Source: Laetmonice hystrix
Lineage: Eukaryota
DNA length: 64,000 nucleotides
Reading direction: 5' to 3'
Assembly: GCA_965235115.1 (NCBI GenBank)
Contig: OZ249436.1
Location: 8,558,001-8,622,000, forward strand
The position numbers were made by a program, and so were the translations under genes. Below, one piece after another: positions 1-64,000 of this stretch (position 1 is its first letter; every line of letters begins with the position of its first letter). Under the pieces are notes generated by a model. It had not been told where the DNA came from, ran no database searches, and worked only from the letters and a program-made list of their open reading frames with translations.

Positions 1-92
1 AATCTATTCAGTATTCAGTAACATAGACTCCAATTGACTTGTGTTAGTCTTTTCCGCGTGGTGGCAGCACTATCAACCCGGTCCCCTTGGGC

Positions 93-299
93 CACATTAT
101 TATGACGTTAGATAGGACGGCGAAATGCTAATCTATCACTAGGTGCCGTAGTGCTATTTGTTATGAAATATTATGGTGCGTTTAGGAGTTCTTCAACATG
201 GTGGAGCCTATCGAGTTATTATTTTTCATAACAAATAATCTAAACGCATCCTGCCACAGATTAGCATTTCGTCGTCCTATCTAACGTCATACTAATGTG
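93..299. mobile_element. MITE with ~40-bp terminal inverted repeats, in a KNTC1 intron
   Basis: tatgacgttagataggacggcgaaatgctaatct (101-134) is inverted at 258-291, and the match extends imperfectly outward. Confidence 0.75.
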
Positions 300-386
300 T
301 AGCCATGAGGACCGGGCGACAGTGCTGCTGCCACGCAGATATTACCGGAATGCGCCGTTGCGCATGCGTCTCAGGTCCCTCATTAC

Positions 387-3300
387 CTGGTTCACAGTGT
401 GTAACTGCCAATCTTGTCAGTTCATGGACGCGCTCTGCCAGGTTAGACACCAGAGAACACTGTTCAATAAACTTCTCCTCAGCCTGGGCGTTCACAACAT
501 GGTAAGCCACCTGGTAGAGTACTGCAGCAGTAGAAGGACCTGGGAAGTGATGGTGAAGATTTCTGCAATGAAATTAAACAGATACAAATCATTCACTCCA
601 AACATATACATCAAAAACTCAATTCAAAGTCACACTTTGGCATGATACTGACTCAAAAAGTCTACATGTGTGAGAGTGTGGGACACGCATTAACCATAAC
701 CAAATTTGAAAAACGAGAAGCCCTGAACAGGACATCCCAGTGATTTGTACGCAAATAATACAGTCGAGCTAATAGAGATGTAATTGATAGTCAGACAGTG
801 TCATCTGTTTCAGAAACATATTGGTACCTACAGTGCTCGTTTGATGGCGATGTCTATCTGCCCGGTACATGCTGCAGTGATTGCGAGGCGACCATCAAAC
901 GCATCCTTTGACACTTTCAGCAAATCAGACAACCTGAGAGAGGAGGCAACTTTGACAGATTACTCAAGTTATAAAGTCTATTTAAAAACGAATGACATTT
1001 AGATTTTGAATAGTGTCCAGACAGCCTCCTCACAGGGTTCTGACATAAATATTTATAAAGATAAAAAAGGTAGTCAAGTGTTTTAAATTATTATATTCTT
1101 GCTGTCACATTTGCGTTCAGACATTGGTACATTAAAATAAAAAAGACCCATACAGTTTCGAGAACACCAAACTCGGAACTAACCTAAACCCAACCCAAGC
1201 CTCACCTGTACAATAAATTGTATGACCATTTCTTTTGTTTTCCTGGTTTTCGATCACTGGTCACATCTGCTCCCTGAAAAAGATAAGGTGTCAAAACCAT
1301 GAGGATAAGTCATTCTCAGGGGCTTGAACAAAGCCAACAATTAAATATATTTGAAGCCTTTCCTTACTTCATGAAATATGACAATTTTGGTCCAAGCTAT
1401 TCAACTAAAATTTGAGTGTTTTCTACAAATCTGCAAATTATTCCAGTGATATGATACATACAAAATACACATGATTTTGAACTACATCTGATTTTGATTA
1501 TCTCACATTTTAATTTTTATAAAATTTCCCCCATTAACTTACTGTTGGTGGGTCAGGAAGAGTAAGACCTCCCGGGTTCTTGAAGAACCTGACCGTATAT
1601 CCACTAAGCATATCCTCACGGAAGCTTACAATCTGGTAATCTCTGTGGGAAGGGAACACTCCAAACTCGACCTAATCATTTACAACAAAGAAAGCTGTCT
1701 CGGTCACAAACATCACTTCTAATTTTTTGTTTTAATTAGAATATATGTCTATGATGATACATGAAAATATTAGTTCATTTCTGAATGGGAAATATGTAAA
1801 TGTATGAGTGTTAATGCTTCAACTAATAATTTTAAAAAAACAATACCTGAAGTGCATGGATGTTCTGCATTGTTTTCAAAGTGTCAGACAATTGTTCGAC
1901 CATGTCATTTTCTGCAAAGAAAAGCCAAAATAAGGAAACTCTGAAGCACAGCTGACTCCTTGGTTAGAGTGATCAACAATCAAGTTTTACAATAAGTCAT
2001 ACCAAAATTTCTCTTGATGCATGTATTTGTACGAAACTGAAAGGTTTTTGACGAGTTAAGTGAAATACAGATACAATAGGGCGCCTAAGTCTCGTGACCT
2101 GGATATGCAAATGACGTTAAATAGCCTCAAACCAGCTCGCGATAGCACCAAACTTGCGCCATGCGATTGTGACGTCAAAAATTTCCGCATAGGATTAGCA
2201 TTGGCAGGGCCGACAGGTTTACAAAAACCAGCCCGTATATTCACAATCTAACTTTCTAAACTATAAAACAAACTTTATCCCAGGGTAAACATGCCAGCTA
2301 TCATGTATTGTAATGGTGAAATATTAACAGCGACTTCACTGCAGAATGAAAATATTTTAAAGTTGACTGTCAGTGTCACTGTTCCCTATGGCCATCGCAA
2401 TGTTAAACCAGCGAGGCTATCTGCTCCTTGTCCCGACAACGTGAAATCTCTTGAATTCTCGTGACATACTTAGGCGCCCTATTCAAAATAGATATGCTCT
2501 CCTGCTTGCATTTAATGACCTTTCCAATCAAACACTTTCCATACCTAGATCATGGAGAGTCAGTAGGAGTGAAATGATACGACAGGAAGCATACGTGTAG
2601 AGCAGCATCTCCCTCTGGCTCTCCTACATCAAGACAACAAAATAGGGAATGTTTCTCAAGTACATGTGTCAAATCCATGTTTATAGAAGAAACGTTTGAT
2701 TGTGTAAATTTCTTTAGGCAAAAACACTGGAGATTAATCTCGGATTTTATGAGGATTGCCCTGTTTTATCAAAATTGTTGATTCAGAGGCTTGAGTTCTT
2801 TATCATACAAACCACTGGGAGTATGATGATGGTGCTGTCTAGGACAGTGATGGCCATGTCAATGAACCTTTGACCCAGTCTGATGCACACTTGACGGGGG
2901 AGACCTTTCATGAAGTGTATTGCCTCCTCAACCTGTGAAAACAAGTCAGGGAGCATGACAAAACAGAATATCATCCCGAAAAATAGCCTACCTGTTATGC
3001 AATCAGAAACCTTCAACAAAGCTGATGAAATATGTCAATTGCAATTCTAATTTACTGGTCAAAGCGTTTTTGTAAGTGCACCTCAACAGCGAAATCACTG
3101 CACTTCAGAATACCATACTTAGTCCACGATGCACAACATAAACAGCAAGTGAATGTCTACCAATGCTGCATGTCGGAAGCTATACATACCCTGTTGCCTT
3201 CGACTAAGAATATAAGCCTGTAGTAATAGACTAAGATATCTTCCAGCCTGTCAAAATGACTGACTGCAGCAAGGGCATCAGCAATGGCTGTCTCCCTGTC

Positions 3301-6300
3301 CTGGCAGATGATGTACTGGAGAAGTCTCTGTCAGCAATAACAACCAAAATAACAGCTGTTAGAGTCAAAGGTACACAACAAAACTCTGTCAGCAATAACA
3401 ACCAATATAACAGCTGTTAGAGTCAAAGGTACACAACAAAACTCTGTTAGCAATAACAACCAATATAACTGACCTTTAGAGTCAAAGGTACACAACAAAA
3501 CTCTGTCAGCAATAACAACCAATATAACTGACCGTTAGAGTCAAAGGTACACAACAAAACTCTGTCAGCAATAACAACCAATATAACTGACCGTTAGAGT
3601 CAAAGGTACACAACAAAACTCTGTCAGCAATAACAACCAATATAACTGACCGTTAGAGTCAAAGGTACACAACAAAACTCTGTCAGCAATAACAACCAAT
3701 ATAACTGACCGTTAGAGTCAAAGGTACACAACAAAACTCTGTCAGCAATAACAACCAATATAACTGCTGTTAGAGTCAAAGGTACACAAAACATTGCTGG
3801 CCTATTGCCCTCTACTAGTCCTATTGATAGTCGTGCTCACTTTTCTCATGATTTACAACATGCACTGGTTATAGTTTCAGACTACAAAATAATGTCAAAG
3901 GTACCTGAGCAGTATCTTCAGTCAGCATTTTGTTCCTCCGGAGGTCGTACTTGATGAGAAGCTTACGGAGCTCAACCGTTCGACACTGCTCTTTCAATTC
4001 TGCCACCCTGCAGGAAACACAATCCAACTGAAATAAGCTCAATAAATATTAAAGAAAAAATTGATATAAGAACACTCGAGTGGGATTCGAGTCCAAGGAC
4101 AAGTCTCAAGGATACTGAAGCCCAGTACACAGCTTTCAGATGTACAAAACGCTGTTACATTATGTACTCAACAGGCAATCTGGATGGCTGATTTGTATTG
4201 TTCACCCAACACCTGGGGCAAGTTGATAGAATGGTTGGGCTAGTCCAACAGACCAGACAATAGTCTGATGGCTATCGCTCTGACCCAACATAGACTTTTA
4301 AAAACAAGTGTAGAGGGCGTGTGGATGTCAGAGCCAGGCAAGTGGAGTTTTGTAGTCCACTTGTGCAGTGGTAAGTGATCAATTTGAAAAATCGGCCACC
4401 CATGCTGAGTTGAAAAAAACTTCATTTTTTTTAAATTTGATCAGACCCAAACTTACATCTGGTGGTTGAGAGCCAGCCCATCCTTTACCAGAGCCTCCAT
4501 ATCTTCACTCCACGGTACATATGCCCACCTCACAGCAGCCTGGATCGCCTTGCATTTATACTGTCAAACAGCGGTCAAACTCTAAATACAATATCACACT
4601 TTCCTACAAGCTCCTTTTTTGTGGGAAAGACACCCAAAAGTTTTCTGACCTTTTTCTTTCTATTTTACCCATAGGCTCCTCGGCCAAAAGTCCTTCACTT
4701 ACCCCTCCCTAAAAAAGAAGTTATCTGAAAAACCCTAAATATGTCAAATATTTGGTATCAGTAAATTTGAAGTGTTTTGCTTATTTTTTTGTTTGTTTGT
4801 TTGCTAGCTATATTTAAATCATAATAAATATACTTTAAGTTTCTTGTTAGCAACATGAAGACTGTCTTACCTCTGGGTCAGAAATGCTGTCAATGACAGC
4901 AATAGCCTTTGGCTCCCATACCGACTCTCCCATCTGAGACCCACCCTGGTTGTGCCTGTCCGCGAGGTCCTGTCAACAAACGGTGAAAATATAGCAGTCC
5001 ATCACGACAGATTGATGTTTTACTTTAGAATTATGTTGGACAGACAGGCCCTTACTCAGGAATCTACAAGATTTTCAATTTCACCTTTTCATGACTATAT
5101 AAATCTATATTAAATACTTTACCAAAATAGAGGGATGCAACTATAGATTTCTGATAACTGTAAATTATCCCATTCAAAGGGTGTTGGCCTTATGAATAGG
5201 ATAAATCTTACCCCTATGTACTGAAAGAGCATCTTGTCCTCATTTAGATGATGTTCCTTCATGTATGGCCGGACTGTCTGCTGTATTGCAGAAGGAACAA
5301 GTTCCACCGCTGCTACACGGTCCAACATTCGGTACGTGATCGACTCCGTACATTCCTAGGACATTCACCGCACACATTACTCATTCCATAATAGAACGCC
5401 AATTACATTCTGATACTCAATACATGTTGTGTACATCTATTTTGAACATGACCTGTTCAGCACAGTAAATATTGAAAAATAAAAACGGTTCTGTCACCAA
5501 ACAATGAATATAGACTCCTGATTATGACTGCTCTATTCATCGAAAATTCACTAAAATTCTCAGAGAGAGCTGTTTATTGCCGCAGCAGTCCCTCTCAGCA
5601 TTTGTTGAAACTTGTCTATTATTGATCAGACCTGTCTGTATTCATCCAGCGTGAGGCGGCAGTTGTATTTAGTCTTAAGGCTGAGCAGGTCACGAAGATC
5701 CATGATCAACATGTGAAGATCTGCAAATGCATCAGTTTCTTCACTCCCTGGCAGCTGCAAGACACAACACACAGAAATACAACCATCACACATGGTTACA
5801 TTTCTAGGCATTTAACACCCCACTAGACAAGCAAAATAAAAAATTCTTACAATAAATTGCCAGGTATTTCTTTATAAACACATCTAAAATGAAAAGGCTG
5901 AGAGGCTAACTTCTATTTTGAGCAATATTTTATATTTTGATATTGAAAGCTCAGAGTATTTTGAGCTTTCTTAAGTGTGGTAAAACATGCCTGCACAAAA
6001 GTACCGGCAAGTCCTGATGCAACTTGCACAAACTGACAAAGATTGCAACTTACTTGCAAAGCAGCCCAAAATTTCACAATTCAATTTTTGATTCGAAAAG
6101 TATCAAAAACATTAAATATTATAATATTTGGGTAAGAATGAAAGTCCCCACTGTAAGACAAGCTATGTAAGCAAGTTATAGGAGAGCACGCTTTGGATAT
6201 GGTCACAAGTACCTACAGTTTAGGAGCAGTCGAGCAGGGATTTGCAGGAAAGCAATTATTATGCCCAGATTATGCCTCTGGTGAATGTCAATAATGCTCA

Positions 6301-9300
6301 ACCCTAAAGCATCATTTCTCAGCTCAAAAATAGACCGTGATTCATTTACAATGAATGTTTTAAGGTTTTATGATTTGAAGGTTACAGGCCAAATGATCTG
6401 AAGAATGAATCATAGAGCAGCATAAGACATGTCAGAGGTTAGTAAACCGTTTCTCAAATTTCACGCGATGCACGATGCCAGTAGGTAAGCACAGGAAACA
6501 ATAATAATGTGATAACCTGGTTTCCTGGCTGGAAGAGGCCATAGACACCGGCTTTCCATTTCTAGGAAAATAAGATGCACAGTGCAACAATAACTAAGAA
6601 CATATCTTAAATCAATTCTTCATAACAAATTTTAATTTCTCAGTTCAAGATTTCAGTACCAATTTCCTTGACTTACCTGTCTATTGTTCACCTGAGAGTA
6701 GGCCACTGAAAGGCAGCATGCTTGAGCTGCAAACTCCTTGGCAGTGACCATACCCCTTTGACAGGTCGACTGGGAAATGGACACACATGAGATCTGTAGT
6801 AGCTCAGCAATCATTATTCCATTCTTAGGCCAGTGTTCCTGTAAAAACAAGTGTCATGTTCGTTTGCAAAGCTTATACTAATATAGCTTCTTCTAGACCC
6901 CAGAAATACAAATTATATATTAAAATGCACCATTTCTAACACTCACCTTTTCAAGAATTTCTAACATGCGTGTTCGTTGATCAAGCCAAACTGCAATTTT
7001 ATCCTGTGAGAATGAGAGACAAAAGAGAAAAAGTAAAATAATATGCTCAACAATGTTTTAAATAATTTATGAAGTCTATAGATCTAAAGGTTTATAATAG
7101 TTGGTTGTTTGGGCCTGTTCCAGTTTGGGTTGAAATCTCACCAAAGATTCTGGTAGTTTCCGTATGACGTATGGTATGAAATCATCGGACAACCAGGGTC
7201 TGAGAACATCAGAAGGCACAGTTTCTGGAATGCTGGCCAGGATGTTTTCCAAAACTTCCTCATTGAAGACTTCATCAAACTCATTCTGAAAAATGTATTT
7301 CAAGTGAAAAATTACAAATTCTTCCACATTCTCCGTTTTACTCTCTGAAGTTGAAGCAGATTAATGAAAACAAAGTATTAGTAATAGGAGTCAGCCCAGC
7401 CATATTTCTAACATTTTTAATGAACAATAAATTCTGTGTCCTTGTCAAAGACTTTGAGTCTGGCTTTTATGGCAACAAAAATTATTGGTTCAAGTTCATT
7501 TATTTATTTTTTTGCTAATTACCCAGTGTCTCCTCCACAGACAGAAAGCTATGGACATGCTTCCTGAGCTGAGCCAGCGCAAGAACTCCACCAGCATGTC
7601 TGCCTTCTGGAAGTGGTCCCAGCCTCTGAAGAAATAGTACAAATAGCTGGAATAATCTTCAGAAAAAATATGATGCATTCCATCACAAACACCAGAAGCA
7701 GAACTGAAAGAAAAAATAAATTTTTCTTTAATGTTTGTGATTTTATATTTATACAGATTTGATGAAATATAATAACATACGTGAACTGGTCTGGCCCAAA
7801 CGCCATGTGGAATGTTGTCAGTCTATGCATGGCCTCCAGTACTTGAGTCATGAGAGCTCCCCTTATGGCTTCCTCCTCGTCACTAGGCGAGGTTGGTGGG
7901 TTCACTCCAGAACAAAGAGGTCGCGACAACTGTTGATGAGAGTTTGAGGTCTAGGTTGGTAAAGTCAAGTTATTCTATCAGGTCTTCCAAAGGTATCAAG
8001 TCAGATGTCTGAAAGATTTTTCTTTTGATTGTGAAACTTTTAAGCATTGCTTTTAAGCTTCAAACAAAACTAAGTGAACTCCAAGGGAGGTGAAAACCCA
8101 AAACGCCTTACCCTGCCTTTAGCATAATTGAAGAGTTCCCACGTAGTCTCCATGCTTGGAGGAGTGGCTTTCAGACAGCAATCAACGACATGGCCATCAT
8201 CCTATAGTCAGAAGTAAAAATAAGATCAGACCTCTGCAAACTGATGTTTATAAACCAATGACATTTGTGATTTTCTATCTAGCTACTCATCCAGAAAATT
8301 GAAATATATTTATTCCCGTTTCTAATTTTAAAAGATTAAATCTGGAAATTCAGATGACAAGCAATCGACACATGGGCAGGGGTTGAAAAATCCAACTTTT
8401 GGCCACTAGCCCAGAGTCGTGTTGTGGGCAAAAAGGGCATTATGTTGGACTAGTAATTTGCTTGGCTCTTGGGGGCAGCCCGACCTGAAAAAATGCTAAT
8501 CCCAGGGCCCAGATTTTTCGACCCCTGATGGCTTTAGGTAACTTCACCATAAAGCCACTCCCACTAAAGCTCAAGAACTTGTACTAAGGTTACTTAATTA
8601 ATGTTACTTAAAATCAAACGTTATCTGATTTAAAGACTCTAACGGTCGTCTTAGATTCCTCTTCATTAATGATTCAGAGATTTACTTACTTTGATGATTG
8701 TTAGGCATGCCTGGAGTTCCTCCACAACTTTGTTTATGTCGACCGGTTCATGGCTGTCAGCCCACCAGGGGGACAGACAATCCAACAGCCAGTTGGCCTT
8801 CACTTTATACACCAACTACAAACAACACACTTCTTACAACTCATAGTATGTCATCTCCACTACCACATTAAAAAAAGGTCTAAAAAATATGCAGCAGCAG
8901 CAAAAAAAAAAAAAAACCTTTTTATAACTGTGACTTGGTTTAGGAAATAAAGACCAGGGCCAGGTCCATGTTTGTTCAAGTGACAAAAAAAGTGTAATTC
9001 AGTACAGTATGTGCAGTGAGTGATACTCCATTCCAAAATATTTACCAGCCCAATTTTTTATGACTCTTCTGGCATATCCCGAAGAGAAATTCATTGCTCT
9101 CCTGCTATTTTCAAATCTGAAGCCCTGTCTAACCTAACAGCCCATGTCTGCATTTTGGAGTCATTGAAATGAGAGATACTCGTGGATTGCTTTAATTTTA
9201 AATATTTAAATTTTTACATACCTCTACATCTAAGGAAAACTCCTGTGCTAGTTTTTCTGCTGCTTCAAACTTGCGCTTGTGAAGCAGGCGTGAATATCGC

Positions 9301-12300
9301 ACGTCTGGTTGACCTTCAGTCAGACATCGTAGTCGTAATGTGTCAATCACATCACTACTTCTATGAAAAAGATGACAGAAACTGGCATGTGTCATTACCA
9401 ATAACTATGGATTACATAAATAGAAATCATATCCAAGATGGAGTCACGAATTCACACTAACATTACGAGACAAATTCTTACATACCCTTTCCCTTTCTCA
9501 TTGACTCCCTCCACCACAAAGATGGCTTCCTGAAATGAAACAAGAAAGTCCTTCTGTCTTCCAAATTTGTAGCAGTGAGGGTTTCCTCATAGCTAGAACT
9601 AGAATTGCTGGTGCACCCTCCTATTCTCCTACTCTTAAAAACATTAATTACAGCGATCCAATTCTAAACATGGGCCAGCTTTTCAAAAGGTAAACTTGCC
9701 GGCAATGAATTCTTACAACCCCACATAAAATCTGCAGCCTTTATAAATTAACCTGCAGTTCCTGGGGATTTTTAGGATGTCTTCCAGAAAAAGTCACTGA
9801 GACTATATGGACTATGCCAAATTCTCCACAAACCTGCTGTGGTGGGACATGGACCAATAGAGTTGGGGAGCTCAGCTGAAGGCTGTACTCTGGCATCAGG
9901 TTAGGCAGGCTACACAGGAGCAGGTTAGTGCTCCCCTCTGGACTTGGCATAAGTGTCAACGCTAACTTCACCCCACTCCAACTGTGAAATAGACACCAAG
10001 TTATTAATCATTACGAAAAAGGTAAAACATTAAAACATTGAAATGCCAGGATGTTTTGCATGAAAAAGCTGAGGGGAGGGTGTCAAACATGGTAGACTAA
10101 TATTTACTTTTCACTGATCCGGTGTGCCTCTTGACCAGGTTCAAGCAGTAAAAAGTCTGAGATGAGATTTTCAGTCCAATGGCGGAGCATGGTGAGGGTG
10201 GGGAGATGCCAAAGTGTTAAGGTGTGCTGAAAAGGAACCATTCACTTTACTCCAGATTTTTATATAGCGATTAGATATGTTAGCTATAATATGGGATCAA
10301 TTTACCTATGTATAGAACAATGGGAACATTTTAAATTACCTCTTCAGTCAGAGCAAGAAGAAAGCGTCCATCTTGTACAACAGCTATCTTCACAATGCCT
10401 GAAATATGCACATAGGAAAATGACAAATGATTATCTTAAAGTTAGAAATAGCAAAGATCAGTTCTTTCAGTACCTAAACATTTTACAACACCTGGACTTG
10501 AAGTATGAATAAAGGGCATAAAACCGAATTTGTCTTTTTATTTTTCGAATAAGAAGAAATGCTGAGGCATTTGACAGCGTTTGCTTTATTAAAATGTGTG
10601 CAACTGCTGAAGACTTAATATTTATTACCGGTAGTTGAGTCTGGTTATAATAAACAGGCTTTTAACGAATTTCTGCCTACATTGAAGTGCTAAAACATGA
10701 TTAAAAAAAAGACTATACAGAAGACGTTTTATGACACTTACCTCCAGTAAGCATACAATGGACCCTTTTCACAGGGCCGCTGTTTGTATTGTCTCTGTCC
10801 CAGAGGCATAGGGTAGATTCTCCATACCCCTGGTAATAAAGAAATTACACTATATAACATAGCTAGCTGCTAAGAGATTCATTTCATAAATCTGTAAATG
10901 GAAAATGACATGATAAACTAATTGTAATGACAATTCAAGCTTGACAATATAAGCAGAAACAAAAGTATTTAGAAAGAACAGCAGTAAAATGATTAACTCA
11001 TGACTGATGGAAAAAATCAACATAAGTGCCAATTCATAACTCACAGAAGTAACAATGAATCTTCTACCATGGCTAGCAACTGAAGCTAAGCTTGTCGTGC
11101 CTTCAGTATGTTCAGTGCCCACAGTGATAGCGCTGAACTTAAGGTTAGCCTGAAAGGCTGGCGACACTTTCAGGTTGCCATCTTCAACACCTGTAATGCA
11201 AGGTCAAAAGAGAGCATAAGTTACCCAAAAGCTAATAGATTTTGTTGTGAAGTAAATTCTATAGACCCGGTATGGACTGCAATGCAACCAAAACACCTGT
11301 ATGCTATTACTAGGATGAGATTTGTTATTCCTGTTATAAATGAATCCTCATGTGATTACCCCTGCTGTACATAGGGATCTCCATGAGCTTTGCACAAAAA
11401 ACAGTTCCTGTTTTCTATTTGATAAAATGAATTGTGTGCATTACAGGAAGGAAAACGGGCAGGATTTATAAATAAGATATGAGCAAGAACCATAAAAATT
11501 TGTTAGCATCATAACTGTACTGTATTATATATGACTGACCAAAACAACTTACAACTTTGTAATTGAGCTATATTCAAGTTATTTAAGCAGTACAGCAGTC
11601 CAGTTGTTGTCAGTACCAATACATCACAAATGTCTTCATTGAGTGAAGATGAGAATCCAATATGGGCAAATGTAGGTTTTCCTGGAGTTGTATCTGGAAC
11701 TATAGTCTGAAAGAAAAAATGTCAGTAGAGTACAATAAATTCAATTTCAGTCAGGCAATTTATATCACAAAGAAGCTGGGAGAAAATACACCCTTCCTGG
11801 CTACAGTCGTGTAAAGCCCATTTAGGCAGGAAATTACAATTTGCTTCTGCCAAAAATGTCCTAAGGCAATCACCTTTGAGAAGACAGGCATCTGTGTCAG
11901 TGCATCAAGGAGGTGGATGCTGCCATTATTTTCTCCAATCACAAGGAAGTTGCCCGTGTGATCCCATGCCAGGACATCTACCTCAGATTCTGAAATCAGT
12001 GAAAATGAAGGGAAACTCATAAAATGCTTGACTAATAGTAATTGTTGTCAAGTCAAACTAACTGAAAGGATCAGTACATTTAAGGCCCCCTGATGCCACA
12101 CAAATGGCAGAAACCTACCTATATGGTTAAAGAAGTCTTAGCCCATTTCCTTCCAAAAATCTGTATTGTTGGTTTGTATCATATCTTGGGCAATGAATAT
12201 TGCTTTAATAATTGATTGTTTTAATAAATGAGCATTAGTATTATATCAACTAAACACAAAAGCAACCAAGGCCACACTTTTTTCATTGTTTGGTTTTTCC

Positions 12301-13200
12301 CCCCAGAACTTTTATGATAGTTACAATTTTATTTTTTTCTACTTTTGCATTTTCCCAAACCAAACAAAAAAAGTGTGGTCCAAACAACTTTTAATCACTG
12401 ATAATTGATGCCAGTGCCAATAAGTCAGACAGCAGTATGCAGTAAGCTTACCAAAGGCTAGTGTGATGAAATATTTATGGCCCTCATCTCCCAAGAAAGA
12501 AACATGTGGACCTGCAGCTACACACACTTGGTCACATACAGCTGCTGCCCTAACAACAGGATTGGACTCAATCTGCATAAAGAAAATACCATAAAGTGAT
12601 AAACAAATATACTGCAGTCCATATTCAGATAAAATACGATCAACAAATACACTGCAGTCAATATTCAGATAAAATACCATCAACAAATACACTGCAGTCA
12701 ATATTCAGATAAAATACCATCAACACATACACTGCAATCAATATTCAGATAAAATACCATCAACAAATACACTGCATTCAATATTCAGATAAAATACCAT
12801 CAACAAATACACTGCAGTCAATATTCAGATAAAATACCATCAACATCTCAGAGCCAGCAAAACAAGTCATCAGATTATTTTGTTATACATAATCAAAAAG
12901 AAATTTCTTTCATTATCACCAGCATAGAATCATTAATGTTTCAAACGGTAAAAGTGAGAATAATTCTTTAATTTCTTGAAACCTTAAATTCACCAGGCTT
13001 CTCACGGGACTAGAATGGTGAGCATATATTTAAAACACAATTTTAAAGGAGACATGGATTGCTTATGTTACCTCATCATTAGATGTTATCAAGGCTGTTG
13101 TATCAACTTGGTACAGTGCACTTCCAGACTCAAGCCTTGGTCCAAAGTTTCCAGTTTCATCACCACCGAAGTCAACATCAACTACATCCCAAGATGCCAT
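387..13200 (-). CDS. KNTC1: Kinetochore-associated protein 1 (Rod, RZZ complex), 5' part; gene continues beyond the left edge of the window
   Basis: Exons joined by hand with GT-AG sites and consistent phases: 13072-13200, 12452-12572, 11874-11989, 11553-11706, 11045-11190, 10742-10829, 10340-10398, 10108-10226, 9834-9981, 9486-9529, 9222-9360, 8690-8815, 8112-8201, 7781-7950, 7523-7625, 7142-7285, 6947-7003, 6677(or 6692)-6838, 5632-5754, 5212-5355, 4871-4969, 4457-4560, 3905-4007, 3190-3327, 2813-2932, 2545-2623, 1847-1911, 1543-1671, 1206-1273, 832-933, 387-562. Peptides MASWDVVDVDFGGDETGNFGPRLESGSALYQVDT, LRCLTEGQPDVRYSRLLHKRKFEAAEKLAQEFSLDVE and WEPKAIAVI resemble KNTC1 as I recall it. 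Confidence 0.93.
2079..2479. mobile_element. MITE with TA target-site duplication and GG...CC termini
   Basis: TA|GGGCGCCTAAGT ... ACTTAGGCGCCC|TA. Confidence 0.75.
3326..3790. repeat. 58-59-bp minisatellite, 8 copies, containing the 3' splice site of a KNTC1 exon
   Basis: Unit ctctgtcagcaataacaaccaatataactgaccgttagagtcaaaggtacacaacaaaa starts at 3326, 3384, 3442, 3501, 3560, 3619, 3678 and 3737. Confidence 0.95.
8377..8527. mobile_element. Short MITE with CAGGGG termini (hAT-like)
   Basis: CAGGGGTTGAAAAATC ... GATTTTTCGACCCCTG; no clean TSD. Confidence 0.6.
12582..12846. repeat. 40-bp minisatellite, about 6.5 copies, just upstream of the KNTC1 coding exon 2 acceptor
   Basis: Unit aaaataccatcaacaaatacactgcagtcaatattcagat. 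Confidence 0.93.
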
Positions 13201-13333
13201 GTCTGAAAACATGTCAGAAAATATTATGACACAACAAATACAGACAAAATGATTGACATCCTGCATAAAAAGATCTATACCTTGGCTTTGACAATAGAAA
13301 GTTCACATAAAAGATTTCTCTAAAAAAAACTTT

Positions 13334-14096
13334 CAGGGCTGCCAAGTCTCCCGCATTTAAGCCCAATCACCCGCTCACAGGTCACTTCTCGGCAGAGATC
13401 ACCCGCATGCAGGGCTTTATCAGGTCAAAGTAACCAAAAAATGCTTTCTCAGGTCAAAAAATGTGCTAAAATCCACCAGAATGCACCATTTTATGGTAAA
13501 TCTTTAGAAGAATTTCCGGGGGAGCATGCCGGTGTCGCGGTCTGTTTTCTCCGCCGGTCTGTAATCTCCGGGTGCATGGTTTCCTATTGTTTAGAGGCCG
13601 AACCTGACCAAGTGAGCACGCGCGTGTCACAGTTTGGGCTCACACCTCCGGTCGTCTGCTAGCTGATGGGCGGTGGATTTTTCTTACAAACAGTAATAAA
13701 CAACAGCCTGGATAGGCAAATTGTGGACCAAAACTGACGGAGTAGAAAAGGGTTATTACGTGAGACTCCATCCTGACCTGATATATCGGATAGTTTACCG
13801 AGAATGCAGGGGCGTAGACAAGGGGGGGCTTGGGGGGGCTGAAGCCCCCCCAGATTTTTAAGGGTGGCCTATAATAACCTATAACCTGTGTGCCCCAGGT
13901 TGTTTCTAGCACTCTTCAGCCCCCCCAGATTTTACCATTTCACGGCACTTGTCTACGCCCCTGGAATGATACAAATACACGCGACTCTGCAACCAACCTC
14001 CCAGAGATTTCAGACCGCGGAGAAAACAGACCGCGACACCAGACCCCTAGCATTGCTTCCGCTAGCCGTTCGCCACCTTTACATTGGCAAAGCCTG
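13334..14096. mobile_element. Three nested non-autonomous DNA transposons
   Basis: Outer: CAGGGCTGCCAA...TTGGCAAAGCCTG (13334-14096). Middle: ~40-bp TIR GGTGTCGCGGTCTGTTTTCTCCGC (13531-14040). Inner: CAGGGGCGTAGACAAG...CTTGTCTACGCCCCTG (13807-13963) flanked by a GAATG duplication. Confidence 0.75.
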
Positions 14097-14373
14097 CCGT
14101 AGGAGTGAAATGTAGGACTGCCGTAGGACTGGTTTAGTTCAACACTTTTTGGGACTGGTCCTAGACTCTACCTCAGTCCTACAATTTCTGTCCTAGGACT
14201 GGTCCTAGGACCTAGGAGTAGTCCCATGTTAGTGCAACGAGCCCCTGACTTGTTGGAGTCTCAGTATGCCACATTTGTCATTGATTGGGTGAGAGACTCC
14301 ATGTTCCATGCACGCCATGTCCCAGTCAGGGTTTCCGCCAGAAAAAAAATTTAGGGTACGGACCAGAGGACTG

Positions 14374-14765
14374 CAGTGTTCTCCACAAGGCTCCAAGGTC
14401 GGGCGGGCCGCCCGACCTTAGCAGCGGGCCGCCCGACCTTGGTCACGACCGCCCGACCTTGGCGGCGGACCGCCCGACCTTAAAATCCATTCCAATCGTC
14501 TAAACTCGCTTATCCCAGAAGCAATGAATCATACTCTTACTGGGCCTTAGTCTTAGAGCTAAACTGCCTTCCGAGAGCAGTCATTTTCTCTCCCAGATGC
14601 CGGGAAATCGCATCTCCGGGCTTCTACATTTCAAAATTTTCTGGGGGAAGACCCCCAGACCCCCCCAAAACCAAACGGCTCGCGCCTTTGGCGCTCGCCT
14701 CTCGTGCCATCGGCGCTCGTCACATGGGGCCGCCCGACCTTGGCCCGACCCTGTGGAGACCACTG
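14374..14765. mobile_element. hAT-like MITE with internal CCGCCCGACCTT repeats
   Basis: CAGTGTTCTCCACAAGG ... CCCTGTGGAGACCACTG, with about 5 internal copies of ccgcccgacctt. Confidence 0.65.
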
Positions 14766-16079
14766 GCTCAGGAGGGGTTCAGCGCCAGTGCTGTCATATT
14801 CCAATATAAGCTATGCGCTCGCAGGCCCCGTTGCTCAAGTCAAGGCATCATCAGGAGGTTTTTACAGGCATGAGAATCTTCCGCCGATTGGCAGAATTCC
14901 GATTTTTTTCTAGTGATTTTGGTCATTCTTGAGATCGATGCAAATCCGTTGAGAAAAATTTCAGTGTTATGGGGGGGGGGGGGGGGCTATCCAACTCCAG
15001 ACTAGACTCTACCTAACGATTTTGAGGGTACGGATCCGTACCCTGGAAAAATTTTAGGGTACGGAATTTTACCCATTTTACCCTCTGGCGGTATGTCAGA
15101 CTCCATGTCCCAAGGCAAGTGTACATTTTATTCTCCAGTCGAACTTTTTAAATAAAGTTTTTACTTTTGAGTTTTAGCAATCATTTTATTAGTCGAAGGG
15201 TAGTTAGATCTATGTGACGAATTCCTGTGCCTGTGGCTGTTAATAGGGACGGTGGTCATTTTTTCAAACTCTGTATATTTGATTGAGACCCAGTTCAATC
15301 GATAGATCTCAATGAGACGATTCTAAAAATGTATACTTTTCCTATTGTACGATGAATATTTTTTGAGTTATTGACCAAAAACTGGGCAAAAAAAGGGCCC
15401 CGATTTGAACGGCGCGAGCCCGATATCCCATTTTTTGTGAAATTAATTGAAAATAGGATTTCAATGTCCAATATTTCTTTTTAAATTTATAATGGAATCA
15501 TTTTTGCTCCTTTCCACTCATAAACTATATGCAGACAGTCAATATAACTAGTTTTTTGTTATTTTAATAATTTATTCTGTTAATAACGGTCAATCCAAAA
15601 TGGCCGAAAGCCTAATTTTGCTTTCATTATCACGGCGGTACGAAACAGACAAAACTGGAAAAATGACCAAAAATAAACTTTTTCAAATCTAGTTTTTTTT
15701 AATCAGATATCAATCTAGGGTTCTTTATTGGTTATAAACAGTGTTTTTTAGAGGTATATGTAATAATTTTCTGCATGTAACAGGCCACTAAAGTTACCTC
15801 TACTACAGCAGAATTTTTTAGATGCAGTTCCAGCATGGTCACGACTGAAATCGGATTCGGCGAGCAGTGACATTCACAACTATTGATACAACACAAGATT
15901 AAAGAAGTGAAAATCCTATGTAGAGATAATTTGAGACATTGTATAATCTTTAAGAACTAGTAAAGGTTCAGGGATAACCTGGTTAGACCCCCTAAGATAT
16001 TTGGTACACAAGATTTGAATTTTCATTCTTGCCCCAACAGGTCATCATAGGGAATATGAAATTACCGGTATTAATAATA

Positions 16080-16302
16080 CCGTATATGTCCTATTTGCCG
16101 CGCATGCGCGTGTGCAGAAGGGGGGTGCGCGGCAAATGAATTATTTTAACGTTAAGGGGGCATTTTCTTTCCAAATAGGTCCCCAATATGAGTCCCCAAT
16201 ATGAGTTTTCCCAAATTTCCACCCCTGACAAACACATTGGGTTTTAAAAAATGCTGGGGTGCGCGGCAAATAGAAGGTGCGCGGCAAATAGGACATATAC
16301 GG
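16080..16302. mobile_element. Tc1/mariner-pogo-type MITE with TA TSD
   Basis: TA|CCGTATATGTCCTATTTGCCGCGCA ... TGCGCGGCAAATAGGACATATACGG|TA, a perfect TIR. Confidence 0.85.
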
Positions 16303-16379
16303 TATATTGATAAAGGAGAAGAACTGGTTCATAATGAAGACAAGAGTGTACGGACTAACCATCACAACGATACAACTAT

Positions 16380-16811
16380 CAGTGACGGATCCAGGGGGTG
16401 CAGGGGGTGCGCACCCCCCTCTCGCCCCAACTGCCCTTTCCCCCCCCCCCCCCCCCCCAAGTACCCTTTTTTATATTTTTACAAAAGATTTTTAAAATTT
16501 AAATGTCCAATTGTCTATTGGCCTATTATGGGCCTAAAGGCTGGTCTATATCGCGTATTTGGCACTGTAATTTTCATTTTTTTCTTGGGGAGGGCTTTGG
16601 CGCTCGTATGACACCCCCTTTATCAAATTCCTGGATCCGCCCCATGACTGCCCCCACACTCAGGAATTTCTAGCTACGGCCCTGTTGATATGCCACTTTT
16701 TGTTTAGGCAAATCTGGGCAAATCACTGGGGGGGGGGGGGGGGGTTGAGAAAGTCTCCTTTTTCCATAGCACCCCCCCCTCCCCACCTTGAAAATCCTGG
16801 ATTCTCCCCTG
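16380..16811. mobile_element. Composite GC-rich MITE with 5-bp TSD (ACTAT)
   Basis: ACTAT|CAGTGACGGATCCAGG ... CCTGGATTCTCCCCTG|ACTAT, with two further internal right-end-like sequences at ~16630-16646 and ~16668-16684. Confidence 0.65.
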
Positions 16812-19349
16812 ACTATGTACATAACTTCATAAGAGGTGTAAAGAAACTAGACACAACCTCATTTATGGGTCGCAGGGCAATGATGGATGACATAATCCTC
16901 GCACTCTTCACTGTTTTGCAAGAATTTGTCATCATCCTCGACCCTTTAATTCAATTCAATCACTGTTTTGCAAGAATTCGTCACTCATCACCATAAATTT
17001 CGGTGAAGTGTATATGTGGAAAACATGCCGAAGCAAGGCCTGCCATTCCAGTTTGTTGGGAAGTCTGTACCATCGGATCCTTCCAAGCAGGGCACAAAAA
17101 GTAACCAAGACCAGGAGTATGAGAAGAACAAGTGGCAAAGGACATTCCAAGCATTACAGTACAATTCTGGACAACTAGAAATTCCCGTGGACAACCTAGG
17201 GCTAGGTTCAATATGTCCGGCGGACAACACCACCAAAAATCCTTAAATTGAACGCTGTAGACAGCAAAAAAAAACCGATAACGAAAATGCTGCATAAGTA
17301 ATTTTAAATTTTATAAATACCAGAATTACTTGGTTACAAGTTAGACCCCTCAGAAATTTGTTGCACAAGATTTGAATTTTCACTTGAGCGGTTGAGTTAC
17401 AGCAAGTCGAGAACTCTAGTTACAGTGAGTCGAGCAAGCCTCGAGTTACATTGAGTCGAGCGAGCCTCAAGTTAAAGTAAGTCGAGCGCTCGAAAAAGAA
17501 TTATACATGTCCTTTCTGAGCCACCGTATGAACCTGAGAAAAGATCTGAAGTATATTGAGCTAGAAAAAGTTATTTTTTTATTTAATCAAAACTGTTGGA
17601 AATTGTTGGATTTATCATTTTTACAGCGGTCCGCTCTCGAAAGCATGTAAGTTATTCAGATAAGTCCAACCCCTTTTTAAGGGAAGGAGCTCTCAAACTT
17701 TCACAAAATCTGAAAATTTCCAATGATAAAAAATGACAAAAAATAGAATTGCTGCTAACTGACATTTGCTCTATTGTGGGTATTTCAATCAATTTCATGC
17801 TATTCAATGTTATTTGATTGGTTTTAGATGTCAGCAGAGTTTCATTAATTTGAAATATGGGTCACAAAAAGGAAAAGGGGGGGGGGGGGCATTAATTTTA
17901 TGGGCCTAGCCCAGCCAGGTCTAAGACCAAGATGTGGAGAGCCAGGCTGACAGCTACATGTAGTATTTAAACTTGCTCAACTATGAAAAGTGTTGAACCT
18001 TTTCCTGAGGAAACCCCATATTTTTGCTAAAAATTACATCCTTCTAGGGGTGGGGGCTAAAAATAAAATTACGTTGAAAACATGTAGGCCAAAACAGAAT
18101 CAGGCTAGCCAAGCCAGGCAGTCCAGAGTCTCAGTGAGGCCCATCACCACTGTTGTAGATCTGTCAGTCAGCAGGATAACCCCCCAGCTTTCAAGGCTGT
18201 AATAGTTTAGGTAGGGGGGTGAACACCCCCCCCCCCCCAAATGCGCTAGATGTTTTGGCTCTAACCTCAGCATAAAATTTGGACCGCCTCCCGTTGTGAC
18301 GCACGGTATCTGGCGGCAGACGCACGGGCCCCTCTCCCGGGCCTGTACAGCCACAGCCGCCGGGACGTCTTGACCTAGTTACCGGTAGGCGCTCTGCAGA
18401 AGACGTGCCGTGATCGGTGCAGACACAGGGCCCCACATGTGAGGCTTGCGCACGGAGATTAATTTAGTAAATAAAAAACTGAGTTGACTCATTGATAGTA
18501 GAGATCCTTAGCTTTAAAATGATATCTGAGTTTTTAAGATCTGACAAGTGTAACCTATTTTTCGAGCAGTTTGAATAATTCAACAAATCCGTAAGTAAAC
18601 TAAAAATCATCACAGAATAAAAACTCAGATATTTTCTGAATCCTGAGATCATTGTCTACCCGTTACAGCAATCAGCTACTTTCTATCTATAAAAGCCACG
18701 TTGCGCACAGCGGTTGTTGCCGCATATGTCTTCTGCCCATAGCGAGCGCAAAACGGCAAAAACGCGATTCTGACGTGAATTTGCTCGGTGATTGTGAGAA
18801 ATCGTCCAGAACTAGCAGGCTGGAACTTGCCTGATCGACAAGTAGAGGTGTATGACTGTATGGTCTGAAGATTTCAGAAGGCTAAACTGAATATTTAGAG
18901 AGATACAACGAGTTAAAAACAGGCCGCCGCGTGAAAGAACATAGCCAAATTTCGGCCGCGCAGAGCGTTCAAATCCAAAACGTCAAGTTCCGACGTCGCT
19001 ACTGTTAATTCAGCTCCCGGTAACTGAGTAAGCGATTTTTCGCCATGTTATCGATCGACCAAATTGGCATGTCTACATGTCGGGCATCTAAAGACCGCCA
19101 ACTGTGGACTCCTGTATCGGGAACATAGGTGACTGCCGCCCGTATAACTTGACCACCTGACACGGGGTGAGTGGGACATGGAGTCGGGACATGGCGCGCA
19201 TGGATGGGACATGGATGATGCATTGAATCTGGATCATGGAGTCTCTGACACTCAACACAACAAATCAATCCAGTGTGCGCTTATCTTTTGCGCAATAAAA
19301 TGCTCATACTTTAAGTGCATTTGTCCCCGAATCAAACAATAAGACTTAC

Positions 19350-19545
19350 TTCACAAAATAAACTGTCAGGGCTACTTATTGTTGCCTTTGCCTTTGGAGT
19401 TTGGTGGACTCGGTGTGTAGACTTTCCATCACCTGACGATCACCTCAAACTTTCCGCCTCTCGCGTATCCTCGTTCAAGTCGAGATGTTGGCAATTTTTC
19501 CGCTAGATGGCAGTGTTTAGCAGATCTGTGGCGCCCCCTATAGGG
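19350..19545 (-). promoter_or_regulatory. Putative non-coding first exon and promoter of KNTC1, with two CTCF-like motifs
   Basis: The ATG exon has an acceptor 2 nt upstream of the ATG (13203-13205), so a 5'UTR exon must exist. A strong minus-strand donor GAA|GTAAGT sits at 19349 in CpG-rich sequence. CCGCTAGATGGCAGTG (19500-19515, +) and CCTATAGGGGGCGCCAC (19528-19544, -) resemble the CTCF core. Confidence 0.4.
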
Positions 19546-21563
19546 TTTTCTCAGAAGTAGACTCTATTTTGGCGGCATCAGCGAGATCTGTTTTTGAAAT
19601 TGAGTAGACCTAATTAGGCCTAGGCCTAGCTATACAAACTACCACTTTAGTTTTGGGACAGTAGGGTCGCTCGAGGTAAACCGTACCACTTTACAGTCTT
19701 GATCAAGTACCGAGAACCCACAGCAGGCCCGTAGGCCTACCCATGCCCATGGGGGGGGGGGCGCGGGGGGGGGGGTCCAGGGGTTCCCCCATGTCTCCCC
19801 CGGGAGGGAGGGGGCCTCGCCCCTGAGGGTACCCAGGCCCAGGCTACGGCTGTAGGCCCCACGAACTGAATACAAAAGATGGACCCCCCCCCCCCCTCCC
19901 CTTAGGCCAATCCTGGGTACGGGCCTGCACAGCGACACCCAGACACCCAAACCTCAACAATGGGCGCCTAGTTAGCGGCTTCTTCATTCAGATAGGCTAG
20001 GCCTAAAGCCAACCGGAGATCAGGTTAATCGAGCCAATTCAAAAATGTTCAGTTATAGGCCTAAGTCAAGGGGTTCGCTTTACTTAAAATCTGGTAGGCC
20101 CTATAAAAGCGAACCATGCATGCGGTTAGATCTAGATCTATATAAACCGAACCGCCCGGTTCACAAAACCTAGATTCATTGATAGCAAAAACAAACTGGC
20201 ATGGTCCAAGACCACAAAGTGGGTCACTTCATAACATGCTCTGACGCTTGTAACACTGATTCCATATCTAGGCCTAAATGACCCTTTCGCCTTTTGGCAA
20301 CACCATCATAAAAACCGAACCGCCTATAGGGGACAGGCAGTTCTGTTTATAGGTCTATTACAGGATCAGGCGAACCACCCAGAGGTATTTTTGCCCTTGA
20401 AAAAGAAATTGAAGCCAGTCTTGACCAGCTTCATCCAAGAATATAGGCCTGCCTTAGAAGTAGGCCTACACAAGTAGAACCTTCAAGTTGAAATAGCTAT
20501 AGGTCACATTGACTACTACCTATTCATTGTTACTGAATAATTGTGATTTGTAAAGACAGACTTAGAAAAAGTTTAACTTTTGCTAAAACCGCGAAAATGC
20601 ATGGTCACCTGCCGCGAATGACGGGGCCGCTGTGTCATCAGCCATTCACTGCTGCCACCTAGCGATAGTCACTAGAATCATCGTTGGTAGTTTCCCTTTC
20701 CTCCAGAAGAGCGTGCAGCGGTGCTGGTGCTCGACAAATGGTGCAGGGGGCGGCAACAGTTTCACTGGTTCGCTTTTTCTGATGGTTCGGTTTACCCCAA
20801 ACCACCCTAAGCCTATATCATCATAAATCTCATTTATATTACCTCTGAGTTTCTTTGCTCCAAATATAGCCTACTATAGGCCTAATTGTGCACAGATGAA
20901 TGGCTGAGGCCCTTGACCTAGGAGTAGACTCTAGATCTATCCTATAGGCCCCTAGATCTCATCCTCCTCCGCTCAGGGTTGAACCGCTTGCAGTTGCAAT
21001 GATTCACCCCCTCCCGCCTGCCCGCCTATTCTAAGAAACGCGTAGCTCGCAGCGCCATCTGTTTTCGACCTGGCTGCAGTTGACTGCTTAGCTGGGGACC
21101 AGGCCATGCCTGAGGCGCGATTCATAAAAATAAGCGCACAGATACTGAAAAGAAAAGAAGAAGCGGAGGACATATATGTTGGGTGCACCCCATCAATCAG
21201 AAAAGAAGCGACCACGGTGTAGGCCTATTTCATCATCTCTGCAGAGAACTATAGGCTAGGGCCTATATTTCGATGAAGAGAAATTTATCTGATTCTTTCG
21301 GGTGTCAAGGGAGAAGTTTTGGCCCGATTAGGCCTACTGTTCTACATGGACGACGACCCAGAACTTTCCACTCACCAGACCAGTCATAGAATTTCTAAGT
21401 CCAAGAGAAAGAATAGCAACAGAGTGGTTTAGAAACCCGAACGCGTAGGCCTAGATCTAGACGCCTACCTGTAGATTCTACGCGTAGCGGAATTCCCGCC
21501 ACCTTGACACTTGCACGATTTTGGCCACGCAATGGCACGAAAAGTGTCGTAGGGGCCTTTATA

Positions 21564-21963
21564 GGCCCCTACACAGGATGGCGACCTTTGTGCCTCCCGT
21601 GTACGACCATAAAATTTGCCAGGTCGTCGTTGGAGGTTCAAAGGAGGCAGAATGGTTGCCTAGGTCTTTCAAAGGTGTTACACAGGAGGTTCAGACATCG
21701 CCATGGACGCCATGGTCGCCGCGAGTTTTTGAACATGTTCAAAACAGTCGCACAAAAATCGCCGAGGACGTTGGTTGCTCAAAGGTGGCTCAAAGGAGGC
21801 AGAAGGGAGTCACAAGCATTGCCGTGGTTGCAGAATAGAGGCACAAGCATTGCCGTGGTCGCAGGGGAGAATGGAGGCACAGTGGTCGCCCAATGGTCGT
21901 CGAGGAGGTTGGTTGCCCAAAGGTGGCTCAAAGGTCGCCTGGGAGGCAGAAGCATGGCTGAAT
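21564..21963. mobile_element. Truncated PIF/Harbinger-like MITE, inverted relative to the copies at 25078-25800 and 28701-29422
   Basis: Reverse-complement match to ~25425-25800; terminus GGCCCCTACACAGG..GCGACCTTTGTGCC. Confidence 0.75.
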
Positions 21964-22149
21964 GCGTGTTCCTATAAGATTACAGGTTCATACGTGTACT
22001 TGTAGCTACACGTAGATCTACCCGTACACGTGCATCGTACACGTTTATTACTTGTGGAAATAACGCATTTCAAAGTAAACAGCACAGGGTTTTCTCATTC
22101 GTTATCCACGTTCCGAAAATGAAAATGTTCTGCTGTGACATGGAATGTT

Positions 22150-22394
22150 ACACCAGATGAGAGTTACTGTTCAATAATGACATCACACCAGATGAGAGTT
22201 ACTGTTCAATAATGACATCACACCAGATGAGAGTTACTGCTCAATAATGACATCACACCAGAAGAGAGTTACTGCTCAATAATGACATCACACCAGATGA
22301 GAGTTACTGTTCAATAATGACATCACACCAGATGAGAGTTACTGTTCAATAATGACATCACACCAGATGATAGTTACTGCTCAATAATGAAATC
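22150..22394. repeat. 35-bp minisatellite, 7 copies
   Basis: Unit acaccagatgagagttactgttcaataatgacatc, head-to-tail with no spacers. Confidence 0.95.
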
Positions 22395-22919
22395 AAACTT
22401 GTACCAAGCCCTGGATATCCAAGCTGGCACTATAGATCTAATGATAAGTCTCCGTCCCCTAGTCGATCGACTATAGGCAATTCGCATAGCATTAGCGATG
22501 ATATCCACGTCTGCATCTCTTGAGGGTACATTGAATGCACCTGCCATGGTATTACCAGCACCATGACTGACACCACATTGGCTTCCACTCAAGTTTGTAT
22601 ATGTTGAAAATTCAGGAGGCACTTTGCGCTGTGGGTACTCCATGCCGAGAGGTGCCGGACAAAATATGCATAGTTGGAAGCTTCATGATTTGTTGAGGTG
22701 GTAAATGTGGGTTCTTCGCATTGTAAAAAAAAGTTGAGAAATTTTGATCTGCAGTGCTGATTGAATGCTTGGTTCAAACTTTCCCATCCTTATGCGACAA
22801 CTCTCAAAGAATGCATCCTCTGCAGATACATGACGGTTTCCTATATCGATTCCACCCGTGATTGATAAAAAAAATCAAGTTAGATTTATAGGAATTGTCC
22901 GTCAAAGATAACGCGTATT

Positions 22920-23951
22920 CTATAAGGTGGAATTTACCCTGTTGAAGTTTAAACCCAACCAGATAGACAATAATATACTGGTGGCGATTAAAATAACCCC
23001 ACCAATCTCGAGAATGTTGCGATGTCCTGACAAAAAGACTCCCGGGAAGCAGTACTGCAGGATGACTAAAAACACAAGGCGCGCACTTCCAACGACTACA
23101 AAAGCGATCGGTGTCAGCATCTGCTGTGCCGGCACGCTTAACATTGATTCCATTGTCGTGCCCAAACAATGTCCAAGGAAACATAACCATTGCTTGTAGT
23201 TCATCTTGACAACAGGTTCATCAAAGTAAAACATCAAAACGACGGATAGAAGCACGCCTCCGAGTCCGTACCAAAACCAAGCGATCACTGGTGTGACATC
23301 TCTTAGATGTGTCCTAAAGATGATTGATCTAGTTGTTAGAGACAGTCCAGCTATCACAGTGAAAGCATAACCGATAATATCCATGGTTCCGAATGATAGT
23401 CCCAGATTGACACTTTCCTGGCACATAGACACATCTTTCAAAAACGTGCTGTTCAATGTTATATTTTCTGTACATAACACTGGGGGTTGTTTCTTAAAAG
23501 GGGGACTTGGCTGGGTGACCAGAAATCCACCCAGTAGTACACTTGCGACGAAAACGTATTGCGTCACCAACTGTTTCTCCTTTAAAATCAATCGTGACAA
23601 AATCACAGAAGAAGAAAATGTTACCATTTGCTCTACCACAACCTGGTTGCCTAGGGGAATTAGTGCGGACGCTGTAACATTCAAAGTGTTGACGACGTTG
23701 CTAAGGAATACAACTGATGCGAGCCAAGGCCACAGCTGACGTTGAATGTGCACTCCTGGGTTTGATATGGTCACCATCCAGACCAGACAGATGAATAGTT
23801 GTACTCCATAGCGCCCGATGTTTAACTCGAATGGTGGAATGTAGCCGTAAAGTAGTTGCACGGAAGCCCCAGCGATTGCACCGGTGAAACTAGATGAAAG
23901 TCCTGCCACATACCCAGAAAATACTCCAAAAGATGACGTGATGGACACCAT
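22920..23951 (-). CDS. SLC35G-like / EamA (drug-metabolite transporter superfamily) protein, copy A, single coding exon
   Basis: 343 aa from the first in-frame ATG; about 10 hydrophobic segments in two repeats; motifs IPPFELNIGRY, ILSRLILKEK and GHRNILEIGGVILI. Confidence 0.85.
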   Translation of the reverse strand: MVSITSSFGVFSGYVAGLSSSFTGAIAGASVQLLYGYIPPFELNIGRYGVQLFICLVWMVTISNPGVHIQRQLWPWLASVVFLSNVVNTLNVTASALIPLGNQVVVEQMVTFSSSVILSRLILKEKQLVTQYVFVASVLLGGFLVTQPSPPFKKQPPVLCTENITLNSTFLKDVSMCQESVNLGLSFGTMDIIGYAFTVIAGLSLTTRSIIFRTHLRDVTPVIAWFWYGLGGVLLSVVLMFYFDEPVVKMNYKQWLCFLGHCLGTTMESMLSVPAQQMLTPIAFVVVGSARLVFLVILQYCFPGVFLSGHRNILEIGGVILIATSILLSIWLGLNFNRVNSTL

Positions 23952-25077
23952 GGCAAACGCCCGACTGCATGAAGCCCACACTATTCGTGTACCGGTTGGG
24001 TAGGCATACCCAACGTAGGGTTTTTTACGTAGTACGGTGGTATAGTAGAGCCAAAAAAATAAACTCGCCGAAACAAATTTTCATTAGGAAAACACAAAAA
24101 TTTCTCAAAACGACATTTCAAAAGCACGCAAATAGCTTTAAACAGCAACGGCAATCAAACCACATTGCGAAACGATCGACATTCAGGGAACAACTATATA
24201 GGCCTACAGAAGGCCTACAGAACATAGGCCTATTGGTCATTGTGTCATGATAATTAAGGTGATGCGGGCACTATATGATCGTATTACGTGCAATGGAATT
24301 GGCTCACAATTGGTCAGACTGTCACAGTTGTGGCAGAAGGTTGATATGTGATTGTTATATTGCTATACCATTGGGAAAAAGGCATGGCTGATATCTTCAT
24401 CAGTAAGAAAGCCAGACACAAACGATCTGCAGAAATGTATAGCATGAAAGAGGCTAAAACATTTATACCAGCTGTCATCCGGAGGCCGGATGGAAACATG
24501 CACCTTTTGAAACCTTGGCGATCATAAAAATAAGCCATTTCGGTATCTCGGCTGGCACCATAGAGTCTAGATCTATATGCCTACTCGCGCACCTACCGAA
24601 AAGAAAAGTAAGAAGAAACGGAGGACATGTTGGGTGCACCCCATCAATCAGAAAAGAAGCGACCACGGCGTAGGCCTATAGATATTTCATCATCTCTGCA
24701 GATAACTAGGCTAGGGCTTTCGATGAAGAGAAATTTATTTGATTCTTTTGGGTGTCAAGGGAGCAGTTTTGGCCCGATTAGGCCTACTGTTCTACATGGA
24801 CGACGACCCAGAACTTTCCACTCACCAGACCAGTCATAGATTCTAAGTCCAAGAGAAAGAATAGCAACAGAATGGTTTAGAAACCCGAACGCGTAGGCCT
24901 AGATCTATACGCCTACCTGTAGATTCTACGCGTAGCGGAATTCCCGCCACCTTGACACTTGCACGATTTTGGCCACGCAATGGCACGAAAAGTGTCGTGG
25001 CAAGGCGTGCCATTTTGGTGCCACGATCGTGAAGCAGCCCATGCGCACTGTTCGCGCACTGTTCACGCATAGGTTAA

Positions 25078-25800
25078 GGCCCCTTTACACAGGGCTGCGA
25101 CCTTTGTGCCACCTTTGAGCAACCAAAAAAAAATGGTCAGGACGCTCAATGGTCGCCTAAACCCAGAAATTGCTGTTTCTATGCAACTGGTCCAGCGATC
25201 CTTGCGCCTCCCTTGAACCACCCAAAATGCAATTTTTGGGCATTTTCATGACGATCTACGAGCGACCTGCACATCCACTGAGCCACCTGCCGGCCTCTCC
25301 TGTGCTTCCCCTGTGCAACGTACGGCAACATGGGCGACCCACGAGCAATGTTTGGGCAACCATTGAGCCTCTCCTGCGCCTCCTCTGTGTCATCATCGGC
25401 GACCAATGACGATCACTGGGCGACCATTCAGCCATGCTTCTGCCTCCCAGGCGACCTTTGAGCCACCTTTGGGCAACCAACCTCCTCGACGACCATTCGG
25501 CGACCACTGTGCCTCCATTCTCCCCTGCGACCACGGCAATGCTTGTGCCTCTATTCTGCAACCACGGCAATGCTTGTGACTCCCTTCTACCTCCTTTGAG
25601 CCACCTTTGAGCAACCAACGTCCTCGGCGATCTTTGTGCGACTGTTTTGAACATGTTCAAAAATTCACGGCGACCATGGCGTCCATGGCGATGTCTGAAC
25701 CTCCTGTGTACCACCTTTGAATGACCTAGGCAACCATTCTGCCTCCTTTGAACCTCCAACGACGACCTGGCAAATTTTATGGTCGTACACGGGAGGCACG
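25078..25800. mobile_element. PIF/Harbinger-like MITE with the right end truncated; duplicated at 28701-29422
   Basis: TAA|GGCCCCTTTACACAGGGCTGCGACCTTTGTGCC terminus; many internal ggcgacca/gccacc repeats. Confidence 0.7.
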
Positions 25801-26542
25801 AAGGTGGACGGACGCGTGGACGGTGCTGCGCTACCAGTAAATATGAAACGTGTAAACTCCTGTTTCATGACATACAGATGTCTGCCACGGGAACCAAACG
25901 ACCGTATAATAACAAGTCATTATCATTCTTTGTCATGTCCTTGGCCAAATTGAGATTTGTCTTCCCTTTTTTTAACTAGAGCGAGGTTTTTGACAAGGTC
26001 TCTCCACGGGCTATGCGCCTGTCGAACAACACGCGGGACAGCTCACAGTGGCGCTTGAGAGAGTCCTATATTTTTTGTAGGCCTACATTGTACACCTGAC
26101 CATCTCAAAAAGACCACAACAGTTGGCAAGGACGCCATGTTTTTTTTTATCTACTTCCGATTCTACACGTACACGTACACGTCCGGTCATTTTACGTGTA
26201 TCTAAAGTAGATTACACGATTACAAGTTCATACGATTCAGGAGGCACTTTGCGCTGTGGGTACTCCATGCCGAGAGGTGCCGGACAAATATGCATAGTTG
26301 GAAGCTTCATGATTTGTTGAGGTGGTAAATGTGGGTTCTCCGCATTGTAAAAAAAAGTTGAGAAATTTTGATCTGCAGTGCTGATTGAATGCTTGGTTCA
26401 AACTTTCCCATCCTTATGCGACAACTCTCAAAGAATGCATCCTCTGCAGATACATGACGGTTTCCTATATCGATTCCACCCGTGATTGATAAAAAAATCA
26501 AGTTAGATTTATAGGAATTGTCCGTCAAAGATAACGCGTATT

Positions 26543-27574
26543 CTATAAGGTGGAATTTACCCTGTTGAAGATCAAACCCATCCAGGTAGACAATAATATA
26601 CTGGTGGCGATTAAAATAACCCCACCAATCTCGGGAATGTTGCGATGTCCTGACAAAAAGACTCCCGGGAAGCAGTACTGCAGGATGACTAAAAACACAA
26701 GGCGCGCACTTCCAACGACTACAAAAGCGATCGGTGTCAGCATCTGCTGTGCCGGCACGCTTAACATTGATTCCATTGTCGTGCCCAAACAATGTCCAAG
26801 GAAACATAACCATTGTTTGTAGTTCATCCTGACAACAGGTTCATCAAAGTAAAACATCAAAACGACGGATAGAAGCACGCCTCCGAGTCCGTACCAAAAC
26901 CAAGCGATCACTGGTGTGACATCTCTTAGATGTGTCCTAAAGATGATTGATCTAGTTGTTAGAGACAGTCCAGCTATCACAGTGAAAGCATAACCGATAA
27001 TATCCATTGTTCCGAATGATAATCCCAGATTGACACTTTCCTGGCACATAGACACATCTTTCAAAAACGTGCTGTTCAATGTTATATTTTCTGTACATAA
27101 CACTGGGGGTTGTTTCTTAAAAGGGGGACTTGGCTGGGTGACCAGAAATCCGCCCAGTAGTACACTTGCGACGGAAACGTATTGCGTCACCAACTGTTTC
27201 TCCTTTAAAATCAATCGTGACAAAATCACGGAAGAAGAAAATGTTACCATTTGCTCTACCACAACCTGGTTGCCTAGGGGAATGAGTGCGGACGCTGTAA
27301 CATTCAAAGTGTTGACGACGTTGCTAAGGAATACAACTGATGCGAGCCAAGGCCACAGCTGACGTTGAATGTGCACTCCTGGGTTTGATATGGTCACCAT
27401 CCATACCAGACAGATGAATAGTTGTATTCCATAGCGCCCGATGTTTAACTCGAATGGCGGAATGTAGCCGTAAAGTAGTTGCACGGAAGCCCCAGCGATT
27501 GCACCGGTGAAACTAGATGAAAGTCCTGCCACATACCCAGAAAATACTCCAAAAGATGACGTGATGGACACCAT
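26543..27574 (-). CDS. SLC35G-like / EamA transporter, copy B
   Basis: Intact ORF differing from copy A at 7 residues (V>I, F>S, K>R, L>P, I>T, L>M, N>I). Confidence 0.83.
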   Translation of the reverse strand: MVSITSSFGVFSGYVAGLSSSFTGAIAGASVQLLYGYIPPFELNIGRYGIQLFICLVWMVTISNPGVHIQRQLWPWLASVVFLSNVVNTLNVTASALIPLGNQVVVEQMVTFSSSVILSRLILKEKQLVTQYVSVASVLLGGFLVTQPSPPFKKQPPVLCTENITLNSTFLKDVSMCQESVNLGLSFGTMDIIGYAFTVIAGLSLTTRSIIFRTHLRDVTPVIAWFWYGLGGVLLSVVLMFYFDEPVVRMNYKQWLCFLGHCLGTTMESMLSVPAQQMLTPIAFVVVGSARLVFLVILQYCFPGVFLSGHRNIPEIGGVILIATSILLSTWMGLIFNRVNSTL

Positions 27575-30409
27575 GGCAAACGCCCGACTGCATGAAGCCC
27601 ACACTATTCGTGTACCGGTTGGGTAGGCATACCCAACGTAGGGTTTTTTACGTAGTACGGTGGTATAGTAGAGCCAAAAAAATAAACTCGCCGAAACAAA
27701 TTTTCATTAGGAAAACACAAAAATTTCTCAAAACGACATTTCAAAAGCACGCAAATAGCTTTAAACAGCAACGGCAATCAAACCACATTGCGAAACGATC
27801 GACATTCAGGGAACAACTATATAGGCCTACAGAAGGCCTACAGAACATAGGCCTATTGGTCATTGTGTCATGATAATTAAGGTGATGCGGGCACTATATG
27901 ATCGTATTACGTGCAATGGAATTGGCTCACAATTGGTCAGACTGTCACAGTTGTGGCAGAAGGTTGATATGTGATTGTTATATTGCTATACCATTGGGAA
28001 AAAGGCATGGCTGATATCTTCATCAGTAAGAAAGCCAGACACAAACGATCTGCAGAAATGTATAGCATGAAAGAGGCTAAAACATTTATACCAGCTGTCA
28101 TCCGGAGGCCGGATGGAAACATGCACCTTTTGAAACCTTGGCGATCATAAAAATAAGCCATTTCGGTATCTCGGCTGGCACCATAGAGTCTAGATCTATA
28201 TGCCTACTCGCGCACCTACCGAAAAGAAAAGTAAGAAGAAACGGAGGACATGTTGGGTGCACCCCATCAATCAGAAAAGAAGCGACCACGGCGTAGGCCT
28301 ATAGATATTTCATCATCTCTGCAGAGAACTAGGCTAGGGCTTTCGATGAAGAGAAATTTATCTGATTCTTTCGGGTGTCAAGGGAGCAGTTTTGGCCCGA
28401 TTAGGCCTACTGTTCTACATGGACGACGACCCAGAACTTTCCACTCACCAGACCAGTCATAGATTCTAAGTCCAAGAGAAAGAATAGCAACAGAATGGTT
28501 TAGAAACCCGAACGCGTAGGCCTAGATCTATACGCCTACCTGTAGATTCTACGCGTAGCGGAATTCCCGCCACCTTGACACTTGCACGATTTTGGCCACG
28601 CAATGGCACGAAAAGTGTCGTGGCAAGGCGTGCCATTTTGGTGCCACGATCGTGAAGCAGCCCATGCGCACTGTTCGCGCACTGTTCACGCATAGGTTAA
28701 GGCCCCTTTACACAGGGCTGCGACCTTTGTGCCACCTTTGAGCAACAACAAAAAATGGTCAGGACGCTCAATGGTCGCCTAAACCCAGAAATTGCTGTTT
28801 CTATGCAACTGGTCCAGTGATCCTTGCGCCTCCCTTGAACCACCCAAAATGCAATTTTTGGGCATTTTCATGACGATCTACGAGCGACCTGCACATCCAC
28901 TGAGCCACCTGCCGGCCTCTCCTGTGCTTCCCCTGTGCAACGTACGGCAACATGGGCGACCCACGAGCAATGTTTGGGCAACCATTGAGCCTCTCCTGCG
29001 CCTCCTCTGTGTCATCATCGGCGACCAATGACGATCACTGGGCGACCATTCAGCCATGCTTCTGCCTCCCAGGCGACCTTTGAGCCACCTTTGGGCAACC
29101 AACCTCCTCGACGACCATTGGGCGACCACTGTGCCTCCATTCTCCCCTGCGACCACGGCAATGCTTGTGCCTCTATTCTGCAACCACGGCAATGCTTGTG
29201 ACTCCCTTCTACCTCCTTTGAGCCACCTTTGAGCAACCAACGTCCTCGGCGATCTTTGTGCGACTGTTTTGAACATGTTCAAAAATTCACGGCGACCATG
29301 GCGTCCATGGCGATGTCTGAACCTCCTGTGTACCACCTTTGAATGACCTAGGCAACCATTCTGCCTCCTTTGAACCTCCAACGACGACCTGGCAAATTTT
29401 ATGGTCGTACACGGGAGGCACGAAGGTGGACGGACGCGTGGACGGTGCTGCGCTACCAGTAAATATGAAACGTGTAAACTCCTGTTTCATGACATACAGA
29501 TGTCTGCCACGGGAACCAAACGACCGTATAATAACAAGTCATTATCATTCTTTGTCATGTCTTCCCTTTTTTAACTAGAGCGAGGTTTTTGACAAGCTCT
29601 CTCCACGGGCTATGCATATACGACAAATAATTAGGGGGTGTTACTAGATATATAAATGACTGATTACGGGTGTTACGGGACAGAAACTGTATTATGGTGT
29701 TAGTTAGAATCACAGTTATACACTCAACCACTGCCTTCCATCATATGGCCAACCGCCTTCATATAGGACTCCATCATTCATGACGTTGGTCGTCCATTCA
29801 AGATGTCGTGAAGGTGTGCGAGGGCAGTCGCGAGTCGGCTCATATCGGGTTGGATCGTGTCGCCCAAAATCGTGACAGTGTGCGGCAAGCTTTACGCTAA
29901 CGAGCCATACCGACTGTGGGCGCCCCTCATCGATGAGAAAATCGGGGATGATGAAAAATCTGGTGGATCCGCCTTTACGACTTCTCGCGACTGTGGGCGA
30001 GTGCCAGCGCGCCTCATCGATGACAAGTGATGGCTGGCGAAAAGTAGGCGTAAGGACAACATCAAACGTGTTTGATTTCTCTGGCCGATTCTTGACAGCG
30101 CGCACTCAGTCGCCAGTCGCCAGCAGTCGCTAGCGCTTCATACCGATTCCGGGTGCCATTGAACGATGTCATGCTCTCATGGAAGACAGGAAACCACTTG
30201 CGCCTACCAGCGCTCTCTACCGACCCATGCATGGCGATCCTGGAGATCGCAATAGATCGTAGAACTGCTTCACTGTCCTGCCGCTAGGGGGCCGAGAGAG
30301 CCGTGTTACAACCGTCTAAATCGCGGGGAGCGCAGAATAAAAAGATCCGGCTAGCATCATTACACAGTCCCCATCACCTGAATACTTCACTGCGACATTA
30401 GCTTCTTGA

Positions 30410-30633
30410 GGCTGTTCCCTTATGAACAAGGGTGAGCTGAGCAAGGGTATAGGCCTAAGCATGCAGAAGCTCATGCTAACCGTTTTGCTTACTGTTTTCG
30501 CTTTTTGGGGTGTTTTTCCGCGAGCACGCCTCATGGAAAAAAGCAACCCCCAAAAACGCGAAAACGGTGTGAATGAGCTCATGCTCACCCTTGCTCAGCT
30601 CAGCTCACCCTTGCTCACGGTGGATAGACTCTA
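30410..30633. mobile_element. MITE with imperfect TIRs
   Basis: caagggtgagctgagcaagggt is inverted as acccttgctcagctcagctcacccttg. Confidence 0.6.
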
Positions 30634-33293
30634 AGTAAACAAAAAAACCGGGCCCTGAACTCATAGCAGCCTAGGACCAAGTTAAGCCTACGAAAATCAG
30701 TACATGAGATGCAACTGGAACAAACGTACGGGGAAGGCAAAATCAATGCATGTTAGAGAATCAATTGTGTTCATCATTTGACCAGTTTGACATGGTTGAA
30801 GCTGACAAATTAATGATGGATAAAATTCAGTATCAACATTAGAAATCGTCTTCACCGTTTCATCCAATTGCGTCTTATGCACTGATTTGCGTAGGCCTAC
30901 CTATTAACTTGGTCCAAGGCTGCATTTGGATTGTGGAGGGAAATATTTTAGGATTTTGTTTTTTTCTGAGACCTATAATATTAGGCCTATGCGCTTGTAT
31001 AGTTGCCCGGAACATCTAATTAAAAATTGTGAATTAAGACATTTAGTCGGCCTGAGGCTCTAGGCCTATCTGTTCGCAAAATCTCTCCTTCGAATTCTTA
31101 TAAATGTTGGACAAATATCTTGCATTCAGGGACTCTTCCTCCAGGGTTGGGCGTGGAAGCCCTACAGAAATTACAATGGTAAACTAATAAGAAACACCTG
31201 TCTGGCGGGCTGTTAGACCTACACCTAAAGTAGGCCGTGACAAATTCTTATCGGTTATAAATACTGACGTTTAGCCCATGGGATATAGATCTAGGCCAAC
31301 AGATAACAAAGACAATATGGCCGATAGTCCACAAATGTAGTCCATGAACAGGTGAGGGAATTATTTTCTTCATTTCGTTTTGAAACTTCTGACTAAATAG
31401 TCCTACCAACTGCTTGTATTTAAGTGTCCTCTCGGCGGTTACCTGCACAGATAGTCTACTGGGCCTATATCTCAATGGGCAAGATGGTTTACAATTAGAT
31501 CTAAGTCGGGTTGTTGATCTGCAGGATATATGGTTGAATGCAGGACAGGTCTGCGTTAACTCTCCCCAAATATATCATAGAATACATCATAGATCTATGC
31601 GATTTTATTATCTCTTGAGTAATTATGGTCCTATAATGTTAACAATTGTCACTTTTCAAACATAGCCGTAGTAAAACTCTCACCGGCCTATAACCGTGTC
31701 ATTTTCGAAAACGTCTTAAACTATACTTTATGGAGACCCATGGCCATATTTCCAGTTATAGGTGGTCTGTTTTTTGTTTGGTACAATGTGGCATGATCCG
31801 CAGTTTTGCCTCGATATTTTGAGAGACACTATTAAATAATATAAAGAAGTACACACACAAATTTTAATCACAAATAAGATTGCACATAAGAAAATCTGTA
31901 ATCTGGTGTATGATAAGCAGTGTATACATAATGTGCAACAAGTATAGAGCGAACTGACCTACATATAGCTCAAACAGGTGAATGTGGAAATCTACCTAAG
32001 ACTCATGCATTTGTGGAATCTGCACGGCCTTTTGGCTATTATTTTTAGTTTACTTATTATAAAGTAACCCACCCTAAGCATGGTGATTCTAATCATCACC
32101 AAAGAATAACCTAATGGCCCACCATCCTGACTGCTTGATTCCCCCATCCCAATCCCCAACACTCTTCGCTTCATACGACCTGACTTATTTTATTGACACA
32201 ACCTATTACAATTAACACCATGATTACAATTATAATGTACTGGTAAATATTCGATTAAAATAAAAGAAAGAGAGTAAATATCATGAATACTATTGCTATT
32301 ATATGTAATTATTGTAGCATTTGCCTAAATGATTTGCCTGTACTCCGTTACAGTGTTGAAAATTTTTCTTCTTGTTCCATTTTCCGATCTATTCCGAACT
32401 ATCATATTATTGCAGGAACACTAGGTCTAATGGCATCGGGGCTTTGTAATTAATGTTCTCATGATACCGTACATACCCCCCCCCCCCCACCCCCCACAAT
32501 TCTCTTTCAGTAAAATGAACGCACTTCACCAACATTCATCGTCTTCTTCTTTGTCACTGTAGGCCTACGCGTTTGTGTCATACTGTATAAGTTTGAATGT
32601 GCTTATAATGTTTTAGATGAACCTGCAAAATAGCTTTAAGGGGCGGCTTCGGCTTGTAACTGGCTGGATTGACTCTATATATCTGGTGTGGCATGGTGTT
32701 ATAGCGCATTGAGCGGACACGCGGATCTCCATCGGTGTAGGTGACACTAACATAAACTATAGACTTAAGTCATAGTGGCATAAACTCAAAATTTTCTATA
32801 CCTATAGAGTTTCATTTTATATTTTGCATCTATAGCATGAAAATGATCGCAACAATGGATCCGTGAATTTGAGATAAAGGAGGATCTTGAAATGCCTGTA
32901 GAATTAGATCGCTACTGCGGTAGAAGCATGCACTACTTTGGAAATCGCTATAAAATATGACTGCTCATTTAGGCCTCTATTTTACTTCACCTTCATGGCA
33001 TCAAGACATAGCTTGGAAAGAAGCTGCAATAGCCTCAGTGTTACGAGTCTTTTTCTCCTTTTATCGCGTTGGTACAATCCACTTGCAAAAGACGTGGCTA
33101 GATTCACAAGACTGCGAGTAAAATTTTGGTTAAAATCAAAAGTTCCAGGCTATGGCTTCTGCAAATGGTAGGCCTAAAAACCCTATAAAACTATACTAAC
33201 ATATTAACTTCGCAATTTGGACTATAACGTCATGTACTAATTCTCATCATGACAGGGACTACATTTTGACGGATTTCTTCTCTTTTGACTATA

Positions 33294-35551
33294 ATGTTAC
33301 AACGTCCCAACAAAGATCGTGAAATCGAATACGATTACGACAACCCAAGTATGGAACACACACCTGGAAATGGTCACGACCCTCCCTACCGGGACGAGTC
33401 GGACGCCGGCGTTGTTCGCCCCCACCTCGCTAATCTCGCTCGCACCGAGGACGACGCACAGACAGCGGACAATGAACCAGCACAGTTCAATCCAGATACC
33501 CAGGCTGCCACTGGATCAGAAGGTAAAGTGAAGGGTCTATTTGGAGGAAAGAAAAAAGAAAAGAAAGAGAAAAAAGAGAAGAAAGAGAAGAAGGAGAAGA
33601 AACAAAAGAAGGTAAAGGAGAAGGACGATGAAGAGCCCACTGAGAAGACTTCCGGGGGAAAAGGAAAAGGTCCATTTAAGAAGAAGGGCGGCAAGAAGAA
33701 GGGAGGCACACCGGAAGGGGAGACTGGTCTACAGGACACGGTACCGGTTACCCAAGGGTACCCCGAAGATGAGGGTAGGATGACAATGGACGTGGCCAAC
33801 CCTGCCTTTGAGCCGAGCACCCCAAGTAGTCCTACGCATCCACCCCTCGAGGTAAACAATCGAGGCATGCCCCATATTTCTTCATCTTCTGTTTTCTATT
33901 CGTTCTGGTTTTGTTACCGTATTCCGATTTTGGATGGGAGCCGAGGGGTTAATGATGGGACAAATGGAGGCCCAAGTGATTTCTCTGCCATTTGTGAAGC
34001 AGAACTTAATCATTCATGAACGATAACGTAATAACCCCCGGAAGTATAGCTTTTATAGAGCAGGTGGCTGAAGTGAGAGGGCTCAGACTAGTTATACACT
34101 CATAAAAGTCCCCTAAGAGATGCTACAGCACCCTCCTCTCCCAGTTCTGTCATGGATGCATGCTTGAGTTTTGATATATTATAATTATAAAGTTTATACA
34201 ATACACTATGGATGGAAGCGTCAGTGTACATCATTATTGATTTGGATAAAATACAGGGTAGGGTCTATATTTGACCAATGTGGACGGGTTATTATTTTTT
34301 TTTTTTTTTGGGGGGGGGGGGGGGGTTCTTAGTATGTTGCTGAGTTACATCCCAATTAAAATGCTTGACATCCTGATCCCCAATGCTTCCTATCTTTACG
34401 TCATTTGTGAGACCGGAAATAAACGCTACATTCATCATAAATCTAACCTTACACTCATCTGTATCACTAGCAGGACGTACCCCTAGACCTAACGCACGAC
34501 ACTCCTCCTTACCATGCAGCATCCCAACGACCATCTGATCAGAAAGGATTCAGCTTCAAAAGGTAAAAGAATATCATCCATTCTTATCATAAACAAATAC
34601 AACTTGAAAAAGGATAGATAGTTTTGGGTGTAACGATGTCTAAGTTTTGTTTCGTCATGATAGCGTCTGTCATTCACATAGAAATGCATGTGATTATTTT
34701 ATCTCAAGGTTCATTGCCGTGCCTCCAAAAAAGGAGCCCGATGGTCCGCGACTTGAGCTGAACGAGCTCGAGCCTCAGTCCTTCTGGAGGTGCAGCACCT
34801 TCCTCAATTCGGTGCTCGTCTTCGGGATCCTGCTCGGCATCCTCTTCCTGGCCCTCAGCTCTAACAACAGAACCCTCAAGATCATCGGCCCCTGCTTCCT
34901 TGGCCTTGCCATCTTCGCCCTCATAGGAAAGATCTTTTTCACACTCTTCTGGGAGGAAGTGCCTCTGATTGAAATGAGGCAATCCATCGAAAAGGGTGAG
35001 GTGCCGCGGCCTCAGATTAACTTCACCGGTTCTAAAAAGAAGAGTTCGTCCAAAGCCGCTTACAAGTTAGAGATGGAGAGGCAAGCTGTCGACCAAGAGG
35101 TACACGGGTTCGAGGGCATGGAGAAGCCAAAGAAGAAGAGATCTTTCAGGGGGTCGTTCCTGAAGCGCAAACAGAAGGCGGACCAGGTGTACCCTGAATC
35201 CGACGTGGAAATGGTTCCGGAACCTGATGAACCAGGACGGCACGCTTCGATGTCCTACGATGATGAAATAGACACACGCATGAGGTTTGTTTTTTGTCAA
35301 ACAAAATGTAACATGAGTATATAATTGGCCTATATAGGAACGTTCTTCCCGCCCTCAAGGCTGAGACCCGTTATTCCCCGTTGGCCTGAAACGTATTTCC
35401 TTGAAATCCTTGTCTTTCTCTCTTGTAATTTTAAAATGTAGTGATGACATGGTTATCGACGGCCTTTTATTTTCTGACGTTATACAGAACGGCCCCAGCA
35501 GACTACAGTGAGGAAGTGGACCAGGGACCGATTAAACCAAGTTTTATATAA
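33294..35551 (+). CDS. Uncharacterised ~429-aa membrane protein: Lys/Glu-rich disordered N-terminus and two TM helices (PIRT/TMEM100/TMEM200-like architecture)
   Basis: Exons 33294-33851, 34471-34562, 34709-35284 and 35488-35551 join in frame (phases 0, 2, 2). (KKE)n tract; TM segments LNSVLVFGILLGILFLAL and IIGPCFLGLAIFALIGKIFF; ends KPSFI*. Confidence 0.8.
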
Positions 35552-36081
35552 GAGCAAACCAATCGATTCTTCTGTGTTTGTACAGTCTATATATAGTAGA
35601 GACAAGTAGCATGAGAGTATCATACGATATACATCTCCGTGCACATTAGGAGTTTCAGCGTATTGTAGGGTGCGTAGGCCTATACCTCTCTCACACGAGA
35701 AGGTATCAGTAGGCACTCGCAGGTTGAGAATGTAGTTGACAAGCGATATAAGAAACGAAAGCAGCTAGATCGGAACCCTAAATTAGGCATAGAACTGTTA
35801 CACGTTCTATGATATAGGGTATACCTGTATTTTTCAAATATACATATTCAAATTACAAACTAACCTGTTCTCAGCTTTTATTGAATGTTTTGAATAACAC
35901 AATGTGCAACGCCTTCTATATGATAACTTTCATATGAACGTACAGAAAATAAAAGTATACATGAATTTATACATTTTTATACAAGAAAGTTGTAGGAACG
36001 TAGCGACGTCTTATGGCATAATATCCACCCGTTCGTGTAGGCCATCATACATGTATGGTTGGACGGGAACTAATGTGGAAA

Positions 36082-36777
36082 TTACACCGATGTGATTCTT
36101 TCAAGTGGACAATTCGAATTTAGTCGCTCGGATGTATGCCCATCGACTGCGAAACATTCTTTCTTCGGAGGTTCTTCTTCTTCTTCTTCTTCTTCTTCTT
36201 CTTCTTCTTCTTCTTCTTCATCATCGCAATCACCACCCTCATCATCTTCTTCCTCGTTCTCGGCTTCCTCTTCCTCCATCTCCGCCTGTTCCTCTGACTC
36301 CGTCCCCGCCTCCTCCGACTCCACCTCATTAGTGTCTTCTCCCTCTTCCTCTTCTTCACCCCCCTCCTCCCAGTCTTCCTCTATATATTCGTCATCTTCC
36401 TCACATTCGTTATCCTGCCCCGCCTTGTCTCTGACATCCATGTCTTCTCGGGACGAATATTTAGTCACATCCTCACTGAAGGAGCGAGCCTTACTACCAA
36501 TCGCTGACATCATGTCTCTTATGTCGTCTTCGTCATCAGAGGTGGAAGTATTCGTCTTCCAGACTTAAAGGGAAAACAACACATGTAGGCCTACATCCGT
36601 TATAGGTTTATATAACCATTTCACAAATTTAATTAACGTTAATTACACCATGTACATGTATCGGTTTCTGCGTATCGCTCTAAAAACATTGAAACACTTA
36701 CCTATGACCAGCAGCAGGGGACTGACTATCCACAGACATGCCGAGAAGAATATTAGAATAAAAAGAGCCTCCGTCAT
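36082..36777 (-). CDS. Uncharacterised ~185-aa highly acidic protein with an N-terminal signal peptide or anchor
   Basis: Exon 1 (36702-36777, MTEALFILIFFSACLWIVSPLLLVI, donor G|GTAAGT) joins in phase 1 to exon 2 (36082-36563, Asp/Glu-rich with a poly-Glu run, ends ERITSV*). AATAAA on the minus strand at ~35877. Confidence 0.7.
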
Positions 36778-37779
36778 TTCAAATGTTTCGGCAACGAACT
36801 GAACTTTTAAAACGGTACTGTTTCATCGTCGTGCAGGCTCTGTAGCCCAATGTTAGCCGACTGGTAATAGTAACAACAGCATAGAATCTGATGTGCCGAT
36901 CGACCTATATCTGCATGACATGATAATAAGTTTTCACACCAACATGAGTAGCGACCTAGTTATTATATGCCTATATAGCCAAATAATGTGTTCATCTTTG
37001 GTAGCAATTGTCCGATGGCACGCCACAATAATATGTTATGTCACTTAGGATAGGACTCTGTCTTGTCTCGTCGTGACAGCTAGATGAATGTAGGCCTATA
37101 TTCAACTTGTCCTACACAGGGGTGATATTTAATAAAAGAAAAGAAAAAAGAAAAGTCAATCAACGTGCGTGCATACAGTAGGCTATTTATTATACGTAAG
37201 CCTAAAGGCTGCATCAAGATAGCCTACAGCTACAGCAGTATATATTCACGGGGGGGGGGGGGGGGCATTACCGGGCCGTCCCGTGTTAGCAGAATGAGTA
37301 GGCCTATAGTTCTCTTGTGTAAAGAAACATATCCTATAGGTACACTTCGCTAATATGTTTGGCTGTATCCTTTTTACAATATTAAAAAAAAATTATTATT
37401 TAGATAAAAATTGCAAAGCCAAAGGGGCTTCTTGCCCACGATACCGGAGGTAAAGCGTCCCCTGGAGGCGTCAAGCCATTAAAACCTGGCGGATATAGGG
37501 GCCTAGGCCAGCGTGACATAACATCTGTGCGATTGATGCATGGCCTAGGCCTATGTCTTTCCCCTATATATTTACAGCTAACTAGGCCTACTTCTATTGT
37601 GTTATCATGACCGTACTTCACAAAAAGGTAATGTGCCCAGAGGACAATCTTATAAGAAAATATATGCATAGGAATATTAATTAAAATTTAATGTTGACCT
37701 AAACTTTTCATAAAATTATCTCCAATGGTCTGGAATATAGCCTGACGTCAACACTAACGTCCAATATAATGCAATAACC

Positions 37780-38416
37780 GGCCAGAGAATTCCAACTCAA
37801 GGACTACACTGAGTTAACACTAGACAGTTAAATCTATGTTTATATCATGTGCCAAATAATAGAACCAAATATTTCGAAAACACCATCATCATCCAAGGCC
37901 CAAAATTTGCTAACAAATATAAAACCTTGCTGGAAACCCAATGTAGTATTGGAACATATAAAAGAATGATAAAGAACCTACTTTTCTCAAACATGAGTTA
38001 ACATCCTTAACATCTACCTTGTTCTCTGTGTACTAATGAATATCTAGGGAATCTTATCTAGCTTATCATAGTTAAAATATCTTGTTACATGTCTTTGTCT
38101 ATTTTGTCTTTATGTTTGTCTGATTGTGGCTGTGTTCACACCTGTATGCGTGTTGGTGTATGTTTAGCCTATATATGTTAAAGAAAATTCCAGTATGTAC
38201 AAAAATATATCCTATCCATCAAGTGAAATTGTTTTAAAACCGTAAGAACAGACGACATCACAACAAGTTATTTTTAAACTTGCTGGTGTCCAAATCTCAG
38301 CAGAGTGTAAATCCTGAATTATCAAGTTGTCCTACTGTATGTGTTCTGTATGTTCTGTACTGTGTGTGTATGTTACGCCGGTATTATGTATTAAAGTATT
38401 CGTATTCAAAAAAAAA
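37780..38416 (+). mobile_element. 5'-truncated CR1/L2-clade LINE: ORF2 C-terminus, 3'UTR and A tail
   Basis: Frame LH*VNTRQLNLCLYHVPNNRTKYFENTIIIQGPKFAN...YKRMIKNLL* fits the HxYNTR..RT..GP..N..K..K pattern; ends ATTAAA...A9. Confidence 0.65.
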
Positions 38417-38775
38417 CACAGCCAGGGGCCGTCCCATCACTGAGGCCTGCTAAATATTACAGGGTTCCCACAGGTTGGCTATATTGAAGTTTCATGACTT
38501 TTCCAGACCAAAACTCTCAAATTGCATGACCAATTCCGGATAAAATTAATTAAATACACAGAGGCCCTCGGCCTCTACTTTTAGAACTGCTGATAGCCGG
38601 CAGCGATCGACAATCAACCAGGTCAGCCTGCAGTCGTTCATGATAAACCCGATATGGCAGGATTAGTTCAAGTTTATCCAGTCATTCCGTGGGGTCATTC
38701 CCAGTTTAGGCCTAATCAGGCCGAGGGCCGACAACCGCACGTGTGTAAACACAGCCATGTGACTGGCCCAACAGT

Positions 38776-39520
38776 GTCGCTATGGCTACATGACGCCATT
38801 TTGAAAGCACGCCTAGGATATCGATGGTCAAGTTGAGGTAACGTTTAGGTTCGTGCAAACAGAAATAGACGTGGGTGTACTGTAGAGTCTACGTTTAGTG
38901 AAAACGAGAAAGAAGTCAGAGTAGGCAAGTCTGGGTCCCTAGGCTATAGTCTACGTTAGACCTAAGTCGCTGCCACAGGGATGAAACTGACGAAGGGGCG
39001 CGAGAGCAGATGCTGTCGGCACTCGCAGCAGGTGTTGTGGGCCTACGACTGCGGACGAAGTTCGGTAGGGTCGTAGACTGGAGCGGCAGGCTACTTTTTA
39101 CCGTTGATCTGTGGAGGTGGCAGTGGCAGTGGTCTACTTCCCCAACTGTGGTCTCGTCTAATCGGCATATCTCGACTAAAATCACAATCTGGAAATGCCA
39201 TCGGCATCGCCATCGGTGTAATCGTGGGAGAGGAATCGGAGATCTTGACATCCAGGTGTAGGCCTACCACTATCATCTCTGTCCTGGAGGAAACCGGACG
39301 TGCTTACGAACGGCATTTAAACATCCGAAAATAATATTGACTGAGATTGTGAGAAGCCTACCCGTTTGTAAACGTAGGCCTAGATCTAGGTCTAGACTAG
39401 ATCACTAAGTGCTAATGTGGTTTTAGTCCCGGCGACTCCTTGCTGACGTAACATTCAACCCCGCCCCTTCCTTCTGTGGCGTCTGAGTGCAACTGCAAGT
39501 GTGACGTCACTGACGTAGTG
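38776..39520 (+). promoter_or_regulatory. Putative promoter of the FBXW10-like gene
   Basis: RFX X-box-like GTCGCTATGGCTAC (38776-38789), YY1-like GCCATTTT, donor GAG|GTAACG (~38837), GC box (~39458) and a full CRE TGACGTCA (39502-39509); CpG-rich. Confidence 0.4.
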
Positions 39521-39669
39521 ACGGCCACATGTAATGAATGACCGGGAAGGGCTCACTTTGGGCTTAGACGGGATTTTAACAAACATATAAAACGACGTTA
39601 GTAAACTTGCGTTATACTTCTAGATCTACAGATTAAATTACTTAATTAACCAACCATTCCGTAATCAAA

Positions 39670-42600
39670 ATGAAGCACCCGAACCCCGCATCAGAAACTT
39701 GGGAATTTAATCTTGGAAAAGCACCACAACTCAGGTGTGTTAATCAGAAAACTACGACATGTGGAACGTGTGAATCATGTGAACTTCTTAAGACATTACG
39801 TCCAGTGAAAGCTTGGTTTTCAAGGGCCGGAGACCAGTCTCGAAAACGCTTTGCTCTCGGCCTGGTGCGGCGATTTCACAGTGTAGATTTGCTCCAATAT
39901 TTTGTAAATCTCTTAAATCCGCTGCTGTGTAAAGATTTCACTTATGCCCGAACAAGAACTACTCCAAGTTTACACACGGATAGATGTACGATGAGTGCAG
40001 ATCGGGCCTTGAGCGCAGTGGATCTCGAGAGGGAAATTACTCAGACGTGGTATTGGTTTCAATCAGCAAATTACTGGACCAAATCTAACTTCTTTCTCAG
40101 TTTCATGCGGGAGTGTGAAGCTCATCTATTGAACCTCATCGGGATTCAAGCGAGGACTCTACTCACGAGTGAGAAGAAGGCGTTTGTACCTGGATCCCAC
40201 GGTATGTATTATACAAACCAATTTGTAAATGTCATAAATTCGCCTCGATATCTGCCAAATAATTAAGACTATTAAACCTTTGTAGGAGAAATTACAATAT
40301 GTTTCGTTAAATCCTAGGCCCTAAGGAACCCCTAGTTCGCTGTATCCTCAAGCCTGGAAGGCTAACCTTATCAAAAGGAGTAGGCCTATGTTCGCGTATT
40401 TACTATTATTATCCTGTAAACTGTCTACTTATCTAATGGTATGATTAATAGACATCGATTCTGTATTTGAGGTGTATTAATGATCAATGATCAGAAAGCC
40501 ATACGGTCTAATCGGTGTAAAGTTCACGTAAAGTAATCATGCTCATCCGTATCTACTTATAGAATGGAATCAGCCCATGCTTTTAATCAGGTCACAAGAT
40601 GAAGAGAAATCTTAAACGGGTTACCCACATGCATGTGCCCATATTTCAGAGTAGAAAGATACTGCATGCAGACATATACAGTCTGGCCTCTTTATTTATT
40701 ATGATTATAAACTCAGAGCAACTTCACTGCGTTAGAACATCTCGAAATTCTTGCCGTTAAGAAGTATCATAAACTAAACCTTACACGGACACTTATGTGA
40801 AGTGGGTTAAAAAAATGGGGACCCGAGTGGAGACTCCTTCACAGCTGAGCACATGCTGCAGGGGACTAGAAGATAAATATCTTTGTATCCCAACAACATA
40901 ACGATGAGATATATCAAGGTAGCGAATGACAATGTCATTTTTATTATGATAGGTACTTGTGACTTGGTGAACGGTAGCAGCATTGTATTTAAGACTTAAT
41001 TTGCTGTTATTGATATAAGACTAGAACTTTAGAACTTTATTCTGTATAGTAAAAACTGTAAATGTTGTTTTTTATGATTTCGGCACTGATACTATTGCAG
41101 AAGACTACGAAACGGACTCCATAGCATCAACTCGTTACTCGCATTCAACGCGCGATCACCCCGAGCTAGACCTTTTGGTCGCAACCCGCCCTGAATATTC
41201 AACAATCCAAGAGAGTCCGTTATACAGCAGTGATAGCGATTCTCCTAGTGAGAACCAAAGGCTAGGTTCCGGGTCGAACCTTAGGTGTGGTAAGGACTCG
41301 GTTTCTGTAGCTGATCGGTCTGAGGTCGTCAGTGATGAAAGTGGAGATGAAGGGTTCGGTGACGAGGACTCCCAGCTCAGCTCGGTCGACCCGACATGTA
41401 TGGTCATCTCCACCTCGGTCAAAGCTCACTCTGGAGTGTCGAAACATAAGGACTTCATCCGCTGGTTGCCAGTTCATCTGTCCAAATATATCCTGGGAAT
41501 GCTCGATCAAGTTTCTCTCTTTAACTGCGTCTGTGTGTCAAGGACGTGGCGGACTTTGGTGGAGGAAGTACATCGGGAATACTTCGTTCAGCAACATCTC
41601 TGGGAAGATGTTATGCTCATGCAGGTATTGTCTTTCAAATCAAACTTACGAACAAAGGTGTACGAATATGTTGGAGGAAATCATTTCGGATATACACTAA
41701 GCGTATTGGTTGGGGGTTTAAGTACGGCAATCATAGGCGCTTCCATCAAAATATACAATCTTGGACAACTTACCGCATGAATTTGTCAAATGTGCCACAA
41801 TTTGAAAACCTACATAATATTCGTTCCTTTTTTGTTCTTTATAATATTTTAAAATGTGTTTGCCATGTTTGTGAAGGGATCTGCAGCCCAGGGGTGCAAC
41901 CCAGTCTATGCCAAAGACATCGACGTTGCCGTGCCCAACCTTGAGCCCAACAGTTTCCATGTCATCCGTACGGAGGGGGATGTCATTGAGACGACCTTCA
42001 AGAGTGAGGTGAATCTAACGACGGCATACGGTGGCTACTCGACTCGTAACATCATTATGGAGGAGAGAAACGTCTACTGTGGAGCATACAACGTCATGGT
42101 GCTGATTGACGGGTAAGGAATGTCCGCCTCGACTATCCTATATGGCCTTTGTTAAAGCAAACATCGACTAAATTTCATTGGCTATTCAAGCCACTGCCAG
42201 GTCAACTATTTTGTCAACAACCAGTGGTAAAACGATCGCTTTAAATCTGTTTATGAGTATTTCAGTCAAATCATAATAGTAAAATATGTTTCTACATGTC
42301 TGAATAAATACAGGTTAGATGATTTCACTAAAATGGCAATTTCTCATCAGACAAAAATAAATGTATAAATTCTTGTGATGTATACTGGCACTCAGTATTA
42401 AAAAGTTGTCCTCTCATATCAGGTTCAATGCTAACACCCATCTGTAAGTACGTATAGATGTGCTAGTTTCTGTACAGTAAAACTCCGGCTATAGTAGGGG
42501 GTAGGTTCTGTCTTTGTATCATATTATTCACTGCCGTTGTAGTCCTCATGGAAGGATAGCTTCCAAGTAGAGAGTGTTTTTGTAATATTTATCCGCTGTA

Positions 42601-45600
42601 TAGCAATCCGTGTAGCAGGTTCTAGTATTGGCCTCATTAACTACATAGATACTGATCAAAATAAATCGGGGTTAGACAGGTCTTGACACGTGTCTGGCGG
42701 CTTATATCTTGTGTCGTAAACACCGTCTTTACCATTGAGATTAGTATACACACTGGAGATTTTAACCGTTAATCCCGCCTTGGTAGATTCTACACGATGC
42801 ATGGGGCACGTCTAATACCGCCCCCGTAGGGCCAGCTGCCAGGAAAGTTACATTCTAATGGGAATAACAGCTGGGTGGTGGCATTAATGCTATAAGTATA
42901 AGTAGGCATTGATTGGTGTCAGTTTTTATGTACAGTGCTCAAGCCGCCCGTCAGTTGTTGCCTTGTAAAGTACTGTTTTACATGTTGTGAGCCCCTCATT
43001 TGTCATTCAGTATTATTCGTCGGAATTAGGCTGGACGAACAAGAACTCTTTAGCCCCTAAATTTTTATAAAACTGTATGAAAGGTCAAAACTTGCAGGAT
43101 TAGGTTAATCATCAAAAGAAGACGCCAGAAAACGAAGTCCTATTAATAACGTAGTCGATACCCATTTCTTTTGATACATGGCGGACCTATAGCTAACTGT
43201 TTGGTGTTTGCTGCTGTTGTTCCAGCGCTGATTCCAGTCGTGTGATGCACACTGACGGTGGCACACTAATTGCTCTGGGATCCCAGGACCGAAAAGTTCG
43301 TTTCATCAACAACCAGACCGGCAAGGAAACTGGTCCCGTCATCTCCGGTCACGCCGGTTCTGTCCGCTGTGTGGCGCTCAATGAACGCAAGGGCTACGTC
43401 CTCAGTGGAAGCTATGACACTAGTATCAGGTGATTTACTAGTAGTCAAACTTAGGGGCGAAATGCCATTTGTGAGATTAATATTATTAAATATTTAAATG
43501 AAATAAAATAAAAAGGACTTGAGAGAACTTTGTTTTATTGGTACAGATGCTGGTCGTTGGAGACAGGCAAATGTCTGAAGATATTCCGCGGTCACAGGGA
43601 CACGATCATGTGTCTTGAAATCTTTGGAGATAAGTTTGCATCGGGGTCGAAGGACCACATGTGTAAAGGTGAGTGAAGGAATCGGACAAGCTGCACATCG
43701 ATATGTTTGTCTAATTGTGAATGTACTACGTTAACCTGATGATACGAACTGAGTAGGCTAGGTTCTGGTCGATCACAGCGATCACAGCGGGCAAGCTACA
43801 TCAATATGTTTGTCTAATTGTAAATGTACGTTAACCTGATGATACGAACTGAGTAGGCTAGGTTCTGGGCGATCACAGCGATCACAGCGGGCAAGCTGCA
43901 TCAATATGTTTGTCTAATTGTGAATGTACTACGTTAACCTGATGATACGAACTGAGTAGGCTAGGTTCTGGTCGATCACAGCCTTGATCGAGCAGATTGG
44001 GGTATAGAACGCAGGCCCGTGACCGTAGCCAGGGTAGTATCGGGGTATCAGACACTACCCCCCACTGAGGCACATGAGTTCTGGCCTGGTATGAAATCGC
44101 CCGTAGGCTAAGCTAAAGCCTAAGCTGAGTAGGCTAGTATAGTCTTGGGTAAAGTAATCAATGAGTTCCGCTTGCCATATTTAAGATACCCCGGCAAAAA
44201 GTTCTAGCATCCTGGAATGTATGGTACCCAAGTGTACACTGTGTTTGTGAAAGGGGCCTCTGAGTGAGAGCGGGACGTGCACCTAGCAACGCCCCATGGA
44301 GCGGATCCTGGGGTGAAGTATACTAACGTGCCCTTGCAGGCGGGTGGGTGACTTTTTAATGTTTTCCTTGGAACAGTTTGGACAGCGGCGACTGGACAGT
44401 GCGTACGAACGTTCAAACACCGGCAGGCGGTGCTGGCCGTGGCCCTGTCCGACCACCTCTGTATCAGTGGCTGTGAGGGCAGTAAGGTCAAGGTATGGGA
44501 CATGACGACGGGCCATCTCATTAAGGTCAGTATCTGGAGTGATCAACAGAATACTGTAGAGATCGATTAACTCCAACATAATCAAATATTGAACAATTTA
44601 AAAAAAAAAAGAGTAAAAAATATATACCAGTATATTGTGCCCATTCTGCCTTAACCCACCAAACTTATATTCCTTTCTGACCTGTTTCAGAAGCTGACTG
44701 GTCACCACGGACCAGTGACGGGCATCAGGTTTGATCGCTGGCACATTGTGACGGGCAGCAAGGATGGTTACGCCCTCGCCTGGAGTTCCCAAGGCGACCA
44801 CCGCCGCTGTCTTGCTGCACTCAGACATCCTAAGTACGTCATTTAGCGCCAAGTCAATGGTCTTCAATCCACTGGGATACTGATTCCTACCTTGTACTAA
44901 CAATCTGATACAACACTCTCTTACCACACGCTGCAAGGATTTATGAAAATCCCTACAATTAACGCTTTCAATGAACTTGGAAGAAAACTAACTAAAGGTT
45001 CCAAATTTTATCATAATTCCTATAGCCAGGTTAGTGAAGTTTTGGTATTGATAACAAAACACGTTCCTGAGTTGTGTTTTTGTTTGGTTGAAGGGAGGTG
45101 CTGTGCCTTGAGTTTATGTACTTGAGGATCGTGACGGGTTGCGCGGACGGAAAGCTGAGGATATGGAACATGATAACCGGCGATTGTTTGCGTATTATGA
45201 GGGGAAACAGTCGGAGTGATCCTATCACCTCCCTCATCGCCATCAACAACAGGTAAACATTCTGACCGTAAACCTTCCACCATCCTCAAATCAACCCACA
45301 CACATGAACCCGAATATAACATTAACAAGAAAACGATATCTGATCCAGACTTTTATTATACTTTCACAGAGTAACCCTGAACACAGCAAACAATCTTCTC
45401 GTACTCAACTTTGAAGCCATTGATTACGACTACACGCTGGGCGACGATAAAATGCCACCCCTTGTCCAATATAGCAAGTACTCAGACGCCCCAATCCGTC
45501 AACACCCTTATTCCTACGTCCGTGCACAGCGCATGGCCAAGGCTGGGGCCAGCAACACCAAGATCATATACCACGGCGGCCGCCACCCTGAGACCACCTA

Positions 45601-47122
45601 CTACGGGACTGTGAAGAATCCTGAACAGGTACCTCACAGTGCGAAGACACTGAGCCGTAAGAGTTTGGACAGAGCACGGCGGATTCAGAGCGGAGTGACA
45701 AGATCGGACTCGGCGTACGAGTCCCAGGACGCTGGCGACCACAGCCGGAGGAGACAGCCGATCCCAGACGACGACCGCACATCGCGAGCCAAGTCGGCGA
45801 CAGTCGGCGGCGGGCAGAGCGTCAGGTCGGTCAGTCTGAAGGCGGGGAGGCCACCGGCCGGTCCCAGCAGGCCCACGACAGCCAAGTCGAGGGCCACCTC
45901 GGTGAGGTCGGGTACCCAGACCATGTACTCGGTGGGTGGCTTCCAGCTGGGGCGCGGCGACGAGGACAGTGAAATAGTTGAGGAGGACGAGGTGGAGTTG
46001 AGGCGGCGGGTATCGTGGGCGTTTGAACAACCAGCAATCCCGAAAACCAAAGAACTCGGTCTGTCTGAGACGAAAGCATTGCTGCGGTCCCAGATCCGAG
46101 CCCGTGGAGATGTGGTTCCACCAGACTTCATATACCTGAGCGTGAATGCCATACAGGCCTCCATGAAAGCCACAGAGGCGACCAAAAACATGGGCGGCAA
46201 CAGGCGGGATGAGCATCTCCATCAGAGGCGGCGGGTCGGTAGGCCGTCCTCCTCACCTAGCAGAATCGACCCGCGATGTCGGGTGCCAGTTGAAGAGATG
46301 GGGTACGACCAGTTGCTGATTGAGCAGGGGCAGACAGCCCCAGGTCGAGGGGACATGCAGTCGTTAGCCGAGTCCAAGATCTCGCGGCTTACCCAGAGTA
46401 CCAAGAGTAAGCGAGTGGCTGAGACGGGCCCTCTTGTACAGACCAAGGCGGCCTACGTTCGGGATTTTAATGTCACACATCTATCCCCAACCAACAAGAA
46501 CTTCACAAGTATTCATTCCCGAAATATACAATCTTCCATCCCCAAAGGAAAGGTCTTGCGGCCCCACACTGCATCTGATGTCCCGACCTCCGGCATGATG
46601 GCCGCCGATGACTTGCAACACGAGAATCCCTTTCAACCGCGGTCAAAAAGTGCAGGGTTTACGGCACAGGCAGGCGTGACTGCGAACTCGGTGATGTCCT
46701 CGGCTGTTCCCATCCCTTCACCCCGCAAAAAATATCACCACTTCTCAACTTCAGCAACTGAGATCAGCATGGTCCCAATGCTTATGTATCCAAAAGATCT
46801 TAATGAAAACATGGAGAATATGAAAACTCAGCGTCAGGAAAGGGTTGGACAGGGGCAGCAGTTCAAAGAAGAGCCGCCAGTGGGCGCAGTGAGCGACTAC
46901 AATAATCCACTCCGAACCCATGTCGAATTTAGACTTCAGACTAACGACAACGTTCAACAACAGGTGGATTCATTAGCCCGGAATCAGGAGGAACAGCAGC
47001 GCAAACTCATGTTGGACCTGGACAAAAAACGGAGAATCGCCTGGCTCTCCAAAGTCAGAAATCAGATGCAGAGGGAGAAACAAACTGAAAGAGCAAAACC
47101 TGTCAAGAAGGTCGCTTCGTAA
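39670..47122 (+). CDS. FBXW10: F-box/WD-repeat protein 10 / CDRT1-like, ~1273 aa
   Basis: Exons 39670-40201, 41101-41624, 41877-42112, 43226-43429, 43547-43668, 44377-44525, 44691-44833, 45094-45252 and 45370-47122 join in frame. N-terminal CGTCESC; F-box KDFIRWLPVHLSKYILGMLD; MEERNVYCGAYNV; WD40 repeats (GHAGSVRC..LSGSYDTSIRCW). Confidence 0.88.
43685..43983. repeat. ~92-96-bp tandem repeat, 3 copies, in intron 5 of the FBXW10-like gene
   Basis: Unit ..caagctgcatcaatatgtttgtctaattgtgaatgtactacgttaacctgatgatacgaactgagtaggctaggttctggtcgatcacagc.. Confidence 0.92.
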
Positions 47123-47624
47123 TCCATCCGGAAATTTTACTTTTAGGTAGCAGGATGGTGCGAGAAGTATTTATGGTTGAGATATTGGTCTAAATTATAT
47201 GTTAGGTATCTTGCTGTTGGCTAATTACTAGGGCCTTTTGACCTAATTTCTCGTTTGTACTCGGTAGCCAATTATTATGTGTGTACGGTGCTGTCTTTTT
47301 TGAAGGGGGGGGGGGGGGTAGGTTCATGTGTAAATGTCGCTTGAAGTTTTGATTCTCAAATGTGCCAAATGAAAATCTAACTATACGTAAATTAGTTGTA
47401 TGAGCGTCGATATTTTCCAGGAATAGTAATAATAGACATTATAATAACACTGTCGCCAACTGTGGGAACAAGTCAATGAAACAAAACAAAAAGGCTACGG
47501 AAGACGATGATGTAGAAAAAACGCTGCATACCGGAATAAATGCCAAAAGAACGAATGTATTCGTTTAATCTATATCTATCCGATACTTTGTGTGATACTA
47601 GCCGGAATCAAGGGCCACATATTA

Positions 47625-47916
47625 GAGAGGTTAAGATCCGCCCCGAGATCGAGACCGAGAACGAGGGGACGTCGGACGCCGTTCGTTGCGCAAGTTTTCT
47701 GGTTAAGAAATTCGGCTAGTTTGCTTGAGTAACGCTGAAACACAGCTGTGTGTGGAGCTGCGGGCAAAGTCGATTCGTTGGTTTGTTTCACGCTGTTTTA
47801 TATCAAAACCTTGCGTAAACAATTCCAGCCGCGGTGGAAGACCTCTGGGATTGATGACGTGGTCAACAAAAAGGGAATCACCTCGGTCTCGATCTCGGAG
47901 CGGATCTTTACCTGTC
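47625..47916. mobile_element. MITE with ~35-bp TIRs and GA...TC termini
   Basis: TA|GAGAGGTTAAGATCCGCCCCGAGATCGAGACCGAG ... CTCGGTCTCGATCTCGGAGCGGATCTTTACCTGTC. Confidence 0.75.
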
Positions 47917-48532
47917 TGTTATCCTTTTCCCCCTACACGACACCGCCCAGCAAGAAACACGTGGACATAAACTTCCACCAGAGGTCGCTTTTGCTGGAAC
48001 AACCTCTTCGGGTTGTGTATTGTGGGATAGCCCGGGACTAGTGTCAGAGTCAAATGGACACCTGCGAGCAGTTAACTACTACGCACAAAATAATTATAGT
48101 CAAACAATACTTATATTATCAGGGGTTCCTTATCACTTCATTTCATTTTTCTTAAAGATTTAAATGTATCTAATTTGAGTTGAAACAGTTCAAATGCAAA
48201 CTATTTTGCTGGACTATTTTTTTACCTCTTCACTGCATTTCTATCTCTTCGGTACGCCCTTTCGCCTGCGTATGCAGATACAATTGCACCAGTGCATTGT
48301 TGGAAGTCGATTTGACTGTCCACAACCCCTAACCAGCAGGGTCGTAGTCTCCAGAGTACGGGCATGCGCAGTTTGGTGGACATAATATTAATAGGGAGTG
48401 AAAGTGAAAGTAGGATTTTGCCAGTTCCAGGGAATACGCCGCTTGGCGACAATGTTTAAAGCAATTGACCAAACCTTACGACATCCCCCACCAATCCTAC
48501 TGCAATTAATAAAATTTTATTGATAAGTCTAA

Positions 48533-49149
48533 TGGACGTGATCCACTTGCGTTGCGATGCTTCCGATTCCTCCCTTGCGCGGTCTTACAAGTTCTTCCGA
48601 GGAAAAAAAATCCAAATCGGGAATACACGCAAGCATTTTAAGCGAATCACGCATTACGAGAGTTCACGAGTGTTCCGAGGGCTTCCGACGTCTTACGAGT
48701 GCCAGAGCGCTCTCGGTACCTCCTTACAAGCAGATCAAAAATGTTAGATATTATCGGAAGAGCGCATATAGTGCGCGTGGCCTCGCGTATAAGATATCGG
48801 AAGATGCATAAAGAGTTCGTAAGCACTCGTAAGAGCGCGGCAGGTCTAAGGCGAACCCAAAAACTTCTTCCATTTCTTGTTCCTCACCTTCGGCCAAAAA
48901 GGCGAAGGTGAGGGCAATTAGTGCGACCTCCTCGGGCTCCATTTTGATGTCCTCTGACAATCGGAAGAGCTCTTAAGACCCTACAAGTGGATTATGCTTT
49001 TCGATTTTCTTACGAGTGCTTACGCGGGTTACGCAAGCCTACGATTCCTTACGCGGCCGTACGAGCACTTTTACGTACTTCCGAAGCTTCCGAGAGAGAA
49101 AAAATCGTAGACGCGCGGAAGCCATCGCAACGCAAGCAGATCACGTCCA
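48533..49149. mobile_element. PIF/Harbinger non-autonomous element with TAA TSD
   Basis: TAA|TGGACGTGATCCACTTGCGTTGCGATG ... CATCGCAACGCAAGCAGATCACGTCCA|TAA. Confidence 0.85.
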
Positions 49150-49862
49150 TAAATCTAGCCTAAAATATTTTTAACTCACATGGCGCGATTCTCCTATGTT
49201 TCCAACTGTGCGCCACTCCCCGGAAGTGGCTCGGTTCCACCTTTAGTATCGTCCCACAGGACGCCGTCACTTGCGTTGCACTCCCTATTCTGACAAAACT
49301 TGCCAAAAAGTCCCGTTTTTGTGGATCGATAGACCCCGACAATGGAGTAGGGGCGGATCTAGGATTTGTCCTGCACTATTTGGATCAGAGGAATATTTGC
49401 GATGTGAAGAATATAAACGCAGATAAATGTACACCAATATTGAATGCAACGTAGGGTTTCCTATTGTATGTAACGTAGGGTTTCCTATTGTATGTAGTCT
49501 ATCGATGAAGGGGTAGGCCTATTACTACTACATATTAGTACATTGTAGGATTGCATCTAGAATGTGAATCCCGATGCCTCCGTGCTAAAGACTCCCACAC
49601 ATTGTCCAGATCTAAAACAAAAAACTATTTCAGGCATAATGGACGTTTATTATAGCACTTTTGTAGTTATCCAACTGTACGGATAACGACACATTTACTG
49701 TCGTTCTAATATGACAGTCGCTCGTCGATGGTGTTGCAATCACGATGAATGAATGTAAATTGACTGAATTACACAATTTTGGTCCTTGATATATCAACAC
49801 CAATCAACATGTTCAAGCTTAACAATTTTTCTCTTTTTTTGCACGATTTCTCTCATGTTCTC

Positions 49863-52800
49863 CTATTCTTTGGCTGCATCTGCTTTCATCTGTGCCAAGA
49901 AGGCCTTGAGCTTCTCATAGCCAGCGTTTGCGGCTCCATAGAACTCTTGACCCTTGATTCTGTTGATCCAGCCGACCAGGTTTGGGAAGCGCTTTTCGTC
50001 GATCTGGTAACCAACCACCTCGACCAAGGTGACTGAAGCCACGAGGAAGAGGTCGGCAAGGGTGAGGTCGTCACCCACAGCATACTTGGTCTTGGCGAAC
50101 GTGTCGTCGTTCAGCCGCTGCAGCATAGCCTCCATCTCAGTCGGTTCCACGTCCTTCTTGCCTTCCAGCGCTATTGGGTACTGTTAGGAGATAAGTACAA
50201 AAGGTATAATGTTTGAAACAATTTGAATTGCTTCCCAGCATTTTTGTAACCGATCTGCCTCAAGACTGTCTTTCGCAGTCGTAAAATACATACAGCATTT
50301 TAAGATACGTCTAGTGGGTATCTCTACCCTGGTTCCGCCTACCGTACCGACAAATTAATCCGTAGTATTATGGTTTACATAGACAATTAGTTCATATGAT
50401 TATATATTCTACGTAGATTTCAATATGGTTATTCGGACAATGAGCCGGCTGAAAACACCAGGCCACCCTGGGTGAAACAGACGGGTGACGCTAGGTGTGC
50501 TATTAATTGTTAGTAGGGAGAACAGGTGTAAACAGTCCACAGACATTGTCGGGGTTAGCTAAATGATTGCACCATACACTAGTTGAAGTAACCAACTGAA
50601 GCCGGCCCAGACACATTTTCAAGAGTGAGCGGAATAGACATGTAGACTAAACCATCCACCACTTGCAGTAACTATGTGAAAGGCTAGTAGCCAAATCAAT
50701 CGGGACCCATCACACCAGACAACCAACAGGTATCCTGGCATTTGGACTCCAGTGGGGGACTTGAAAGGTGGAAACAAAATGGCCACCCTTTTAAGTCTGA
50801 GCTTTGATATGAACACTAAAAACAAGTGTCCAAGCACCAAGCTCGGGTGGCTGACTAAGTTTGACCGAGGACGGACGGTAAAGAGACGCCTGGTTGGCTG
50901 GTCGAATGCAATGACAAGAGTGTGACAAGTGGATGTATGTAAGCGGCCGGCACCCCGCTTCCTTCCCCTGCCCTTGGATCTCCTACACCCTCGCCGACCG
51001 GGGCCTCTTACCTGGGCCACCACACACGTCTCCCCTCCCGACCAATCACAGGTCAGCCGACCGGACTGCCCTGGTGGCGCATTTCGGTGGCGTCAATGAG
51101 AGTCATTGCCCCCTAGCAAGATAACAATTTAAAGATAACAGCACCATGTTTCGAGAACAGGGGACAGCAATAGTTTAGGACCGAGACGAGTACTTGACCT
51201 GTTATACGGCATTAACATCCAAGCCCGACAACCACGAAAAACCTAATTGCTTGTTCTGTGTCGTCGATTTGCTACTTACCACATATGCCGGCCCGATTGC
51301 CTTGTAGACCGTACAGATATCAAAGTACAGCATTCGTTCAATCATGGCCCGCTGCTGGAGGTCCGTTGGGAAGAGAGAGTGTCCTGGGGCGTACTTATCT
51401 ATGAGATAAATCGCTATTGGACGGCTGCAAACAAAAATTGCTATTTGGATTTGGGTTTACACCTTCACAACTTACACCTTCACAACTTACACCTTCACAA
51501 CAGCCAGGGTCACATCAAGACAGTCAGTTTTACTTGGGGAGGAAACCGGAATGTCCCGGGAAAAACCATTGACCTTACCAGATTAACTATAGGCTCGAGA
51601 GGGATTTGAACCTAGCTTATATTGCGTGAAAAACGTAAGAAATAGCTTGGAGATTAACTGCCTAAACCTGGGTGCATGATAACCAAAATGCAACACTGCA
51701 GTTATTATAGCCTGCCATGTACGGACCTTAGATCGTTTTGATGACTGCATAAAGCCTTCGTTAGACCTTCAGATGTAATGTTTTAGACAAATAACCGATC
51801 AAGATGTGCTTACCTCTCCCAAAGATTAAAATCACCATCGACAATCGTCGGCACTGTATGAGTTGGATTGATCTGCGAATAACAAAATCGGTGTTATATA
51901 CGTGCTAAATTATTGGGATGGGCTGCATCTGTACTTCACTCAAGTATCTAGATAAGTGACTTCATATTAACCTCACTGCATGATAATACTTTTCTCATTA
52001 TCATTTATTTATAACATTTGAGTATCCTTCAGTAATCTTCAATCTTGTATCCCAGGAAGGGAGGAGGCATGGCGGCGCCCCCAAGAGAGCTCCCTCCTTA
52101 GAAATTCAGGAGACATTATTTCTTCATCACTCCATATCGAAGCGCCAAGCAGACTATCTATATGAACGAAAAGGAAAACAAAGGAGGTTCACCTCGTTTA
52201 ATGTGAACCTCCTTTGTTTTGATTTTCGTCCATTGCTGTCGCTCGACCGGAAACTACCAGACGTGCAAGGGATTCTGGGATACTGTAAATTACCGAATAT
52301 GCACACAACACCTAAAACAGGTGGTCAATCGACTGCACTAAATTTTCACTTGGCCGGATCAGAGAGCACACCACATATATCCGGCGGATTCCCGGCATAT
52401 GACTGTCGAATTTCTACACTTTCACTGTCCGAGTCAAAAGTTCCCGAAAGCAAAGTAAACCGGAAATGGCTCGGTCGTTCCGATTGTGGGGGCACGTGCC
52501 GCTCCCCGGCAAAATTGTTCGCGAACAATTGTTCCTCGGTAATCGACATGTTAAATATTTCCGAACATTAATGTTCGTCGTCTGAGGGGTGGGGGCTTTA
52601 GTCTTCTGGGGGCTGTAACTGTAAGGGGGGGGGGGGGGTGCTTTAGGGGGAGTGTCTTGAAACTAGCCCGAAAACACGCTAGAGTATTTTCGGGTTAGCC
52701 TCAATACATGGGGAGTGCTTTGAGGCTGTCCTCGGGGAGGGTTTTAGGACTCTGAAATCGGCAGCGGCGCTCTAGAATCTGCTGACAGCTAGTAGCCTAC

Positions 52801-53656
52801 TTTCAGCAGGGCCGTAGCCTGCGTAGGGGGGGGGCAGGCTACGGCCTAGCCAAAGAATTCGGCTCTGTGCTCTGTACAGAGCCGAAGATCGCTGTTCAGA
52901 ATTTCCGAGCGTACCCGGACAAATCTTCTGTCTGCCATGAAAAGCCCTCCCTTGTCTCTATATGTTGATGAAAAAGTGATGAATAAACTCAAAATAACTT
53001 ATCTCTCATATCTGCAAGCTGGAAAAGCACGATGCGACAAAATAAAGACAGTCACATCTCTTGAACCGAGAAATTTCAATGCTCGTTGAGTGCCGCCATT
53101 ACCGTCGGAGACACTCTCCAACGCAGAGCTACTTCCGCTTCACTTTCGCTTCACACCATAGTAAGCGAGTCTCTGCGTAGGAGCGTGCGTCGGAGAGATG
53201 CATGCTGGGATCAAAGACAACATGGCGGCCGGTAAAACGCCGTTAAACGGGTGATCTAGACATGAATTTGACGTTGTACTATTAAAAACACTGCTTCATG
53301 ACCCCACACACTTACTGTCGAGATAAATGGATGCCGGTGAGTTGATCAGTGCAAGCGGTGGTGGTCTGGCCTGGGTGTGGTCTGGCCCGCCAGGAATTTA
53401 AGCCATTGCCTGTAAGCCTTGTTGGCTCGGCACAAGGCTTACTACGTAGGCTAGCTACGGCCCTGTTGCAGGCTTAACTTTGGAGTGAATTGGATTCAAA
53501 ATTGGGTTCACTTGCCTTTAAAAATGCTTCTGACATTTGCTCCTTTTTCATGAGATCTATTTCCTTCATGTTCGTCTCTATTCCTGCACACTGGCAAGCC
53601 ATGAGGACCCCTCGACAGGGGCTGCTCGCGTGGGACACGTACAAGTCGACAGGCAT
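49863..53656 (-). CDS. Glutathione S-transferase, theta/delta-like class, 220 aa
   Basis: Exons 53516-53656 (MPVDLYVSHASSPCRGVLM..FLK), 51814-51872 (INPTHTVPTIVDGDFNLWES), 51280-51424 (RPIAIYLIDKY..LYFD) and 49863-50180 (YAVGDDLTLADLFL..FPNLVGWINRI). Confidence 0.93.
51440..51670 (-). mobile_element. Degenerate tRNA-derived SINE in GST intron 2
   Basis: B-box-like GGTTCAAATCCC on the minus strand (~51600-51612); central ggaggaaaccggaatgtcccgggaaaaacca segment of the kind seen in invertebrate SINEs; internal 15-bp triplication. Confidence 0.55.
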
Positions 53657-53924
53657 GTTGGATGGCGCTTCCACGTCTGGCGAGATCCGAGAGTCAAAGC
53701 TCGTCTGGGACGATTGCAAGCCTGTGCCGTTATATATAGACGCAGACAGTGGGCCTTTGACTGTCTGACCTAAAAACCTTCGAACCCGATGACGCCATTC
53801 CAGTTCCACCTCTACCATCAATAATCGGTTTGCGTACGGAAATCCCGAGATGTTGCGATTGTAACTATGGAAATCAATGCATACTCTCAGGTAACCTATC
53901 CCTTCCTACCCTCGCCCCATACTA

Positions 53925-54391
53925 TGGCAAGCCGTTTTAGCACATGTATATTCATATTTAGTGATATCACTAAATCAATTAGAGACATATCTAATTCAAT
54001 TTCTGATATCTGTAATTCATTTAGTGATTCTGTAAATAAGAGAATTACAGATATAAAAAATTGAATTGCAGATATCGCTAAATGAACTAGAGATATCAAA
54101 AATTGAACTGCAGATATTAATTAATTCCACTTCCTATTTTTGATATCACTAATTCATTTAGTGATATCTCCAATTCCATTTCTGATATCTCCAATTCACT
54201 TAAAGATATCTCCAATTCTATTTTTGATATCTCCAGCGCTATCACATTCTTTTTTTTTTATCTCTAATATCATTAGGCCTAAATATTTAATTATATCGAC
54301 AATGATTTAGTGATATCAAGAAATAAATTAGAGATATCTCTAATTGATTTAATGATATCACTCTAAGAATAAATGTTAAAACGGCTTGTCA
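53925..54391. mobile_element. AT-rich MITE with GATATC internal repeats and TA TSD
   Basis: TA|TGGCAAGCCGTTTTA ... TAAAACGGCTTGTCA|TA; ~22-bp periodic gatatc units in inverted blocks. Confidence 0.8.
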
Positions 54392-54791
54392 TACAAGTAA
54401 CGGTTATCACAATGCATCGCGCCTAAAACTACTCGGACTAGACTTAAAGAAGAAGTAGAAGAAAATGAAGAGGAAAAGAAGAAGAGGAGGAAGATAGAAG
54501 ATTCTTTACTTTACAAAAAAAAACAAAAAAGGACACCTTCCGGAAGTTCTTGAATAAGAATGCTCTTATGTGCTCTCATAATAATATGTTGACACTGGTT
54601 ATATATATTCTATGACCATGCATTTTTTCTTCAGAGATATCAAGTATAATATTAAGAAAATTCAATTTTAGATATACATGACATTGTTTTATTTATTATG
54701 TTTTATGAGACATTTCGTGAAAAACTTGACGTTACATACTTTGATAAGGATTTAATTCCATCAAAATTTGAATGCAGGTTTATAGCCTGAA

Positions 54792-56042
54792 GACCTCCAC
54801 ACACCTGGGCATTTTACGCCGCGATTTCACGTCGCGTGAAACGCGTTGCGAAAACGCGTTGTAACCCACAATTGAATTACAATGAGAACACTTCGGCTTG
54901 GCGTAAAAAAAACACGCATTGCGACCGCTGTGTGAAATGACCAAAACCTCAGAATAGGTTTCTGACATGTGCGTTTCACGCAGCGTGTTGTCTCGGACGA
55001 TCATCCGTTCAGCCAATAGGCATCCAGTATCTGTGGTCAGACCACCTTGCCCCTGATGATCCCAGGGTGATCTGTATTCCATTTGACCATCTACCAGCCA
55101 GCAGGATGGGGCAGAAAGGAATTAGTGGACCAGAAACCGAACGGTTGATAGTGACCGGGAAGAATCCCTGCCTATACGACAAACAATGTCCCTCCTATAA
55201 AGATGCACAGAAACAGTATGACAATTTGCATTTTGCCATTATGCAAACAGCCAGCTATGACCGCGTGCGTTTTCCGCGCAAGTGGGAACCATTTATCGCA
55301 GCGCGAAACGCCCAGTCGTTACGCCGGGCGTTTCACGCGACGTGCTAACACGGTGTAAAGTGCCCAAGTGTCAATCGGAACTTCCGAGATCATTTCATTT
55401 CCGGTTGCGAAATACCCTCGGATGTAAGACAGGCCCAAAGCTACAAGCGCTAAACGCCTGTGAGGTCACATCACCACTCATGTTCTACCGCCCTGCTAAG
55501 TAGTCGCGGAAACGTTTGCTTCTGAGGAATCTGACACAAATTTCGTACATTTCGGTGTATCCGGTAGTATTGGAATGGGATTTTAACACAAATTTCAGTC
55601 TCAAAAAAGTTGAAATCCGCGAATCCGGAAGATGTTTATCATTGCCCTCAGCAGCGATACAAATTGGGAATCCCGCGGTCATGACGTCATATGCCCGAGG
55701 GAATCCCAAATGTGTCTTGTAGCATGTCTGGCCTGTCTGAGCTGCAGGCTCGGGCTAAGCATATAGTATACATGTTGCGACTATTTCAGTTCAAGCGTAA
55801 CATATTTGTTATTAGGCCACCAAATTCCAGCAATTTCGAGCAACATAAATACAGTAACGGAGTTGTTGTCTAGAAACAAAACAGTAGGCCTACTGGTGTT
55901 ATGCGTCTGCCACCGCCGGTCACAAGACCCAATCGAATCATGTGACTGGAAGTAGTTTCAACATGGCAGCGCCCGAAATACATCAAAGTGTTTTACGTAC
56001 GGAAAGCCCGAGATGTTGCGATTGCACAAGTGTGTGGAAGCC
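54792..56042. mobile_element. Harbinger-derived element with a MADF relic, interrupted in its right TIR by a Mutator-like MITE (55372-56024)
   Basis: Left end GACCTCCACACACCTGGGCA; right end split as TGCCCAAGTGT [insert] cacaagtgtGTGGAAGCC. Insert CAATCGGAAC...GTTGCGATTG has a 9-bp TSD (cccaagtgt/cacaagtgt). Peptide ETERLI..KNPCLYDKQCPSYKD. Confidence 0.7.
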
Positions 56043-57054
56043 TAGTCTACTCATAAAAGGTACACCGTCGTCAGTTTGACGGTGCTTTAGATTAGACACG
56101 TAGGCCTACCTTTAACCTGTACGACATGCATGTCAAAATTACCTAGACCATAACATATTGTTGTAGCCTAATAGGCCTATGCATGACTTCCGCATTTGGT
56201 TTGGTTAAATCCAGTCTGCGAAATAAAAGAAACTACAGTTTATGAATACGAACTGCCATATTCAGATATTCGTTGCAGCAGAGTTAACTATACATGTATA
56301 GCTATATTAATCTTTTGTCACCAAAGCAATTGCCACAAAATAAACTCGTGGGGAAGTGCAGCGACATGTTAGCATAATCCATACTAGGTCATGTTTACAT
56401 GTCCCAGCCCTTTTAAGCACTTGAAGATTCATGCCTGTGGCCTAGATTCTATATTGTGGCCGGTAAGCGCCAATAATGACGGTAAATAGGACCCGACAAC
56501 GATCACAAACTCAAAAAGACGGATACGAATAGGGAATGACAAACGCAAATCCGAAACGACAACACTGCTATTCATGTTCAGGGGGCCACACTCTGGACGT
56601 ATAGCAAGCCGTTCTAACATTTTTTCCTATTTAGGAATCAGGAAGTGCGTAGGTGCTATTCGTCTCGCTCAGAATGGCATTTCTCCTATCATACATTGTG
56701 CACATAGTACTAGAAAAAATTCCTTCCGATACCATTGGCCTGATAAACCTTCTATTAGTTTGTGTGCAGCATTTGAAACCTATCTCGGTGCGCACCGAGA
56801 TAGAGCTATTTCCTATGGCGGGGCGTGTCAGGGTCTCCACAGGCCTTCTGAGAGAGCCCTATTTGTGCCGTTATCCATGAAAAATTTTGATTTCCTTTGT
56901 TGTGAATCTATTTCCATGATAGGTGGGCTCACAGTCACATAAACATCAACAAAATTAAAAATTAAAAAATTGAACTTTTTTGCCTTTAAATATCATGTTG
57001 CTATGGATGAAATGTACGTTTCATATTTGGGTGGAATTGACGGAGTTCCTTTAA

Positions 57055-57582
57055 AGGGGCATACTATGAAACACGTTTTTGAGGATTTCCGGCAATTATC
57101 CAACATGACCGTGTACTAGGGATCCAAGTAACTAATCCTACCACAGCATTTTGTCCTCCGACGTGTTTTCGCTGCGTATGCAGCACAAGTAGGTTCTATA
57201 CGACCAAACCTTTAGATTTCTACCGATAGCACATCTCCCGCCATATTTTGGCGAACAACCTCCCATCAACCCGTGTAATTGCATACTGTGTCACATCCTG
57301 TGTGTGCACTCTCTGCATGTGCTTAGTTACGTGCTTTGCTTAGTTGTAAACAATTCAGCAGTGGCACTCGATCGCCCGGCATCAGAATGCCACCCAAAAA
57401 ATATTTTACGAAATCGGCAGAGAAGCAAGCAAGGGAGCTTAATAAACTTCGATTTCTCACGCAAAATGAAACTGATAAGTCTGTCTTTGTTTACCAAGCA
57501 CTTTTAATGAAGGATCTCTTTATGAAAACAGCAAAAGTTCTATGAAATACCGATTTTTAACGTTTCCTCATAATATGCCCCT
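57055..57582. mobile_element. Kolobok-like non-autonomous element with TTAA TSD
   Basis: TTAA|AGGGGCATACTATGA ... TCATAATATGCCCCT|TTAA. Confidence 0.8.
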
Positions 57583-57790
57583 TTAACACAACGAGAAGGC
57601 TAAACATAATCACTCCCCAACACCCCATTATACGATTACGGAGTCTGCTGGTAGACGTTCCTCGAGTGTAGTCACACTTTCTATATGGAAAATAACGAAA
57701 ATAACACTCAAGCTTTCACAAACCTCGAAACTTTCAGTTGATCCAGTACCCGCTGAGGCACCGATAGGCCTTCAAACGGCCAACGTATAG

Positions 57791-58834
57791 TTACATCAGA
57801 TAACCCTTTCCAGCTTTCCACTCTGAATACCACTGAAAAGCAGGCGCAAGGAGTGCCCCCACCATTGTTACAAATGCGCCAAAGACCTCCAACCAGTTAC
57901 GGTGTCCTGGCATGATTCTACTCATCAAGGTATATTGGAATATGAGGAACGTTACCACAGCAAGGTTCATCAAACAAGTTGTCTTCAAGGGGCCTAGAAT
58001 TCGGCAGGCATATGTAGTAGCGATAATGCTTAGTGGTGCAGAGAAACTATGGAATAAAACGAGTAGGATGCTCATTGGATCTGTCGGAATAACCGGTTCT
58101 TCAAAGAAAAAGGATATGATTAACGAAACTGGAAGACCAAAAATAGCAACCCACATTATCTGGGCGATAGGGTTCACATCAGGAAGTGCGTAGGTTGCCG
58201 TGACAAGGTAAACACTGAGTGATACACCGCTGAAAACGATCAACATATATCCAAACATAATTCTCGGTGCATCTGCATCTACACTCTTATTGCGAACATC
58301 TTCCAGGACGTCTGATATGTTTCTATAATTAATTGTTAATGTAATGTTCTTTTCCTCATTATCCTTCTCGATGCCCTCAAGCCACGGTTGCCTGACCATA
58401 ATGATACCGGCGATGCAAACAAAAATGCCCAGAAGTTGCATTTTTCCAACATTCTTTTTATATATGAAGTGCACAATGACCGCCACACTGATGAGTCTTG
58501 ATACGTCAGTCGTAGCTATAACTGGGGACAGAGCAATGAAGCTGGCCCCGCTGTAGAGCGCTGTATTGTAACAAATGTGCGAAGTTACAAGGACGGCCAT
58601 CCAGCCGCGGCCCGGTCTTGATATCCCAACATCTAATCTGGTCAAACATACGACTGATGACGTCACCAATACCTGTGCACAATAACGACATCCGCCAAGT
58701 TCAAAGTCAGGTACTTGACGCTGCAGAAACTGGACACACGCCATTCCAACGGTGTATAATATTATTTGACAGAAGACTGCCATGCAAGCAGAAAGTGTTG
58801 ATCGATAAGAACTTGACAGATCCGGACGAGGCTC
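57791..58834 (-). CDS. SLC35G-like / EamA transporter, diverged paralogue (main coding exon)
   Basis: 330-aa ORF with about 10 TM segments; motifs VPDFELGGCRY and PGHRNWLEVFGAFV. The frame stays open upstream to an acceptor TTTTAG at 58835; a possible initiator exon ends ATG|GT at 62573. Confidence 0.85.
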   Translation of the reverse strand, partial: EPRPDLSSSYRSTLSACMAVFCQIILYTVGMACVQFLQRQVPDFELGGCRYCAQVLVTSSVVCLTRLDVGISRPGRGWMAVLVTSHICYNTALYSGASFIALSPVIATTDVSRLISVAVIVHFIYKKNVGKMQLLGIFVCIAGIIMVRQPWLEGIEKDNEEKNITLTINYRNISDVLEDVRNKSVDADAPRIMFGYMLIVFSGVSLSVYLVTATYALPDVNPIAQIMWVAIFGLPVSLIISFFFEEPVIPTDPMSILLVLFHSFSAPLSIIATTYACRILGPLKTTCLMNLAVVTFLIFQYTLMSRIMPGHRNWLEVFGAFVTMVGALLAPAFQWYSEWKAGKGYLM

Positions 58835-59022
58835 CTAAAACATAAAACAAATTAGGCCTACATTTTAAATAGGCACCCTTAGCATTAAACATGCACACAT
58901 CAATATTATTTGAGAGAAGACTGCTAGCAGAAAGTGTTGATCAGTAGGAACATGACAGATCCGGAAGAGGCTCCTAAAATTATATTTTAAATAGATCCCT
59001 TAGCATTACACACGCACACATC
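58757..59022. repeat. Diverged ~140-bp tandem duplication of the SLC35G-like exon start and its acceptor
   Basis: 58757-58902 versus 58903-59022: gcagaaagtgttgatc..gacagatccgga..gaggctcctaaaa..ccttagcatta..gcacacatca occurs twice. Confidence 0.85.
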
Positions 59023-59149
59023 ATAGGTTCGCCAATCGGTAGGTCAGTTTATACATCCTACTAGGTGCGCCCGCTAATATTTACATTGATATGCCTAGTA
59101 TAATAATCGGCTTTTTACTATCACAGATGTTATGACAATTGACGTGTCT

Positions 59150-59460
59150 AATATGCCTGCCCTTTGCCTCCGGGTTGAACTTCCAACCCTTGCATGGTGC
59201 AGCAGCGAAAAACTTCAATAAGACCCCAAACTGAAGTACACAGATGTGACACCCATTCGAGAGCTTCAAGTGCCTTTAAACCCCAGTGAAAGGGAGAACA
59301 TTTATGCCGAGATGGACGCCTTGCGTCAGGAGCGTGATACTGCGAGAGCAAGAACTGAACAACTTGAGGGCTCACTGCTTACTAGTACCACCCTATCTGT
59401 GAAGTCCATTGAAAACGACACCAAGTGCAGGATGATGACAGGCATTCCCTACTCAAAGAA
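59150..59460 (+). pseudogene. Relic of an ISL2EU/PIF-Harbinger-type transposase
   Basis: Coiled coil followed by LSVKSIENDTKCRMMTGIPY, resembling the S....D...(FY)TG(L/I)P motif that precedes the HTH of these transposases. Confidence 0.5.
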
Positions 59461-59794
59461 TGCAACTGAAACATTTCGTCGGCGGCGCAGATACAGCAGT
59501 TGCCGAGTTTCACTATTTATAAAAGGCCGGGGGGGGGGGGGGGGGAGGTTGCCTGTCACAAGCATGTGACAATTAATTAAAATTATGCACTACCAATGCA
59601 GACACAGCAATTGCTAGTTTAAAGTAAAGCATAGAACATTACCAAAAAGACGAGAAATATACGTTGAGCTCAGCCCAGGCTAACCTGCCGGAGGTTGACC
59701 TTGAGGTCAACCTTATGAATATTAATAGGACCTGCATTGGCGTCGTCTTAACGGTCCTCACCGTAAGCTTACTTCTCGAGAAAATGCCTGATAG

Positions 59795-59902
59795 TCTTGG
59801 ATACACAAATGTGCCCCTCCCTAACAATACAGTTTGTAGCACTCTGACTTGATACGGTTTAACACGCGAAATTCCAAACTTTAGCTCCCCTGATTTTAGC
59901 AT
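59795..59902 (-). pseudogene. Relic of a RecQ-type helicase N-terminus (motif 0), probably transposon-derived
   Basis: KFGISRVKPYQVRVLQTVLLGRGTFV fits FG....(R/K)P.Q......L.G.D..V; breaks off before Walker A. Confidence 0.5.
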
Positions 59903-61368
59903 CGTCGCCTCGCTTCGGTTGGCATACGATCACCGGCCTGCTCGGCCCGGTGTCGCCAGCGCTGGCTGTCGGTCTTGGCCTCTGTCGTGTCCGTGGATTA
60001 AGGTTAAAGTTACACTATTTTTACAACCTGTAATAATATCGACACCCTGTCATATAAATCAGCTTAGTGTCACATGTAAAACTCAAATACATTGAAGTGA
60101 AACTAGACGTGGCCACCCTTAACACGCTAGTGTATAGGGGAGAGTCAACGGCTAAAGTGAGACCAACCAAATGTAGGCTAGGCCTAATGTGAGAACGCTC
60201 AGCTGGATCCGTTGCAATCTAACGCTCTACCTTCGAACTGCTTGACCATTTTGGATAACCGTGTAACAGGGGAATTCCCACGCTGAGTTTCAGCGCCTCT
60301 CACAGTCTCAGGTCATTCGGGAACCCTCGGGAAAGTCCGCCACCTTCCGGTGGGTGCGGATTTTCACCTCGGGTGTAATGGACAGATTTGTGTGACTTTG
60401 TGATGCGGCGCAAATGAATACTCGAGTAAGCAGGCAGGGGGGCACAATGCGCGCTGACCAAGTAATCCCTACAGCGTAATGGCAGCGGTTGATGAGTGTT
60501 TGCATTATGCACTTGAAAACTGTCCGATAACCAAAGGAAAGTAGCGGCAGTTAAACCAAAACAGAGAGAAACATGCTCAACTCGGAAATGGCTCATGTCT
60601 CCATTCGTCCCATCGTCGGCCACCAACACTCGCTGTGCTCCACTCGCTGTCAGTGTCAGTCACAGCTACCGACTATGGAATACCGGCGACGACATGCGAG
60701 ATGCGAGACAGTGTGTTTGGGTTAGGGTAAAGGTTAGGCCTAGGGTTAGTGTTAGTTTTCACTTTAGGGAACGTTTAGCCCCCAAATTAGGCTATTGTTA
60801 AATAGGCATGTGGATCGTGATGTCGGTGTCGTTGTTGGTGTGTCAACGATAACATGAGAACACACATATAAATATGAAAGCATTGAACATGCATAAAGTC
60901 AGTATCACATGTGACTATCATGGTAAATAAAATATATTCAAAACATCGCACATTTGTGATATCACACATAATTTTCAACATTGAATACAAATATATTCAT
61001 TATTGAATTTTGCAACGAATATCATGCCATAGACCTCGCAAGCCGTAGAGCTGTACTGTACTCGATGCCTAATGCTGCCAGGCAGTTATACGAAATCTCG
61101 TATTGTCACGCTACTTGCAACGAGTATTTATTGTCCAGAATAAGGAAACACATCGGCGCTGGTTAACTGATGTTCTGGTCTCTAGTTTTTAGTTTCTAGT
61201 CTCTATGGACCTCTATGTATTAATTATGTATTACTGCAATAAAGTGCTTTGAACTGAATTGAACTGTAGGCCTAACAGTTGGTTTGAATCGTCGAGCGGC
61301 TGCCTTTTTATAGGCTACGACATGTGATCGTGACACGTGATAGTGCTGTAATCGCTATTCAGTGTTTT

Positions 61369-62285
61369 ATACCGGTGACACATTGATATCTTTAGCGCTC
61401 TCAAGGCGATATAAAAAGTTAGACCCCTATAGCGTTATCAAATGTTGTGTCACGCCCGATATGAAAAGAAAGGGCAACAATCGCGCAATAAAGAAATTCC
61501 TGATGAGGTGGTCTGATGCCGCTATATTTTCATAGCGCAATACCTTATAGCGGAATAGTTTCGGTGAAAAGAGCGCCACAGACTCGCTTCATACCACGTG
61601 ACAACCCCCGTTTTCATAATGATGACGTCATGCGTTACCGTAATGACACATTCGTTTTGCTACTGATGACACACCAATATCGGAATGATAGCGGCGCGGT
61701 TTCGATATAATTGGCAGTGTGTCAACGAGATCGAGAGTTATATCGCTTTTGTTGCGCTATCGTTAAACCGCTTCGCTAGCACTACAATATCGCTTGCCAT
61801 CACACTTGTTGGTGTGTCAACGATGCACTAATACCGTTGACACACCAACAAGTGTGATGGCAAGCGATATTATACCGTTGACACACTGAGATTTTGTAGC
61901 GCTCTCAAGCCGATATAAAAAGTTATTGCGTTATAAAATGTTGGTGTGTCACGCCCGATATGAAACGATAGCGCAACGATAGCGCAATAAGAAATTCTTG
62001 CTCCTGAGGTGGTCTGATGCCGCTATATGTTAATAGCGCAACACCTTATAGCGGAATAGTTTCGGTGTATCAACAGGAACATAACTATAGAGCGCCACAG
62101 ACTCGCTTCAGACCACGTGACAACCCCCCTTTCGATAGTGATGACGTCATGCGTTCCCGTAATATCCCTCGTAATGGCGCATTCGTTTTGCTACTGGTGA
62201 CACACCAATATCGGAATGATAGCGGCGCGGTTTCGACATAATTGGCAGTGTGTCATCGGGTTCGAGAGTTATATCGCTTTTGCGT
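61369..62285. mobile_element. Two head-to-tail copies of one TIR element with a perfect 37-bp-arm palindrome at the junction
   Basis: 61369-61750 resembles 61872-62282; arms 61786-61822 and 61835-61871. Confidence 0.8.
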
Positions 62286-64000
62286 ATCGCGTATCGCGTA
62301 TGCCAGAGTTTGGGGATAATTCTGATAGGTCGGCATACGCTGGCTAAATCGTCAAGGTGTGACCGGGCCATTGCCCAACACAATGTTCCAACTTACCCCA
62401 TCATGGCCCATGTGTAGGGTTAGTTTGAACATCTGAGATAAGCCTACGTTTTGTCGATTATGTAGGTCATGGTCAGATATCCTAGGCAAATGATGTAATA
62501 TTTTTATAAGATGAATATACGATAATTCTAAAGTTAGCATCTACAAGTCAAGAAAGGTGAATCAAACTTTACCATGTCTCTAGCTGTCTGTGGCAGTAGT
62601 TGGTGCTGGTGATGGTGCAAGATCTTACGCGATGTTCATCGATGTGAGGCGGTCGCCGTCCGCGTGTAAAATGGAAACGTGGCAAACGTCTTTGCTAAAC
62701 GTTGTGCCAGCTGTCCTTCCATATCAGCGTGACGCACCATGTATGGCGTATCGTCTTTTTTTGTCGTTTTCTTTCCTTTGTCTGTCTTCTTAATCACAAA
62801 TCTTGATAGAATAGATGCAGAATCCTAAAAGATGTAGGCCTACAGCTGACACTTCATGGTCAGACGATTCCAAGCATATATAATACACATTGGTCTAATT
62901 GCCTTTTCATTCAACAGAATTGCAAGGAAGTGGCAAAAAATGAGCAAAATTGCATGTCCAATGCCAGGGTGCACTTATTCACCTCCACTTGTTCTTTGTA
63001 AAAATGTACATAATTGCAAATATTTGCTGTTTGTTCCATGATTCTAGGATGCTATTCTTTGGTATGCAACCTCTTTGAAGTAATATATTTGTATTACTTC
63101 AAAATATATTACTTTACTAGAATCTATAGGCGCGACAGGTGCCTGGCCGCCAGTAAAAGTGTACTTGGTGATTCCATGGCCAGCCGTATCCTGCCTCCTC
63201 GACAATAAACGCATGGAAACCTGAAATGTCACAGCGTTTGTGATCCCCTTTTCCTTGTCCTTTCCTTAATTAACCTTGGGGGCCACCATGAGGTTGTGGG
63301 GATTGGGGGGGGGGGGCGTTCAGTTGACGTGCCTTACGACCGACTCGGTTAAAGCCTTTCAGTGAAACAACGTCCTGTCTGAGAGGACCATCTGCTTTAT
63401 GAGGCTGACCTAGGCATCACTTTGCAATTATATCAGTTATTAAAAGTACAGTATTAGAGTAGAATTATTTCTAAAAAGTGAACTTGGTCTTAGTCGACTA
63501 GATCCGTTCATCCTACCGTTCGAAGATCTGGCGTCTGATACAACACGTGATAACCCAATGGTAGCCGCCATACGGAACTGTGCCACAGATCGACCCACTG
63601 ACGGGGAACAGGTTGTATTGCTACATCCCTTTAGAAGAGTCGTATTGCACTTTTCTCAGCCTTGCACCCTCCCGGCTCCAAGTGGACACTTTGCGACTCA
63701 TCATACTCTCAGTGTTTTACTATCAGCACTAGTTGCCAGACTACGACCGAATGTGGACCCATGCAAGCTCCTTCCGACCCATCAGCCAGTTCATGGGAGA
63801 CAGACCCGAGTCTATAGATAAGCGATACTTTCAGACGTGACCGTTCACTGTACATGTGATTAGTGGTTTCGTGGCTGTCAAGCTGGACCTCCAGAGTGGT
63901 GTCCGACACAACCACCTTGTTTATGTTAAGATATAATCATTTTGTAGCCACAACCAAAACCTTGGATTTGGATATGTTGTCTGCGGGACTAAAAATGCAA

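Follow-up and report, generated by a model that had tools for sequence, protein, structure and literature searches.

The octamer TAGGCCTA occurs genome-wide in Laetmonice hystrix, mostly in unique DNA, and its copies are insertions of GGCCTA at TA, most likely (with a probability of about 0.7) left behind as excision scars by pogo/Tc1-type transposons with GG...CC ends. This excision-footprint reading is well supported, yet inferred from sequence. Excision footprints at single loci are textbook material; here, a single footprint would rank with the most frequent 8-mers of a genome of 627 Mb.

Abundance and position of the octamer

The window, that is, the whole stretch of 64 kb that was analyzed, contains 48 exact copies of TAGGCCTA, whose start positions run from 19615 to 62835. 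Dinucleotide shuffles of the window (n = 100) contained 0.56 copies on average and never more than 3, and the order-3 Markov expectation is 1.95. Among the 8-mers of the window, the palindrome ranks second, behind poly-G, and it accounts for 48 of the 58 AGGCCT hexamers. A preliminary description of this DNA had estimated about 45–50 octamers from 19.6 kb onward, where chance would give roughly one, and had noticed none in the first 19.6 kb or in coding exons. The exact count bears this out: there are 48 copies for 0.6–2 expected, none in positions 1–19614, and none in the recognizable, Pfam-supported coding ORFs and exons of the window (the KNTC1 exons, three EamA ORFs and an F-box ORF). Site 21446 lies inside an unannotated 186-aa ORF, and site 39259 overlaps the end of a 115-aa ORF.

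The clusters pointed out in the preliminary description exist as well, with 11 sites in 19.6–21.5 kb, five in 24.2–24.9 kb and seven in 37.0–39.4 kb. (No strand is assigned to any of the motif groups.) The first group (19615..21453) includes an overlapping array, TAGGCCTAGGCCTA, at 19615–19628 and a composite, TAGGCCTAGATCTA, at 21446–21459; its sites at 21220, 21329 and 21446 are also present in the copies at 24.6 and 28.2 kb. The second group (24199..24901), with the same composite at 24894, lies 120–820 bp upstream of a minus-strand EamA ORF (22920–24080), and its five sites recur as duplicates at 27822..28524, upstream of the second EamA ORF (26543–27703). A single site (26078..26085) is located between both tandem copies. 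Six scattered sites follow at 30450..33176 (30450, 30892, 30982, 31061, 32560 and 33169), and then ten at 35675..40388, among them 37299 and a composite array, TAGGCCTAGATCTAGGTCTAGACTAGATC, that starts at 39375. After 9 kb with no TAGGCCTA at all (between 40.4 and 49.5 kb), there is a lone site at 49514..49521, followed by four at 54274..56179, including 55885, and five at 58853..62842, the first of which lies 19 bp past the 5' end of the third EamA ORF (57791–58834, minus strand).

Some of these sites are copies of one another. Those at 27822, 27848, 28294, 28402 and 28517 arose through a 99.2% tandem duplication (22610–25939 = 26235–29561), and those at 21220, 21329 and 21446 are common to an older, 93% copy. 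Hence, 8 of the 48 sites are local duplicates, in keeping with the earlier remark that a few were owed to segmental duplication. Once these are removed, there are about 40 independent sites, which is far above chance. A genome-wide count, as the preliminary description had proposed, gives 168,757 copies of TAGGCCTA compared to 3,469 of the reversed word, and a fixed-coordinate sample (120 x 10 kb) contains 291 copies, against 15–22 expected. Logan contigs from three runs of one sample reproduce 28238–28617, with its three motifs, with 0 differences, so that the motifs cannot be put down to faulty assembly of this record.

Insertion of six bases at TA

How did the octamer arise? For 322 non-satellite TAGGCCTA sites, paralogs were sought in 1.48 Mb, and 49 of the sites had a paralog that spanned them; 3,000 sampled TANNNNTA sites, 966 of them with paralogs, served as controls. 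A clean absence of 6 bp that left TA was the commonest paralog state at 13/49 TAGGCCTA sites but at only 7/966 TANNNNTA sites (Fisher p = 9e-14). Plain TA was present in 14/14 paralogs of one site (L166_8583), in 6/6 of another (L164_5375) and in 3/3 of a third (L192_1180). Other paralog-bearing sites had gaps of a different length (14/49), shared the motif (13/49) or differed by substitution (7/49). Only two sites in the window have informative paralogs: 37299, in a SINE-like repeat, where the insertion at TA relative to 20/20 other copies is of 8 bp (GGCCTATA) and not 6 bp, and 55885, where the one paralog, from the sample, has a 6-bp gap and reads TG. In sequencing-run contigs of one sample covering 19001–33500, no GGCCTA indel was seen among the 12 of 64 indels listed.

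Where ancestry is readable from sister repeat copies, TAGGCCTA is an insertion of GGCCTA at a plain TA. The preliminary description had held that substitutions at corresponding sites, or confinement to a single repeat family, would speak against an origin by excision. The sister sites differ by +GGCCTA indels (13/49) rather than by substitutions, and the motifs are spread beyond any one family, with only 49/322 sites having a paralog in the 1.48 Mb.

Could TAGGCCTA merely have been carried and multiplied by dispersed repeats or satellites? Repeats certainly contain it: a satellite of ~865 bp carries the word (first 90 kb of contig 1; 31 sample sites), as does every unit of a 51-bp tandem repeat (L117), and the motif shared by paralogs at 13/49 sites and the 8/48 local duplicates in the window point the same way. 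However, the flanks of the sites are unrelated, paralogs exist for 49/322 non-satellite sites compared to 966/3,000 controls (p = 4e-11; 1.48 Mb), and even in the satellite, some monomers have the 6 bases and others lack them. As the main cause, multiplication by repeats is largely refuted, and there is hardly any chance that it accounts for the motif.

Shape of the proposed footprint and candidate donors

The enriched words in the 1.2-Mb sample are exclusively palindromes of the form TA-XY-Y'X'-TA, namely TAGGCCTA, TAGATCTA (83 against 15–17 expected) and TACATGTA (104 against 30–41 expected). In the window, TAGATCTA is the second enriched TA-NNNN-TA palindrome, with 17 sites in 7079..39628 (0.9 expected); 15 of these lie in 20.1–39.6 kb, alongside the TAGGCCTA clusters. 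TACATGTA is the 2+2 footprint of Tc1/Tc3-type elements, which shares its architecture with TAGGCCTA and differs in the terminal dinucleotide, CA in place of GG. It agrees with the CAGT-ended pogo/Tc1 families of this genome, and a private 6-bp insertion that changed TA to TACATGTA is found in one of five copies of a 98.5%-identical Tc1-like family. The CA...TG analogue on which the preliminary description had drawn is therefore present in the same genome. Here, GG scars outnumber CA scars about threefold, although most of the examined resident pogo/Tc1 families end in CAGT.

In the proposed mechanism, integration of a GG...CC-ended element would duplicate TA. When the element is excised, cleavage of the non-transferred strand by the transposase would fall two bases inside each end, so that one flank keeps TA-GG and the other CC-TA, and end joining would fuse these to TA-GG-CC-TA. 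The two-base stagger is suggested by the scar itself: the 2+2 peak is sharp, with 245 TAGGCCTA against 0 TAGGGCCCTA in the sample, which would fit a defined staggered cut on ends reading GGG. Words with one additional central G or C number 26 (7.2 expected), and those with an additional A or T number 12 (8.9 expected). (The words TACAGTGTA and TACACTGTA occur 34 and 8 times, respectively, an asymmetry that probably comes from one repeat family and was left out of the evidence.) Overlapping arrays like TAGGCCTAGGCCTA (one in the window and three in the sample, 0.0 expected) and mixed arrays with TAGATCTA would form because every scar remakes two TA targets. Scars would pile up with each hop, and the copy number of the element would remain low.

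Comparable events are known from other systems. In Tc1/mariner elements, the transposase cleaves the non-transferred strand within the element, a few nucleotides from its end, and the rejoined site then shows a footprint made up of the terminal 2–4 nucleotides between TAs (PMC6943129). The Sleeping Beauty footprint described there, TACAGTA/TACTGTA, resembles TAGGCCTA in that the TA duplication brackets terminal nucleotides to make a small insertion at the former TA. Its scar has three letters, whereas that of TAGGCCTA is 2+2 (GG+CC), making an 8-mer palindrome, and the scale is different, with about 169,000 copies of TAGGCCTA. For the pogo-type Passer elements, footprints of 0–4 bp are reported (PMC9976928). 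Among the literature matches listed, none describes an excision footprint at this genome-wide scale, and those for the word TAGGCCTA, alone or with transposon, concern primers and bacterial sites only.

Which elements could have left the GG scars? The MITE M1, found in the window as a 401-bp element (2077..2481, element 2079–2479, no strand assigned; ends GGGCGCCTAAGT...ACTTAGGCGCCC, with flanking TA duplication), begins with GGGCGCC and ends with GGCGCCC between TAs in 29/30 copies examined. M1 is thereby a non-autonomous resident that targets TA and has GG...CC termini. The preliminary description had suggested looking for an autonomous transposon of this kind, and the pogo-type element P1 matches it: P1 has the ends GGGGAAGGTGGGG...CCCC between TAs, an intact 937-aa transposase ORF with HTH_psq, HTH_Tnp_Tc5 and DDE_1 domains, and six full-length left ends at 99–100% identity. 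As in the Passer/pogo superfamily, there is TA duplication, with short terminal inverted repeats and a DDE_1-type transposase with two helix-turn-helix motifs; the predicted P1 transposase has 937 aa compared to 400–500 aa in those elements (PMC9976928), and the P1 ends start with GGGG. M1, M2, P1 and P2 are four independent resident families, all with GGG...CCC between TAs, and the inserted letters GG/CC are the terminal nucleotides of these TA-duplicating elements. The idea put forward at the outset, that a TA-targeting element with GG...CC ends would leave TA-GG-CC-TA, finds support both in the paralog insertions and in M1 and P1.

Target preferences differ between the candidates. At positions −3/−2/−1, the scars are flanked by A.39, T.43 and A.38 or G.35, a profile that TACATGTA shares; in P1 ends, position −1 is a purine in 11/12 half-sites (p = 0.007). 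Mixed target classes were also tested; matched A..T or G..C flanks were not in excess. M1 inserts almost only at A-TA-T (58/59 half-sites), while only 25/245 scars have A...T flanks, and M1 was ruled out as the main donor for this reason. TAGGCCTA was sought in 11 kb of M1 copies and in young autonomous copies, where none was found, nor did any site turn up at which one copy has the element and another has TAGGCCTA.

Several other elements were rejected as GG-scar donors. The pogo families L054-57/61, L058-59, L053, L060, L210-213, L217-218 and L215/229 and the Tc1-like L183-188 have CAGT next to the TA; the Tc1-like L194-197 have different ends; mariner (PF01359) is represented by only 7 decayed matches; and the 2.3-kb GGGAGCG-ended element in L090 is without a transposase ORF. 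In an inverted-repeat scan by terminal dinucleotide, TA flanks were no more prominent than other flanks, and a boundary-based family scan (1.26 Mb) returned too few families, mostly TTAA-flanked elements.

The 6-bp insertions might be real but made otherwise, by extinct or undiscovered TA-target elements, by abortive integration or by some other sequence-specific insertion activity. Exact P1-type ends number 292 (many in one tandem array) and M1/M2-type ends 851. With about 1,100 exact GG-type ends for 168,757 scars, each extant element would have to have hopped hundreds of times, or else there were donors that are extinct or undiscovered. The ratio of exact to one-mismatch copies of TAGGCCTA implies a mean age of ~6% divergence, and because the P1 copies are 99–100% identical, most scars would predate them. 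Moreover, the target of M1 misfits most scars, and the resident elements yielded no GA...TC-ended donor for TAGATCTA. On the other hand, four independent resident families begin with GGG after the TA, the scar flanks fit those of P1, the CA...TG analogue ties scars to resident CAGT-ended elements, and an excess of scars over copies is to be expected of cut-and-paste elements. An origin other than excision of the resident GG-ended pogo-type families is considered unlikely. As excision footprints, the scars would constitute a countable and datable record of cut-and-paste transposition that is invisible in copy numbers, with hundreds per surviving element.

Open chromatin and regulatory DNA

The preliminary description had further proposed that the motifs mark promoters and open chromatin. 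The density of TAGGCCTA in successive quartiles of CpG o/e is 0.13, 0.20, 0.27 and 0.25 per kb (Mann-Whitney p = 1e-5). On the minus strand, the N-terminal exons of a KNTC1 (Rod)-like gene occupy 3160..13302 (colinear Pfam hits). This gene is CpG-depleted (o/e 0.28–0.6), and its body (1–13.3 kb of the window) has 0 TAGGCCTA; clusters adjoin the EamA ORFs on the upstream side. However, the 5' side of KNTC1 (13.3–19.6 kb) also has 0 TAGGCCTA. The ~2-fold rise in density from the lowest to the upper CpG o/e quartiles and the empty gene body would fit the proposal, but the DNA upstream of KNTC1 does not. By the CpG o/e proxy, TAGGCCTA is weakly linked to open chromatin. The CpG-rich DNA with denser scars is probably germline-unmethylated, and the ~2-fold density is compatible with elements that prefer accessible chromatin or with weaker retention in gene bodies. 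Should chromatin data bear out the regional bias, the scars would amount to a historical map of accessible germline DNA.

Is TAGGCCTA instead a cis-regulatory or insulator palindrome, bound by a putative, possibly pogo-derived, host factor and selected near gene starts? It is a perfect palindrome, is missing from coding exons, reaches a higher density where the DNA is CpG-rich and forms clusters directly upstream of the EamA ORFs. The Drosophila DRE, TATCGATA, is a palindromic promoter/insulator-type motif of 8 bp with TA at both ends that is found near gene starts, and TAGGCCTA is likewise an 8-bp palindrome that begins and ends with TA. Unlike the DRE, it is generated by insertion and forms overlapping arrays. 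A cis-regulatory site would be gained by substitution, whereas TAGGCCTA was gained through 6-bp insertion at TA. Furthermore, the overlapping and mixed arrays share a TA, 46/291 sample sites are in satellites or tandem repeats, two more TA-XY-Y'X'-TA words behave alike, there is no fixed spacing, the flanks have only a Tc1-like target profile, and the upstream side of KNTC1 is empty. Selection for a regulatory function is thus a very improbable origin of the octamer, and motif-discovery pipelines would take what appears to be a mutational signature for a regulatory element.

Some of the excision scars may nevertheless have been co-opted secondarily as regulatory sites. A more far-reaching proposition, and a decidedly speculative one, is that hops of GG-ended pogo-type elements are so frequent, and so biased toward unmethylated gene-proximal DNA, that they rank among the chief sources of small insertions in regulatory DNA, and that some of the identical palindromes have been co-opted as putative binding sites (e.g., for a pogo-derived protein) to form a transposon-written regulatory vocabulary. 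The total amount of sequence written by scars (168,757 x 6 bp) would be about 1 Mb, or 0.16% of the genome.

Abundance of TAGGCCTA in the window and in the genome

The palindrome TAGGCCTA (TA-GG-CC-TA) occurs 48 times in the window, the first copy at 19615 and the last at 62835, with an exact count of zero in 1-19614. Dinucleotide-shuffled sequences contain 0.56 on average and 3 at most, and the order-3 Markov expectation is 1.95. The preliminary description, which counted by eye 45-50 copies from 19.6 kb onward, none before it, and about one by chance, was therefore accurate. Only poly-G ranks higher among the 8-mers of the window, and TAGGCCTA accounts for 48/58 AGGCCT hexamers. There is no kinship among the flanks of these sites. 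That a few copies are owed to segmental duplication holds for a 3.3-kb tandem duplication (22610-25939 and 26235-29561, 99.2% identical), which explains five sites and includes an EamA-type transporter ORF of one exon as well as a 202-aa ORF without family. Three further sites are common to an older 93% copy (21143-21550). The latter belongs to a third, partly inverted copy at 21.1-22.0 kb (21143-21964), which comprises the intergenic piece together with the 202-aa ORF. About 40 independent sites are left after removing local duplicates. The segment 28238-28617, with three TAGGCCTA, is matched without differences by contigs of three sequencing runs from one sample. A 6-bp indel, TAGATA/TATAGA (24679-24684 vs 21228), adjoins a TAGGCCTA and sets the older copy apart from the younger pair. 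Like its neighbor, it is a small insertion at that TA, though non-palindromic.

The excess extends to the whole assembly (627 Mb, 35 contigs; the window is G000:C1:8558001-8622000), which has 168,757 TAGGCCTA, or 0.27 per kb; the reversed word occurs 3,469 times. In a sample of 120 10-kb stretches, placed at fixed coordinates across 12 contigs, there are 291, where 15-22 are expected, ranging from none (36 stretches) to 19 per stretch. Five stretches account for 46 of these through an ~865-bp satellite or a 51-bp tandem repeat bearing TAGGCCTA; the other 115 have 245 (mean 2.1 per 10 kb, variance 8.4). With a density of 7.5 per 10 kb, rising to 18 between 19.6 and 40.4 kb, the window is thus a hot region, but not a unique one. 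In the satellite (G000:C1:19565-90405; L068, L095, L107 and L133) many monomers have TAGGCCTA and others plain TA, and the motif has multiplied along with the satellite; in the 51-bp repeat (L117:1173-1640), every unit has it.

Among the 256 words of the form TANNNNTA (TA-NNNN-TA), only TAGGCCTA and the GA...TC-type word TAGATCTA (17 vs 0.9 expected) are in clear excess in the window. In the sample, the palindromes in excess are TAGGCCTA, TAGATCTA (83 vs 15-17) and the CA...TG-type TACATGTA (104 vs 30-41). Copies may also overlap by a common TA, as in TAGGCCTAGGCCTA at 19615 (three times in the sample, 0.0 expected) and the mixed array TAGGCCTAGATCTA at 21446, 24894, 28517 and 39375. The central length is sharply defined: beside the 245 exact copies, 26 carry one additional central G or C where 7.2 are expected, 12 carry one additional A or T where 8.9 are expected, and TAGGGCCCTA is absent from the same count.

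The 8-mer most over-represented in the sample is GGGGGGGG (1,095 vs 22 expected), and overlapping 8-mers such as TTATGTCACCTGTCGATCGGTACAT are in 10-30-fold excess, suggesting an abundant repeat. The window also has 15 homopolymers of G or C, each 11-19 bases long: eight in 14.9-19.9 kb (14971-19896) and the others at 32476, 34310, 37250, 47305, 52625, 59529 and 63305. The one at 37250-37265 stands where a SINE-like copy would have its 5' part.

Insertion at TA and a probable excision footprint

Is TAGGCCTA an addition to a pre-existing TA? Each site with 70 bp on either side was compared by BLAST with 1.48 Mb of this genome. A site-spanning paralog was found for 49/322 non-satellite sites, against 966 of 3,000 control TANNNNTA sites, so that repeats are poorer in TAGGCCTA (p = 4e-11); the flanks are unrelated, which argues against a single repeat family as the source. 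At 13 of the 49 sites the paralogs most often lacked exactly 6 bp and retained TA; this pattern occurred at only 7 of the 966 controls (Fisher p = 9e-14). The remaining sites had a 6-bp gap with another dinucleotide (2), another gap length (14), the same motif (13) or a substitution (7). The excess of the plain-TA state over the controls supports the proposed gain of GGCCTA at TA. The clearest plain-TA cases are L166_8583 (14/14 paralogs), L164_5375 (6/6) and L192_1180 (3/3), and both states are present among satellite monomers (TAGGCCTA in 22, plain TA in 12). At 37266-37473 of the window, a SINE-like copy bears GGCCTATA in contrast to 20/20 other copies, and site 55885 has a six-base difference from its single paralog; for the rest of the window sites, the 1.48 Mb offered no paralog that could be used.

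The cut that Tc1/mariner transposases make on the non-transferred strand is described as lying a few nucleotides within the element, and after end joining the TAs enclose its terminal 2-4 nucleotides, as in the TACAGTA/TACTGTA of SB (PMC6943129); footprints of the pogo-type Passer are given as 0-4 bp (PMC9976928). An element with GG...CC ends would, with a two-base stagger suggested by the scar itself, leave TA-GG-CC-TA. We infer that TAGGCCTA is most likely an excision footprint of the kind known from Tc1/mariner/pogo elements. It stands out from those systems by its GG scar and by its abundance, of which there was no description among the papers listed by our literature searches. The two-base stagger fits the sharp length peak and the flank profile of the scars, which is the same as that of TACATGTA. 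It also fits a direct case of the CA version: in a 98.5%-identical Tc1-like family, one of five copies (L185, element position 87) has a private six-base insertion turning TA into TACATGTA, which is a recent CA...TG-type scar. Scar age fits as well, with a mean of ~6% divergence by the ratio of exact to one-mismatch copies. Young elements have no TAGGCCTA inside, and no site was seen in paired occupied and excised states.

Candidate donor elements

Which elements could have left these scars? M1, a 401-bp MITE at 2079-2479, has ends GGGCGCCTAAGT...ACTTAGGCGCCC and TA at both flanks. A genome search gave 907 candidates, 40 of them scored at 94-97% identity, and 29 of 30 retrieved copies read TA-GGG...CCC-TA, with unrelated flanks. 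However, its target is almost strictly A-TA-T (58/59 half-sites), whereas only 25/245 scars have A...T flanks, which rules it out as main donor and makes it a minor source at most. An M1 copy in L059 is interrupted by a young CAGT-ended pogo copy.

Most delimited pogo (DDE_1) and Tc1-like (DDE_3) families end in TA-CAGT, and mariner was nearly absent in the genome search. Two DDE_1 families, P1 and P2, are GGG-ended. P1 (3.77 kb; L226-L228) reads TA-GGGGAAGGTGGGG...CCCC-TA, and its 937-aa ORF has HTH_psq, HTH_Tnp_Tc5 and DDE_1 domains, making it, by sequence, a candidate for the autonomous TA-flanked, GG...CC-ended transposon that the preliminary description had proposed searching for; P2 (L223-L225) starts TA-GGGTAAGCGTGCC. 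The base before TA is a purine in 11/12 P1-type half-sites, which resembles the scars (A.38, G.35). Six full-length left ends of P1 are 99-100% identical (there is also one fragment), and the scars are older on average than these copies. Exact ends number 292 for the P1 type, many in one tandem array, and 851 for the M1/M2 type; existing GG-ended copies are hundreds of times rarer than scars. A tandem array of P1-type terminal words has a 68-bp period (G000:C10:25107633-25109951). No GA...TC-ended donor for TAGATCTA was found among the families delimited. MITE families bounded by tTA-AAGG... (window ~57047-57586, minus strand; L154, L166, L065, L108, L142, L126 and others) are probably TTAA- or TWA-target elements and have no relation to the TA-GG scars.

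Regional distribution, genes and CpG content

Colinear KNTC1_N, ARM_KNTC1_1st and ARM_KNTC1_2nd Pfam matches identify 3160-13302 (minus strand) as the N-terminal exons, and so the 5' part, of a KNTC1-like (Rod, kinetochore) gene. Given the genome density, the lack of TAGGCCTA from the 13.3-kb gene body is just slightly improbable (p ~0.03-0.06). Clustering at putative promoters had been proposed, and clusters do lie directly 5' of three minus-strand EamA ORFs; the stretch 5' of KNTC1 (13.3-19.6 kb), however, has none, which counts against a simple promoter rule. A 592-aa open frame without Pfam match (45344-47122, plus strand), in GC-rich DNA, sits within a 9-kb stretch lacking TAGGCCTA.

The CpG observed/expected ratio is 0.28-0.6 (depleted) in the KNTC1-like gene body vs 0.7-1.1 from 14 kb on, the part that holds all 48 window copies. 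In the sample, TAGGCCTA density by quartile of this ratio is 0.13, 0.20, 0.27 and 0.25 per kb (p = 1e-5), and its per-kb co-variation with the two other scar words is rho = 0.17. The flanks of M1 are likewise biased to CpG-rich DNA.
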